Of a stretch of 64,000 nucleotides of DNA, positions 1 to 64,000 are shown piece after piece. The notes beneath the pieces were generated by a model. The model made no database searches, had not been told where the DNA came from, and worked only from the letters and a program-made list of their open reading frames with translations. This DNA comes from Ginglymostoma cirratum (taxonomy: Eukaryota): contig JAHRHZ010000004.1 of the NCBI GenBank assembly GCA_024137785.1, positions 19,916,966-19,980,965 on the forward strand, in the 5' to 3' direction. The translations under genes and the position numbers were made by a program. How positions within the stretch are numbered: the stretch's first letter is position 1; every line of letters starts with the position of its first letter.

Positions 1-140
1 CTCTCTCCCTATTTATTTCAGAACCCTCTTCCCCTCCCCCATTTCTGATGAAGGGTCTAGGCCCAAAACGTCAAGCTTTCCCGCTCCTATGATGCTGCTT
101 GGCCTGCTGTATTCATCCAGCCCCACACCCTGTTATCTCA
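1..140 (+). mobile_element. PLE 3' terminal repeat (family A) with mutated hammerhead (GAAA->AAAA)
   Basis: ctgatgaagggtctaggcccAaaacgtcaagctttcc...gatgctgcttggcctgctgt...gttatctc, the same family as 33321-33418. Confidence 0.85.
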
Positions 141-169
141 CATGGCAAGGTTTCATGTTTTTCATGGAT

Positions 170-460
170 TCATCCCAGAACCAGTTGTCACAGTCTAAGG
201 GTATGGGGAAGACCATTTAGGACTGACATGAGAAGATATTTCTTCACCCAGAGGGTATGGAATTCTTTGCCGCAGCAAGTGGCTGAGGCCAAAACATTGA
301 ATATTTTCAAGAAGGCGTTTGATATAGTTCTTATGGTTGAATGGATCAAAGGCTGTAGGGAGAAAGCAGGAATAAGGTGTTGAGTTGCATGATCAGCCAT
401 GATCATAATGAATAATAGAACAAACCAAAGTAGGGAATGGCATCGACCTGTTCCTATTTC
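170..460 (+). mobile_element. CR1-type LINE 3' end
   Basis: PRTSCHSLRVWGRPFRTDMRRYFFTQRVWNSLPQQVAEAKTLNIFKKAFD, the CR1 ORF2 C-terminus. Confidence 0.85.
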
Positions 461-1484
461 CCACACTTCTCTCTGTTCCTATTATGTCCAAAATTGCTTT
501 TGCACCAATTATTGTAAAAGTGTTCTGTAGGGTAGTTTGCCTGCTTGTAAATTTTAGGCATTAACAGGATTGAACCTGACTCAAAAAACCCTTGATTGAA
601 TGTCTGCTGTGATATTATGATTCCTCGAATACGAAACTCATTAACATCTGGCAACAAAATGTGGTGTTTCCAGAAGAGGAAGGATGATGTTAATACAAAA
701 CATAATTTGATTTCATAAATTGCTGGATTGAAAGCACAAAGCTCCGTTTATAAAGTTTGTGTGGTAACATGCAATTCATTAGGAAATTGATTTAACCGTT
801 AAAATACCTAGAAAACTAATAATATTTAGATGGGGGTCAGATGAGTAGGGTTTGATATCAGAGGAAGAGATTATCAGATTGTAAATATGAGTGAGGTCCA
901 AAAATATGGGTGAGATCAAGGACAACTGAATATCATTTTAGAGAGGCAGCAGGAAAATTGTGAGGTTGTATATCTGCAAGAGGGTAACTATTTGCAAAAG
1001 GTGGCAAATAAATGTTTTGGCTTTTGATTTCAAAGTGAAAGCTATCAGTAATGCACAGAGATTCTATCAATTGTTTTGTATTAATACTAAGCTAGAAGGG
1101 AGAGTTCCAAACTATTTTCAAAGTTGATTTGACCTTCGAAGGGCTCTTGGCACATTTATTAGAAGCAGTTTGTTTCACACAAGCTTGGTACCTGTAGGAA
1201 GTCTGAATTCAGCCATGCTTCCCACAGTGTTGAAAGGACTTCAGTGCCTACAGCAGTCAGGATAAAACTAAGCACATTCTTGCCATGATTTCCCAAACAG
1301 TGCTTGCTAAAGTGTTTGTGAAATTTGTGATGAGTTGATGAGACATTCAAGTACGATGTGTTGTGCTGTACATCTTAAATGTGAAATGTCTACACCAACT
1401 TAAACTGTATAGATGGATAATTATGAATATTTTTTGATGTGTTAGTTGACTTTTCCCATCTATTTCTGCAACCTGATAAATGGT

Positions 1485-1584
1485 TATGAGGAAGGGTCGC
1501 TGGACCCGAAATGTTGACTCTGATTTTTTTCTTCGCAGATGTTGCCAGACCTGCTGAGCTTTTCCAGCAGATTCTGTTTTTGTT
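1485..1584 (+). mobile_element. Short hammerhead-headed PLE-derived insertion (family B) with 13-bp TSD
   Basis: tatgaggaagggtcgctggacccgaaatgttg...ccagacctgctgagcttttccagc, flanked by cctgataaatggt at 1472-1484 and 1585-1597. Confidence 0.85.
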
Positions 1585-2811
1585 CCTGATAAATGGTCTT
1601 TGATTCAGTCCTCCACAAGAAGGAGAGCCTTCCTTTAATATCTCTTTTTGAAAAGAAACTGTATGGCATTTGCCAGTGACCTCATTAATTCAGTTTTGAA
1701 GTTTCATATTAATGGAGAGCAAGAATAATTCTGATATGAAGAAGCTTGAGGGGAAAGAAAGAATTATGTTGATAGCTCCTAAGGAGAAATTATACTGGAG
1801 CATTATTCCTCTCAAACATAAAACATTTTGAAATATAACCCAGAATTAACCACCTCTTCCCTGATAGGATTCACAGAAATCTGTTCAGATGTGGCTTCAG
1901 AAGGGAGTAAACAAGATGAAGTCAAGGTGAGGATGCTGTGACTAGCTGATCAATTGTAACGAGCTGGTGATATGTGTATCAGAGAGTCCTTTTGCAACCA
2001 GAGACTTGATAAACTGACAACTGTCTAGTACATTCATATTACAGTCTCTTGTCTGGTAATTTAACTGAGATTTTAAAATAGATGAGTTTTGAGAAATCAA
2101 AGTGAGGTTCATGAGACTGAAATTGCAAAGTTGTTTGGAAGCGGTGAAAACACAATTAAACAACGAAGAAGAAATGTAAATTTACTGTACTGTACACGAT
2201 TCGCCATTGTAGTTTAGCTCAGCTCAGTGGAACAAATTCAATCGTGTAGATTCTGTTGGGGTTATCTTCACAGTGTATATAGTATCAGGAATGTGTGTGG
2301 ACGAGGCGTTTTCTGACCCTTTCTCAGCTACCTCAGGCTTCTGTACTTGCCGTGAATCGCTGGCCGTTAGTGAACCACCGGGCTGCAGCGGATAACCGGC
2401 AGTGTGTCCATTTGAAATTGATTTTACCTGGATTCGTTTGTGCTGAGCTATCAAATTTAAAACATTCAAAGCGAACCCAACTCACGAATACTGGGATTTC
2501 AAGACCTAAGAAAGTGGAAGTGCTAGATGTGTTTAAAACCGCCACAAGAAACAAAAACAAATCACCGTCAGATTGTGTCCCACGTCTAACACATCAATCC
2601 CGTCTGCTGAAGGGTTAAATCCCAAACAATAACGTGCCTTTTATCTCATACCTGCCGTGCCTCCGATGCTGTCTGCTTGTGTCAAGTTCTTGTTAGTTGC
2701 TTTAAATACTGGATGGTTTTTGAACGATGATTTTTTTTCCTTTTTGAAATCCCGGAGAATTGAGGAATTGATAAATCGTGATATAATTTGTTTCCACATA
2801 CGGAGCGGATT

Positions 2812-3205
2812 CATTGGAGAGAGGAGAGGGCTGTATCACCAGTCCATTGGGGAGAGGGGAGGGAGCATTTCTCCAGTGCTTTGGGGTAGGGGAGGGGGCT
2901 GTATCGCCAATACGTTGGGGGTAGGGGAGGGGGCTGTATCTCCAATACGTTAGGGATAGGGGAGGGGGCTGTATCTCCAGTGCGCTGGGGGTAGGGGAGG
3001 GGGCTGTCTCTCCAGTGCACTGGGGATAGGGGAGGGGGCTGTATCGCCAGTGCACTGGGGGTAGGGGAGGGGGCTGTCTCTCCGGTGCTTTGTGGGTAGG
3101 GGAGGGAGCTGTCTCTCCAGTGCTTTGGGGGTAGGGAAGGGGGCTGTATCTCCCGTACGTTGGGTCCCGTAGGGGACGGGGCTGTATCTCCAGTACGTTG
3201 GGGTG
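2812..3205. repeat. 35-bp G-rich minisatellite, ~11 copies
   Basis: Unit approximately gtatctccagtgcactgggggtaggggagggggct; period 35 (2901, 2936, 2971). Confidence 0.9.
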
Positions 3206-3237
3206 AGGAGCAGCCTGTTGTCCATGGAAGGGGTCTC

Positions 3238-3243
3238 TTTATT
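3238..3243 (-). terminator. htr6: Candidate htr6 polyadenylation signal AATAAA
   Basis: tttatt on + (AATAAA on -) about 290 nt past the stop codon; motif only. Confidence 0.35.
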
Positions 3244-3528
3244 TTCTCACTCTCTCTCTCTCCAGTACATTGGAGGAGGGGGCCTCTCTTTCTCTCTCCA
3301 GTCAATGGGAGATAGTAGAGCGGTTGCCTTTGCTGTTTATGGGGTAGAGCTGAAGCGAGGGGTTTGCTGTCTCCCTCGGGTACTGTTTTAGTCAGCGGGT
3401 TGCCTTGGACCTGTATGAGGGTCCCTTGTCTGGATTTCACTGTCAGTCCAGTCTAGGGCAGAGCTGGCTCGTCCTGGATCAGGGTGGGGAGGTGGAAACC
3501 CATGGCTGGGTGGGTTCTGAATCTGCCC

Positions 3529-3951
3529 CTAGTCCATTGGTGTGTTCAGTGGGTTTCCCTGGAATTCCTGGTCAGTCTGCTCCAGCTCGAAGAGCTGCAG
3601 TGAGTCCTCCAGCTGCTGGTCCTTGGTCAGCTGCTGGTCCCTGCTGGCTGCCAGGAGGATGTGTTCGTTCACCTGGATCACCGAGTCGCCAGAGCCTGTC
3701 TCTGGCGGCAGAGTTAGCATATTTGGGACGGACAGGCCCAAACGCCGGCCGCTGTTGGAGTTTCTCATGGACAAGGAAACTACACTTGGCCGCCGCTCCC
3801 ACCAGCGGCGGCAACAAGGCAAATACTTGGCCATGGCCCGTTTGAAATCCCGCATGAAGAGAGGGTAGATGATAGGGTTCATGGTACTATTACAGTAGCC
3901 GAGCCAGGTCAGGACGTCAAAGAGAAGAGCAGGGACACATTCACACACCGC
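3529..3951 (-). CDS. htr6: 5-HT6 receptor coding exon 3 (TM7 and C-tail)
   Basis: Acceptor ttgcccacag|GCG. Encodes AVCECVPALLFDVLTWLGYCNSTMNPIIYPLFMRDFKRAMAKYLPC... with the NPxxY motif; TAG at 3529-3531. Joined CDS is 244+53+140 = 437 aa. Confidence 0.96.
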   Translation of the reverse strand, partial: AVCECVPALLFDVLTWLGYCNSTMNPIIYPLFMRDFKRAMAKYLPCCRRWWERRPSVVSLSMRNSNSGRRLGLSVPNMLTLPPETGSGDSVIQVNEHILLAASRDQQLTKDQQLEDSLQLFELEQTDQEFQGNPLNTPMD

Positions 3952-4006
3952 CTGTGGGCAAGAGACATACATGAATCAGAGACAAAATAAAGATACCCAG
4001 CCAATT

Positions 4007-4130
4007 GCTGAATGGTCACTGGACTCCAAACGTTAACTCTGCTTTCTCCCCATAGGTTTGCTGCCAGACCTGCTGAGTTTCCCAATAATATCTGTTCTTT
4101 CAAATTTCCAGCATCTGCTTTGTTGGTTTC
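4007..4130 (+). mobile_element. Degenerate family-B PLE terminal repeat (htr6 intron 2)
   Basis: ggtcactggactccaaacgttaactctgctttctcc...gctgccagacctgctgagttt. Confidence 0.7.
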
Positions 4131-4349
4131 AATTTAGCTCCAGCCATGGGCGGGGGTACTGGGAAATTGCTGCATAGTTGTAACACTGCAGCCCTGAGTA
4201 GATCAGCGCTAATGAAAATGGATAAACTTCCATCAATTACTCAGAAAAAATATAGCGATGGGAATGAGCTATTTATATTCTGACTTGGGCCTGTTGGGAG
4301 TGCAATGTTATTTTTAAAAAACAAAATCTGAAATTACTGGAGAGACTCT

Positions 4350-4475
4350 CCGTCACTGAACTGGAAACTTTAACCCTGCTTTCTCTCCACAGATGCTGCG
4401 AAACCCGCTGAGTTTCTCCAGCAATTTCTGTTTTTTTTTCCAATTTCCAACATCCACAGTTCTTCGGATTTTTTT
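4350..4475 (+). mobile_element. Degenerate family-B PLE terminal repeat
   Basis: taaccctgctttctctccacagatgctgcg...gctgagtttctccagcaatttctg. Confidence 0.7.
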
Positions 4476-5596
4476 TCAGAATGCTGTTCAAACCCAGCGG
4501 ATATCGGAGACAAATGGATTGGCGAGGCTGGAGTTGTAAAAATTTGAGGCTGTTCGAAAATTCTTTCCAGAATATTCGTGGCTCTTTGCAGCATGGAGCC
4601 TGGGAACCCTCGGGATCCTGTTTTAAGATTTCAGAGAGACATTGCTGTCTGCTTTCACGCTTTGACACATCGTTTTCTGAAGCCTTGGGACTCGCTCCGC
4701 ATCCATGAGGGCGTTTGGTGTAGTGGCATTGATCCTACCTCTGACACAGGAGCTCTGGGTTCAAGTCCCATTCTAACATATCTGCCGATGGTGCTCCCTG
4801 GGCCACGTACCGCCTTGGTTTCAGGGGACGCCGGCGACCAAGCAGTGATGGCTTTGTAAGTGAGAGAGATGTATGAACGGGGACAGGAATGCAATTGTGC
4901 TCTCAACATAGTAACAGACAGAAAAGTAAAACTCACAAGGTGCGAGACGGAAACACGCAGCGAGATAGGCATCTGCCAAACAGGGAACTATGACAGTCAA
5001 TGACAAGGAATGGCATTATTTCCATTTGTGATGCCACCTTTGTCTGAACGAATCCCAGTGCCAGCGAGTGTAAAATTCACAATTGCCTTATCACCAGCCA
5101 ACCCTTCCAGAGCCTCTAGTTAATGAGTCAGCCGAGTTTCTTGTTTAAGGGCCTGAACGAAATTGGCCAATTTACCTTTTAACCTCTGGCTGATGCTGTA
5201 CTCTGAACAACCGTCTTATAGTTGAATCAGATATTCTTAACCAACCGTGTCAGATGTGCTAGAACACATTCATGTACGTGAACCCAGACTTCCTGGCTCA
5301 GAGGTAGGGACGCTACCCCTGCACCACATGAGACCCTAAAACAGACATTTACTTTGCAACTAATTATTTGGAAAGTAGCACCTTCAAGATCAACCTAAGG
5401 ATCTGGGTTAAGATTGGTCTAATTGATTTAATGTTAGACCGTTTCCCTCTGACGATTCCTAGCGAAGGTTTATGGAAAGGAGAGGACTGGGTGCTAAGTG
5501 GTTAAGGAGAGAACAACTTTAACATGAAGGTTCCCGCTTCGGAAACCGAGATCTGGGGAGATTCTAGCCTCATCCTCAGCTCGGCGACTTGCTCAC

Positions 5597-5755
5597 CTGT
5601 GTTACATTGGCCACAAAGAACGGCAGCCAGGCCACAAAGAACATTCCCAGCAAGACCCCTAGGGTCAGGCTTGCCTTTAGAGCCCTCTTGCTGTGTTTGG
5701 TGGTGAATTTTCTGCTGTCGCTGGTTCTGGCTGATGGATTCTGAGCTCCCCGGAG
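5597..5755 (-). CDS. htr6: 5-HT6 receptor coding exon 2 (IC3-TM6); not in the supplied ORF track
   Basis: Acceptor ctcttctgatttccag|CTC and donor CAG|GTGAGC. The 159 nt encode LRGAQNPSARTSDSRKFTTKHSKRALKASLTLGVLLGMFFVAWLPFFVANVTQ, matching HTR6 DSRRLATKHSRKALKASLTLGILLGMFFVTWLPFFVANIVQ. Phase 0/0. Confidence 0.96.
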
Positions 5756-6031
5756 CTGGAAATCAGAAGAGACAGAGTCTGAGCGAGAAATATTTTGGAC
5801 ACGGCTTTCGCTGAAGACAAATCATAGTCAGGTTTCAATCTGTTAAATAATGTATAATCTACACAAATCTCCAATCCTAGCCAGGATTGAAATTCAAAAT
5901 TAATTTCAGAATTTCACAGAACCAGCAAAAACAAATGTGAAGCACATTTAGCACAGTCAGTGTGTGGGATATGGTCAGACGTAATTGTGGCAGCAACTGG
6001 GAAACAAGACTAAATATCTGCCCAAATCCAG

Positions 6032-6250
6032 CGTGACCGGTGCTGAGAGTGACCAGTCCTGAGAGTGACCGCTATTGACATTGGCCGGAGCTGTGACCTG
6101 AGGAGAGAGTGGTAGGTGCTGAGAGTGACCGGACCTGAGTGTGGCCAGAGCTAAGACTGTCCTGTGCTGAGAGTGACCGATGGAGAGTGGTGGGTACTGA
6201 GAGTGGCCGGTGGAGAGAGTTGAGGGTGACGGCGCTGACAGTGACCTGGT
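6032..6250. repeat. Irregular tandem repeat built on (g)tgctgagagtgacc, htr6 intron 1
   Basis: gagagtgacc/gagagtgg motifs recur about 10 times. Confidence 0.75.
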
Positions 6251-6328
6251 GCCGAAGCGGATCCCCGTGCCGCCGCTGATCTCGCTCCCGGGTCCCACTG
6301 GGCGAGCTGCTGCTGCTCCCGGGAATCT

Positions 6329-6349
6329 GTCGCTGTCCGCGGTGCTGAA
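6329..6349 (-). promoter_or_regulatory. REST/NRSF binding site (RE1/NRSE) in htr6 intron 1
   Basis: Minus strand TTCAGCACCGCGGACAGCGAC matches the canonical TTCAGCACCACGGACAGCGCC at 19/21 positions. Both half-sites and the 2-nt spacer are intact, in a CpG-rich patch of a neuronal gene. Confidence 0.8.
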
Positions 6350-6728
6350 ACTGAAGCCCAGCCTCTGGGCTGGGTCTATTGGTCAGCCCCGAACTCCTGA
6401 TGGGTGTCTGAATGAGATTGTAATTTACCAAGAATAACACTAGCCCCATCTTCCCCACTCCCCCTCTCCCTCACCCAGCATGTGTGGCATCTTCTGGGAT
6501 CAGCTGCTGGTTGTTGAAGCAACAGGAGTCCCAGGAAACCTGCAGAAAGACAGGAACGGATCGGGATCCCGAGCAACCTTCTCCTTCCGAGAAAGTCACT
6601 GACCTGTTATCAAAGAGTGAGAAACCTGTCTGAAGCGATTAACCCCAACCTGAGAAGGTGCCCCGCAGTCTGTGGTTTAATGCTGGGACCAGTTTAACTC
6701 CGCGGACTGTACAAAGAGGCGGCTTTAC

Positions 6729-7460
6729 CTGCACCGGTCCATTAGAGGTGGTCGCCACATTAGTGGTGAGGGAAGCCACTTGCACTGCTTGCTTCTTGGC
6801 CGCCAGCAGGATCCGGCAGTAGGTGAAGGAGATAGCGACCGAGGGCAGGAAGAAGGTGAGAGACGAGGCGATGAGAGCGTAGGGCAGGCTGACCAGGAGG
6901 CGACACTGAGCCGCCTCCTCTGGCAGCTCCAGCGTGGAATTGAGCGCCTGGGCGTCAAAGTCCATCTCATGCCAGCCCATCTCGATAGGCAGGAATGAAG
7001 CCAAGGCGGCCAGGGTCCAAGTGGTGAAAATGAGGAACAGAGCACGGCAAGAGGTCATCCGCAGTTTGTATTTGAGAGGGGAGATAATGAGGAAGTATCT
7101 GTCCAGGCTGATCACACACAAGTTCAGGATGGAAGCGCTACAACACATAACATCAAAGGAGTACCAGATCGAGCACAATTTACTCTCCAGCACCCATCTC
7201 CCGTACAGTTCGTTCAACATAGCCGGAGGCATCACAACCATCCCCACCATCAAGTCAGACATGAAAAGGGAGACCAGGAAATAATTGGAAGTGTTGCGGA
7301 GAGAGCGTTGTGTGAAAATGAGCAGGATAAGGAGAGAGTTGCCCGCTGTGGTCAGGATGATGATGAGACAGAGACAGACTGCGATCCACTGTCTGCCCTC
7401 GGGAGCCGCCCCCTGCCCCAACTCGGGGCCCTTCCCCTCGGCCCACAGCCCGATGTCCAT
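6729..7460 (-). CDS. htr6: 5-hydroxytryptamine receptor 6, coding exon 1 (N-terminus to start of IC3; TM1-TM5)
   Basis: Translation MDIGLWAEG...GNSLLILLIFTQRSLRNTSNYFLVSLFMSDLMVGMVVMPPAMLNELYGRW...FDVMCCSASILNLCVISLDRY...TFFLPSVAISFTYCRILLAAKKQAVQVASLTT closely matches vertebrate HTR6. ATG at 7460 is the first in-frame ATG before TM1. Donor CAG|GTAAAG after 6729, phase 0, 732 nt. Confidence 0.96.
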
Positions 7461-8005
7461 GCGGAGAGGTGACCGGAGACGCTGACAAGCACAGCAGTAA
7501 CAGCTTGGGCAGCTGTCCTGGCCATCGGGCAGGAGTGCGAGGCAACATGCAACACGTCCAGCTGCCAAGGATGGCACATGAAGCTGAACTGCGCGTCCGC
7601 TTTCCAGTGGCAACTGCGGGCTCCGAAACCTGGAGACTGGAGAGAAGTGATGGTTGGTGCACACGCACACAAAAACATGCAAAAAAAAATACAGGACGCC
7701 AAGGATGTGAGCAGCGATGAACAGAATTGGCTACAATTCACAAATCCTCTGTTACTGTTTCAATTCCAATTCAACTACATCAAGGTTTGAACTTGACATT
7801 GAGCATCTGATCAGAGAGAGAGAGAGAGCAAAAGCCGTGACTGTTGGAGAGACATTCATTCGCCAAGATCGTCACTAATAAGCAGCTCCACCAAACTCGT
7901 TTACTCAGGGACTCTCGCCAGAGGAAGTGGCGGTGGCAGGAATTGGCGCTTGTTAATGGCTCATAAGTTTTTTTTTAAATAGAATGGAAATGACTTTATA
8001 AGTAA

Positions 8006-8313
8006 TGGCGGCACGGTGGCACAGTGGTTAGCGCTGCTGCCTCATAGCACCGGGGACCCGGATTCAATTCCAGCCTCGGGCGACTGTCTGTGTGGAGTTT
8101 GCACATTCTCCCTGTGTCTGCGTGGGTTTCCTCCCACAGTCCAAAGATGTGTAGGTTAGGTGGATTGGCCATGCTAAATTGCCTGTAGTGTTCAGGGAGG
8201 TGTAGGTTAGGTGGGTTATAGGGGGATGGGTCTGGGCGGGATGCTCCGAGGTTCGGTGTGGACTTGTTGGGCCGAAGGGCCTGTTTCCACACTGTAGGGA
8301 TTCTATGATTCTA
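8006..8313 (+). mobile_element. HE1-type V-SINE, near full length
   Basis: tRNA-like head (TGGCACAGTGG; GATTCAATTCC), V-domain ctgtgtggagtttgcacattctcc..gtgtctgcgtgggtttcc, and CR1-like tail gggccgaagggcctgtttccacactgtagggattctatgattcta. Confidence 0.9.
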
Positions 8314-10182
8314 ATTATCCCATTGAAAGTCTGAGGAAGCAAAGATCCAAGTAATGGCTATCAAGGTCAAGAGATGAAATCATTCCACCCTCTATCCAAG
8401 GGGAACTCCACAGCCAGCTAATGAAAAAAGCGAACACAGTAGTTTAAATTAATCCAGCCGACAAGGGAATCCCGTTGTCTGTACTTCTCTGCGTCCTGGA
8501 TACTCTCTGACAGAAAAAAAATAGCTTGCAATTAAGCCGTTGGCGTCACGGATTCTGTGCTTGTCCAGTCCTGATAGTGACGAACATGGAGCTAGTTTCC
8601 GACTGGACCTTCAGAATTAGTGTGCCGCAAATTCAGCGGAATGTTCATCCTCCCAGCGAATGAACTCAGCCCCACCACCCCGGTTTCATTCAGTAAGCTG
8701 TCCTCCCTCTGGCTTTGGCTGTTGGCTTTATGAAGCACATCAGCGTGCGCTAGAGAGATTGAACTCTCAAGAAAAGGACGAAGTGAAAAACTCCGATATG
8801 AGAAGAGAATGAGAATGAGGGTAATGCAATTCTCTGTAGCATTTGGTTGGATCTCACCCTTTCCCTTCTCTCCTCTCGCTCCCTCCCTGAAAAGGGATTC
8901 ATGTCGGGTGCAACGATACCAACCTCCTTCCACTACTTGGCTGAAGACTTCATTTCCAGAGTTCAAACAATCAGCGTTAGGAGCTTACAACTTTAGCGGA
9001 ATCAGAGGATTGGTTTACTCTTCTTCCAGATGGCACCCTCTCACAAAGGGACCAAGGTATACATCGCCTATCAGCTGCCCTGCCAAATTCTCCCCTTCCC
9101 TTTGCCCAGAAAGCTAGGCTACCTCCAAGGTGCCATTTTGTAATTGCAACAAACCATTTTTTTCTAGTTTCTCTTTGATCTCAGTTCATGTATTTCCAAT
9201 TTATCCATGGGCCCCTCCACCTGCTCTCTCAATCCAATTCCTAATTACTAGTGATAACTTAATCCCTATTCATCATCCCCACCATGCAAACTCCTCCTGT
9301 AAATCGTTCCCTCTCCTCAGGTACTGTCCCCTTCTGTGAACACTGACTGTTGGACAACTATTTTCCCAGATCCTAGTGAACATCTGGAATACATTGTTGG
9401 CTGGTATGGCAGATGCTAACAATTTGTTTGTTTTCAAGAGGGATGTTTGACAACTCTAGCCTGAGGAGGAGATTTAGTATGGAGGAAAAAAATGCCTTTA
9501 TATGCAACACTTAATTCATCAGAACATGCTACACATCCTAGCCATACTATGACATCTACCTAACATTGTGGAAAATTGTCCAAGAAAAAGCAGAATTTAC
9601 TGGATCTGGCTGTTTATCATCCATTATTCACTTTCAATCATCAACAGAGTAATGGAAGATGCTGTAGACAATGAAACATGTGGTACTTGTGCAGTAACTA
9701 ACTACTCACTGATGCTCATTTGGGTTCTGCCAGGACTGGACCATTCAACTCCAGACCCCTTTACAGCTTGATTCAAAATTGGCAAATTAGCTGAACTCCA
9801 AAGGGGAAGAGCAACTGTTCTAGACACCAAGGCAGCATTTGACTGAGTTATGTATTAAACAGCCCATCAAATTGAAATCAGTGAGATTGGAGGGAAAATC
9901 TTCACTACTCAGAGTTAACACAAGCATGAAGGAAGGTGTCTGTGGTTATTGGAGGCCAATCATCTCAACCCAGGACTTCAGCACAGGAGTTCCTCAAGGT
10001 AGTGTCCAAGACACAACCATCTTCAGATATTGATTAATAATCTCCACCTAATTAAATAGTCAGTAGTGGGGCTGTTTACTGATGGTTACACAATGTTCAG
10101 AACTATTCATAACTCCTCAGCTATTGAAGTAGTCCATGTCAATGGGCAGCTGGAACGAACAACAATCAGGCTTCAAGTTAAA

Positions 10183-11840
10183 AGCAAAATCCTGCAGAAG
10201 CTGGAAAACTGAAATTTAAACAGAAAGTGCTGGAGAAACTCAGAAGGTCTGACAGCATCTTCTTCAGAATTATTTAACATGGATGTAAGTAGGAGAGATG
10301 AACAAGAGAGGAAACATAGAGTCAAGAAGGGAAGAAATAAGTTCAGTGGGGCAGAGACAGTCTGAAATTATGAGTTTGGCAGGGCAGGCCTGTTTATGTA
10401 TTTTGGAGGGAGGTAGATTTGGAGAGCAGGGCATGGTGGTGCAGTGGTTAGCTCTGCTACTGTACGGCACTAGGGGCTCAGGTTTGATTCCAGCCTTGGT
10501 GACTGTGTGGAGTTTGCACATTCTCCCTGTGTCTGCATGGATTTCTGCTGGTGCTCCTGTTTTCTCCCACAGTCCAAAGATGCACAGGCTAGATGAATTA
10601 GCCATGGTAATGTGGGGTTATGGGGAATGGGGTGGGGGGAGGCTCTGGTTCCAGACTCGATGGACTGAATGGCCTCTATCTGCACTATAGGGACTCTATG
10701 ATTCTAGAAATGGGCTGAGCAGGGTTGGAGGACTATGAGTTGGGAAGCTCTGGAGGGGAGATCTCTAGAGAAGATAAGGTTAATAACAGTTCTGGAAACA
10801 ACAGTTTAATGTACAATAGTGGGTCATGAGCCAGAAGGAGATAGCAGGAAGTGTTTGACAGTTGGCATTCAGCCTCTGCCAGATAGAAATTGACATGCTA
10901 GATGATATCAGCACCACCAGGCTTGACAACAAAGTCAGAGTTGGACCTGAGAGAACAGAGTGCAGCAGGTTCAGAAGGTGACAAGTTCAAGGGGGTGAAG
11001 GAGCAAAGAAATGAAGTCAGCCAATGGTACACTAGCAGATCTTGATGAAGAGATCAAGTATAAGCAAAAGGTTAGAGAGAGGGGTCCCATTTGAAGGGAA
11101 GTATTGGAGAAGGGTGAAAGGGTCTGCTTGGCAGACAAATGACTCTTGTCCAAATAAATGTGCATGGGGTTAATGGCAATGAAAGAAGACTTCATGCTGT
11201 GGCAGAAATTTATTGAGCTAGGGATATAAAACAATAAAACTGAGTTGTTTGCTGAGCACAGATAGTTCAGCATTACAAATGGGAAGATCATAGGGTATAG
11301 TGAATACAAGACAAGAAGGGAGATTGGAAGATAGGATGAACTTCGAGAAAATAGGAGGGGAGGAAGGATCAGAGGGGTGTCAGTGGCTATGAGTTTGTGG
11401 AACTTGTGGTCCTTAACAGTTGAAAGAGTGAGATAAGAAATGCAATGTAGCTGGGAACTGGAACAACTTTAGTGTGAGGTGCTGATAGAAAGGTTGAGGC
11501 TATACATGTGGAGGCACATAGTGGAGACACATCCATGAGTGTGGATCTCATGATGTGCAGGAGCAGCTATCTTAGGATTGTTTTTTTTTTATTGAGCATG
11601 GCATATCTCAGGGATACCTGTAATCATGGGTGTATTTGAAACATGAAGGATAGAACTTTAGTTGGAGTCTGTGCAGGGTAGGGCAGAGCTGGAGACAGTC
11701 ATTGAAGAAGAACGTGTGGATGTGAAAGCTTCAGCAGTTCTGAAGCATCATATTAGACTCAAAATGTTGACGCTATTTCCCTCTCCACAGACACTGCCAG
11801 GCCCGCTGAGTTTCTCCAACACTTTGTGTGCTGATTTTGA
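10183..11840 (-). mobile_element. Degenerate Penelope-like element (N-terminal RT region) between oppositely oriented terminal repeats
   Basis: Minus-strand remnants NLSPSEPAALCSLRSNSDFVVKP...YLAEAECQLSNTSCY and PSKIHKQACPAKLIISDCLCPTELISSLLDS resemble PLE RT motifs (ADKG region, LPKIHK..P.RPI). Terminal repeats lie at 10183-10270 (-) and 11739-11840 (+). Confidence 0.8.
10425..10706 (+). mobile_element. HE1-type V-SINE inserted in the PLE remnant
   Basis: Same head, V-domain and tail as 8006-8313; interrupts the PLE RT sequence. Confidence 0.85.
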
Positions 11841-12131
11841 GTTAGTAAGTGACAAGAAATATTTGAGCCACACAATTGGCAGGCATTATGCATCTTCAAT
11901 GAGAATCTAGTCATCTTTCCCCTGCTGTTCAATTGCATTACCATCACTGAATCTAGAGATTGGGAATTCTGTAGTAACTCAGCCAATGATTTCTCAAAAC
12001 CTGTCCACTGTCTGCAAGACACAAGTCAGAAAAGTGATGGAATACTTTCACCAAATCGCTCTACAGCTTCAGTGTTGTCTGACTCATTATCTGATATCCA
12101 ATAGTAGATGAGCTGCCATTTTCTCAAACCT

Positions 12132-12482
12132 GGCATGAATAGGGTAAATAGGCAAGGTCTTTTCCCTGGAGTGGGGAAGTCCAAAAGTAGAGGGCTTAGG
12201 TTTAAGGTGAGAGGGGAAAGATATAAAAGGGACCTATGGGGCAACATTTTCATGCAGAGGATGGTGCATATGTGGGATGAGCTGCCAGAGGAAGTGGTGG
12301 AGGTGGGTATGATTGCAACATTTAAAAGGCATCTGGATGGGTATATCAATAGGAAGGTTTAAGAGGGATATGGGCCAGATGTTGGCAAATGGGACTAGAT
12401 TTGTCCATGCTGACCAGATATCCTATATAAGTTGGACGGAAGAGTCTGTTTCCATGCTATATATCTCTATGATTCCATGAAC
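12132..12482 (+). mobile_element. CR1-type (HER1-like) LINE 3' end
   Basis: RVNRQGLFPGVGKSKSRGLRFKVRGERYKRDLWGNIFMQRMVHMWDELPEEVVE...FKRHLDGY and tail ctctatgattccatga. Confidence 0.88.
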
Positions 12483-13296
12483 ATTATAAAGTCAGTGGCC
12501 ATTAACTTCAGCTCCCACAGCAAACAACTTCTTTGGTACCAATTTTATCCCCTGTCTTGCCATTATCTTGGTCTTAAGCAGACTATTAACAATTTTGGCA
12601 TCCAATTTGGCCCTCAACTGAGTTCCTAACTTTATACCTGATCAACAAAAGTGCTGGTTAATTCCACCATGGTAACATTGCCCTTCTCAAGGCATTGATG
12701 GACTGAGAGCTGATTAGGTTGACAAGGAAAGGAATGAAGAGCAAACAAAACTTGGTGCAAGTTAAGATACAGGCTGCAAAGCTTTGTATAAGCTCAAGCT
12801 TACAGAGGTCAGGGAGCAGCTTAGGGGAGCAATGAAATAGTTTAGTCCACAGCCGTAGTTCAGAAGGTACAGGTTGTGGCACCATTGTAGTCACTAAACT
12901 CTGTGGAGTTGTCATCAATTTTTCCAATTGCACCCAGTGCAATAATATCAATTAATATACCTGTTGATGTTTTGTAGGGTATGAATAAAGACACCACCTA
13001 CTTGAAATTGTGAAAATAGCCAGTTACTGATAGGCTGTACATGAATGGTCATCCTCTTGTTTTTGTTTTGTTTAATTACATTTGAAGATGCTCAGAGTAT
13101 CGTACAGATTAGTTGTCAAAGAATGCTGAGAAACTGTTCCTCCCATGATAGCCATTGTGAACAAGTGTAATCAGGAGATTTGTCAATCGAACATTGCCCC
13201 TGAAATAGTTTGGTCTTCTAACACCTTATCAACTTATTATTTTTTATATGCAAGACTGGCAGAGAACATTATCATATTATTTAGCTGACTAGACAT

Positions 13297-13960
13297 TTTA
13301 TTAATTCACGGGATGAGGGCTTTGCTGCTTGGGCTTGCCATCCCTAATTGCCCTTGAGAAGGTGGTTGTGAACTGCCTTCTTGAATTGCTGGGTTGGAGG
13401 CATACTCACAGTGTTGTCTGGGAGGGAGTTCCAGGTTATTGACTCAGTGCCAGTGAAGGAACGGCAATATATATCCAAGTCAGGATTGTGTGTGGCTTAG
13501 AGGTCATCTTGTAGTTGTTGGTAAATCCAGGGGTATTTGCTACCCCTGTCCCTCTGGAAGGAAGTGGTTGTGGATTTGGAAGGTGCTGTCTAATACACCT
13601 TGGTGAGTTACTGCAGTGCATCTTTGTGGATGGTACACACTACTGCCACTGTGTATCAGTGATGAAGATAGTGAATATTGAAGGTGGTAGATTGATGCCA
13701 ATTAAGTGGGCTGCTTTACCTGAAAGATGTCAAGCTTCTTGGGTGTTGTTGGAGCTGCATTCATCCAGGTAAGAGGACGTATTCTGTCATATGCCTGACT
13801 TGTACTTTGTAGATGGTAGACAGTCTTTGGGAAGAAGGAGCTGGGTTACTCACCACAGAATTCTAGCCTCTGACTAGCTCTTGTAGACACAGTATTTAAA
13901 TAGCTGGTCCAGTTCAGTTTGTGAGTAATGGTTACCTCTAGGATATTGATGTTATGGTGG
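13297..13960 (-). mobile_element. CR1/L2-group LINE 3' fragment
   Basis: Reverse complement of the tail and body at 19900-20660 (ccatccctaattgcccttgagaaggtggt...ccttcttgaa). Confidence 0.8.
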
Positions 13961-14320
13961 AGTCTAACACCACATTTCACCATCCTTAGTGCATTCATTC
14001 TATGCTGATGTCCTAATTGGTTACCTGTTTCTTTGATAACCAAGTTACACTGTAACACTCCTAGCACTGCACTGTTTGAGATTGGTTAAATCCAATTTTA
14101 TATTATCTCAGGAGACACTGCAGGCTGGATTTTAATCTAGACAGAAATGCAGATAAACCGGCAGCCATGTCCATCTGGGAGGTACAGCAGACAGGCTTGA
14201 CTGTAACAGCCATGGCTCATCAGCATGTTGTTGATCAATATGGCCAAGTTAGCTCATAAACGCAGGTAACCTGCTGCCAAAAGCAGAGGAGAACGTCACC
14301 CCATACATGTATGCGTGCGC

Positions 14321-14321
<1 letters not shown>

Positions 14322-14360
<39 letters not shown>
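14322..14360. repeat. (AC)n microsatellite
   Basis: Pure AC run. Confidence 0.95.
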
Positions 14361-14361
<1 letters not shown>

Positions 14362-14713
14362 TCCTGGGAATTTCTGAGATGGAAAAGATGTAAGATTTTC
14401 TTATAGGTCCTGGATGAATGCAACTTACTCTGGCCTTGGTTCCATTTTCTGAAATTTGTTTTGCTCAGCTTGATAAATTTTTATCAAAGAAGTTTCTCGC
14501 TTTTTGTTACGTAGAAAATGGAATTTGTGACAACTGAAGCTTGTAATTAAACAGCCTCCACAAATCTACAGAGAACACTCTACAAACATTTTGCTTTGTT
14601 AACCACTGATCCCTTATTCAGAGCAGAGGTGAAAATGACACACAATGTCAGTGAATCTGTATACTCAAAATTGCACTCAGCCAGATCGGGGAAAGGAGTT
14701 GGCAATTCCCAAG

Positions 14714-14840
14714 AGAGATAGTAAGAACTGCTGGTGCTGGAGTCAGAAATAACACAGTGTGGAGCTGGTGGAACACAGCAGGCTGGGCAGCATCAGAGGA
14801 GCAGGAAAGTTGACATTTCGGGTTGGAACCCTTCTTTAGA
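14714..14840 (-). mobile_element. Short hammerhead-headed PLE-derived insertion (family A-like) with 10-bp TSD
   Basis: Minus strand begins tCTAAAGAAGGGTTCCAACCCGAAATGTC; flanked by aattcccaag (14704-13) and aattctcaag (14841-50). Confidence 0.8.
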
Positions 14841-16221
14841 AATTCTCAAGTTCCATTTAACTGCAAGGGAGAGAAATCTGACCAGTATAATCTCCAAGTT
14901 TAATTCTATAGAATTACACAAGGGCACCATATATAATCAATTAGATTAACTGCAGAATTGATACAAAAAAAAACATGATGTTATAAAACCAGATTAGAAT
15001 ATTTACCCTCTTGCCTTGTTACATCTCCCCATTTCTTTCTTCCTTCTTCAACTTTTGTCTTGGTTTATCTTTTGTTTGGAAGAGTTTGGTTCATGCCAGA
15101 TGCAGTTCCATGAGTATTGGTCACCTTCTTGTATCTCATCAGGGTAGGAATTCCTTCTAGGAACTGAGCAGTGTATGTCAGCAGGCTATCTGATCATGGG
15201 AGCATCACAACGAAGGACAATTCTACCTTTATCTGCCATTCCTACATGCACTTTCCAGCAGGAGGCATTGAGTAGTGGTCAGAAGTGGAAACCCTAATCA
15301 ACCTTCTCTCCTTTTCCTGGTTCAGATGCCGTGGGTACCCCACATCAGCACAAACTGTGATCAGCTAAGCCACCACAGAATCAGGACGAAAGCCAGAATA
15401 TTTCAAATCTGTCTGCCTGCACCATATATAAACTTGGCCCAGCAAACCAAAAGCTCAGTGTCTCATTGTGTTCCGAACACAAATCACATTTTCAGTGCTC
15501 TTTACATATCAAAAATACACATTAATTACGCATAATATTATCTTGACAAGATTTGCATTTCCTTCTGAAATGATGAGTGGGTGTAGTGTTTTAAATTGTC
15601 TCTTTGCTTTTCTGTCCACTTCTGCCTTTTTTGATCTACTTATATTTCCGTCTGTGCATGTGTGGGTGTGTCTGCCAGTCTCTTTACCTCTCCATTTGTA
15701 TGCGTCTCTTTCTTTCTCTGTGTTTTGTGCCACTTTGCCTCCTTTTGTCTGTGTGTGTTTGTGTCTTCCTGTGTTGTCTCTTTTCTCTCCTACATTTGCA
15801 ATGCATTTAATGACCCACAAATTAAATGAAAGGAGGATGTTGAAAAAAAGTTTGAGATTTATAAACTGTAATTTTATATACAAACAGTTATAAGTTTGAA
15901 ATGGCTACACACAGGGATTTCTGCGGTACAAAAAACAGACTTGTTAAGTACAGACATTGTGAATCCAACACAGATCACCAAATTCTAATTATACTTTGCT
16001 GGATCTTGGTGAGCTATATATTAGTATTTGATTGAGATTCCTGCTTAATTTCTATAACAAATGGCATACTTTAAAGACTTTCCCCTTAAATAAGTCTGCG
16101 TGGATTTTTTTTTAGAAAATGTTATATTTTGATTTTTCTCTCTAAAGCTCAACAAATAAAACAAACAAAATTTTATACCACAAACTTCATTCTTTTTCTT
16201 CTTGTGCCAAAGTCTATTTCT

Positions 16222-16452
16222 CTACTCTTCCTCAGTGCCACTTCTGAGAGCAACTTGCTCATCATGGTGAACAATCTGAGGAGATCCAACAGTATCCATG
16301 GGAGAGGCTTCTTCCTCATTTAGAATTGCATTAAAAATTTGGGAATCTTGGTGGTGTTCCTTTCCACATGCCTGGCAGCTGCAGTGTACAATCTTTTCCA
16401 CTAATTTGTCCACTCTGGGCATTTCCTCATTGCCAGGACATTCCAACATGAC
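16222..16452 (-). CDS. nbl1: NBL1 last coding exon
   Basis: Acceptor tttgtgttgcag|GTC. Encodes [35 protein letters not shown]...GTEEE*. Joined CDS is 531 nt (176 aa). Confidence 0.95.
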
Positions 16453-16789
16453 CTGCAACACAAACCATGAATATGTTTGATTCAACATTTCAGTGTTTCA
16501 GGATTTTCTTCATCGATTGCTATTTAGGAACCATGTTGAACAGCAGGAGAGGAGAAAGGGCAAATAAAGGAAATGATTCAGCATGCAATGACTCAGTATT
16601 CTCAACCTTGGTTTTTATAAGGCTATATATTGCGGGAGGTTGGGAAACCTGCAGGAGAGTGGGAAGATTTCCGCAGTTTTAAGTCTTGGGAAAGACTGAT
16701 TTCCGGTAGGGAACAGTGTGATGATTCTTTATTTCAGAATAATGAAACTGTAGGTAGGAGAATGGGAGTCTAGTATGATTAAAACATAT

Positions 16790-17372
16790 TTGTTCATGGT
16801 ATGTGGGTGTCACATCTCTATTAGTGCTTGAGAAGGTGGTACGTTCTTGAGGTGCCTTCTTGAACAACTCTAGTTCATGTGCTGCACATACACCTGTAGT
16901 GTTATTAGGAAAGGACTTCCAGGATTTTGACTCAGCAAAACTATTAATGGTTGGCAATATGGTTCAAAGTCAGGATAGTGTGTAGTTTGGAGACAAACAT
17001 GCAAATGGTACTGCTCTGTTTATCTGTTACTTTTCTGTTTCTAGCTGGTAGGGGTCGTGGGTTTGGAACATGCTGTCAAAGGAACTTTAATGTGATACTG
17101 CAGTGCAGCCTGTAGATGGTACACAGTGCACTCATTGGGGTGGTGGACAGCGCAAAAGTTTAAAAGTAGGGGATGGGATGACAATCAAGTTGCTGAGTTA
17201 AAATCTTGTAATTCCCTCCTGAACGGTATTGTAGACCAATTTATATCAGGTGGACTGCAGCAGTTCCAGAAGGCAGCTTACCACTACCACCTTCTCTAGG
17301 ACAAATAGAAACAGGCAATAAATGCTGACTCAGCCAGTGATGCTCACATCCCATGAATAAATAAAGAAAATC
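16790..17372. mobile_element. Two oppositely oriented 3' fragments of the same LINE family
   Basis: Minus copy 16790-17190; plus copy 17190-17372 ending gcaataaatgctgactcagccagtgatgctcacatcccatgaataaat. Confidence 0.75.
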
Positions 17373-17764
17373 AAGAGGACTGCTTTGTCCTCAGAGGTGA
17401 CGGGCATCTTGAGTGTTGTTCGAAACCGCACGCGAGTGGAGAGTATTTTATTAAGCTCCTGATTTGTTTTTTGTAGATGGTAGGCAAATTTTTGCGTGTC
17501 AGGAGTTACCAGAGAATTCCCAGCCAGCATATTTAAATGGCTGATCCAATACTGTCCTGAGTCAGTGGCCTGGGATTGGGTATTTGGAAGAACAACAGGG
17601 AATAATATAAGATGGGCAAGGACCAAAGTGATAAACAAAATAGGGAGACGTAGGAAAGCATTCAATGCAGAAAATCTAACTAAAATGAGTTTGTGATCAA
17701 GAGGAGAGATGAAAAGGAAGAATGGATTGCATGTAATCAGACAGGGAGCCAAACAATTACTTAC

Positions 17765-17876
17765 AATTTCCCACATAGACTGTGCCGGCATGCAGGAGTC
17801 ACAGTGAACGAGGGATTCAGTCGACTGCGGAAAAGTGTTGGGTACACTGTAGCTGAAACATTGGCCAAGGCATGCT
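17765..17876 (-). CDS. nbl1: NBL1 second coding exon
   Basis: Acceptor ttcgctcccccag|A and donor ATT|GTAAGT. The 112 nt encode (R)[37 protein letters not shown], identical to the human peptide as recalled. Confidence 0.96.
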
Positions 17877-18894
17877 CTGGGGGAGCGAATGAAACAGGGT
17901 AGATTATAACATCACTCAAATTGTTCATATAAAGCAGATGTTTACTTTCTTGTCTGAAATAAAACTAGAGCAATGCTATCATCTGATGCTCATAGATTAT
18001 CATTCAATTAAATGTGGAAATTAAGGTGACATAAAGTTGCTCATATTTTATTTGTTTCAGTCCACTAGAACCCAATCACACAAGATTGGCAAGCTAATCA
18101 ACAATGTTATTTATAATATTTACTGAGTGAATCAGCCACTAACAGATGCTCAGACAAAGTATACGGACCACCGAATACCAGAATCTCACAAAAAAATAAG
18201 TGTCACAAGCCTTGAAATGAGACCTGAGGCCCCTAAATTCGGCATAAAATTCTAATTACAGTTCTTACTTATTATAGTTCTGGGAAGACGTCAGTTCACT
18301 GTTGTATCACTGGGTATTGAAGTATTCATTCATGCATTGAATAAGCCAAAAGAACAGAAAAGCAGCCAGTTCTCACTATGTGCCTAGCCTGATGAAGGAC
18401 AGATGTACCACATCTATCAACAGAGAAGCCATCGAAGATCCAGCTGCTGATTTAAACTTCCAAACACCCCAGGAATCAACGACACAGTGTTTGAATGCTT
18501 TCCAGCCATTCACCCCTTGCTGCCATCTGGCTAGGTAGTATCAAGTCACAGCAGGAACAGACAAGATCTTTTCATGGCAGATTGTGTTATTTTGTAGCAA
18601 ACTGACCTGAGCAGTAGTTTTAAGAACAATGTCAAACTCAACAGTATCTTTCATCTATTTTCAAATCGCCATTTATTAGAAGTGGAGATTAATCGCTGGA
18701 TAATATACTGCCTTTAATCCTGAAGACAAACCAGTTCACACAATTTAATTCTCTACGTCACTTTTAAAAGACATATTTAAACAACAGTTTGTAGGAACAA
18801 CAGAAAGCTAATAAGGCCAACAAGCTTATCCCTTCTGTACTACCCATCTTCCATTTATATCCCTCTACCTCTGCTCTGCCGAAGACTCCTTTTT

Positions 18895-19110
18895 GGTGGT
18901 ATGGTGGTTAGCACTGCTGCCTCACAGCGCCAGGGACCCGGTTTGATTCCAACCTCGGGTGACTGTCTGTGTGCAGTTTGCACATTCTCCCCGTGTCTGC
19001 CTGGATTTTCTCCCATCTCCAATGATGTGCTGGTTAGGTGGATTTGTCATGCTAAAGAAAAAATGCTCCGTAGTGTGCAGGGATGTGCAGGTTAGGTGGG
19101 TTAGCCATGG
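18895..19110 (+). mobile_element. HE1-type V-SINE, 3'-truncated
   Basis: gtggttagcactgctgcctcacagcgccagggacccggtttgattcc followed by the V-domain. Confidence 0.85.
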
Positions 19111-19144
19111 TTAAGCCACGTCAGCCTGACCTTGCCATATTCAC

Positions 19145-20660
19145 AAAATCATACCATGACCAGTCTTCAAAAAGCAGAACAAATCCAACCCAGACAATTA
19201 CAGCTCCATTAATCTAATCTTGATCATCATCATTGTAATAGAAGGTGTCACAGACAGTTATCAAGTGGCACTTATTGATTATTCCTTTATTGACATTTAG
19301 TTTGAGTTTGACCAGGGCCACTCAGCTCCTGACCTCATTACAGTCAAACATGGATTAAAAAACTGAACTCCAGAGGCGAGATGACAGCGACTACCACTGT
19401 CATCAGGGCAGCATTTATTTGACTGAGTGTAACGTTAAGGAACCCTAACACAGCACAAGCCAAAACAAATCGGGGGAAGTCCCCCCACTGGGTGGAGTTA
19501 TAGCTAGCACAAAGGAAGAAAACCTGTGGATTCTGAAGTCAACCATTTCAGTCCCAGGACATCTCTGCAGAAGTGCCTCAGGATAGTGTCCTAGGCCCAA
19601 CCATCTTCAGCTGTTTCATCAATGACCTTTTTTCCATCATAAAGTGAGAAGTGGGAATATTTACAGATGATTGCACAATGTTTAGCACCATTCCTGACTC
19701 CTTGGGTACTGAAGCAGTCTATACCCATATGCAGGTAGATGAGGACAACATTCGGATTTGGTTGACGAGTGGATGGTAAGACTTGTACTGCATAAGTGCC
19801 AAGCACTGACCATCTCCAAATAATGAAAATCTAACCATCTCTATTTGATATTCAACGGCACTGCTATCACCGAATCCTCCAGAATCAACATCCTGAGGGT
19901 TACCATTGAACAGACACTTAATTGGACCATATGAATAAATACAGTTGCTACAAGAGCACGTCAGAGGCTGGGAATCCTGTAATGTGTAACTAAGTTCTCG
20001 ATTTCAGAAGCCTGTCCCCCATCTAAAATGCATAAGTCAAGATTACGAGTAAGAACTCTACACTGGGTTGGACTAGTACAGCTCCAATAATACTTAGGAA
20101 GCTCAACAAAACAGTCTGCTGGACTGACATCCCACTTACTGTCTTAAATATTCACTCCCTCCACCAATGGCATGCAGTGGCACCACAGTGTACCATTTCC
20201 AAAATGCACTGCAGCAACACCTCAAGGTTTCTTTGATAACACATTCCAAACCCATGACCTATACCATCTAGAAGCACAACGACAGCAGATGCATTGGAAC
20301 ATCACCAGCTGCAAGTTGTCCTCCAAGGCAGATACCATCCTAATTTGGAACTATATCACCTCCACTGGTGTTATGTCAAAATCCTGGAATTTCCTTCCTA
20401 ATAGCATGGTAGATAGACCTACACCACACTGTCTGTGTGCAGTTTGCACATTCTCCCTGTGTCTGCCTGGATTTTCTCCCATCTCCAATGATGTGCTGGT
20501 TAGGTNNNNNNNNNNGTTAGCCATGGTTAAGCCACGTCAGCCTGACCTTGCCATATTCACAACATCATAGTTCAAGAAGACAGCTCACCACCAATTTCTC
20601 AAGCAATTAGGAATTAGCAATAAATTCCAGAATTGCCAGTGATGTGCACAATAAAAAAGG
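19145..20660 (+). mobile_element. Degenerate CR1/L2-group LINE 3' half (RT and tail), nbl1 intron
   Basis: RT motifs gtgcctcaggatagtgtcctaggcccaaccatcttc (GVPQGSVLGP-like) and tttacagatgat (F(A)DD-like); tail gttcaagaagacagctcaccacc...gcaataaat...gccagtgatg. Confidence 0.85.
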
Positions 20661-20863
20661 TTCTAGAACCAGATGGATGAGCAACTGGAGAAAAAGATTG
20701 ATAGAGGGGTAACAAGACATCATGGAATAAAATGTTTTGTAGACATTGAGGATTATCCAGATGACTTCAATTGTGTTTGAAAGTCCTCTGCATTCTGACA
20801 TTTCCACCTCATTTGAAAAAAAACAGTTTGGAAAGGTACATTCACACTTCTTTTTGTACCTAC

Positions 20864-21051
20864 CTGTTTTGGATGGACTTTGACTCACATCCAGTGTGGC
20901 CAACTATCTGAGTGATGTTCTTTGCTTCACACCAGGCACTTTTATCAGGAAACAGTGCCAGTTTATTGATGGGAGGAGGTGCTGCAAAAACTAGAGTTGG
21001 AAGCAGAATGCCCAACATGGACCAACACATCATCATCAATGGCTCCACCAT
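20864..21051 (-). CDS. nbl1: NBL1/DAN BMP antagonist, first coding exon (signal peptide and start of cystine knot)
   Basis: Acceptor ttttctctctag|GACT ATG (exon starts at 21055). Encodes [62 protein letters not shown]; donor AG|GTAGGT, phase 2. The true start could be any of the clustered Mets. Confidence 0.95.
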
Positions 21052-23885
21052 AGTCCTAGAGAGAAAAGATGCCAATTGACAATGAGTTAACAACAAGAAT
21101 ATCTCAATGCACAGATGTATCCACATAAAGGAGGGGACTGAATAATGAGACATACGAAGCCTCCCCAATAGTTTCATCCATGGGTTATGCCCTTCTCTCT
21201 CTCTCTTCCCACTTCTGCTCCCTAAGTATATGAATTCGCCTCAATTTCTTCCATTTAGTTTTCAGTGTCAGAGGCTCAGCCATGAACAAAGAGATTGTAT
21301 GTTCAGCAAGAATGAATTTCTGGGCACAAACCTAAAGTAATTTCGGAATCAAAAAGGCCAATGCATCTGGTATGATGAGATGCATTTCCTGATACCACAA
21401 GCTTCTTTGTGCTGGACTAAAAGACATGGACTTAGCCTGCTTTAGTGCATTCCCTGATTTGCAACAAACTCTCTACCCAGAATATACATGTTGTTGATAT
21501 CCCCATAAATGCCTCACATCAGCACATTACAGATGCCTGATTGAGTTGGAATGTTGTTACTTTCACGATTCTCAAATATAGAATATCAAACAGACCATTC
21601 AGGCTCATGGCAACAAACAAGCAAAATCAGTCATGCAAAGACAAATGGAATGGGCTAAATATCTTCTGGACCTATAGATTTGGCTGATCTATTCTGTCCT
21701 TTGGGATTTAAAAAGAGACACAGTGAAACACATCAGCCTCCCGCTATCCAAATATATTCTGCAGCAGCATTAGCATTTAAATTACACTGTAATAAAGTAG
21801 TAATCTCTCCCTTTCTCACTCTAATCCATTAAGAAAATGACTTTGATTTAAGCATTATTGGATAATTTCTTGTTAGTTTTCAAAGTTGTCAAAAACTAAT
21901 TTAAAAATTATCATTTCTGATGATCCTTACTGAACTTTTACAAACAGAAGGGAGACATGGTAATGGAGGACTTTCCAATTCTGACCAAGGCAGCTTTTTG
22001 TCTGTTAGTTCTTCAATGTTCAATGGGTTTCATTATCATAAAATAAAGCATGTAAGAGGCTCTAATTTGCATGTCATAGTAGCACACACTCATTAAATCA
22101 GCTCCTAAGGCTGTTAGTCCACCATTCTACCATTTTCTCATTTTGGTACCCAGCTCTTTACAAGATATAAATCAAGATAGCATCAGCCCACCTCAGCTCA
22201 TCCCTACAGTCTCTGTCTCTTTTCAGTTGATCCAAGCCAAACTTTTCTCTGATTGAGAAATGTTGATCATCATCATCATTATTGATGTTATTGTCTGTCT
22301 ATAATTTTTCCAGTTTGAAATTAGTCATGTCTTGAGATTTCCTTCTTTTACCCTTTAACCCAAGCATTTAGGGGTCTATGTTTAGGGCTGTATATTTAGG
22401 GTTTATATTTAGGGGTGTTTAAATTAACTGTTCCCAGGGATTACAGTCTCCCGGACATCAACGTGCTGGGAATGTAAATTAGACACAATCAAAGACTTGA
22501 TCCTAAATGGTCCTTCCTATGCACTAAATCAACTCAACTTAAACTAGCAGTGTCATTGAAAACACTCAGTAAACATTCATGTGTGATTTGTGAAATGGTT
22601 GCATTTATGTGAAGTCAGACAAGATTGCTGTCTGAAATCTAGGCCCACGGCGATATGGAATCAGGTTTAATTGGCAGGTCAATAGGGTTAATCCCCAAGC
22701 ACAAAGAGCTGGGAGAAGGTCATAGGTCAAAACTTTGGTCTCCTGTCAGGCCAAGAAAGAAAACATTGGCTCTTCAAGGGTGTGATTCAAAAACAAGATA
22801 CAGAATGAAAGTTCTTTGCTTAAGACACAGCAAGTTTCAGGAAATTACTAGCCTTAAAATTTGGGATAACATTGCATTTATCATTATTTTCTCTCTTACA
22901 AAGTGCATTACTTAGAAGTTGCAATTCAGTATAAAAATTTATCCTGTTCATATCTGCAAACTAAATTTAATTGTTGATTTATAATGAAACCCATCCTCGA
23001 AAATATGATTCGGCCCCTATCAGAAGTTAGCTCCAAAGTATGTGAGAAACATATGTATGTGAGGTTACACTAATTACAAAATATGGGATTTCATTGTTAC
23101 AATCTAACACGTCACGAAAAGGCTAGCCTTCAGCCAGTAAAGGTGAACTTTCAATGATAAGGAGTGTAAAGTCCACTTTCTGATTGGTATTAATGCTGAA
23201 CTTATCTGGTGAACAGATGACATTTAAAACTGTCCACCGTCCAATTCTCATCACTTAGTCTGAATTAAGGCACCAAATCTCACCTGTATCCTTCAGTACA
23301 CCCTCCTACTCCCTTCAAATTGGCTGGTAGGTCAGTGAATTCCCAAAATGCTATACCATCCAGTCTGTGCACTTTTCTTTTGGAGTTAGTGTTTCTAGAG
23401 AATAGAATGGATTATAGGAATTTCCACCACTTGTCTCTAATTATCCAAGCACAATTTCTCAGAGTCTTCTCAATCTTGCAAATGCTGATAGGATAAATTT
23501 TGAAACCCCACTCCACCCACAATACAAACCAAAACACAACATAATTGGTAGCAGACTTACACTAACCAGCTGTGTATTTTGCTGGTCAAGCTCTGCACTC
23601 AGCAGATTATAAACAGCTGAACATGCAGAAGGAAGAACAATGTATGGTTGTGGAACATGACAGATCATGAATCACTGTTCATTTCTCCCTAGTGATCCCA
23701 TAGTTGAATCTGTTCAACATAACCAGTTATTTGGCACCTTGTACCTTGTGTTAATCACTCTTCAACAAAAGAGATAATGCTGACATCCTCAGTCCTATAA
23801 CCAGAACCCAAAATATTTTCTTCTGAAATATCCACAAAGTCTACGTCTTTTTTCTGAAACTTTATTTCGCCACAGTCGCACACTG

Positions 23886-24579
23886 GATAGAATTTTGCAG
23901 CAGCAATGATTTAAAAGAGTCAGCGTTAGCAATTATTATTCCATTGAAACCGGCAGCAGTTTTGTGAGTCTGCAGATGCCCAAAATAACTTGGAAGTCTA
24001 GAAATTGCTGTCACGAGTCTACCCATCTCCATAGGTGCACTGTTGAAGATCCCCCAAACTACAATCTACAGGAAATCGCAAAGAATCCCAATGTAAAAAT
24101 CCTTCAAAAAACCATGACTAATAGCATTTGTAACAGCATACTAAGCTTATAATTATTGCTATACATTTTACTGGTCCTTAAAAGCTAATTTTATATTTAT
24201 GAAATGTCAAATTTCTCCTTTTTGATACAAAAAGTCCACATACTGTAGAATAATACCTTTTAAAGTTTGTTTTTGACATTTCATGATTTCTCTTAATCCA
24301 ATCATAATTACTGTATTTTACTATGTTAAATATTTGAAGTAAAAGTGAATGATAAAATAGTTTTCGACATTCTGCTTTGCCATTGAATGCTTCAATGTGA
24401 TTGGTTGCTTATCCTGAATGCTTAAAACCTGCTGAAGATAAGCCTAACATGGCACCAGATTTAAACAGCTGTCAGGAAAAAGGAAATTGATACCACAGTG
24501 ATACCTAGACCCTTTGGGCAGCTTTCTACAAGAACAGTAGTGTGTGCTGTTGCTTCACTGCTGATGGCAAAATTCAATC
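23886..24579. mobile_element. Candidate non-autonomous DNA transposon (MITE) with ~24-bp imperfect TIRs
   Basis: Left end gatagaattttgcagcagcaatga; reverse complement of right end gattgaattttgccatcagcagtga. No clear TSD. Confidence 0.5.
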
Positions 24580-25404
24580 TATGAAAGAAGATAGTAGCGA
24601 ACTGAGGAAAATAAGTGAGCATTCACTGACAAAATGTGGAAGAGACAACAGGAGGAACCAGTATAGAAGACCTAGTGGATTCATGCGTGTTCAGCAGTTA
24701 GGCATTTCATGAAAGGATGGAAGGGCAAGGAAATACAACCAACAGAAACATTGCTATGTCATAAAGCAAATCATTATCTGTGGGAAAAGAGAGACCATAG
24801 GCCAACATCATGGCTAGAGAGAGGAAATCTGCCACCCTTATTCAGCCTGGGTGACATGTGACTCCAAACGCATAGAAATGTAGTTGATTTTGACTGTTCT
24901 CTGAAATGGCCAAGCAAATCATTTAGTTCAGGGGCAATGGGGAAAGGCAACAAATGTTGGTCTCGCCGGCAATGATGATTTGTCAGCCCCATCCTAAAGA
25001 TTCTGCACTGAAAGAATTCTACACAATTCTAGAAAAATATACAAAAAAACAGAAAGTAGTATTGGGAAATTTCATAATAATGGCAAACATATTAATTTTT
25101 CAATAAATGTTTATATTCCATTGCTAATGTACTTCTGCCACCTCCAGTTATTCATGCAGCAAGCTAGTTGTTTTTTAAACCATGTTAACTTTATCTCATT
25201 AGAAACTGGTTCAATCAATCTGATTAAAAGTAGTTGTATGCATGGCAACCTGCAGCCAATCTGGTTCTTCAAGGGTTACAGTGGCCAGGGTCCGTCTCCA
25301 GTCTTTCCTGTCACTGTGGGAAGGTGCCAATCGTAGGGAGTGAGGGCGCATCACATTGAACTTCAACATAGGAGACAGCATCACCATCAGATGTGCCCAG
25401 TGAC

Positions 25405-25770
25405 TGACTGAGCATTGCCATGGGTCTCAATAACACAGTGAGCATCACCATGGGTCTCACATAACACACAATGAGCATTGGCATAGGTCTCACATAATGC
25501 GCAGTCAGCATTGCCATGAGTCTCACATAACACACAATAAGCATCGCCACAGGTCTCACATTAGAGGCATTGAGCATTGCCACGGGTCTCACGTAACACA
25601 CAGTGAGCATTGCCACAAGACTCACATAACACACACTGAGCATTGCCATGGGTCTCCCATAGCATACAATGAGCATCGCCATGGGTCACACATAATATGC
25701 ATTGAGCATCACTATGGGTCTCACATAAGTATGGGTCTCATACAGTGTAAGTGAGCTTCGCCATGCGTCT
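25405..25770. repeat. 33-bp minisatellite, ~11 copies
   Basis: Unit gagcattgccatgggtctcacataacacacagt; explains the 11-aa periodic ORFs. Confidence 0.9.
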
Positions 25771-26899
25771 GACGTATTACTTAGTTCACCATCATAACCC
25801 ATGTTAAAGGGAGAATAGTACAGGACTCACCCAATCTAGTTGATTAGCTCCTATCAGCAGGTTCCATTAGCAGCAATGGTATAAATAAGGAAGCTGCACC
25901 TTCCAGAACCTGCAGCGGGAAGCTATTTCAGGCTATTTGCCCAGAACACAAGAATAGATCATGAAATTGAATAATAATGCTTTACAAAAGATATGTGAAC
26001 CATGGATAAACTTCCTTATTTAGACAGACAGTTATAAAATGCCACCTCCAATGCCAAATGCATAATGTATTATTATTCCCATGGAAATAACAAAATAGGT
26101 TTTACAGATTGGGCTGCCCTGTTAGAATTGGCAGGAGGTTTAAAAGCTCTGCAATTAAATTTCATCACACAGAGAAACTTTATGTTTACTTAACTGGACT
26201 GGCATCGATAGAGGACCTTAACTCTCACAGGGTGAACGTTGGCTGTATACCAGTCACAGCTACATTTCTCATCAGCCAAATACAGCAAAGGAGTGTGGAG
26301 TTTATAAAACTTTCCAAAAAGGCCACGGTAATCAAAGTCAGAGCTTCAGTTATTAAACAATCAACAAGCAAGTTACAATTTGCAATGGGTTGTTAAAACA
26401 TATAACATAGCATCACCATGCCATGCAAAATATCACAGAGCCCTGGAATTTCTATCCCATAGTATCTGTTTCCTTTTAATAAACCAGCCTTTATACTCTC
26501 CTTAGAAACATAGTGTCTGCTACATATCAAATTCACCTATTTCCTTCTTCGTAAGTTCTCTGCCAGAAGACAATCTGACTCCATACCATGATTCCACCAT
26601 GGGTAGGGTAAGGAGCCAGGTCCCAAATTCACCCCAGCTGGAATAGAAATCAAATACAATGCCACCCACGCCAATCTGATCCACATCAGCCACCCAGCCA
26701 ACTAATCCACCAGTCCTCACAGAATCCACGTTGCTGGGCAATGTACACTTTCACTGGCATGTTGTAGCCTGGAACTACAGATATTGATGGTAGAGTCTCC
26801 AAATTCTTCCCAGGACAGGGCTGACCAGGAATCTCTTCCACTCTTACTGCCTTCATCAGCATAAGACAGTTAAAAGAAACACAAATTGGGTCACTAATA

Positions 26900-27065
26900 C
26901 AAACACAAAATACTGTGGGAAATCTGAAATAAAATTTAAAAAATGCTGGAAGTACTCAGTTGACCGGGTAGCAACTGTGGAAGGAGAAAAAAAAGTTAGC
27001 ATTTTAATATCAGAGATTCTGATGGGAGGTCATTAATCTGAAATGTTAACTGTGTTTCTTTCTTC
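26900..27065. mobile_element. Old inverted pair of family-B-like PLE terminal repeats
   Basis: A minus copy (gaaatctgaaataaaa...tgctggaagtactcag) is followed by a plus copy ctgatgggaggtcattaatctgaaatgttaactgtgtttct. Confidence 0.55.
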
Positions 27066-28043
27066 TATAACACCAATGGGATGCTGGGCTGTATTAAACA
27101 TGCCCCAAAGAACTAAGATGAAGCCACATAGCACTCTTGGGATCAAGCACTCAGATGGTGTGTGGAGTTCTGGTTGCTGAAATAATAGCTCGGAGAGACA
27201 TTGCAGAGATTTATGAGGTTGATCAATGGTATCAGAAGGATAAACTGGGTGGAATGATTTTATAAGCTAGAGCTGTTCACTCTCAGAAGCTTGGAGAGGT
27301 CAGAATGCAAGATGTTTAGTGCAATAGAGAAAATGAACACAAAGGAGTATTATCATGTACATCAAACAGCAGGACAAAATGATACTGCATCAAGAGACAA
27401 CTCGTGGGTAAGGCCAAAAAGCTAGACTTACTTATGAAACATTCAGTGTTGTAATGAAGAGATGCTGTGCTGGTGTTCTGGAAACTTGAGATCAGATGGG
27501 TTCTACTAATATTGTGATTTCACAGGCACCAACTACCACTCTGACATCTCATCCGAAGAACAATGTTAAGTTTTGAGCCTAAAGAAGAAGCATTCAAATC
27601 CTACCACTTGGATCACTGTCCACCCTTCAACGTCACTGGCACACTGGGATTGTAATATGCACCATATACCAAATCTATAGCAGAAGCATCCTGTTTATTT
27701 CTTACCGCTAATAGCAGGAGTAATGATGCTAATTGCAGCACCATTATTGAGTTTCCCTTTCAGTCCCCCCAGCTAATGTAGTATGTATGAAAATATGGTC
27801 TCTTCAAATCTGTACCAATTCAGGTGGTATCTTTACCGTCTTGTCATCATACTCCTGCCTCCTGTGATTTCAGCAACTGTTTAGATCCTAGTTCTTATAG
27901 TCTATAGTCATTGGAAGATTTAACTCCAGTAGACTATGTTTGTGTCTAAGGATCCATGTGGTCTTATCCCAGCAAACACTTCTCCATGATGAACCTAAAT
28001 GCCAACATACTGAACTGCCCAAAAAAGTAAGACTTCGATGACT

Positions 28044-28170
28044 TACTGAAGAAGGGTCCCAACTCGAAACATCAACTTCCCTGCTCCTCTGATGCTGCCT
28101 GGCCTGCTGTGCTCCTCCAGCTCCACACTGTGTTATATCTGGCTCCAGCATCAGCAGTTCGTACTCTCTC
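28044..28170 (+). mobile_element. Short hammerhead-headed PLE-derived insertion (family A-like) with ~14-bp TSD
   Basis: taCTGAAGAAGGGTCCCAACTCGAAACATC...; flanks agacttcgatgact (28030-43) and agactttgatgtct (28171-84). Confidence 0.8.
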
Positions 28171-28439
28171 AGACTTTGATGTCTAGCCTTGCCCATTGGT
28201 ACTTTACTCTGCCCATCAATACCCCACACAGTGAATGGGCTATAGATCAGACAGAAGCAGGGAAGACTTCTGTTTAAGGTTTAAATTACCTGGTAACTGA
28301 AAGTAAACATGTATTATTTTAAAAAATAGAAACAGAATCAGGCTTTTTCGCACTTCAGGGTGCCCTATCATTTCATAAGATGATGGCTGTCTCACTACAG
28401 ATTGAAACAGGTCATCACAGTTTAGGAAGGGTGTGAAGA

Positions 28440-28915
28440 CAGAAGATTTGATGTAGAAAAGATTTACAGGATAGTTCTGGGGATGAGAGACTCTTTTACA
28501 TTGATGGATGGGTAAAGCTGGGGCTGTTCTCTCTAGGGAAGAGAATGTGCTCAAAATTTTGTAGGGCCTGAATGGAATCAACGGGCAGACATTGTTCCCT
28601 TTGGCAGATGGGTCAAGAACCAGAGGATTCTGATTTGAGACATTTGGCAAAAGAACCAAATGTGACACAAGGAAAAGCCTTATTTTGTAGTGAGTGTTTG
28701 GGATCTGGAATACATTGCCTTAGTTTTGAGTAAAGGCAGATTCAATTGTAGCTTTTAAAAAGGAATTGGATAATTATTAGCAGAGAAAAACTTTGCAAGG
28801 CTGTGTGGAAAAGACAGGGAACAGTAGAACATTCTGAATAGGGTGACAGAGAGCCAATACAGATTTGATGGGATGAATGGCCTTAGTGTGTACAATAACC
28901 ATTCTATGACTCTAT
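28440..28915 (+). mobile_element. CR1-type LINE 3' fragment
   Basis: gctggggctgttctct...tcaagaaccagagga...ggatctggaatacattgcct...tgaatggcct...ttctatgactctat. Confidence 0.75.
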
Positions 28916-29189
28916 AACTGAGTTATTTCATTCTGACAGATCCAGGCTAGTAGTTGATTGTTGTACATGGCTATTGCTCATTTAAAAATGCATTTCCTTT
29001 GATTATTTTGGCTTGTTTTGAAAGGTTATATAAACTCTGAGCTCTATCTAATCAACTTGGCTTGATGGAGGCAGCAGATTTGGCTACAAGACACAAGTCT
29101 GAACTTTCCAGTTGTGTGGCAACATTTTTTTTCAGAAACTTGTTTTTTTTCTCACAAGGGAAATTCCTTTCTCAAAGTCTTAGAAGGGA

Positions 29190-29580
29190 TCCTGTGTTTG
29201 TGTGTGTTATCTGTGTATTTGTATCTGTATATGTATCTCTGTATGAATGTATCTGTTTGTGTATTGTGTATCTGTATTTGTGTATCTGTGTGTATATATG
29301 TACGTCTGTGCGTATCTGTGTGATTATATCTGTGTGTATGTATCTGCTTGTGTATCTATGTATCTGTGTTTGTGAGTCTCTGTGTGTCTATGTATCTTTA
29401 AATGTTTATCTGTGTGCATTTGTTTTTATGTATTTGTGTGTATATTAGTATGTGTATGTATCTGTATATGTGTGCCTGTGTGTATCTGTATGTGTGTATA
29501 TATCTGTATGTGTATATCTATGTGTGTTGCATGTATCTCTGTATATGTATCTGTACATCTGTATCTGAGTGTGTGTCAGC
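29190..29580. repeat. Degenerate TG/TGTA/TCTG microsatellite
   Basis: Low-complexity tgtatctgtgtg runs. Confidence 0.85.
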
Positions 29581-30169
29581 AAATCTGATAAAGAGCTTGA
29601 CCATTCTAAGTGAAGAGGTGGGAAGTGGAAGGACGTCGTTTCTGTAATTTTTCAGCTCAATCTGCTGCTAACACACCAACAGTGAAAGTTGACCTTTAAC
29701 CAACATCTCAGAGACAAGATAAGACTTGCAAAATGTCAGGGTTTGTGAATAAAGAAGCACTTAAACATTTCTGCTCATTAAACTGCTTTAATACTCATTC
29801 TAGTTTTATTTCCTGATCTCTCAAATACTGCCCAACACAACCTAATCAGAAGAGTTGATAGGCAGCAAGTAAGCTGCACCACATCCTCCACCAATACCGC
29901 TGTCTGCAGACACTAGATAAAAGGAGTTTGTCTGAAATCTCCCTTTGCTCCTCTGTCCTCCTTATGCCTTAGCAACATCGCAGATTAGGAAAAGCCAATA
30001 CAGGCTATGTACAATCTAGCCTATTATGGATTCCATGATTGTTCATTCCATTTTCAGACAGAATGTTTTACATAAATATAGTACTTCCTAAATCCTGAGG
30101 ACAAAAAAAAAGTGTTCCCCTATCCTCAGGGTCTTCTCCACAGGTGACCTGAAAAGCAGACTTAACAGT

Positions 30170-30625
30170 TATAAAGAGATTTGAGACAGTAGATGTGGAG
30201 AAGTTTCCACTTGTTGGGAAATCCAAAACTAGGAGCCAAAAAATAAATGATCATCATATATGAATCTGAAAGGATTGAAGAGAAACCTCTCGACTCAGAC
30301 AATGGTGAGTACTTTTCATTCGCTGTCATATGGAGTTAATGAAAGTGAACAGGAAATATGCATTTAAGGATATAAAATAGAAGTAGGAGGAGGTCATTCA
30401 GTAGCTTGGTCTGTTATTCAGTAAAATCATGGCTACCCTTTACCTCTACTCCACCTTCCTACATTAATCCCATATCCCCTGATGAGAAGATTGAATGGCA
30501 AACTGGATAAGTACAAGAGAAAATAGATAGATAGATGTGAGATGGTAAGAGGCCCATATGGAACATAAAACATCATTGACCTATTGGGCTGAATGGTCTC
30601 ATTGTGCTGTAAATTTAATGTATAT
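30170..30625 (+). mobile_element. Degenerate CR1-type 3' fragment(s)
   Basis: gtagatgtggagaagtttccacttgttgggaaatccaaaactagg...ttgggctgaatggtctcattgtgctgtaaatt. Confidence 0.6.
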
Positions 30626-31261
30626 TCTGCTCTACTGGCCTTACACAATCATTTCCACCCCCCACAAGAAGAAATGGAGCAATTAATATTTTTGGAATCG
30701 ATTATATCCTCATGATACTCCAAGATTTGTCCTAGATGTCTGTCAATTTTTTCTAATGGGTCACATTTGTCTTTCCTCTGTAGATTCATCATATGCCTTA
30801 AAATACTGGGTCATCTGAGCTTGGCACGTGTAACATCACAGAGGAGCACCCACTCCATATCTGCAGCTACACACAATACACTCTCTCCTGTGTTCACCTC
30901 AGGTCTAATTAGAAAGGACCTTGTTCACAATCTTTCGAAAGGCAACATGTTGCACTGTGTCATTTTATGACCTTTGGACTTGTCTTTTAAAAGGGCTAAT
31001 TCCCTCATTATTTCATACTCCACAAACAATGGTAGAGCTCTAGACAAATACCACTTCATTAATATTAATATGTATTACTCAATACGCACAGTGTCAGCCT
31101 GTGAACAGAGTCAATGCAGATAATACTTAACTCCAAGTATGGTATTCATGCACACTGCCTTCAACTGGGAATGGAATCCATATAGAAGAGAACGTTGAAT
31201 GGAATATACTTTATATTTGCAACTCCTCCCAACAGATACTTTTACTTGAGTAATATATTTA

Positions 31262-31450
31262 ATATCCTTGAAGGAAGGAAATCTGCCATCTTTACCTGGT
31301 CTGTGATACATGTGATCTCAGGCCCACAGTGATGCGATTAACCTTTAACTACCCTCCAAAATGGCTTAGAGAACTAGTCCATTCAAGGGCACGTAGGGAT
31401 GGACAACAAATGCCAGCCTGACCAACGATACTTGCATACCAAACAAGGAT
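31262..31450 (+). mobile_element. 5'-truncated copy of the same SINE family (others at ~24815-24995 and ~53385-53485)
   Basis: gaaggaaatctgccatctttacctggtct...ttcaagggcacgtagggatggacaacaaatgccagcc. Confidence 0.7.
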
Positions 31451-33261
31451 TACCATACAAGGTTTGTTAAAATCATACAAGACACAGAAAGAGAGAGACT
31501 TGGTATGATTTCTATCTCATAGAGATAACGTTTGAATTAAAATGCAGGTGGTGAATTTACCATCTCATTCTATGTTGTGCCATCATTTTTACTGTGGCCA
31601 TCTGGTGGGTAGCAATGGTGCCTGCCCTGCATTTTGTGAATGCCTCATTAATCTGAGTAAGACAGGATCCTGTGGCACACATAGGATGCTGGGGCCACTT
31701 TAATTACCGATCAGGCAAGGCGCCCAGTGTGGGTAATTTAATGAACAAAACCTGGCAGTGGAGCAGGATGCCTAAAAAGCATTAGAATTATTGCTTTGAG
31801 ACAGGGTGGAGGGGCTACACCTCTAAAATGAACCATATTGGCCACTGGAACTGCAGGTCCTCTTTCTCCATGTTCACAATCATCTCCCCAAACACCCCCC
31901 AACTCCACACTGACCTATCCTTTTCGAGGATTGTGTATGATCTGCCCAATATTGTACTGCAATGCCAGATTGCATTATGCCACCATTCAGATATGGACCT
32001 TACTACTTATATGTTAATGAGACTCGGCCCTTCAAATGAGCGGGGCTTTTGCTGGCACGATCATGCAGTTATGCACTGGCAGTCAACCACCTAATAATTA
32101 AAATCCACAGCATTGGCCTCACCCATGGCATCTCAAAAGCTGCATTAGGAATCCTTTGCGAGCATGTTAACTCATTCAGTGGCAGCTCTGACAAAGGGCG
32201 AAGGGTGCTGACATTCTGCAGCAGGAGAACAGTCGCTTGTGTCAGCCCATTTATCCAACAATTTCAATTTGAAGCAACAATCCAAAAATAATCTGGTTAT
32301 GTAACCAAACCAGCTGACTGGGAGTTCTGAAGTAGATTGAGGTGTGGTTCATGAATGGATTTACTGGTGGGAAGACTCAAGGATCTGGATCGCCTTGTTC
32401 TGTTCCTATGAGTTGGGAAATAAAGCATTATTTGAAAACCTAACAAATTACATTGGGAGACAATAAACAGGAGCCGATCCACCTCCTGCAGAATCAGTTA
32501 CCTGCAGGTCTAACTCATCAGCTTACTTAATAAACCAGCCATTTTATCTTTTGTTTCTTCTAAGCTTCAAACAGTTCATCCAACAGAGACCCTGTCCCTG
32601 CTATAGTCTCCCTGTGTTGCAATCAAGGTATTTACTGTCTTCTACATATTTTCCAGGGATCTCAATACTGAGGAATTCTTCTCTTTCCTTCATTGTCCCT
32701 TCCTCATGCCCTTCATAGACTTTGCAAACTCCACCTGGAATCAACTAATACTGCTTTCTGATGATGCTTGACCCCACTTTTTTCCAATCTTGATAAACGT
32801 CCTGCACTATAATTTTTAACTGTTCATCCAGGTTTGCTAATGATGAGTGTTGGTTCCAGTTTGTCACAGCGTTGGAACAGAACTTAAATCCTGCAGTACA
32901 TTGTGGGAAAAAAGTCATCAATTTACTTGCTTAGTTACAATCAATTAAAGCATTTCTGCAAATGAGACTAAGTTTGTCCCTCAGATAACCCATATCATAA
33001 ATCATTAATGTTCTAGCAGGGATTCTCTTCACAAGTTTATACTGAAGGGCTGGAAACTGGTCATGTGATTGCCCCCCTCATTCAGGAAACAGGGCGGGGA
33101 CTGAAACATGGAATGGAGCAAAGAGTAAAGATGAAAATACGTGGTGAGAAATGGGAAAGCCNNNNNNNNNNNNNNNNNNNNNNNNNNNNNNNNNNNNNNN
33201 NNNNNNNNNNNNNNNNNNNNNNNNNNNNNNNNNNNNNNNNNNNNNNNNNNNNNNNNNNNNN

Positions 33262-33418
33262 CACAGCAGGCCAAGCAGCATCTTAGGAGCAGGAAAGCTT
33301 GACGTTTCAGGCCTAGACCATTTCTGATGAAGGGTCTAGGCCCGAAACGTCAAGCTTTCCTGCTCCTAAGATGCTGCTTGGCCTGCTGTGTTCATCCAGC
33401 TCCACACCTTGTTATCTT
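33262..33418. mobile_element. Inverted pair of PLE terminal repeats (family A)
   Basis: 33262-33318 is the reverse complement (one mismatch seen) of about 33333-33390; the left end runs into an N-gap. Confidence 0.85.
33321..33354 (+). ncRNA. Minimal type I hammerhead ribozyme motif (PLE-associated)
   Basis: ttt-CTGATGA-A-GGGT(CTAG)GCCC-GAAACGTC-aag; all core positions intact. Confidence 0.75.
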
Positions 33419-33841
33419 GGGACAAAGAATGAAGGGTTTTGTGAATCATCACAGCCTAGTTTTATTTACATCATTGCAATGCTTAGAGACAAAGAGCATT
33501 CATAGAAAAAGCTTAGCTTCAAAGAGCATAAGAAGGTTCCGAAAGGTATCAGACGTCTAGCAAATGCCAACCTCTGTCACAGTGCTCTGTTATCCACCAG
33601 TTGTTGACTGCCGAAATGCCAAGACATGAATGTATAAACATCTCACCCACATTCCAAATTGCAATTGCCTTCTTTCTCATGCACCATTAGGAGCTGATTA
33701 TTGGGTCACTCCCCACCCAGCAGCAATAGATTGAGATTCACAGAACATTCAAACATCAGAGGATGTTGTTCAAATTATTCCAATCCATTTGGAGGATCTT
33801 ACTGGACATCTGGTATAAACTGTGATCTTCAACTGACATGA

Positions 33842-33919
33842 TCCCGAAACGTCAAGTTTTCCTGCTCCTATGATGCTGCTTGACCTGCTGTGTTCATCCA
33901 GCCCCATGCTTGTTATCTC
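33842..33919 (+). mobile_element. 78-bp family-A PLE terminal fragment present in only one copy of a tandem duplication
   Basis: The empty site gacatgaaaat is seen in the paralogous copy (~34586); the filled site shows a 3-bp tga duplication. Confidence 0.85.
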
Positions 33920-34744
33920 TGAAAATGTTCATATTTGAGTTTGGAGAATGGGTTGGAAAGACACAAAGAGAAGAAAATAAAAAAGCACATTGAAAGAGGA
34001 GATATTAAAAATGTTGTCTCTGGGCATTCTGATTTGCTCTGTAATATGGGTCCAGTGATGTGTGTGAACAATAATTGAGACAGTTAGAATGATCAATACT
34101 GAGAGAGAGACAGTACAGATTGATCAGTACTCAGAGTGAAACAGTACAGAGCTAACATGTCAGGCCAAAATCCAAGTGGAGATGGGAAAGATCAAGCTCA
34201 GTGTCTGATGTTCACATTGAAATTTACCAAAAACTGAAGCAAAGTTGAATACTTCCATATTGTAAATTAAAGGAAACTGACTTTGATTATTTTAAATAAG
34301 CAAACTTGCAGAATCTAGTTTAGACATGTTGAAATAGCTGACTTGAAAACACGCGTATGAGCCAAATCCATGATGACTATGGGCCAATATCTCATCCACA
34401 TTCCAAATTGCAATTGCCTCCTTTCTCCTGCACCATTTTTGAGCTGATTAATGGGTCACTCCCCACCCAGCAGCAACAGATTGAGATTCACAGCACATTC
34501 AAGCATCAGAGGCTGTTGATCAAATTATTCCAATCCATTTGGAGGATCTTACTGGACATTTAGTATAAACTGTGATCTTCAATTGACATGAAAATATCCA
34601 TCTTTGAGTTTGGAGAATGGGTTGGAAAGACACAGAGAAGAAAATAAAAAAGCACATTGAAAGGGGAGATACTAAAAATGTGGACTCTAGGCATCCTGAT
34701 ATGCTCTGTAATATGGGTCCAGTGATGTGTGCAAACAATAAGTA

Positions 34745-35060
34745 AGACAGTTAGAATGATCAATACTGAGGGTGAGACAGTACAGATCGATCAGTACTGA
34801 GACTAAGACAGTTAGAAAGATCAGTACTGAGAGTGAGACAGTACAGATTGATCAATACTGAGTGAGAGAGCATAGATTGATCAGTACTGAGAGTGAGACA
34901 GTACAGTCTGTTTAGTGCTGAGAGTGAGACAGTACAGACTGTTCAATGCTGAGAGTGAGACAGTACAGATTGATCAGTACTAACAGTGAGACAGTGCAGA
35001 CTGATTAATATTGAGAGTGAGACAGTACAGACTGACCAATACAGAGAGTGAAACAGTACA
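34745..35060. repeat. 31-bp minisatellite, ~10 copies
   Basis: Unit gatcagtactgagagtgagacagtacagatt. Confidence 0.9.
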
Positions 35061-36644
35061 GAGCTAACACTTTAGGCTGAAATCCAAGTGGAGATGGGAA
35101 AGGTCAAGCCTCAGTGTCTGATGTTCACATTGAAATTTACCAAAAATCCAAACTGAAGCAAAGTTGAATACTTCCATATTGTAAATTAAAGGAAACTGAC
35201 TTTGATTATTTTAAATAAGCAAACTTGCAGTATCTAGTTTAGACATGTTGAAATAGCTGACTTGAAAACACGGTGTACGAGCCAAATCCATGATGACTAT
35301 GGGCCAATAATTATTCATGTCCTGGACTTGCACTGATTGAGGTTAAAACAGTCAAACTTTCCAAACAATCTCCATGCACGTTGCGGCTTTAGAAAAGAAA
35401 GGCGTTTCCAGACAGTAGTGTGTCCACTCAGATAAATTCCTATATTTGGGAAGATTGCAGTGCTTGGAGAGCCATGAGAAATATTCAGCGTCTCCAGTGT
35501 CCCTGGCTGTCCTCAAGTTACCGATTCTGAATCAGGTGCAGCAGTTCTTGCTGAAGGTTGCTTGCTATTTGCAGCTTGGCGCTGTATGTGAACGTCCCTT
35601 ATCTCATGTCCCGAGGCACTCTACAGTGCAATTAGTTCCTTACTGCCCGAGTCTCCGAGTGCGGCCTAACCCGAGAACGCTGGTTAAATCAATGTTTTGC
35701 AAACAGGTATTAGACGAACACCAACTCAAAGCCCAGAACTGGATTCTGGCAGCGGAACAATATCAGACTGTGTAATCAGGACCATTTACCAGTCTGTAAG
35801 ATCCTGACCTGATTCATTTTGTTAACAGTTTTGTGCATTTTGTTCACTGGTTATTAACATTTCATTTCCTTGTCTGCATATTTTACCTTCAGTTAAGTTT
35901 CTGTCTGTTGCAAAATCAAATTAAAGCAAAATGTGTCCTTCTGCAGCATTGTATTTTGTGTGTTTGCACTGAATATTTAAAGTACAAGATTGTTTTAATC
36001 GAAACGACTTGATTCAAACCCATGCACACTGGGGACAAGCCTCAAACCGTATGCTGTTAAACTTGGTTCCAGCACTGAGTGTGACCTGGTTCTACCCTAA
36101 TTAAACTGCAGTTGTTTCATCCAAGCCTCTACAACACTGCATCCAAACATGCCGAAAGAGGAGGATCCTCGCTGGAGGTGCTCCCTGAGTCCAAGTCCAA
36201 CCGGCAACCACATGCCAGTTGGATCTCCGAGAGTTCTGTTTCCAATGCAGCAATTAAACTTTCCACCCACTTCGAAGCCGGGTCAGTGATAAACTTGTCA
36301 TCTGAATCAGATACTACCATCTGACTGCCCCAGTTTCTTTTTGGTGTTAAGGGGTCGATTAAGGCCGGGATGCATCGGGCAGCCACCGAGCTGGATCGAG
36401 TCACCCGCTTGGGGACATGACTCATGCACAAATCGAGCAGTTTGCTCGGAGGCCAGAATTTGGGAGAGTTTGGGCGCGCAGCTACTCACAAGCAGCGTTT
36501 TAGGGCCAGTTTCACATACAAAACGAGGGTTTGTTTTTCTCTCTCCCTCCCTTTACATCTACATTTTCTATCTTCCCTATATGCAGTGTAGCAATCCTTC
36601 AAATTACAACCTTAGAGCCATGGCAAAATTGTACACTTTTAAAA

Positions 36645-37065
36645 TATGTATTCTTTGTGGGTTGTGGGCGTGTGGCTAACAATTGTTGCCCATCCCTATT
36701 TGCCCTTGAACTAAAATAAAACAAATAATTGCGGATGCTACAAATCCGAAACAAAAACAAATTGCTGGAGAAACTCAGCAGGTCTGGCAGCATCAGTGGT
36801 GAAAAAAGCAGAGTTAATGTTTCGAGTCCAGTGGCCCTTTTTCAGTTTGCCCTTGAACTGAATGGCTTGCTCGGCCTTTGCAAAATCAACTACATTAGCT
36901 TGGAGTCGCATGTAGGCCAAACCAGGTAGGGATGACAAATTTCCTTCACTAAAGGCATGAGTGAACCAGGTAGGTTTTTATAAGGATAGTTTTCACAGCC
37001 AACATTAAGTTCCAGCCTAATAATTTAAATTAAATTCAATCATTTGCCACGCTGGGACTTGAACT
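36645..37065 (-). mobile_element. Same SINE family, host of the 36713-36845 insertion
   Basis: gcccatccctatttgcccttgaact...aaatttccttcactaaaggcatgagtgaaccag. Confidence 0.7.
36713..36845 (-). mobile_element. Short hammerhead-headed PLE-derived insertion (family B) with perfect 14-bp TSD, nested in a SINE
   Basis: Minus strand begins CTGAAAAAGGGCCACTGGACTCGAAACATT; tttgcccttgaact at 36699-36712 and 36846-36859. Confidence 0.88.
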
Positions 37066-37795
37066 CATTCTGAACTGGCAGAAACAACAAATGGGTGGGG
37101 GTGGGTTTCTGTGTAGCATCACTATAAAGTGTTCTTGTACAGGAAAATGTATCACATTATTTCTTATAATCAGTGGAAACTGAACAAAAGGGGGGCTGAC
37201 TAAAGCACAGCCAAGGCTGGAGACAACTTGGATTTCTACTGAGTCTTTGACATGGTAAAACATCTCAAGGCATTTCACAGAGGACACACAAAATGTGACA
37301 TCATTTTTAGGGAGTGGGGGTGAGGGGTCATTAAAGAGGCTCTTTCCAAAGTAAACAGTGGTAAATGCCATACAGTAGTTCCAAAGTAGAGTCATATTGG
37401 AATCAAAACATTCACTCTGTTTCTGTCTCCACAGATGAAGCCAGAACTATTGATTTTTACTGGCATTTTCTTTTTTTATTTCAGACCTCCTCCATTGGCA
37501 GTTTTTACCCTTATTCCAGTAACCAATGCCATTCTGTCAGTCCACCCATCACAAGCCAACAGTCAACATCTTAATAATACATTTCTATAATTTCTTTCAC
37601 ATGGGAAGCATGTCAAGGTGCATAAACAGAATAGAATGCGATACTGTGCAGCTTTAGAAGAGTTAGAAGAGGTGATTAAAAGTTTTGTTGAAATGACAGG
37701 TTTTGAAAAGCAGGTCCTTAAAGCTGGAGAAAGCAGCGGGAGAACAGACAGGTTTAGAGAAAGAGTTGCTGAGAAAGGAGGCTGCTGAAGGCTTT

Positions 37796-38192
37796 AAAAA
37801 ATATTCTTTCATGGGAGGTGGATGTCGCTGGTAGGATCAGCATTTACTACCCATCCTAATTGCCCTTGAGCTGAATGGCCTGTTAAGGCCATTTCAGACG
37901 GCAGTTAGCCAACCACATTGCTGACAGTCTAGAGTCACATGTAGATCAGATCAGGTAAGGATGGCAGATTTCCTTGCTAGGGGACATTAGTGAACCAGAT
38001 GGCTGTTTGTGACAATCAATGATAGCTTCATGGTCACTATTACTGAGACTAGATTTCAATTCTAGATTTATTATTTAATTATATTTAAAAGCCACCAGGT
38101 ACCATTGTAGGATTTAAACCTGTGTCTCCAGAACATTAGCCTGGGACTCTGAATTAATAATCCAGTGATATTACCACTATACTGCCATTTCC
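37796..38192 (-). mobile_element. Full-length copy of the same SINE family
   Basis: Reverse complement of 57697-58045 from head to tail. Confidence 0.8.
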
Positions 38193-40168
38193 CTGTGCTG
38201 CCTACACCCCACTGCTGATGCATAAGGGTCAGCTCAGCCGGGAAAAAAATACATCATTCACAATGCCTGTCCGCATGGTTTCTCTTTCCCCTGCTTTAAA
38301 GTGCATTGATGTCCCTCTTTTGGCATTTCTCCCCAGGCACTGTCTAATCATTTGGGTCAGTTTTTGTTGGAGGGGTGGGGGGAGGAGGCGATTGTTTGAA
38401 AAGGTCCACCTGCTTTTCTCCTCACTCACTCCTGTGCAGCAAGACATAATCCACATTACCTTAATTCTCAGCAATCCTTCTCTGTGAAAAGGAGAGACAC
38501 AAAGCTTCCAGCTTTGCCCTATGGCATAGGGGTTCAACATAAACAGTGAATACAAACCATTTCTTTTGAATAACTAAGTTTAGCCTGATATGGATTGTTA
38601 TTGGAGCACTTATTGTCAGTCATGTTACAATAAACTCTAGTCAAAGTTGTGTGTCAATACTTTCTCACCCTTTAGAAATGGATTTTAAATTGGATGGTAG
38701 TACAGAGTTTGTAGTGTCACAGTTAACATGCACAATCAGTACATCTTTAACACAGTCACCATAATTTTATTTCCTATATGTTTCACACTACCTTCATTTT
38801 AGAGGTTCAGTGCATTTTGTTCATGCCTGTTTATTGCATATGTATATATCCTACACTGAATTCACCAGCTTTGCTGACTGACCCTTACTCTGCAGTAACC
38901 ACAAGGCTGTGTCAATATTTCACCTGCTCAGAGATAACAAAATACTCAGTCCCCCAAGTTTGCAATGTTCTACAATTCACTTCAAACCTAGTCTTTGGTA
39001 AGCCTGGCACCATCTAATCATTGTCTCCTGACTTCTCACCTCTCCTGCTTTTTGTAAATGTGGTAATACCCTGCACTGTGCACCTTCATCTCATTTCTCA
39101 GTGGGAATATTTAACATCCTGTGTAACAAGAATGCCAAGAAGGAAGGCCAGGAAAAGACAAGCTGGTCCATGGAGGCTATCCCATACAGTTATGACGCTG
39201 TACACTACAAAACATACACTTCTCCCCCCAACAAGTAATGCCCTGAAAATGCTGGAGAAATAGGGAAAGAAATAAGCCCATTGGAGGGAACATAGGAACA
39301 TTCCTTGTTTGGTGGTCTGACTTATTTTAGGAGATCACCCCAGCCCTCTTTAACGTGGTCTCTTTTTCAGAGCAGGAGTAGCTGCTCAATCTTTCATGTT
39401 CTTCAGCCAATGCAGACTTTTGGCCCTCAGAGTTAACACAAACCTCTGCTTGGTCTTACAAAGAAGTCTGGCAGGAAGAAAAGCATTAGGAGGCAGACAG
39501 AAAGTCAGTTAGTGACTCCGTTATCATCTCCTCACAATTCAGAAAATCTAAAGGCTGCAGAGTTAAAACCATTGTCAAAAAAAGGGGGCAAAAATGGAGG
39601 AGAATTGTTTTCACTCAGTGAGATGTCCCAATCTTCAATGTTTTACTTGAAGACAGTGGTGAAAGTTACTTTAAGAGTTTTAAAATGGAGGTGAACAGTT
39701 AGGTGCGAATGATTAACTTATGGTTATGGACATAAAACAATGTGGTGGGGGTGAGTGCAAGAACAGCAGGCCAAATGGCTACTGTCCAAGCAACAACTTT
39801 TTTTGGGAAGGCTGTTTCCTAACTCCAAGTGTTTCGACTCACCCATCTTCTATCAAATGAAAAGGAAAGACTTCCTCACTCCTCCTGACACCTAGAAATA
39901 ATTGTCGACAAGACTGAGTCCACAAGGAATGAGGCAGGGGCAGCTGCAAAGAAATTGCAGAGAACACTCAGGAGTTAAAGATCTCCAAAGGGCTTGGCTG
40001 AGGCTGAAAGATCGTGGTACTAACAGAGTGGTTATCAAACAGTATTTCCTTGGGTCCAACATGGTGAAATCATCTTTTCCACGTGTTACCCACTCCAGGT
40101 ACTACTAACAGAGGCAAACTTGCCTTGAAACTGGTTTGAGCAAGTCAGAAGATGGGCAATAAAATCAG

Positions 40169-40186
40169 AGGCCAGCAGAGGGCCTC
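40169..40186 (+). promoter_or_regulatory. CTCF-like motif
   Basis: GGCCAGCAGAGGGCCTC contains the core CCAGCAGAGGGC at the edge of the CpG-rich region; motif only. Confidence 0.4.
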
Positions 40187-40899
40187 AGTCAGGTTTCGGA
40201 GGAAGAGAAATGTCTCGAAAAGAGTCTCTCCAATGTGGTCGGTGGGGCCTCGGTAAAGCTGAGCTGCTTTCAGTTTTAACTTGATTTTTTACAGGCCAGG
40301 CTTAGATATTAAACAATTCCGCTGTTTGAAACGAAAATTAATGCAAAAAATAACTTGATAATTTTTTAAAACAAAGTAAAAAACGGGAATTCTTATTACA
40401 GACTTCTAAAATTATAGTTCTGGCAATTTAGTAAAGTAGTAAAAAAGTGGATTTAAAAGCGGTAGAGAAAATGGTTCAAATATTGAGCTGCTTTGAGACT
40501 GCTTAGTTATTGGAGTAAGAAAAAGCCGGGGAAACTGAAACCAGAATGGTATGTTCTAAGTAAACTGGTGAACCAGGATTATTTAAGATAATGATAAATT
40601 ACTGGTTGGTAATTCATAATATTAAGAATCTAGTTCAAAAAACAAATCCTGGGTCTAAGGCGGCTCTTCCTGTTTAATGATTTGTTTTTTCAAAAATAAA
40701 AAAATGAGGGTTGAGTTAGTAACCAAAAAGGTTAGACATTCCTGATAAATGTGAATGATTTTTAAACCCAATTTTTAAAATTCTGCACATTACTTTCAAG
40801 GTGCTCACGAATATAAAAGGGAAAAAGAAGCTTTTATGTTCATCGAACCCGATTGTTAAGGTAAAGCCTGGATTTTGTCACATCTTGTCACTCCCTCTT

Positions 40900-42780
40900 C
40901 CAGTAAAACCCTAGCAAAGTAGTTAGGGGGAGAGGGAGCGGGAGGTGCACAGGCGACATAGCGGGGAAATGTAATCAGATTTACATGTGGCTTCAGAATA
41001 GCTCATTACAGTTTGGTGCGGGGGCGGGGGAGGATAGATATCACGGGGGGGAACTGGGCCGAATTTAATCAGCATCCTCCAACTTGGGGTCGAGGTACTA
41101 GGTAGTACGGAGAACGGCGTGGGGTAGTTTTTTTAAAAAAAACTAGCCAGTGCGGAATCAGACCCTGAAGACTGAGTGAAACATTTAGGAAGCATTCTAT
41201 GAATCAGAACAGCCCAGGGTCTCGGCCGGCATACAGCACTTTATAAAAATAAAATTTCCCTCAAGAGGGACCCAGGTTAAAAAGGAACCCAAATTAAACC
41301 CAGGACCGACGCCCACTGTATCCCGGGATCGTCGGGGAGCAGTTAAGCGGAAGAATTGGTGAATCGGAGAACGCAATAATGTGCCAGAATTTTAACCTGC
41401 GGTATGTTTGCAGAGGATAGGTCTAACCCCGAACTGGCGTTCTACCCCACTGACTAAATCTTCACCTTAATGTTTTACACGGAGAACTCGAGATTTCAAA
41501 CATTTGAAAAAAAGGCTTTGAAACGAAAAAATATCCCCAGTAACACAACGTTCCGCGGAAAGTAATTGCGGTCAATTAAAAAGTAAAGAAACGGGCTGGA
41601 AATTCAAATTGGCGGGCGCAAATTTCTTAATAAAAGCATTCAGTGGAGAAACTGACAGGGCTCCCGAGAAAGTGAAGCAGCTCAGAGCCTGAATATTCAC
41701 TAGGACTCTCCTGCAGGACTCCAAAAGCGAACAGGGGAGTCTCTAATATCTTCATAAACGACGGGCTGGGGGCTGGTCAAGAACAGCGGATTCTTTTCGT
41801 TTGAAATGCACGTTTCAACCGAGCTCGAAGTTCTGTGGGTGAAAAAAAAATTGTCTTCAAATTGGAAGCCTCGGCTACTTCAATATTCGGGGGAGGAGGT
41901 GGCATTTTTGGTAATTTTCGTCTCAGTCTGTAACAGGGAGGGGCAGATCTGAGTGGAGCCCAGGGGTTTCTGCCCAGAACCGCACCTCCCGGGAAGGGGA
42001 GGGGGGGCAGCTGGCAGGAGGGGCTGTGGGGGTGACCTCTAGCTGCTAAGTTTCTCCCCCCACCCCAACCTTCCCCCTTCAGGAGCCCAGATGCTTCACA
42101 TTAGATTCCTTTTCACCCCTCCGGGTTGCCCTGGGGCTGCCCCTGGAGAGGGTGGGGTTGGGAGAGAGGACACGCCGGGGTGGGGGACTCTCGCCCTTTC
42201 CCCCACCCACCTACCTCCAAGCCTCCAGGTTAGAGACCCCGGCAAAGACTCGGTCCTCTCCGGCTTCGAACCGGGCTCTGCAGCCGCTTCTCCCACACAA
42301 ACTCTCCCCAACCCCCGGGAGACCCGGACCCTCCGGGGGCGGGGTGAGGCCGGCCCGGGGTGGCTCTCCTGTTGGGAAAGAGCCAGGGTCCGAGCGGAGA
42401 GATATCTCGGGCTCCCACCGCCCCCACCCTCAACCCCATGTCTGCCGGGGGCCTGGAGAACCCCGGGGGAAGGGGATCTCTCCGCCGCTCTCTGCAACAG
42501 CCACTGCCTGGTCTCAACAATGACATTCCTTCCACTGTTAGTTACCTTTCAAACAGCAAACCCTTGTCCAGTGCTGGGCTTTCCCCTACTAAAGAAGGAA
42601 GACTAACTCCTGGAGATGTAACTTGGTAGTTTGTACTGAAGGGGAAGGATACAGGAGGCTGGGGACACACTGCTGTTCATCCAAGTTCAAACTCCGACCT
42701 CGGTGCAAGATTTTTTAAAAAAAGATCGAAGGCGCGGGTTGGGAGCCTCGCTGGTGAATGGTGACATTGGCGGGATGCNN
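40900..42780. promoter_or_regulatory. CpG island-like region
   Basis: Visibly high CpG density and GC content against CpG-poor flanks; not computed. Confidence 0.65.
42546..42775 (-). promoter_or_regulatory. Second candidate nbl1 promoter and non-coding exon
   Basis: Minus-strand CCCGCCAAT (CCAAT 42770-42766), a TTTAAAA TATA-like stretch near 42718, and donor AAG|GTAACT after 42546 followed by very GC-rich sequence (42000-42500). The upstream part is hidden by the 42779-43178 gap. Confidence 0.4.
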
Positions 42781-43178
42781 NNNNNNNNNNNNNNNNNNNN
42801 NNNNNNNNNNNNNNNNNNNNNNNNNNNNNNNNNNNNNNNNNNNNNNNNNNNNNNNNNNNNNNNNNNNNNNNNNNNNNNNNNNNNNNNNNNNNNNNNNNNN
42901 NNNNNNNNNNNNNNNNNNNNNNNNNNNNNNNNNNNNNNNNNNNNNNNNNNNNNNNNNNNNNNNNNNNNNNNNNNNNNNNNNNNNNNNNNNNNNNNNNNNN
43001 NNNNNNNNNNNNNNNNNNNNNNNNNNNNNNNNNNNNNNNNNNNNNNNNNNNNNNNNNNNNNNNNNNNNNNNNNNNNNNNNNNNNNNNNNNNNNNNNNNNN
43101 NNNNNNNNNNNNNNNNNNNNNNNNNNNNNNNNNNNNNNNNNNNNNNNNNNNNNNNNNNNNNNNNNNNNNNNNNNNNNN
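42779..43178. other. Assembly gap (others at 20506-20515, 33162-33261, 57150-57159)
   Basis: N runs. Confidence 1.
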
Positions 43179-43459
43179 ACCTTGTTATCTCAGATTCTCC
43201 AGCATCTGCAGTTCCTACTATCTCCCAAGCAAAGATTTAACAGCTTTCCAGCGGTTTTTGTTTGTCCCGTTGAGTTCAAGCGCGGCTCAGTTGCTGCTTT
43301 GAGTGTGGGAATGGCAGAGCCCTGTGTCAGTCTGGGCTGGCAGCATCTGAAGCAACCATTCACAAAAAAACCCACCAGCACAAGCTCTTACAGAAACCAT
43401 GGAACGCAATGCGAGGTTAAAAGGAGGAACTGGCCGATTCGGGGGGGGGGGGGGGGGGG

Positions 43460-44075
43460 ATATAAAACATGGGGTTGGATGAACACAGCAGGTCAAGCCG
43501 GATCATAGGAGCAGGAAAACTTGACGTTTCGGGCCTAAACCCTTCATCAGAAATGCTTCTTTTCATCTGCCTGATGTGGAAAGTCTTCTTGGGGCCTGGG
43601 ATGGGGGTGAGGGAGGAGGTGTGGGGGCAGGTGTAGCACTTCCTGCGGTTACAAGGAAAAGTGCCAGGTGTGGTGGGGCTGGAGGGGAGTGTGGAGCGGA
43701 CAAGGGAGTCGCGGAGGGAGTGGTCCCTCCGGAAGGCAGATAAGGGTGGGGAGGGAAAAATGTCTTTGGTGGTGGGGTCTGATTGCAGATGGCGGAACTG
43801 TCGGAGGATGATGCGTTGGATCCGGAGGTTGGTGGGGTGGTATGTGAGGACGAGGGGGATTCTTTTTTGGTTATTATTGCGGGGACGGGGCGTGAGGGAT
43901 GTGTTCCGGGAAATGCGGGAGACACAGTCGAGGGCGTTCTCGACCACTGTAGGGGGGGAGGTTGCGGTCCTTGAAGAATGAGGACATCTGAGATGTGAGG
44001 GATTGGAATGTCTCATCCTGGGAGCAGATGCGGCGGAGGCGAAGGAATTGGGAATAGGGGAGATGGATGGGAATT
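43460..44075 (-). mobile_element. Penelope-like element (Neptune-type), truncated, GIY-YIG deleted, with 3' terminal repeat
   Basis: Encodes LPYSQFLRLRRICSQDETF (PLE RT thumb). After a frameshift in a C-run it continues RIPLVLTYHP...AFRRDHSLRDSLVRS...GTFPCNRRKCYTC (Cys-rich linker before GIY-YIG), then joins abruptly to the hammerhead-bearing terminal repeat at about 43555. Confidence 0.9.
43519..43554 (-). ncRNA. Minimal type I hammerhead ribozyme motif (PLE-associated)
   Basis: attt-CTGATGA-A-GGGT(TTAG)GCCC-GAAACGTC-aagt: intact core, stem II, palindromic ACGT in place of stem III, GUC cleavage triplet and a short stem I. Confidence 0.75.
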
Positions 44076-44284
44076 GAAGCTGAGATAGGTGGGGATGGGG
44101 GGGTTAAGATGGGTGGGTTTGGGGATTGGGGGTTTGGGATGGGTGGGGATCGGGGGGATGGCGGGTGAGATAGGTGGGGTTTGGGGATTGGTGGGTGAGA
44201 AAGGACAAAACAATAATAACGATACACGGGGGCAACAGTATACTTGATGCCCTACATTAACTAACCCGATTCTATCCAAACACC

Positions 44285-44575
44285 ACTACCATCCTGAAGA
44301 ACAAGGGCTGCTGGATACGTGGGAACGTCACCAGCGCAGGTTCCCCTTCAAGCTACTCACTATCATGATTTGGAAATATATCGCTGTTCCTTCAGCGTAG
44401 CTGGGTTAGAATCCTGGAACTCCCTCCCTAACATTATTCTGGGTGTATCTACACCGTAAGGACTACAGTACTTTCAGAAGGGATCTTACCAACGCCTTCT
44501 CCAGGGCAGCTGGGGGATAGGCAATAAATGCTGGCTCAGCCAGTAGGTGTCCACATCTCATGAACGAATTAAAAT
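44285..44575 (+). mobile_element. LINE 3' fragment (same family)
   Basis: atcctggaactccctccctaac...gcaataaatgctggctcagccag...catgaacgaatt. Confidence 0.75.
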
Positions 44576-46018
44576 GTAACAAGCTCCCATTTTAATTTTT
44601 TATAAGAAAAATTGTGAACTATCGTCTTTGTCAAAGTGAAACGTGCCAGTAGCGGAGACTATAAATTATCTTGCACCATTCGGCATTCCAGACGAAAGCT
44701 GCCCCACGTTCCACAGGTAAGCAATAGAATGCTAGATGCAGAGTAAAGAGCCCTGCAAATTGTCCCATCAATTTGTGCTTAGTCCCACCATCAAATAAAA
44801 TGGTCACTGGCGTGGCGATGTCTGCTTCCTACACTCGCCAACTGTGCGGGGAGCCTGTTAATGATAAATTTACTTCAGTTTGTGTTGTAGGCCCATGTTC
44901 ACCAGTATTGGATTGAGAAGATGTAGGTTTCATTTTGTAAATTTGAAGCCAAATGTTAGAAGATCAATTGCGCCATCACTTCAATGTAATGGGGTGTACT
45001 TTAACTGTTCACTAAATAATGAGGAGCGTTCGACCAGTCAGAATGAATAACCACACTTCTGTTACCTAATCTAATCAGGAAGACAAATGGCAAAGAATGA
45101 CTGTAACACTGCATATTAAATATGTTACTGTAAATGTGTAACATTAAATGTAACAGCTTTGCTGTAAATTAAACTGGCTGACAGGAAGCTGCAAAACGCA
45201 GCAAGAGGATACTTATGTAAAAGTCAAAATTTAAAGTTAATTAATTTATTCTATTTCCCGAAGTTAATACTCTTGAGTACAAAATATATATAATAAATAT
45301 ACAAAAATAAAACACATATTTAACGGGAATTCAACTACGATTTTTGTCCGTTGTTGAAGGTACTGGCTTTGCTGTTAGGTGTTCTCTGAGCACTCCGGTT
45401 AGTGTGTGCCTGGAGCTGCACCACGCGGGAGATGCTGTCTCACCGAGAACCGGGATTAGTCCCGGAGCCAGCCGGGTCTGGAATAACCGGGAGTGAGGAA
45501 GGAAATGCCATTTTCAGCTTCCCTGCCTGGGCAGCTCGTTCTAAAATCTGCCGGGCTGTTCACCCTAAACTAAAACCCCGGGACACGAATTAGAATCGAG
45601 GCTGAAATTCTCAGATTTAGGGGGAAATCTGCCCTCCGGGTACCTTCGCTGGCTGGATCCTGATGGAGCCCACAAACATTTCTAAGTCATTTCTCCCTGT
45701 ACAATCGATCGTTAGTTTTTTCTTCCTTTTTGCATATTCCATTACCTTCTGGCACACTTGTTTTTTGCAGCCCATCGACCTCTGCAGTGAGAAATGGCTC
45801 CGTTCAGCGTCCCGTACCCAGTCAAAAATAAATATCTGCTTCCTTGTTTTTTCGCCTGTCTTTTAGAGTGTGCTGTGGCTTCTTTGGAACTGCCCTATAG
45901 ATGTGAGCGCCAAGTCTGTGACATGTGAGCAGGAAAAGGATTAAGAGTTCTTGGAGCTCATGTACGCAGATCGACAATTCGCTTCGAGGGTTTTTGGGGG
46001 GAGGTGGGGGACCAGAAA

Positions 46019-46035
46019 TGGCCACTAGAGGGTGA
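46019..46035 (+). promoter_or_regulatory. CTCF-like motif
   Basis: TGGCCACTAGAGGGTGA resembles the CTCF core CCASYAGRKGGC; motif only. Confidence 0.4.
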
Positions 46036-46274
46036 ATCCTCACCGGAACAATGTGCAGGGAGCGGCCTGAGCACCGGCATCGGGGCTGGGAAAGCGCTCG
46101 GAATGGGGGGGGGGGGGGGGCCCACGCTAGCTCGAAAGATGCAGAAACGCTCGGTTTGTCGATCCCTGACACCCCAGCTGCCCTCTCACGGTGGGGGTGG
46201 GCGGGGATGGGAAACAGAGAGGCTGAGAAAAACAAGAAACTAGCGGTCAAACTGCGAACGTGAGACACTTTTAC

Positions 46275-46555
46275 CTTGGAATCTTGTTTGCGGATGACCT
46301 GAACCAAACCCCTGACCGATCCCTTGGAAGTTAGCACATTGTCTATTCCAGAACGACTGTCAACATACTCGAAGACGGGCTCAGCAGTCTGACAGCGCCG
46401 TGTCACTGGAAAACATTGTTACACTCTGCTACACCCCATCTGGCCTTGATCCTTCAAACCCACTTATAGTGGGTGGTGCTCCGAGTTACTCTGTGACCGC
46501 TGTAACAAGGCTGGAAGAGTCCTTGGTTTTTTTTCTTACCAATGCCTGACGTGAT
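46275..46555 (-). promoter_or_regulatory. Candidate nbl1 distal promoter and non-coding first exon
   Basis: CpG-rich. TGACGT (46547-52), CCAAT (46539-43) and minus-strand TATAAG (46468-63) imply a TSS near 46440; donor AAG|GTAAAA after 46275. Lies between the micos10 polyA signal and the nbl1 coding exons. Confidence 0.45.
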
Positions 46556-47009
46556 AGGGAGGGAGGGAAGTGCTAAGACACTGAGCACAATCTGAATGGA
46601 TTTGTCAAAGGAGGGACGGATTATTAAGAGAGCTAGAGCTGCAAGGAGCGGAAACGCGCCCTGGAGGAAATGCAAGGTCCGGGAGCACTCCTGAGCTTCG
46701 CCGTTGGAATGTATACTCGAGCCGGTCGCTTTGATATCAGCTCCCGGTCTAATCTTCGCCGCCGCCGTTCTCATGTAGCCTCTGCCTACATGCCAGCTCC
46801 ACAGTTAACAGCTTTAACAATTCTGAACTTGATCTTGAAGGAAGAATCGCTATTTAACAAGCAAGATTGGTTTGTTACACGTTCTCCTACAAAAAATTAT
46901 AACCGAAGATTGTGAAATTTTTCCTTTTTAAATAAAGCTTTGTGTTTAACCAGAGGAGGTTTGTTATTGATAATAAAAACAGTTTATGTTCAGTAATCCA
47001 CCAGAATCC

Positions 47010-47300
47010 CCACCACAGGTAAGGCAGGAGTCAGATACACAGCAAAGGTTTCCCCTACACTTCCCCCATCAAGGAACAGATAAAGCAGGAGTTCGGTAGA
47101 GTACAGCCTCCTCTACACGCCTCTGACAAAGAACAGGAAACCCAGGAGTTAAAGCGTCTTCAAACGCAGGTATGTTGCCCTTATGATGTACAGACTACCT
47201 GATGGATGTTAAAAACGCTACGATACTATTTTGAAAAGAAGATGTTCTCTAATATGCCATCATTCCTCTGTCAACACAGATTAAGTGATCATTTAACAAA
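47010..47300. mobile_element. Degenerate Deu-domain (AmnSINE/SacSINE-like) SINE remnants
   Basis: tggatgttaaaaacgctacgatactattttgaaaagaag resembles the Deu core as recalled; preceded by two agatacacagcaaagg..cctacac units also seen at ~44710-44775. Confidence 0.4.
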
Positions 47301-47529
47301 ACAACCTGCCTTCACCTCATATCTTTAACATAAGAAAATGCCCTGTGGTGTGTTCATAAACAGACCATATGCAAAACAAGCTGGCCTGGAAGTGAGAGCT
47401 CAGAAGAGGTGACCAATAGCTTAGTCAAATAAATAGCTTGATATTTTGACAGATGGAAATGTGTCCCAGCTGAAAAGATTGTGATAATGATAAAAAAAAA
47501 CACTGAATGCTTTGCTACAAAAGGCTTAG

Positions 47530-48330
47530 GGCAAGGAAGAGGAGATATAGAGAAATTTGGGATTAGAGAAAAGAAATTCAAGGGGGATTAGGGAACTGGA
47601 GGAGATTGCAAAGATACAGAAGAACACTTGAGAAAGATGCATTAGTTTGGACAAGAAGTTTAAATGTAATACATAAGGAATACCTAGTGCAGCGAAGCAA
47701 GAACAGTATGGTACATGCAAAAGATTGCAGGTGGGACAGAATATCTGGATAAATTATAGATGATACCCTCTGAAGGGAACATTGTAGTAGTCAAGTCTTG
47801 AGTTGACAAAGGGTGTCAGCAGTGGAATGGCTGAGATGGGTAGTGAAGGTGAATATAAGCAATCTTGGTGATGAATAAATGCTAAATCTGAAATTCAAGC
47901 CTGGGTTGAATGGGACACATTATGAATGATCTGGTTCAGCCTGAGAGAACGGCTAGGGAAGAGAATGGCGTTGATGGCAGACACTGAAGAAGCTTCTAAC
48001 ATTGAGCTCGAGTAAGTTACTCAGTTAGTACCAGGCAGGAAATGTAACACCATAGTGATAAGTAAAGGATCGAGAGATGTGAGTAAGAAATGGAGATTAA
48101 TATCATCAATATGCCCATGAAAACTAAACCCATGCTTGCAAATGAATCTATTGAAGGACAAAACATAGATAAAGAGATGGCCAGGGACAATCCTTGAGGG
48201 TTTTGTGCAGTGACAATGCAGCAAGGACCCACTGTAATAAGTTTTTTTGGACCATGTAACAACTGAATACTGCACCTGAAACAATGACATTTGAGAAAGT
48301 TGGTAAAGTACCACATATGAATGTAAGTCT
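47530..48330 (-). mobile_element. Highly degenerate L2-type LINE RT fragment
   Basis: Frames give NPQGLSL and PGHLFIYVLSFNRFICKHGFSFHGHIDDINLH, resembling L2 GVPQGS..GPLLF.IY..PL...I.KHG..FH.YADDTQLY. Confidence 0.65.
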
Positions 48331-48539
48331 AATCCATGAAATATTTTATATAACTGATTATACACCAGTTGAAAACAGATAGCACAGTCAAAAAGTATAT
48401 TTAAACATTGGACGAGGGCAGATTCTGGCTAAACGGTAATCCAATACCATTCACAATGATAGGTTCCCAATTTAAAACAAAAGACAAGTTACTGGACCAG
48501 TGTTCATGGAGCTCTAAAAAAGCCCTCAGAAGAGAAATT

Positions 48540-48800
48540 AAGAACATAAGAAACAGGAGCAGGCATAGGCCATTTGGCCCTTCAAAGATCAAAGCTGATC
48601 TGATTATCAACTCTGTTTTTTTTACTGGCTCTCTCTCATGTAACTCCATCAAGAAATCTCTCCACCTAATCGCTGAATATACTCAATGACCCAGCCTCCA
48701 CTACTCTTTGTGAAAAATAATTCCAAATACCAACACTGAAGACGTTACTCCTTATTTGGATTGTAAATGGGAGACCCGTTATTTTCATTAAACTTATGCC
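48540..48800 (-). mobile_element. CR1-type 3' fragment
   Basis: agaacataagaaacaggagcaggcataggccatttggccc; minus frame NYFSQRVVEAGSLSIF. Confidence 0.7.
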
Positions 48801-51440
48801 AAAGAGCAGGGGTATGTTCTGAAAATATTTCAGATTTGTCAGTGCTAGTTTACTCAGAAGTTGGAATGAAAATGTCAATAATTCCCAGATGCTACATTGA
48901 ATCATATATCAAGACTTTTGGTACTGCAAAGTGAATATTTTCAGTTCTCTTCTGCATATATTTTGCTACGTCAAAATTACTGGCCAACATCTAGTAGAAT
49001 TCGTCATCCTCTCATGTAGCGGATGTTGTAAGGCCCCTTACGCTTGACAAGGCATGGATAAGGAGGTAGGTTAGTAGCAAAGTTGTTCCAAAAACAAACA
49101 CCAGTACGAGTTCAGGAGCTGGGAGATTCCGAAAGGCACAGTTAAATACATATTTATAGCTTTACACCAGTACAGATGGTACCATATGCCTTCAAGTCAT
49201 TGTGACTAGGCAATAATATTGATTCCTTTCTTTATTGACGATGACACAAATGTTGGGTTTGCCATTTATTCAGAAATCTCTAAACAACATTTATTGGTTG
49301 CTGAATATGGAATGTGCTGAGTTCCCAATTTTCACATGCTTAAAATAAAATACCAATTACTGAAGTACTTCTGTTAGTGGTTTTAAAAATCAAATACTTC
49401 CAATTGATCATTAAAAATCAAGAATCTTGAGTATTACTTTTGAATGAGATGCTAGGTCTGTATCAGGAATCAGTATGAGAATATCGTATTTCCAATCAGT
49501 TTATAAAATCTGAAAATTCAATTATCATGGGATTAATCAGAAGATGCAGGTGGGACCCGAACCTGGGTCTCATGGCTCAAAAGGACATTACGACTGTGTT
49601 ACAAGAGCCCACATACAGTGCTAATCTAGGATCTGAGCCACTGTCCAACATCAATGAGAGCTTAAGGGGTGATAACCATTTATTTCTCTTAAATACTTCC
49701 GAATCTTTGAAGAGTTGCATAAATATCTATGTTTAACTCTTTAAATTCCCATTCAAAATGTGTTATAGCTTTCTTTAAATTGTGAGGGACGGGTTGACCT
49801 GACTAGGAATTGTACCAGTAGATGGATTAACACATAAATTAATGATTTTAATCATTACCAAAAGAATGAATTCAGTCATAATTCTAAGTAACCATTGATT
49901 TTGTCGCTAATTTTTCTCTCGTCTTGAATTTCCATGGGTACATTTTCATAGGTGACAATAGCCATCTGGTATTTCACTTTAAAAGTCATTATTGCAATTG
50001 TGATCCCAGATTAATCCCTTGGTAACGTGCTCTTTGCCAACAGATTAACTCAAAAAGCTCAATTATTTTTCTCTTCTCTTCTTTACCCAACTGTCATACC
50101 TACAGTACTGAGAAGAGCTGAGTCAATGCAAATGATTGGAATCTGGGAGCTTTCAGTAGATCTGATTATCACTCTCGGCAATTTGTTTAGTTTATCAAAG
50201 GTATATTGATTTTGAGCTCTGTGATAATTACCAGTATGGTAAACCTAACCCGCAGAGAATTTTCTGTGATGTGGCACTTCCAGATTGACCCTCAAGTTGG
50301 CCCATGTTTCCAGTTAACTCAATACGATTGCTCCAAGAAGCACAAGACTCTCCTGTAAGACATCTCAAAACAAAGCAGATTCTGGAAAACAGGAAAATCT
50401 GAAACATTGATAACAGATAGTTGTGTATTAGGTATGATGTAAAATATACTCAGATGGGGAGAACATACCCCGAAAATACGTTTACCCCTTTCTGCTTCAC
50501 TTTCCTCCCCTTCCACCAGTCTCTCCTTTAAGTGCAGAACATCCCCTTTCACAGCTACACAATGTCAACTACAAGATCAATCGCAGGATAAAGCAATCTT
50601 TGGACAATTTAATTTAAGCTTATGTCATCCAGGGTTTATTTTAGTAGTGTTAACCAGCAAATCATGCCTATTAATATATAGGTAATTTATTGACTGTGGA
50701 ATCCACATACATGAGGACAGGACACTCAGCAAGAATTATTTGAAAAAATACAGTGAACATCTGACTTATTATGGAGGTGACTATATAATTTCCCTGTAGT
50801 AAATCTGCAGTAAACCTTTGCAATTTCGCTCTCTAGTGAAAAGCATTAATTGAGCTGATTTACTACTAGCCTGGACTGCATTTAACATCAATATATTATC
50901 ACACCATAATTTATTGTCAGCTACATAGTGATTCTAGATTCCAGAGACTGTACAGAGGGAACATTCCTAACCAGGAGCACAGCTTATAGATTGACCATAA
51001 ACACAGGAGTGATTTAAAATGCCCTCTGGGGGCGGGGGAAGGCTTTTGTGGAGAGCAGAGCTGTGTCTTGTACTGCTCCTGCTTCACAAGAAACCAGGAG
51101 CTAGCCTTTCTTTTAATGACTCCAGCTGTGGGCATGTGCCCCTTCACTCAGCTCCTGTGTTACAAATAAAAGGAAAGATTTCGCTAGAAAAAAATTCCTA
51201 CAGCCAAAGCAATGTCACAAGACAAATGCGAATCTTCCAATAAAAATTCATCAGGTTCAAATGAGTGTATGATAATTCAACTGACTATTTCCAGAATTCC
51301 ACCTCACTTGCTCATGCCAGCACTGACCATATTTTACGTGACTTTCCACGAGTCCATCTGTTAGTCCTTAGTTCTAAACCCTCTCTTCCCATACACAAAT
51401 GGATCAAGCTGTGCACAATAAATAGGAGTCGTTAGCTCTT

Positions 51441-51446
51441 TTTATT
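51441..51446 (-). terminator. micos10: micos10 polyadenylation signal AATAAA
   Basis: tttatt on + strand, about 140 nt after the predicted stop. Confidence 0.6.
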
Positions 51447-51587
51447 AATGACAATTTTAATGTACAACCTTGAGAAGTCAAATTAAATACAGCACAGCAA
51501 TAAGAATTTCTATTACTTGCACACAGGCAGAATTGATCCACAAGAGCACGGTACTGTACATGAAGTACTGAGGCTGAGAAAATCATC

Positions 51588-51602
51588 CTAAGGAGATTGG
51601 TC
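51588..51602 (-). CDS. micos10: MIC10 terminal exon coding part (DQSP*)
   Basis: Branch-like CTAAT, T-tract and gcag|GAC CAA TCT CCT TAG give 4 codons plus stop, like human EQEQ*. AATAAA follows about 140 nt downstream. Confidence 0.75.
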   Translation of the reverse strand, partial: DQSP

Positions 51603-52312
51603 CTGCAAAAAAAAATTTCAATTAGCAGAGAGTTTCATTTGACAGTATTAAGGAAGTGACAATATCTTATTACAAGGGCAACATAGAAATTACATTAACA
51701 GTGCTCCTCACCAAAAATAAAACTGGTATGTTTAAATAGCAGAAAGGATCGACACTAAACAGAGAAATTCACATGAGGCAACCAGCGCAGGGTGGAGAAG
51801 TCAAGGGTGAGAGGTTGAGGAAAGCGAGGAGTGAGGGTGGAGTGGGAGGAATGGAGTGGGGTGGGGGGTCAGATTGAGAGGGGTGCGAAAGAAAGAAAAC
51901 GCAGAGTAGTGGAAGACCTCCAGAGGCACAAAGCCTCTGGGCAGGGTACTAGTGATGGCAAGGGAAAAGAATCTGGAAAAAGAATTCCATAATGGAATGG
52001 ATTTACACCTTTATGACTATCAATTTTGTTTGTCTCTGCAGTGGCAACTTGCCAGGAACAAGTCAGCTTCATTTGGAAAAATTCATCATGTATAAAGCAG
52101 AAACAGAGAGGCTCAGGGAAGGTTCTCTTATAAGTATCTGAATTTGACAGGAATTTAGGTACTCTCTCCTGGCTGCATATGTTATTCCCAGTTGAATCTC
52201 AGCCATTCATGCCTGATTTAAATCAAAATACATTCATAACATATACACCATACAAGCTCAGATTTAGCTCAAATATCATATTCATACACAAAACTTCCTT
52301 TCCTACTGTGTA

Positions 52313-52951
52313 CACAGAGTCATAAAGCATGGAAACAGACTCTTTGGTCCAATTCGGCCTGCCGACCAGACATCCCAATCTGACCTTGGCCCACATCCCT
52401 CTAAACCCTTCCTTTCATATACCTATCCAGACGACTTTTAAATGTTGTAATCGCACCAGCCTCCACCACTTTGTCTGGCAGCTCATTCCATACACCACCA
52501 CCCTCATGTGAAGAAGCTACCCCTCAGACCCTTTTTAAATCTTTCCCCTCTCAATTTAAACCTATACCCTCTAGTTCTTGACTCCTCCACTCTAGGAAAA
52601 AGACCTTGGCTATTCACCCTATTCATGTCCCTTATGATTCTATAAACCTCTAAGGTCACCTCTCAGCCTCTGAAGCTCCAGGGGAAAGAGCCCCAGCCTA
52701 TTCAGTTTCTCCCTAAAACTCAAACCTTCCAGTCCCGGCAACATCATTAAGTCTTTTCTGCACCCACCCAAGTTTAACAACATCCTTCCTAAACAGGGGC
52801 AATCAGAATTGAAAGCAGTATTCTAAAAGTGACCTCACGAATGTCTTGTACAGCCGCAACATGTCCCAATTCCTATACTCAATGTTCTGACCAATGAAGG
52901 CAAGTGAAACAAATGCCTTTTTCATCACCCTGTCTACCCGTGACTCCACTT
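52313..52951 (-). mobile_element. CR1-type (HER1-like) LINE 3' fragment in micos10 intron 3
   Basis: Reverse complement of the 12132-12482 family (tggcagctcattcc...tctttcccctctcaatttaaacctataccctctagttcttgactcc). Confidence 0.88.
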
Positions 52952-54406
52952 TTACTAGCAATATAAACTGAAAGCAGATCAATTTCAGTATTTTTGGTAC
53001 ACTCTAAATTTAGTGGTTTACAATCAAGCAAAATAAAGGGTCATGCTAAATTTACAGTTTATCAAGTAGAGTTGAATTACCCTCCCTGTCCATAAAACTC
53101 CTCAATTTCAGAGGCCTCGCTGCCCTTTCCCAAGCCAAAGGGGTTGTGTGTCATATTATCGACCAAATATTTACTACAGAGGGCATCATAGTCAAGTCCA
53201 ATGTAGTCCTCATGCAATAGTGTAGTTTGAAACAGAAGATCATAAATGACAACCAACATCTAACCACCCTCGCATGGCAAAATTATAGTTTACTATAAAC
53301 CCCAGTATTCTCAACTCTAGATAAAAACACACATGATCCAAATGTTGTACTTTAAAGTGCAAACCACATTCATTAATACTGTATAATGTGGTTGGTTCTT
53401 AACTGCCATCTGAACAATTAAGGATAGGCAATAAACGCTGGCCTGGCCAGCAATGCCCACATCCTGTGAATGAATATAAAAAGATGATTTGCAAAAAAAA
53501 AAAAAAAAATTCAACTGTTCAAGTTTTTAAAAAGTCATAAACAGGCATTGAAAGAACTCATCATCTAAAAATGAACCAACTTCACTTAACCAAGTAGCAA
53601 AAAATATTAACATATATTAGAAAAACTTATAAAATTAATATTACTTCAAATTTGCTGAGTTTCTCAAGAAAGAAACTCTGGTATTGGACTACTGTATTTT
53701 CTTTAAACTTGAACTACAATGTTCTATACCGATAATAACAGGGAAACCTCACTGATAAAGGGTGTAGGTTGCAAAGAGTACGTGTTAACAACAGGTACGA
53801 ATGGGTAGGTTTGCTTCAACACTCCTCATAGCTAAATGTATTTTTCCTGTTGGACAATGAGATCAAGAAAATACAGTCACAGTATAGTGTAGATGTCTTA
53901 CTGCTACAGTTTAAGACTAGAGAGGAGCTCCGTCCCATAAATATTGTGCAAAGCTGAAATACACAGGAAACAGAGGAAACATGTGTTCAAGAAGAAACGA
54001 TGTATACTGCAAGGATCATCCTTGAGCAGAAAGAGAAGAGCTGCTCAATGTCCATGACTCAAACAGAACTGCCATAAGAGGCACAAATGTTGTAGGCAAG
54101 TTAACCAATGGAACAAGACACTCTAATGTAATGATCTCATGACATGCAATGGAAAATAGACTTGGGAGTGTGGGTCACCTTTCTCCCAATCTGGAGCTGA
54201 AGCGGAGATGTGGTGGACGAGATGGTCAGATTCCCTTTGACTATAATTTCAGCTTGCATACAGACGACAGCACAGACTCCCCTTGCAGAAACCCAACAGA
54301 AGTTTAAGGACAGGACCATTGAGAGATTGGCTAATTCTCCTGGTAGCATCTGCCCTGTGACATTGATTACAATCTCCAAAACTTAAAATACAGTACCTGT
54401 ACTCAC

Positions 54407-54516
54407 TTTGACAAATTTTCCATGCATAAGATATGGAGATTGCAAATCATTCTGGCAGTTAGCATAGGCCATTCCTATACCCATTCCTGCACCAAAACTA
54501 ATAGGCCAAACACGCC
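54407..54516 (-). CDS. micos10: MIC10 exon 3; not in the supplied ORF track
   Basis: Acceptor ttttctgtgtag|GG and donor AAA|GTGAGT. The 110 nt encode (R)[36 protein letters not shown], against human [37 protein letters not shown]. Confidence 0.95.
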
Positions 54517-55300
54517 CTACACAGAAAAAAAAACATTAGATTACACTCAATTTCCATAATTGGTATTTTTGTTTAATAGAGGAGGTGGCTATTTAGCCCA
54601 TTTGGTCTACACCGGTTATTTTGAAAAGTTAAACAGTTCATCTCACAACCTGACTCTTTCCCCACAACCCTGACATTATTTCCTTCAAGTAAGTATCTAG
54701 CTAGTGAACTTGTATCCAGCACCTTATAAGGCAGTGCATTTCAAATCCATTTACTTTCTTTCTGTTCTGAAGATACAAACGCATATGTGGGTACAGTTCC
54801 ATTGTCAAAGATTGCCTCAAGTGACCATTCTTCATTTGCATTTAGGCCATAATAGTCTACACCCGATTCAATCACGGGGAGCGGACAGTGTGGGGGTTTG
54901 GGGAGGATAGAGAAACAATAAACCCTAAAATGACATTTGCATTACCCAGTATTAACTTGCTAGCGGTGCTCAGTAGGTATAACCCCTTAGTTGCATTGAC
55001 ACATCCATCACTACCCTGACAGCAGTGAACTCACAGACCCAGGATGCATGTCTGTTTAGCACAGTGATAGTTAATGGAATTATTAGAGGAGCAAGGCTGT
55101 CAATTATTTTCATGAATGTGGCAAATCAGTTTTGCTTTTTTTCTGGGTTAGGAGTTACCTATTAAGAAACATTTTACAACAGCCTGGAAATGGTTCAAAT
55201 CTCCTGCCTGTATCTTTCCAAACTTTGATTTCAGTAATGAAACTCAAATCGTTTACTGATTCATACACACACTTGATAAACAGTGCACAATAATACTTAC

Positions 55301-55348
55301 GTTTAAAAACAACGACAGAAAATACAATTCCTAAGCCAAGGCCAACAC
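55301..55348 (-). CDS. micos10: MICOS complex subunit MIC10, exon 2
   Basis: Acceptor tttttacttttcag|GT and donor C|GTAAGT. The 48 nt encode (G)VGLGLGIVFSVVVFK(R), the GxGxGxG TM1 motif of Mic10. Phase 1/1. Confidence 0.92.
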
Positions 55349-56124
55349 CTGAAAAGTAAAAACAGAAATTTTTAAAAACTTGAGATTTAACCATCAAAAG
55401 CCACAAGCACATCAGTCTTGAAACCATTTAGATAACTGGCATCGTAGCATCTAACATTTCTGTATGTCATAGGTTGAAGAGTCACATGTCTTTTTTGTAC
55501 TTGTTTTTCATAACCTAGCAACAACCCAATCCATACTGCACTAGTCTTATAAACCTCTCCTCTCACTGGCCTCAAAAATCATCAGGGTGGGGGAGGAGGC
55601 GGTATTAAGCAAGTTTTGGCTTTTCATCGTGAAAGAGAATCTTCCTTGGGGGCAACTAACACAATTATAACTTGGAGTCAAGTTATGGTGTTCAACAAAT
55701 TGCAGGAACTACTGCAGGGGAAAAAACTTCCGCCTGCACAACTGTGAATTTCAACTTGTCTGGTACTATTAGTCATTACAGATTGATTGTATAAAGAAAC
55801 AGACAGGTACCTACTAACCCAAACTAGTAAAATGAACACACTTCAACTTGGTGCTAATTAGTTCCACGTCAGAGACTTTAAGACCAGACCTCCTCACTCC
55901 AAAAAAAGTTTACAGTTTCTTTATTTTTTTTTGAAAACATTGAAGGCTCCCTGATGGCTTCATGAGCTTATCTGGGATATAGCTGAGACTTACAAACTAG
56001 GAGGTCTCTGATTCAAGCCTCAATCTAGGCTGAATTGGTCAATCTAGGGCAATAACACCACAGAGAAAGAAACTATGGGGCAGGCTTTCCACAACCAATG
56101 GAATGATATGTACAAGATAAGCAT

Positions 56125-56372
56125 GGGAAAGAGTTAAAAGGATCCGAGGGATAACTTTTTCATACAGTGGTAGTGTGTGTATGGCACAAGCTGCCAGAGG
56201 AAGTGGAGGAGGTGGTTACAATTACTACATTTAAAAATGCACCTGGCTGGGTATATGAATAAGAAGGGTTTAAAAGGATATGGGCCAAATGCTGGCAAAT
56301 GGGCCTAGATCAGATCTGGTCAGTGTGAGCAAACTGGACTGAAGGGTCTGTTTCAGTGCTCTATGTCTCTGT
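56125..56372 (+). mobile_element. CR1-type 3' end
   Basis: gctgccagaggaagtggag...acatttaaaa...ggatatgggccaaatgctggcaaatggg...gaagggtctgtttc. Confidence 0.8.
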
Positions 56373-57160
56373 GTGAACACCAACTGATGACCCAGACCGA
56401 ATTGTGAAGTCACATGAATGACTTATATTTTGCCAAGGCACTGTACTTTGGCAAAAAGCTGGTGCTGCCAGTAGGAAGTTTGGAGAAATGTTGGCAAGTG
56501 GAAGAGGAAAAAAATCAATACCTCACATTGGTGGATGGGGCAAGAAGTGAGGAAACAAGTTTCTTAACAAATCAGTTACTATCATAAGGAATATGACCTT
56601 TAAGATGCTGTGACATTTCAAGGAATTTAAGGACTATTTAGATGAGCACTTGAAATGCCACAGCACACAAGGACAAGTGTGGAAAATTAGATTAGAATAG
56701 ATGGAAGTTTGATGACCAGCATCAACACGATGGGGTCAAAGAGGCTATTTTCATGCTGCAAAAACTCTGACTCTGTGAACTGGAAACTAAACTGCACGTA
56801 CAACAGCAATCCTACATCAGACTGTCACCACACAGTGCCATTTGAAGACTTTTCTAGCATCTTTTGAATATTAAATTTGCAGCAAAATTTTAGATCTCGA
56901 TTTGGGAGCAGGGAGCAGCATTATGCAATGTGCTGATTATACAAAACATGGCAAAATAGTAGACCGTGATAAAAATAGTTATAGATCTTGAATTATGCTA
57001 GAAATTTAAGCCAAAATTTAAAAATTCAATATTTATGTACTCAGTACTAAACAGAGGTATTCACCGTGATCTTTCAATCTTCATAGGATAGAATAGTATT
57101 GTGAGAAGACTAGTTGAGATCCCACCATTATTTTGAGTGAGAGTGAGAGNNNNNNNNNNG

Positions 57161-58650
57161 TGAGAGTATTATGGATACAATAAACTTACATTTGGAAAGG
57201 CATAAAGTTAATCAAGAACAGCCAGCATGGATTTAATTATTTATCTAATTTGTTTGAATCCTTTGACGTGATAACAGTGAAAGATCATCAAAGTAGTTTA
57301 GTAGATATAAAGCCTTTCAAAAGGTATTGGACAAAGTATAGCCTAGAAAGGTTATTGAAGACAGCAGCTTGTGGAATTAAAACTAAAGCAGCAGTGCAGA
57401 CACAAAATTTAATTAGTGATGTAAGGAAAGGCGTGCCGATGGGTTGCAATTTTTCAGACTGGAAGATGGTTCTCAGTGGTGTTACCCAAGGACTACTTTT
57501 AGATCCCTTTTTTGTGTTTTATACAAAAATGATCTCAATTTGGGAGCAGGGAGCAGCATTATGCAATGTGCAGATGACACAAAACGTAGCAAAATAGTAG
57601 ACTGTGATAAGAATGGTTATAGATTTCAAAGTAACACAGATAAGGTAGTGAAATGGGTACCAGCTTAACTGATGGAGCTCATCACAGAGAACTGATAGGC
57701 AGCGGTGTGGCATATGGTAATATCACTAGACCAGCAATTTAGAACCTCAGACTAATATTCTGGGAACAGGGGTTCAAATCCTCCATAGCAGATAACATTT
57801 AAATCCAATATATTCAGTAAAAGCCTGTAATAAAAACTAGCCAAATGGCAATCGTGTAATCACTGTCAATTGTGGTGAACCCCAACTTGTTCACTAACGT
57901 CCTTAGGGAAGGAATTCTGCCATCTTGACTTGGTCTAACTCCTGACCCACAACATGTTGACTCCTAAATGCCTTCTTGGGCAACTGGAGATGGGCAATAA
58001 ATGCTGGCCTAGTTAATGACAACCATAGTCCATAAGCAAAAGAAAGGTATTTCCGTAGACTAAAAACAGCATTATTTTGAAAAACAATACTTGATCTTGG
58101 TGTCAAAATACACAAATTCTTCAAAGGAGACAAAGCAAGATGATAATGTAGTTAAAAAGCATGTTGGTTGGTTAGATTTATAAATAGAAGAATGGAATTT
58201 AAAAACAATGAGAAAAAGGAAATTCAAAAACTACGAGTTAGGACTCGGTAGTTCTATGTACCATACCTCAGGAAAGATGTAAAGCGCATGCAGATTGCAA
58301 AGAAGGTAATATCCTGATAAAATGAGAGGTTTTGATAGTACATACAGATTAAAAAAAATTCTCTCTGATATGTGGGTCAATAACTAGAGGTCACAAATCC
58401 ATTATTATTGACAAGATGGGAAACCAGAAGAATTTTTCCCAATTCAGCAGTGCAGAATCTGAAATGCGCTACCTGAAAAAGTATTAGAACTAGATTTGAT
58501 AAATAATAAGAAGAGTGGGGCAGCTACCAGAAGAGAGGAAACTCGCACGGTTAGACAGAAAACAGCACAGTGCAACTAAATATGCTTGAGCTTTCAAAAA
58601 GCCAACAAGGGCACGATGGGCCAATCAGCTTCCTGTACTGCAAGTTTCTG
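57161..58650 (+). mobile_element. Degenerate CR1-type LINE RT, interrupted by a SINE
   Basis: cagccagcatggattt (SQHGF), DWKMVLSGVTQG and CADDTKRSKIVDC. Confidence 0.75.
57697..58045 (+). mobile_element. tRNA-derived SINE sharing its 3' tail with the CR1/L2-group LINE
   Basis: Head gtggcatatggtaatatcactagac...ggttcaaatcc; body gttcactaacgtccttagggaaggaattctgcc; tail gggcaataaatgctggcctag. Confidence 0.8.
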
Positions 58651-60167
58651 TGGCTATAAGTATTTAATTTCATTATAGGCTTCATTCACAGCTTTAAACT
58701 TAATCTGCAGCACAATCGCAGTTACAAACAAGCTGATTTAATCCTCTACTGAAAATTTTGACCATTAGATCAGTGAGAATTTGAGAACTTGTTTTGTTCC
58801 AAGCATTTTTGAACCTCAAAGCCCACTACAATTAACAATTTCCGAAAATACCATGCACAGAAATTATACCTAACTAGTACAAGTTAACCATCAACAAGAA
58901 TGTACAAAATAGGGAATGATTTTGACCTTTCACCTTCATCTCTGCTGCACACCACCTGTCTCCCAGACAGAGATGCATTAAGGTCTTTTTCTGTTGCCCT
59001 TAACCCTAGGGCTGGGGCCCATGAGGAGGGACTTTACAAAGAGGTCAAGTCTGCATTTTGGAACACATCTTTTGTCTTTTTAAAGAAAAAAAAGCCTCTG
59101 TTGGAAACTGACTTTCATTCAACTATTTAAACTGCATAATAAAATTTGTGAACTTTACAAAACTGAGCTTTGTATTAGGAATGTTTTAATAAGGAGAAAA
59201 ACAGGCATGCAGTTGGTCAATGCTGCAGTTGGCTAATTTATGCAGTGCTCACATTTCGATTGCAAAGCCATTTATATGTAGAAGTGTTGATCGTATAGAA
59301 CTGCACTTCAGTGTGTTGAACTTCAAAACTAGCTGCTTAAATAGGTTGCAAGAACAGGGCTTTAACTTTAGTGTAAATAATCCATTAAAGCATGAATGCA
59401 GTCCTAAATAAATAAAACATGGTAGACTGAAAGATTGGAAGATACAACAAAACATTAAGGGCCCTTAATATTGAGGCTGAATTAAAAACAAAGTTTTGTG
59501 TCAGTGCTATCCAGGTGACTTACAACCACATTCATTAGCTCCGAACTGTTTTATTCTAATTTCCACATAAGATTACACCTTGAGTGGACTGCCTGAGGAG
59601 ACTGATTTGATGCCTTTGCATGAAAACAGCGGATCCCAATCTGAACCTCCATAATACATGCATCACAGGTAAAAGGCCAGCAAAATAAGAAAAAAAAACT
59701 TCAAACTAATCACCAAGAACTAAGGTTGAAACATTTCTGAGGCTTTACTTATTAAGTGTACAGAAAATATATGTAATTAAATATCAAATATTTGGACTGC
59801 AGTCTTGAGTGGCACTTGGAATCTTAATTTCTGTTTCAGAAACGACCAATGAACCAAACTCCATCCCTAGCCACAAAATGATAATTCTTCAGTTCTTCTG
59901 GTAGCAGAAGGACATGGCATGCAATCAGCTGAAGGCACTGTTAACTATAGTGAGCAAGAAATGGTCAATTTGATTGAAAAAGTGAAACCTTCAAAAGAGG
60001 CTGTTTACAACAGAGCTGAAATCACGCATAAAATGGTGTCAAAAATCTATTCAGTTAAAAATGGACATTCATTTACAGTATAATCATGCCTTTCATTATC
60101 TCAGGTTGTCCAAAAACACTTTACAGCCAAAGTAATTACCAAGTCTGGCCATGGCTGTAAGGAGAAG

Positions 60168-60250
60168 GCTGGTTAGCTCAGTTGGCTGGATGGTCTGTTT
60201 GCAAAGTAACACCAACAGTGTGGCTTCAATTCCCGCACCGAGCTAAGGAT
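60168..60250 (+). mobile_element. tRNA-derived SINE head (related copy at ~26560-26712, minus)
   Basis: ggttagctcagttggctggatgg...ggcttcaattcccgcacc; A and B boxes but no complete cloverleaf. Confidence 0.55.
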
Positions 60251-60883
60251 ATTACCTCCAGGGGATACCATTATACACTCTTACCCATCTGAAAAGCAAC
60301 TGTTCAAAGACATTATTTGCTTTATGCCTTCAGAGGACAAATGTTTATCCTTGCAGCTACAGTCTCTTTAATCCCACAGGCATCAACTCTAACAAGTCTA
60401 TTTTGTTGTATGTTCATTGAATGCTTTTTGGAAGTCCATTTAAACATCACTTGTACAGCCCCAAACAATCTTTTCCATTACTTCATCAGGATCTATCGAA
60501 GTAACCTACCCCAGAAAATGCTTCAGGGCAAACAGAATATAATTCTCCCACCAATTTTAGTACTTTATTTCCGTAATATCAGTTAACAAAGTGATAAACT
60601 AGAATTAGTGCTTTCAGTTAAATTAGACAATGACCCAAGTCACCAGCAACAGACACTTGAAAAGGGAAATCAAAATGTAGGTATCAGAGAAAGGTTCACG
60701 TAAATAAGACCAGTGAATCAAAAAGCAGCTTTTGGGGAGTCAGAAAATTGCCCTAGACTGTTGATCATGGAATTTAGGCAATTCTCTCCTTAATCACAAC
60801 AGTCTTTGCAACCCACAAATGACTTCAATTTACTCCATAGGTCACATCCATGTTTTAGCTGCAGCCATCTAGCAAATAGGTTT

Positions 60884-61000
60884 TGGGTTCTTGTGGTGCA
60901 TTTGTAGTGGACATAGTTCTGGACCGGTAGACCCGGATTCAAGTCCTACCAGCTCTAGAGGTGTGAAATAACATCTCTGAACAGGTTGTTTAGAAAATAC
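60884..61000 (+). mobile_element. Short tRNA-derived SINE (related copies at 4709-4775 +, 5210-5336 -, 49540-49610 -)
   Basis: gggttcttgtggtgca..tagtg...cccggattcaagtcctacc; A- and B-box-like motifs shared by four dispersed copies. Confidence 0.6.
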
Positions 61001-63320
61001 CTATACTTCTCTTTTGAACCAAGATTAGGCAAGGAATGTTGTTGCCACATAAAAGAATAAGATCAGTAAGAAGAACATACATTGCTTTGTTTTGAAATGC
61101 ATGAAGTCATGTAGAGATAGCTGTTAGGTCAACTGCAGCACTTGGAAAGAAAATATAATTGATCATTACAAGACTACTTTCAGAGTAATTTCTGAACTGA
61201 TCAGTACCAATTTCTACCTGGAAAATGGAAAACTATCAACTGTGCCCTACAGCAGGAAGCTCGTGTAAGTCTCAATTCAGTCTACTGACTGATAAACTAG
61301 TTTGATGATGACTAAATTAAATAGGAAACAATTCTAAACCGCTTCTGCTCCAGCTCAGATTTGCAAATGGTGCAAAAGGAATGAGCATCATGAGCTGCTA
61401 AACAAAAGTTAAAAATTGAGTAAGATTTTCCCATTTTAGGGTGTAGGTCATTTTACAATCCAGTAGCATCCAGTAACAGTGCAGAAAGACTCAAAGTTGG
61501 ATGAAAAATTGCATTCCTTTTCTCTACAAAATCGAAACCCCACTTAAGGAGAATTATTTTAAAACTGTGTCAGAGGATTGCAGAATTATGAGGAAAGCAT
61601 GGAAAAATCTGCTTCAATTTTCACCTTGAGTGTGAAAAAAACAAATGTACAAGAGGATCAGACAGAAAGTGAACTCATTAGCAGCTTTAAGATTGACAGC
61701 TGTACCAGGTTCCAATTTTTACATACTCAATTTCCATTTCATGGCAACATATTGGCTAACATACTTTTCACAGAAATAAAATACTACTAATTATGCCACT
61801 GTCCTTTAGATGGTTTTACTGTGATGTTGCTGCCGAGCAGTCACACAAAGCTTAAACTGGCATTAAAATATGATTGTATTTTGTTTAGAATTCTGACAGC
61901 ATTTTGTATCATGTCTCTCTCAAAAGGAATACTTACATGAAAAGTAACACAAAAATTTAAACTACTGAACATTTTGATCTCAAACAGTTCCCAAATTTCT
62001 GCGGCCACGTCCTGTTTGAAAATAAGATCCAAACTTTCAAAAATCCAAATCAATGTTTTCCAATTTGACACTTTGCTTAAAAAAAATTCAAGAACATCCA
62101 AAGATGCAAATACAAAAGCATGAAATAAACTTTGAAGACAAGCAGCATCGAATGACTGAAGTAAAGACTCCAATCGTCATTTTATGGTCACATACCTAGT
62201 TAAACAGGGTTGATCTAGCAATCCTAAGGATGCTATTGTCTTGGCATACCATAAGATAAATGGTGGGTGAAAGCTAATTAAAATCTCAGGGCAAATTAAA
62301 TATCAAGCACATTACCCAAAATATCATTGTCCCACAGATCATAAAGACACTGAGGAAGTTAAGCAAAGTTTATTTCACTAAAGCCATTTAACTTTATTAG
62401 GGGGAAGCCTAGACTTCTCAAATACTACAAACAAAATGAAATAAAAAAGGCATTTTGAAATGACTAACTGAAACAAAAATGAATAAACTCCCTTAATAGT
62501 TCACATTCTGTACTTTATTTCATGATTTACAAATCAAAAGCACAACTTTAAATGACTGAACAAAGTCCCTCTAGAACAGTTACTTTCAAATTTTTCATCC
62601 AGTTAAATTGCATTTCTGTGGAATTATATAATCAAGTACAACGTGAAACACATGTACGTTAAAAAGTTAGTAAGCATTGTCTATTTTGCTCTGAGGGCCC
62701 ACAACCAGTAGAAATTCAATTATAGATGACTGAAGCTAATCCCCTATCTTCTTAAATAAATCCTAGTTGCTTTTTCTTTGGGGGGCGAAGAGAGAGAGAG
62801 CAAGAGAAAGAAAAGGGAGGGGGTGGAGGGGGGGGAAGGAGAGAGAGAGGGGTGGAGGGGGGGGAGGTGGGGAGGGGGGGGAGAACAGCAAACAGAAATG
62901 GGCAGGGTGCTGGAAATCGGTGCCCCCTTTAAAATTCTTCAAGAATTCCATATTTAGTCTTTCCTATATCACAAGACCTCATTTAACTATGTTATGGGAA
63001 AAAGTGATCTTCTACAAACAGAAAAGAAATATCTAGTATAAGAAAACAAAGAAAAGGTCATAAAAGTCACCAAGGTCATGATGTTCCATGTATCAAGGTT
63101 TAATTAGGCCCACGCTACTTTATTATCAATTCAGAATTGGGGAGAATTGGGTGTTTTGTTCTTAAAAAAAATGAAAACTAAAAATGGAAGTGAGCAAGGA
63201 GATAACAGTCATCCTGCCACGGTCATTGGCCAAGAGGGTTCAGACAGATGATTGGAGGCTAGCAATTGATGCCGTGCCAAAAAAAAAATACATCAACATA
63301 GTTAAGTGGGAAGTGAGAGA

Positions 63321-63350
63321 GATGATGATGATGATGATGATGATGATGAT
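63321..63350. repeat. (GAT)n microsatellite
   Basis: Ten GAT units; source of the poly-Met ORF. Confidence 0.95.
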
Positions 63351-64000
63351 CCAGCAGAATGAGCCATCAGCTTCTTGGGAAAAACTAGGAGCTCCCCTCC
63401 ATCAGCTCAAGGGAAGAACAATGACTGCAAAACATCAGGGACAAAAACTTCAAAACTTTTAACATTTTTGCCCGTTCCTCAATCTTACAGTATGGCTTTG
63501 GGATCAGGAAAGTATTCTCATCTGTCATGGGTCTATTTTCCTTTATTTAATTAAATAATGTATTATTATCTAAACAGCTTCTTAAACTCAATAACCAATC
63601 TGAAAATTTCTTACAGATGGTCAATTGCCTATGCCAGGTAACTGTGATCAAGAACCCCCAAAAATCTAACAGATACAAAAACTGTGTTGGAAGAGTTATT
63701 GAGAGAGATCTAATAGACAGCGTGAATCCTCAGCTCAAAAGAAATCAATTTGCATTTATACAGGACCTTTTGCATAATAAAAAATCATGAGGTTTTACAG
63801 GAGCACCAAACAAAAATTGATAGCTTAAGAGAGATTGCAATGGAACAGTCTAATGCAGGAAAGAGCTAGTGAAGAGGTGTCATAAACATAACAGGAAAAT
63901 CCAATTAGTTAAAAGCTTAACCGGGGTGGTGGTGGTGGTGGGGGGGGGGGGGGGGGGCGGGGGGAAGAAGAGATATGTAAACAGAAGACATAAGGCAGAT

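Follow-up and report, generated by a model that had tools for sequence, protein, structure and literature searches.

The 64,000-nucleotide stretch of Ginglymostoma cirratum DNA analysed here (the window) raises the question of why four short insertions begin at nearly the same point, beside the core of a hammerhead ribozyme. All four mini-inserts (minis) derive from the ends of Neptune-type Penelope-like elements (PLEs) and comprise the front 95-135 bases of these. The first (1485-1584, plus strand) is a front piece of PLE subfamily B1, from about -3 to +96 counted from C3 of the hammerhead; its decayed minimal type I core (1486-1515, plus) carries C3>A, with a predicted cut after 1515, and its target-site duplication (TSD; 1472-1484 and 1585-1597) is 13/13 identical. 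Its 3' end is tail-less, with a 6-nt match between the target and the continuation of the element. The second (14714-14840, minus; subfamily A2) runs from -4 to about +125 with the tail present, has a core at 14812-14839 (minus) with G5>A, and is flanked by a 10-bp TSD with one mismatch (14704-14713 and 14841-14850), which shares 3 nt with the -4 start of the insert. Also of subfamily A2 is the third (28044-28170, plus; about -3 to +124, tail present), with a core at 28046-28073 (plus) that has lost the 15.2-16.2 pair, and a 14-bp TSD with two mismatches (28030-28043 and 28171-28184). The fourth (36713-36845, minus; subfamily B2) reaches from 0 to about +132, tail included; its core (36816-36845, minus) carries G8>A, and its TSD (36699-36712 and 36846-36859) is 14/14 identical. 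The three core substitutions and the lost pair are read from the sequence.

The initial annotation had described TSDs of 10-14 bp at all four inserts, and these are present where it placed them. Across the sampled genome, a flanking duplication with a score of at least 9 was called for 24 of the 81 simple copies with a front start and for 1 of the 400 controls with swapped flanks, so that duplications exceed chance; about 70% of the simple front-start copies have no call at this score. Its assignment of the inserts to two sequence families and both orientations likewise holds, family A comprising inserts 2 and 3 (both A2) and family B insert 1 (B1) and insert 4 (B2), with inserts 1 to 4 on strands +, -, + and -. 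It had further put all starts within 0-2 nt of C3, which lies at 1486, 14839, 28046 and 36845. The proximity to the core stands, but the templated starts, including bases common with the duplication, are -3, -4, -3 and 0.

A PLE origin had been suggested for the inserts, and it is supported by linked long copies, in which RT, GIY-YIG, pLTR, tail and minimal hammerhead are all found. A full-length copy consists, in order, of an upstream partial copy, the hammerhead, the tail, an ATG at +166, the ORF and a terminal repeat; the ORF of these elements starts at +166/+168. The single ORF of family A matches the RVT_1 profile (E 3e-7), and its GIY-YIG match (E 0.001-0.004) falls below the curated cut-off with the motif visible; for family B, an ORF with RT and GIY-YIG was read from translations. 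A Zn-finger-like Cys-x3-CxxC is visible between RT and EN in both families. By this domain layout, rather than by an RT tree, placement in the Neptune clade is likely. The partial tandem forming the pLTR is seen at L261 (A1) and L329 (B1), and an upstream partial copy accompanies 10 of 30 (A) and 10 of 21 (B) ORF-start loci with a front hammerhead. The minimal type I hammerhead in the pLTR is predicted from its core motif and from stem II, which a fold of 16 aligned copies supports; an Rfam scan of the window called no hammerhead at E ≤ 5. As described in the available parts of two papers on EN+ PLEs, members of the Neptune clade are alike in RT, Zn-finger-like linker and C-terminal GIY-YIG, and EN+ PLEs also share the partially tandem pLTR, the optional tail of 30-40 nt, inverted 5' copies and TSDs (PMC8557442, PMC3846280).

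To place the boundary we used 649 kb from this genome, with 84 family-A and 62 family-B 5' ends. As claimed earlier, the 5' boundary is non-random: the genome-wide end plot is a sharp pile-up instead of a smooth spread, with 36 of 84 ends in family A and 30 of 62 in family B at -7 to +2, where the per-base end rate is 16 times (A) and 12 times (B) that of +3 to +45. The peak had been expected at C3 itself; it is indeed sharp and near C3, but lies 3-5 nt upstream, with a mode of -3 in both families. Hammerhead-free queries recover the pile-up at 15/27, 22/29 and 14/29 loci, in short-query sets that exclude A1, words of its +32 to +95 being too common genome-wide. At -4, agreement with the reference is down to 0.34-0.40, close to the background level. 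ORF-bearing copies start at the front as well (17 of 30 loci with a front hammerhead in A, 11 of 21 in B). An aligner artefact was rejected, as simulated uniform truncations give no pile-up, and so was a splice acceptor: AG occurs at -4/-3 in family B and is absent from family A, yet the edge is common to both. Frequent and variable 5' truncation is described in the available parts of the EN+ PLE papers, which mention neither a pile-up at a single position nor an extra G or restart composites (PMC8557442, PMC3846280). Nor did a search of titles and abstract openings, with most subscription journals outside it, find a 5'-end pile-up or cap-marked jumps in PLEs.

The sampled 5' ends show no peak at self-cleavage or structure-stall positions, which bears on two explanations. 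That the boundary is set by hammerhead self-cleavage, or by a circular RNA made by it, agrees with a core intact in 39 of 53 A1 copies and with the circular template proposed for PLE tandems (PMC4209133). Ends at the cleavage site (+24 to +33), however, number 2/84 in family A and 2/62 in family B, in line with the earlier view that simple self-cleavage does not explain the boundary, and a circular RNA would offer no terminus at -4. Cleavage is moreover dispensable for insertion in vitro by Poseidon of Anolis carolinensis (PAc), as the available part of that study reports (PMC11167929). Junctions linking a cut-site end with a front start were absent from the 388 loci and from the window, in a search to which seamless joins would be invisible; it returned two matches, both inverted junctions. 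The tandem or circular template listed by the initial annotation is not supported as the cause of the boundary, and we regard this reading as the least probable of all.

Alternatively, RT copying a long RNA from the 3' terminal repeat might have halted at the front edge of the hammerhead, with jumps following the stall; the obstacle could be a folded or protein-bound ribozyme, or the endonuclease could cut the new DNA near -3. The sharp mode of -3 in both families suits such a halt, as do helix I of family B, which starts at -4 in the sequence, and the ATT at -4 to -2 of family A, a triplet that the PAc endonuclease prefers according to the accessible text (PMC11167929). But RT would be expected to meet a structural block from the 3' side, around +30. 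Few ends fall there, and this tells against the arrest at the folded ribozyme that had been proposed. Helix I, furthermore, is only 2-4 bp long and absent from the predicted consensus fold, and neither the extra G and T nor the matching starts within one insertion, set out below, are predicted by a stall. We hold this reading to be unlikely, if less so than the other alternatives.

What fits best among the explanations is one absent from the earlier list: the inserts are probably the result of RT run-off at the capped 5' end of an RNA whose predicted start lies 4-5 nt upstream of the hammerhead core. Nicked target DNA would prime RT about 93 or 127 nt into the element RNA; RT would then run off the capped 5' end, and the product would either integrate or jump. 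Run-off cDNA joined to the target would give a mini, copying from both nicks a head-to-head pair, a jump to another point of the same RNA a composite, and a seamless jump within the terminal repeat the partial tandem of the pLTR. The first structure on this RNA would be the hammerhead, and RT would copy it uncut. Counting against run-off is the simple-insert mode of -3 instead of the predicted -4/-5; the shift may arise because joining often loses 1-2 nt.

A TATA-like hexamer lies at -31, -31, -31/-29 and -30 from A(-4) in the four subfamily references; three of these contain no second site of this kind within 300 nt. This and the initiator-like motif are short matches, made by eye, to the usual consensus sequences. 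A rotifer pLTR likewise has a TATA and an initiator-like motif in the published descriptions available (PMC8557442, PMC3846280). Against such a promoter speaks the Drosophila Penelope, which has a TATA-less promoter and a start well upstream of its hammerhead, as far as the available part of its report goes (PMC2377424). We infer that -4/-5 is the polymerase II start. One unstranded poly(A) RNA-seq run, covering family A only and with reads from many genomic copies, called no start, and a second run yielded just 17 aligned reads.

Composite insertions, in which ORF pieces are joined directly to a new front start at -4/-5, point to the same position. Extra letters occur at 14 of 23 family-A internal restarts, and all 14 end in G beside the start (P 3e-4 vs 0.25); family B has G at 1 of 7 and A-runs at 3. 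These junction sets are small and drawn from the best-scoring young copies. L278 was left out of the G count, its G being templated by the ORF. At outer junctions, G precedes the start in 5 of 22 motif-bearing A copies, with no clear enrichment. Where an insertion has two starts, their T-runs agree in 14 of 16 cases (Fisher p 0.013), whereas four T occur in 0 of 19 seamless junctions. Of 24 composites, 9 are flanked as a whole by a single duplication. Restarts far upstream (-26, -119, -144, -420) are also seen in some; several of these show microhomology, and later deletions are possible. The presumed jumps land at +397, +457, +492, +619, +762 and +1469; as the full A1 unit contains no AATAAA or ATTAAA, canonical poly(A) sites do not account for these positions. 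A search for host sequence trapped between two front pieces within a single duplication gave no convincing case. A non-templated G marks a template end, not necessarily a cap. An extra G is the mark of capped full-length L1 insertions in the available part of a recent report (PMC11702581), and the G observed here may be a copied cap.

The window holds one such composite (43459-44061, minus), an inferred template-jump product of an ORF piece (+2412 to +2906), an 8-nt A-rich linker whose last base is G, and a front piece (-5 to +91). A long copy of family A1 (1-139, plus), truncated by the edge of the window, retains both the TATA-like box and the initiator-like start ahead of its hammerhead. 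Family A1 also contributes a head-to-head pair of front pieces (33262-33417; plus arm from about -6, minus arm from +6), whose left side adjoins a run of N, and a piece of +17 to +96 (33843-33922, plus) that is truncated inside the hammerhead and is not a front start. Four old B2 pieces complete the set: 4010-4115 (plus, about +5 to +113), 4318-4464 (+10 to +122 with a short inverted arm of +68 to +98), and two plus-strand front pieces starting at -5 (11735-11829) and at about -4 (37379-37504, right end approximate).

Minis might also be a discrete non-autonomous unit, retrozyme- or SINE-like, with a lineage of its own and moved in trans by PLE protein. Short front-start copies do outnumber long ones, and retrozymes have been reported as PLE derivatives whose monomers are dispersed in genomes (bioRxiv 10.64898/2026.07.22.740005). 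Yet minis and long copies are mixed in every subfamily, and one starred young clade (94 columns) unites 8 long copies with 7 minis. The TATA-like box upstream is missing from the minis, and ORF-bearing copies have the same start. Tandem arrays of the unit were absent from the repeat scan of the window and from same-strand pairs of loci. On a 65-row tree, also of 94 columns, the short/long label changes 17 times against 20.6 in shuffled data, a weak clustering, though more than none (26 of 500 shuffles are as low), and 0% of bootstrap trees have a single change. The short copies therefore have no clade of their own, contrary to the separate retrozyme-like unit suggested before, and this reading is very unlikely. 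In a weaker sense mobilisation in trans is possible, as promoter-bearing truncated copies could supply RNA. Retrozyme-type hammerheads resemble those described here in their minimal type I core, in the thousands of dispersed single motifs ascribed to truncated PLEs and in some opposite-strand motif pairs; in contrast, no tandem array or separate clade is seen here, and the start of the unit precedes the core instead of coinciding with the cleavage site.

At the other end, the 3' ends of sampled loci are bimodal, at about +92-98 and +123-130, the latter representing the optional tail. Of 32 such junctions, 18 have at least 2 nt in common with the target, against 12% expected. In the available part of the PAc study (PMC11167929), RT start sites in vitro are likewise bimodal, two internal sites downstream of the hammerhead define the tail as here, and both strands are cut and extended with no need for hammerhead cleavage; the PAc ORF, by contrast, starts inside the hammerhead, and its priming is reported as non-homologous. 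Where copying ends is not treated in that part. The reverse direction would have an antisense RNA as template, with copying that begins at the -3 edge and ends at +93/+127. Antisense templates have been proposed for rotifer Penelope, where they would account for head-to-head palindromes and the retention of introns (PMC3846280), and head-to-head pairs are common in the present sample, an inverted partner being present for 50 of 146 sampled arms. Target microhomology, however, is enriched at the +93/+127 end, long copies are fixed there and scattered on the 5' side, and PAc starts in vitro at tail ends on sense RNA (PMC11167929, available part). We judge an antisense template to be even less likely than a separate lineage.

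Run-off at a capped start recalls LTR retroelements. These make strong-stop DNA, followed by the first strand transfer. Both copy from near the RNA 5' end, reach that end and continue elsewhere on the template; here, however, nicked target DNA would prime instead of tRNA, and there is no integrase. The short product would also already be attached to the chromosome, so that failures are preserved as insertions. The available parts of reports on template jumping by R2 RT (PMC8857657) and on the cap-derived G of L1 (PMC11702581) describe a similar non-templated base and jump. More tentatively, and with somewhat less than an even chance, PLEs may replicate by a hybrid route of target priming close to the 5' terminus of a linear, capped RNA, strong-stop cDNA and strand transfer. 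Seamless transfer within the terminal repeat would yield full copies and regenerate the promoter-bearing pLTR, failed transfer would leave minis, double priming head-to-head pairs, and mis-aimed transfer G-marked composites.

As insertions, the four are dead by-products, and their element class is a known one. If the hybrid route is true, this genome would hold hundreds of thousands of frozen intermediates of the PLE replication cycle. Run-off at the cap would also place the hammerhead at +5 of the RNA, copied uncut, which constrains the possible role of the ribozyme. The base-precise predicted RNA start, the putative cap signature and the repeated landing sites make the cycle testable, and run-off with jumping may explain how PLEs build their repeated ends.

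The four short insertions with target-site duplications (minis; 1485-1584, 14714-14840, 28044-28170 and 36713-36845) are present as the initial annotation described them; families A and B contribute two each. Their 5' ends had been placed within 0-2 nt of the hammerhead C (C3, position 0 of our element coordinates, hammerhead sense strand): the edge near C3 holds, the exact offset does not, as templated starts lie at -3, -4, -3 and 0, including duplication-shared bases. Three inserts have a mutated hammerhead core, and in the fourth a conserved pair is lost; an Rfam scan called none of the four hammerheads. Folding an alignment of 16 copies does recover stem II, along with a second, nearly invariant hairpin of 4 bp further downstream. 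This hairpin (about +62..+78) occurs in all four subfamilies, is conserved between A and B, and is a candidate protein-binding element. In family B, the hammerhead is followed at about +35..+52 by a splice-acceptor-like stretch (pyrimidine tract, CAG, ATG), for which no matching splice donor was identified.

Several inserts probably lie within or close to a DAN-family gene, whose last coding exon is placed at 16225-16452 on the reverse strand by a weak Pfam DAN match (E 0.014) and which resembles NBL1. The window further contains another, presumably tRNA-SINE-like, dispersed repeat family (8010-8177, 10430-10610, 18890-19113, 20428-20505 and others), minisatellites of 35, 33 and 31 bp (2813-3232, 25403-25765 and 34078-35272, respectively) and local duplications of 667-919 bp around 33691-35272.

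These are Penelope-like elements (PLEs), a known class for which solo minimal hammerheads as well as tails and inverted copies (the latter two: PMC8557442, PMC3846280) are already published. Locus L261, a full-length but mutated A1 copy with a unit of 3454 bp, shows the order 5'-truncated upstream copy, hammerhead, tail, ATG at +166, ORF, and terminal repeat ending at +94; the B1 front at locus L329 is arranged likewise, with its ATG at +168. Hence the minis match the 3' end of the element as well as the front of its main body. They end at about +92-98 or +123-130, the difference being the 30-40 nt tail; in the Anolis Poseidon element PAc, two RT start sites correspond to this tail (PMC11167929).

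The 5'-end pile-up is genuine. We sampled 100 stretches of 10 kb (649,185 readable bases) at round coordinates on contigs already known from hits, i.e. not at random, and kept 146 of 176 copies after excluding low scores, N-adjacent copies and copies at stretch edges. Within -7..+2 lie the 5' ends of 36/84 family A and 30/62 family B copies, a per-base rate 16 and 12 times that at +3..+45; only two of 84 and two of 62 fall at the cleavage site (+24..+33). The proposed non-random boundary thus appears as a sharp peak, located at -3 rather than at C3: the match to the reference is 0.66-0.67 at -3 and drops to 0.34-0.40 one base further out, at -4; family B shows a shoulder to -5/-6. Hammerhead-free queries give front starts at 15/27, 22/29 and 14/29 loci, and simulated uniform truncations yield 6-15 of 150 aligner calls in the front interval versus 5-15 true ones. 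Duplications (score >=9), mostly of 10-16 bp, flank 24/81 simple front-start copies, 6/29 shorter and 2/37 long copies versus 1/400 controls, beyond chance; the low duplication rate among long simple copies is partly due to reference length. Copy density is about 260 per Mb, or roughly a million copies in the 4.36-Gb genome, a rough figure given the non-random sample, 35% of which was unreadable. In one poly(A) RNA run, loose read ends peak at -3 (1412 reads) and +126..+128 (about 10,000 reads); rather than RNA starts, these peaks mark the edges of genomic copies that are transcribed.

Judged by their sequences, the minis do not stand apart from the long copies. A tree built from 65 family-A sequences (94 columns, low resolution) shows the two intermingled: the mini/long label changes 17 times versus 20.6 when shuffled, no bootstrap tree has a single change, and one young clade unites seven minis with eight long copies. 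A discrete retrozyme-like unit, as had been suggested, is therefore unlikely; unlike retrozymes, these elements form neither tandem arrays, in the window or in same-strand pairs of the sampled loci, nor a clade of their own on this tree.

Many copies containing the ORF start are composites, which begin at the front, follow the ORF as far as somewhere in the range +295 to +1736, and then pass directly into another front piece, whose end lies at about +85-135; one lies in the window (43459-44061). A single duplication surrounds the entire composite in 9/24 cases, so that at least those are single events. Family-A restarts carry extra letters in 14/23, always with G last and adjoining a start at -4 or -5, and are direct joins in the other nine; family-B restarts show G in 1/7 and A-runs in 3/7. 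In PMC11702581, an extra G is reported to identify L1 insertions that are capped and full-length, and PMC8857657 describes template jumping by the R2 RT after non-templated addition. Outer junctions, which peak at -3, show little G excess; like the family-B counts, this speaks against a capped start, and we infer trimming and microhomology at joining. A four-T start variant is present at restarts and in 0/19 seamless junctions, and when both starts of an insertion are compared, their T-runs match in 14/16 (p 0.013), in line with two rounds of copying of a single RNA molecule that has its own 5' end. Two composites have concordant restarts elsewhere (-26, -119), where a G again precedes the second start; later deletion could account for some of the restarts far upstream. 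Fifty RNA reads cross a +406/G/-5 joint and probably derive from a transcribed genomic copy.

On the L261 body, restarts land at +397, +456-458, +492, +617-620, +748-763 and +1467-1469; the same places are reused in independent insertions, mostly after A and some with short A-runs. Such places may represent RNA ends with oligo(A) or points favoured for re-priming; despite their recurrence, the L261 unit contains no canonical poly(A) signal. At L376 (G000:C41), the segment -119..+272 apparently went through a third, at least partial, round of copying, and both junctions carry a G, resembling rolling synthesis on linear RNA.

Compared with the TATA and initiator consensus motifs, all four subfamily references show a TATA-like hexamer 30-31 nt upstream of A(-4), which itself lies in an initiator-like context. 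ORF-start queries (+132 onward) found 46 A and 29 B loci, with a front hammerhead in 30 and 21; of these, 17/30 and 11/21 begin at the front. A comparable TATA and initiator-like pair is present in a rotifer partial-tandem terminal repeat (PMC8557442, PMC3846280), whereas the Drosophila Penelope promoter is described in PMC2377424 as TATA-less, which counts against reading the front as a start site.

From the TATA-like hexamer, the ORF-bearing copies that begin at the front, the composites with their extra G and the T-run agreement, we propose that polymerase II likely starts at -4/-5. The PLE protein would nick the target about 10-16 bp apart, and synthesis would be primed at +93 or +127 through a few paired bases; 18/32 junctions share at least 2 nt with the target, versus 12% expected. 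From the 5' copy of the priming site, the cap would be reached after about 100-130 nt, and joining of this run-off product to the target would leave a mini, much like the strong-stop products of LTR elements, although these are not LTR elements. Priming at both nicks would give a head-to-head pair; in such pairs (e.g. L012, L018, L092, L100, L154) one arm often extends to the tail and the other to the first site, which suggests a different start site for each nick. A jump to another template point would yield a composite, and a seamless one inside the terminal repeat a partial tandem that regains an upstream promoter. All 19 partial-tandem junctions counted are seamless, an outcome that would also follow if transcription began upstream and read through. 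Long copies would arise either from priming at the 5' site and a subsequent jump or from priming at its 3' counterpart.

Among the titles and abstract openings listed by a literature search of incomplete coverage, none reports a 5' pile-up or cap-marked jumps in PLEs. We regard the pattern as a real feature of a known class, one that gives a specific, testable clue to the PLE replication cycle.
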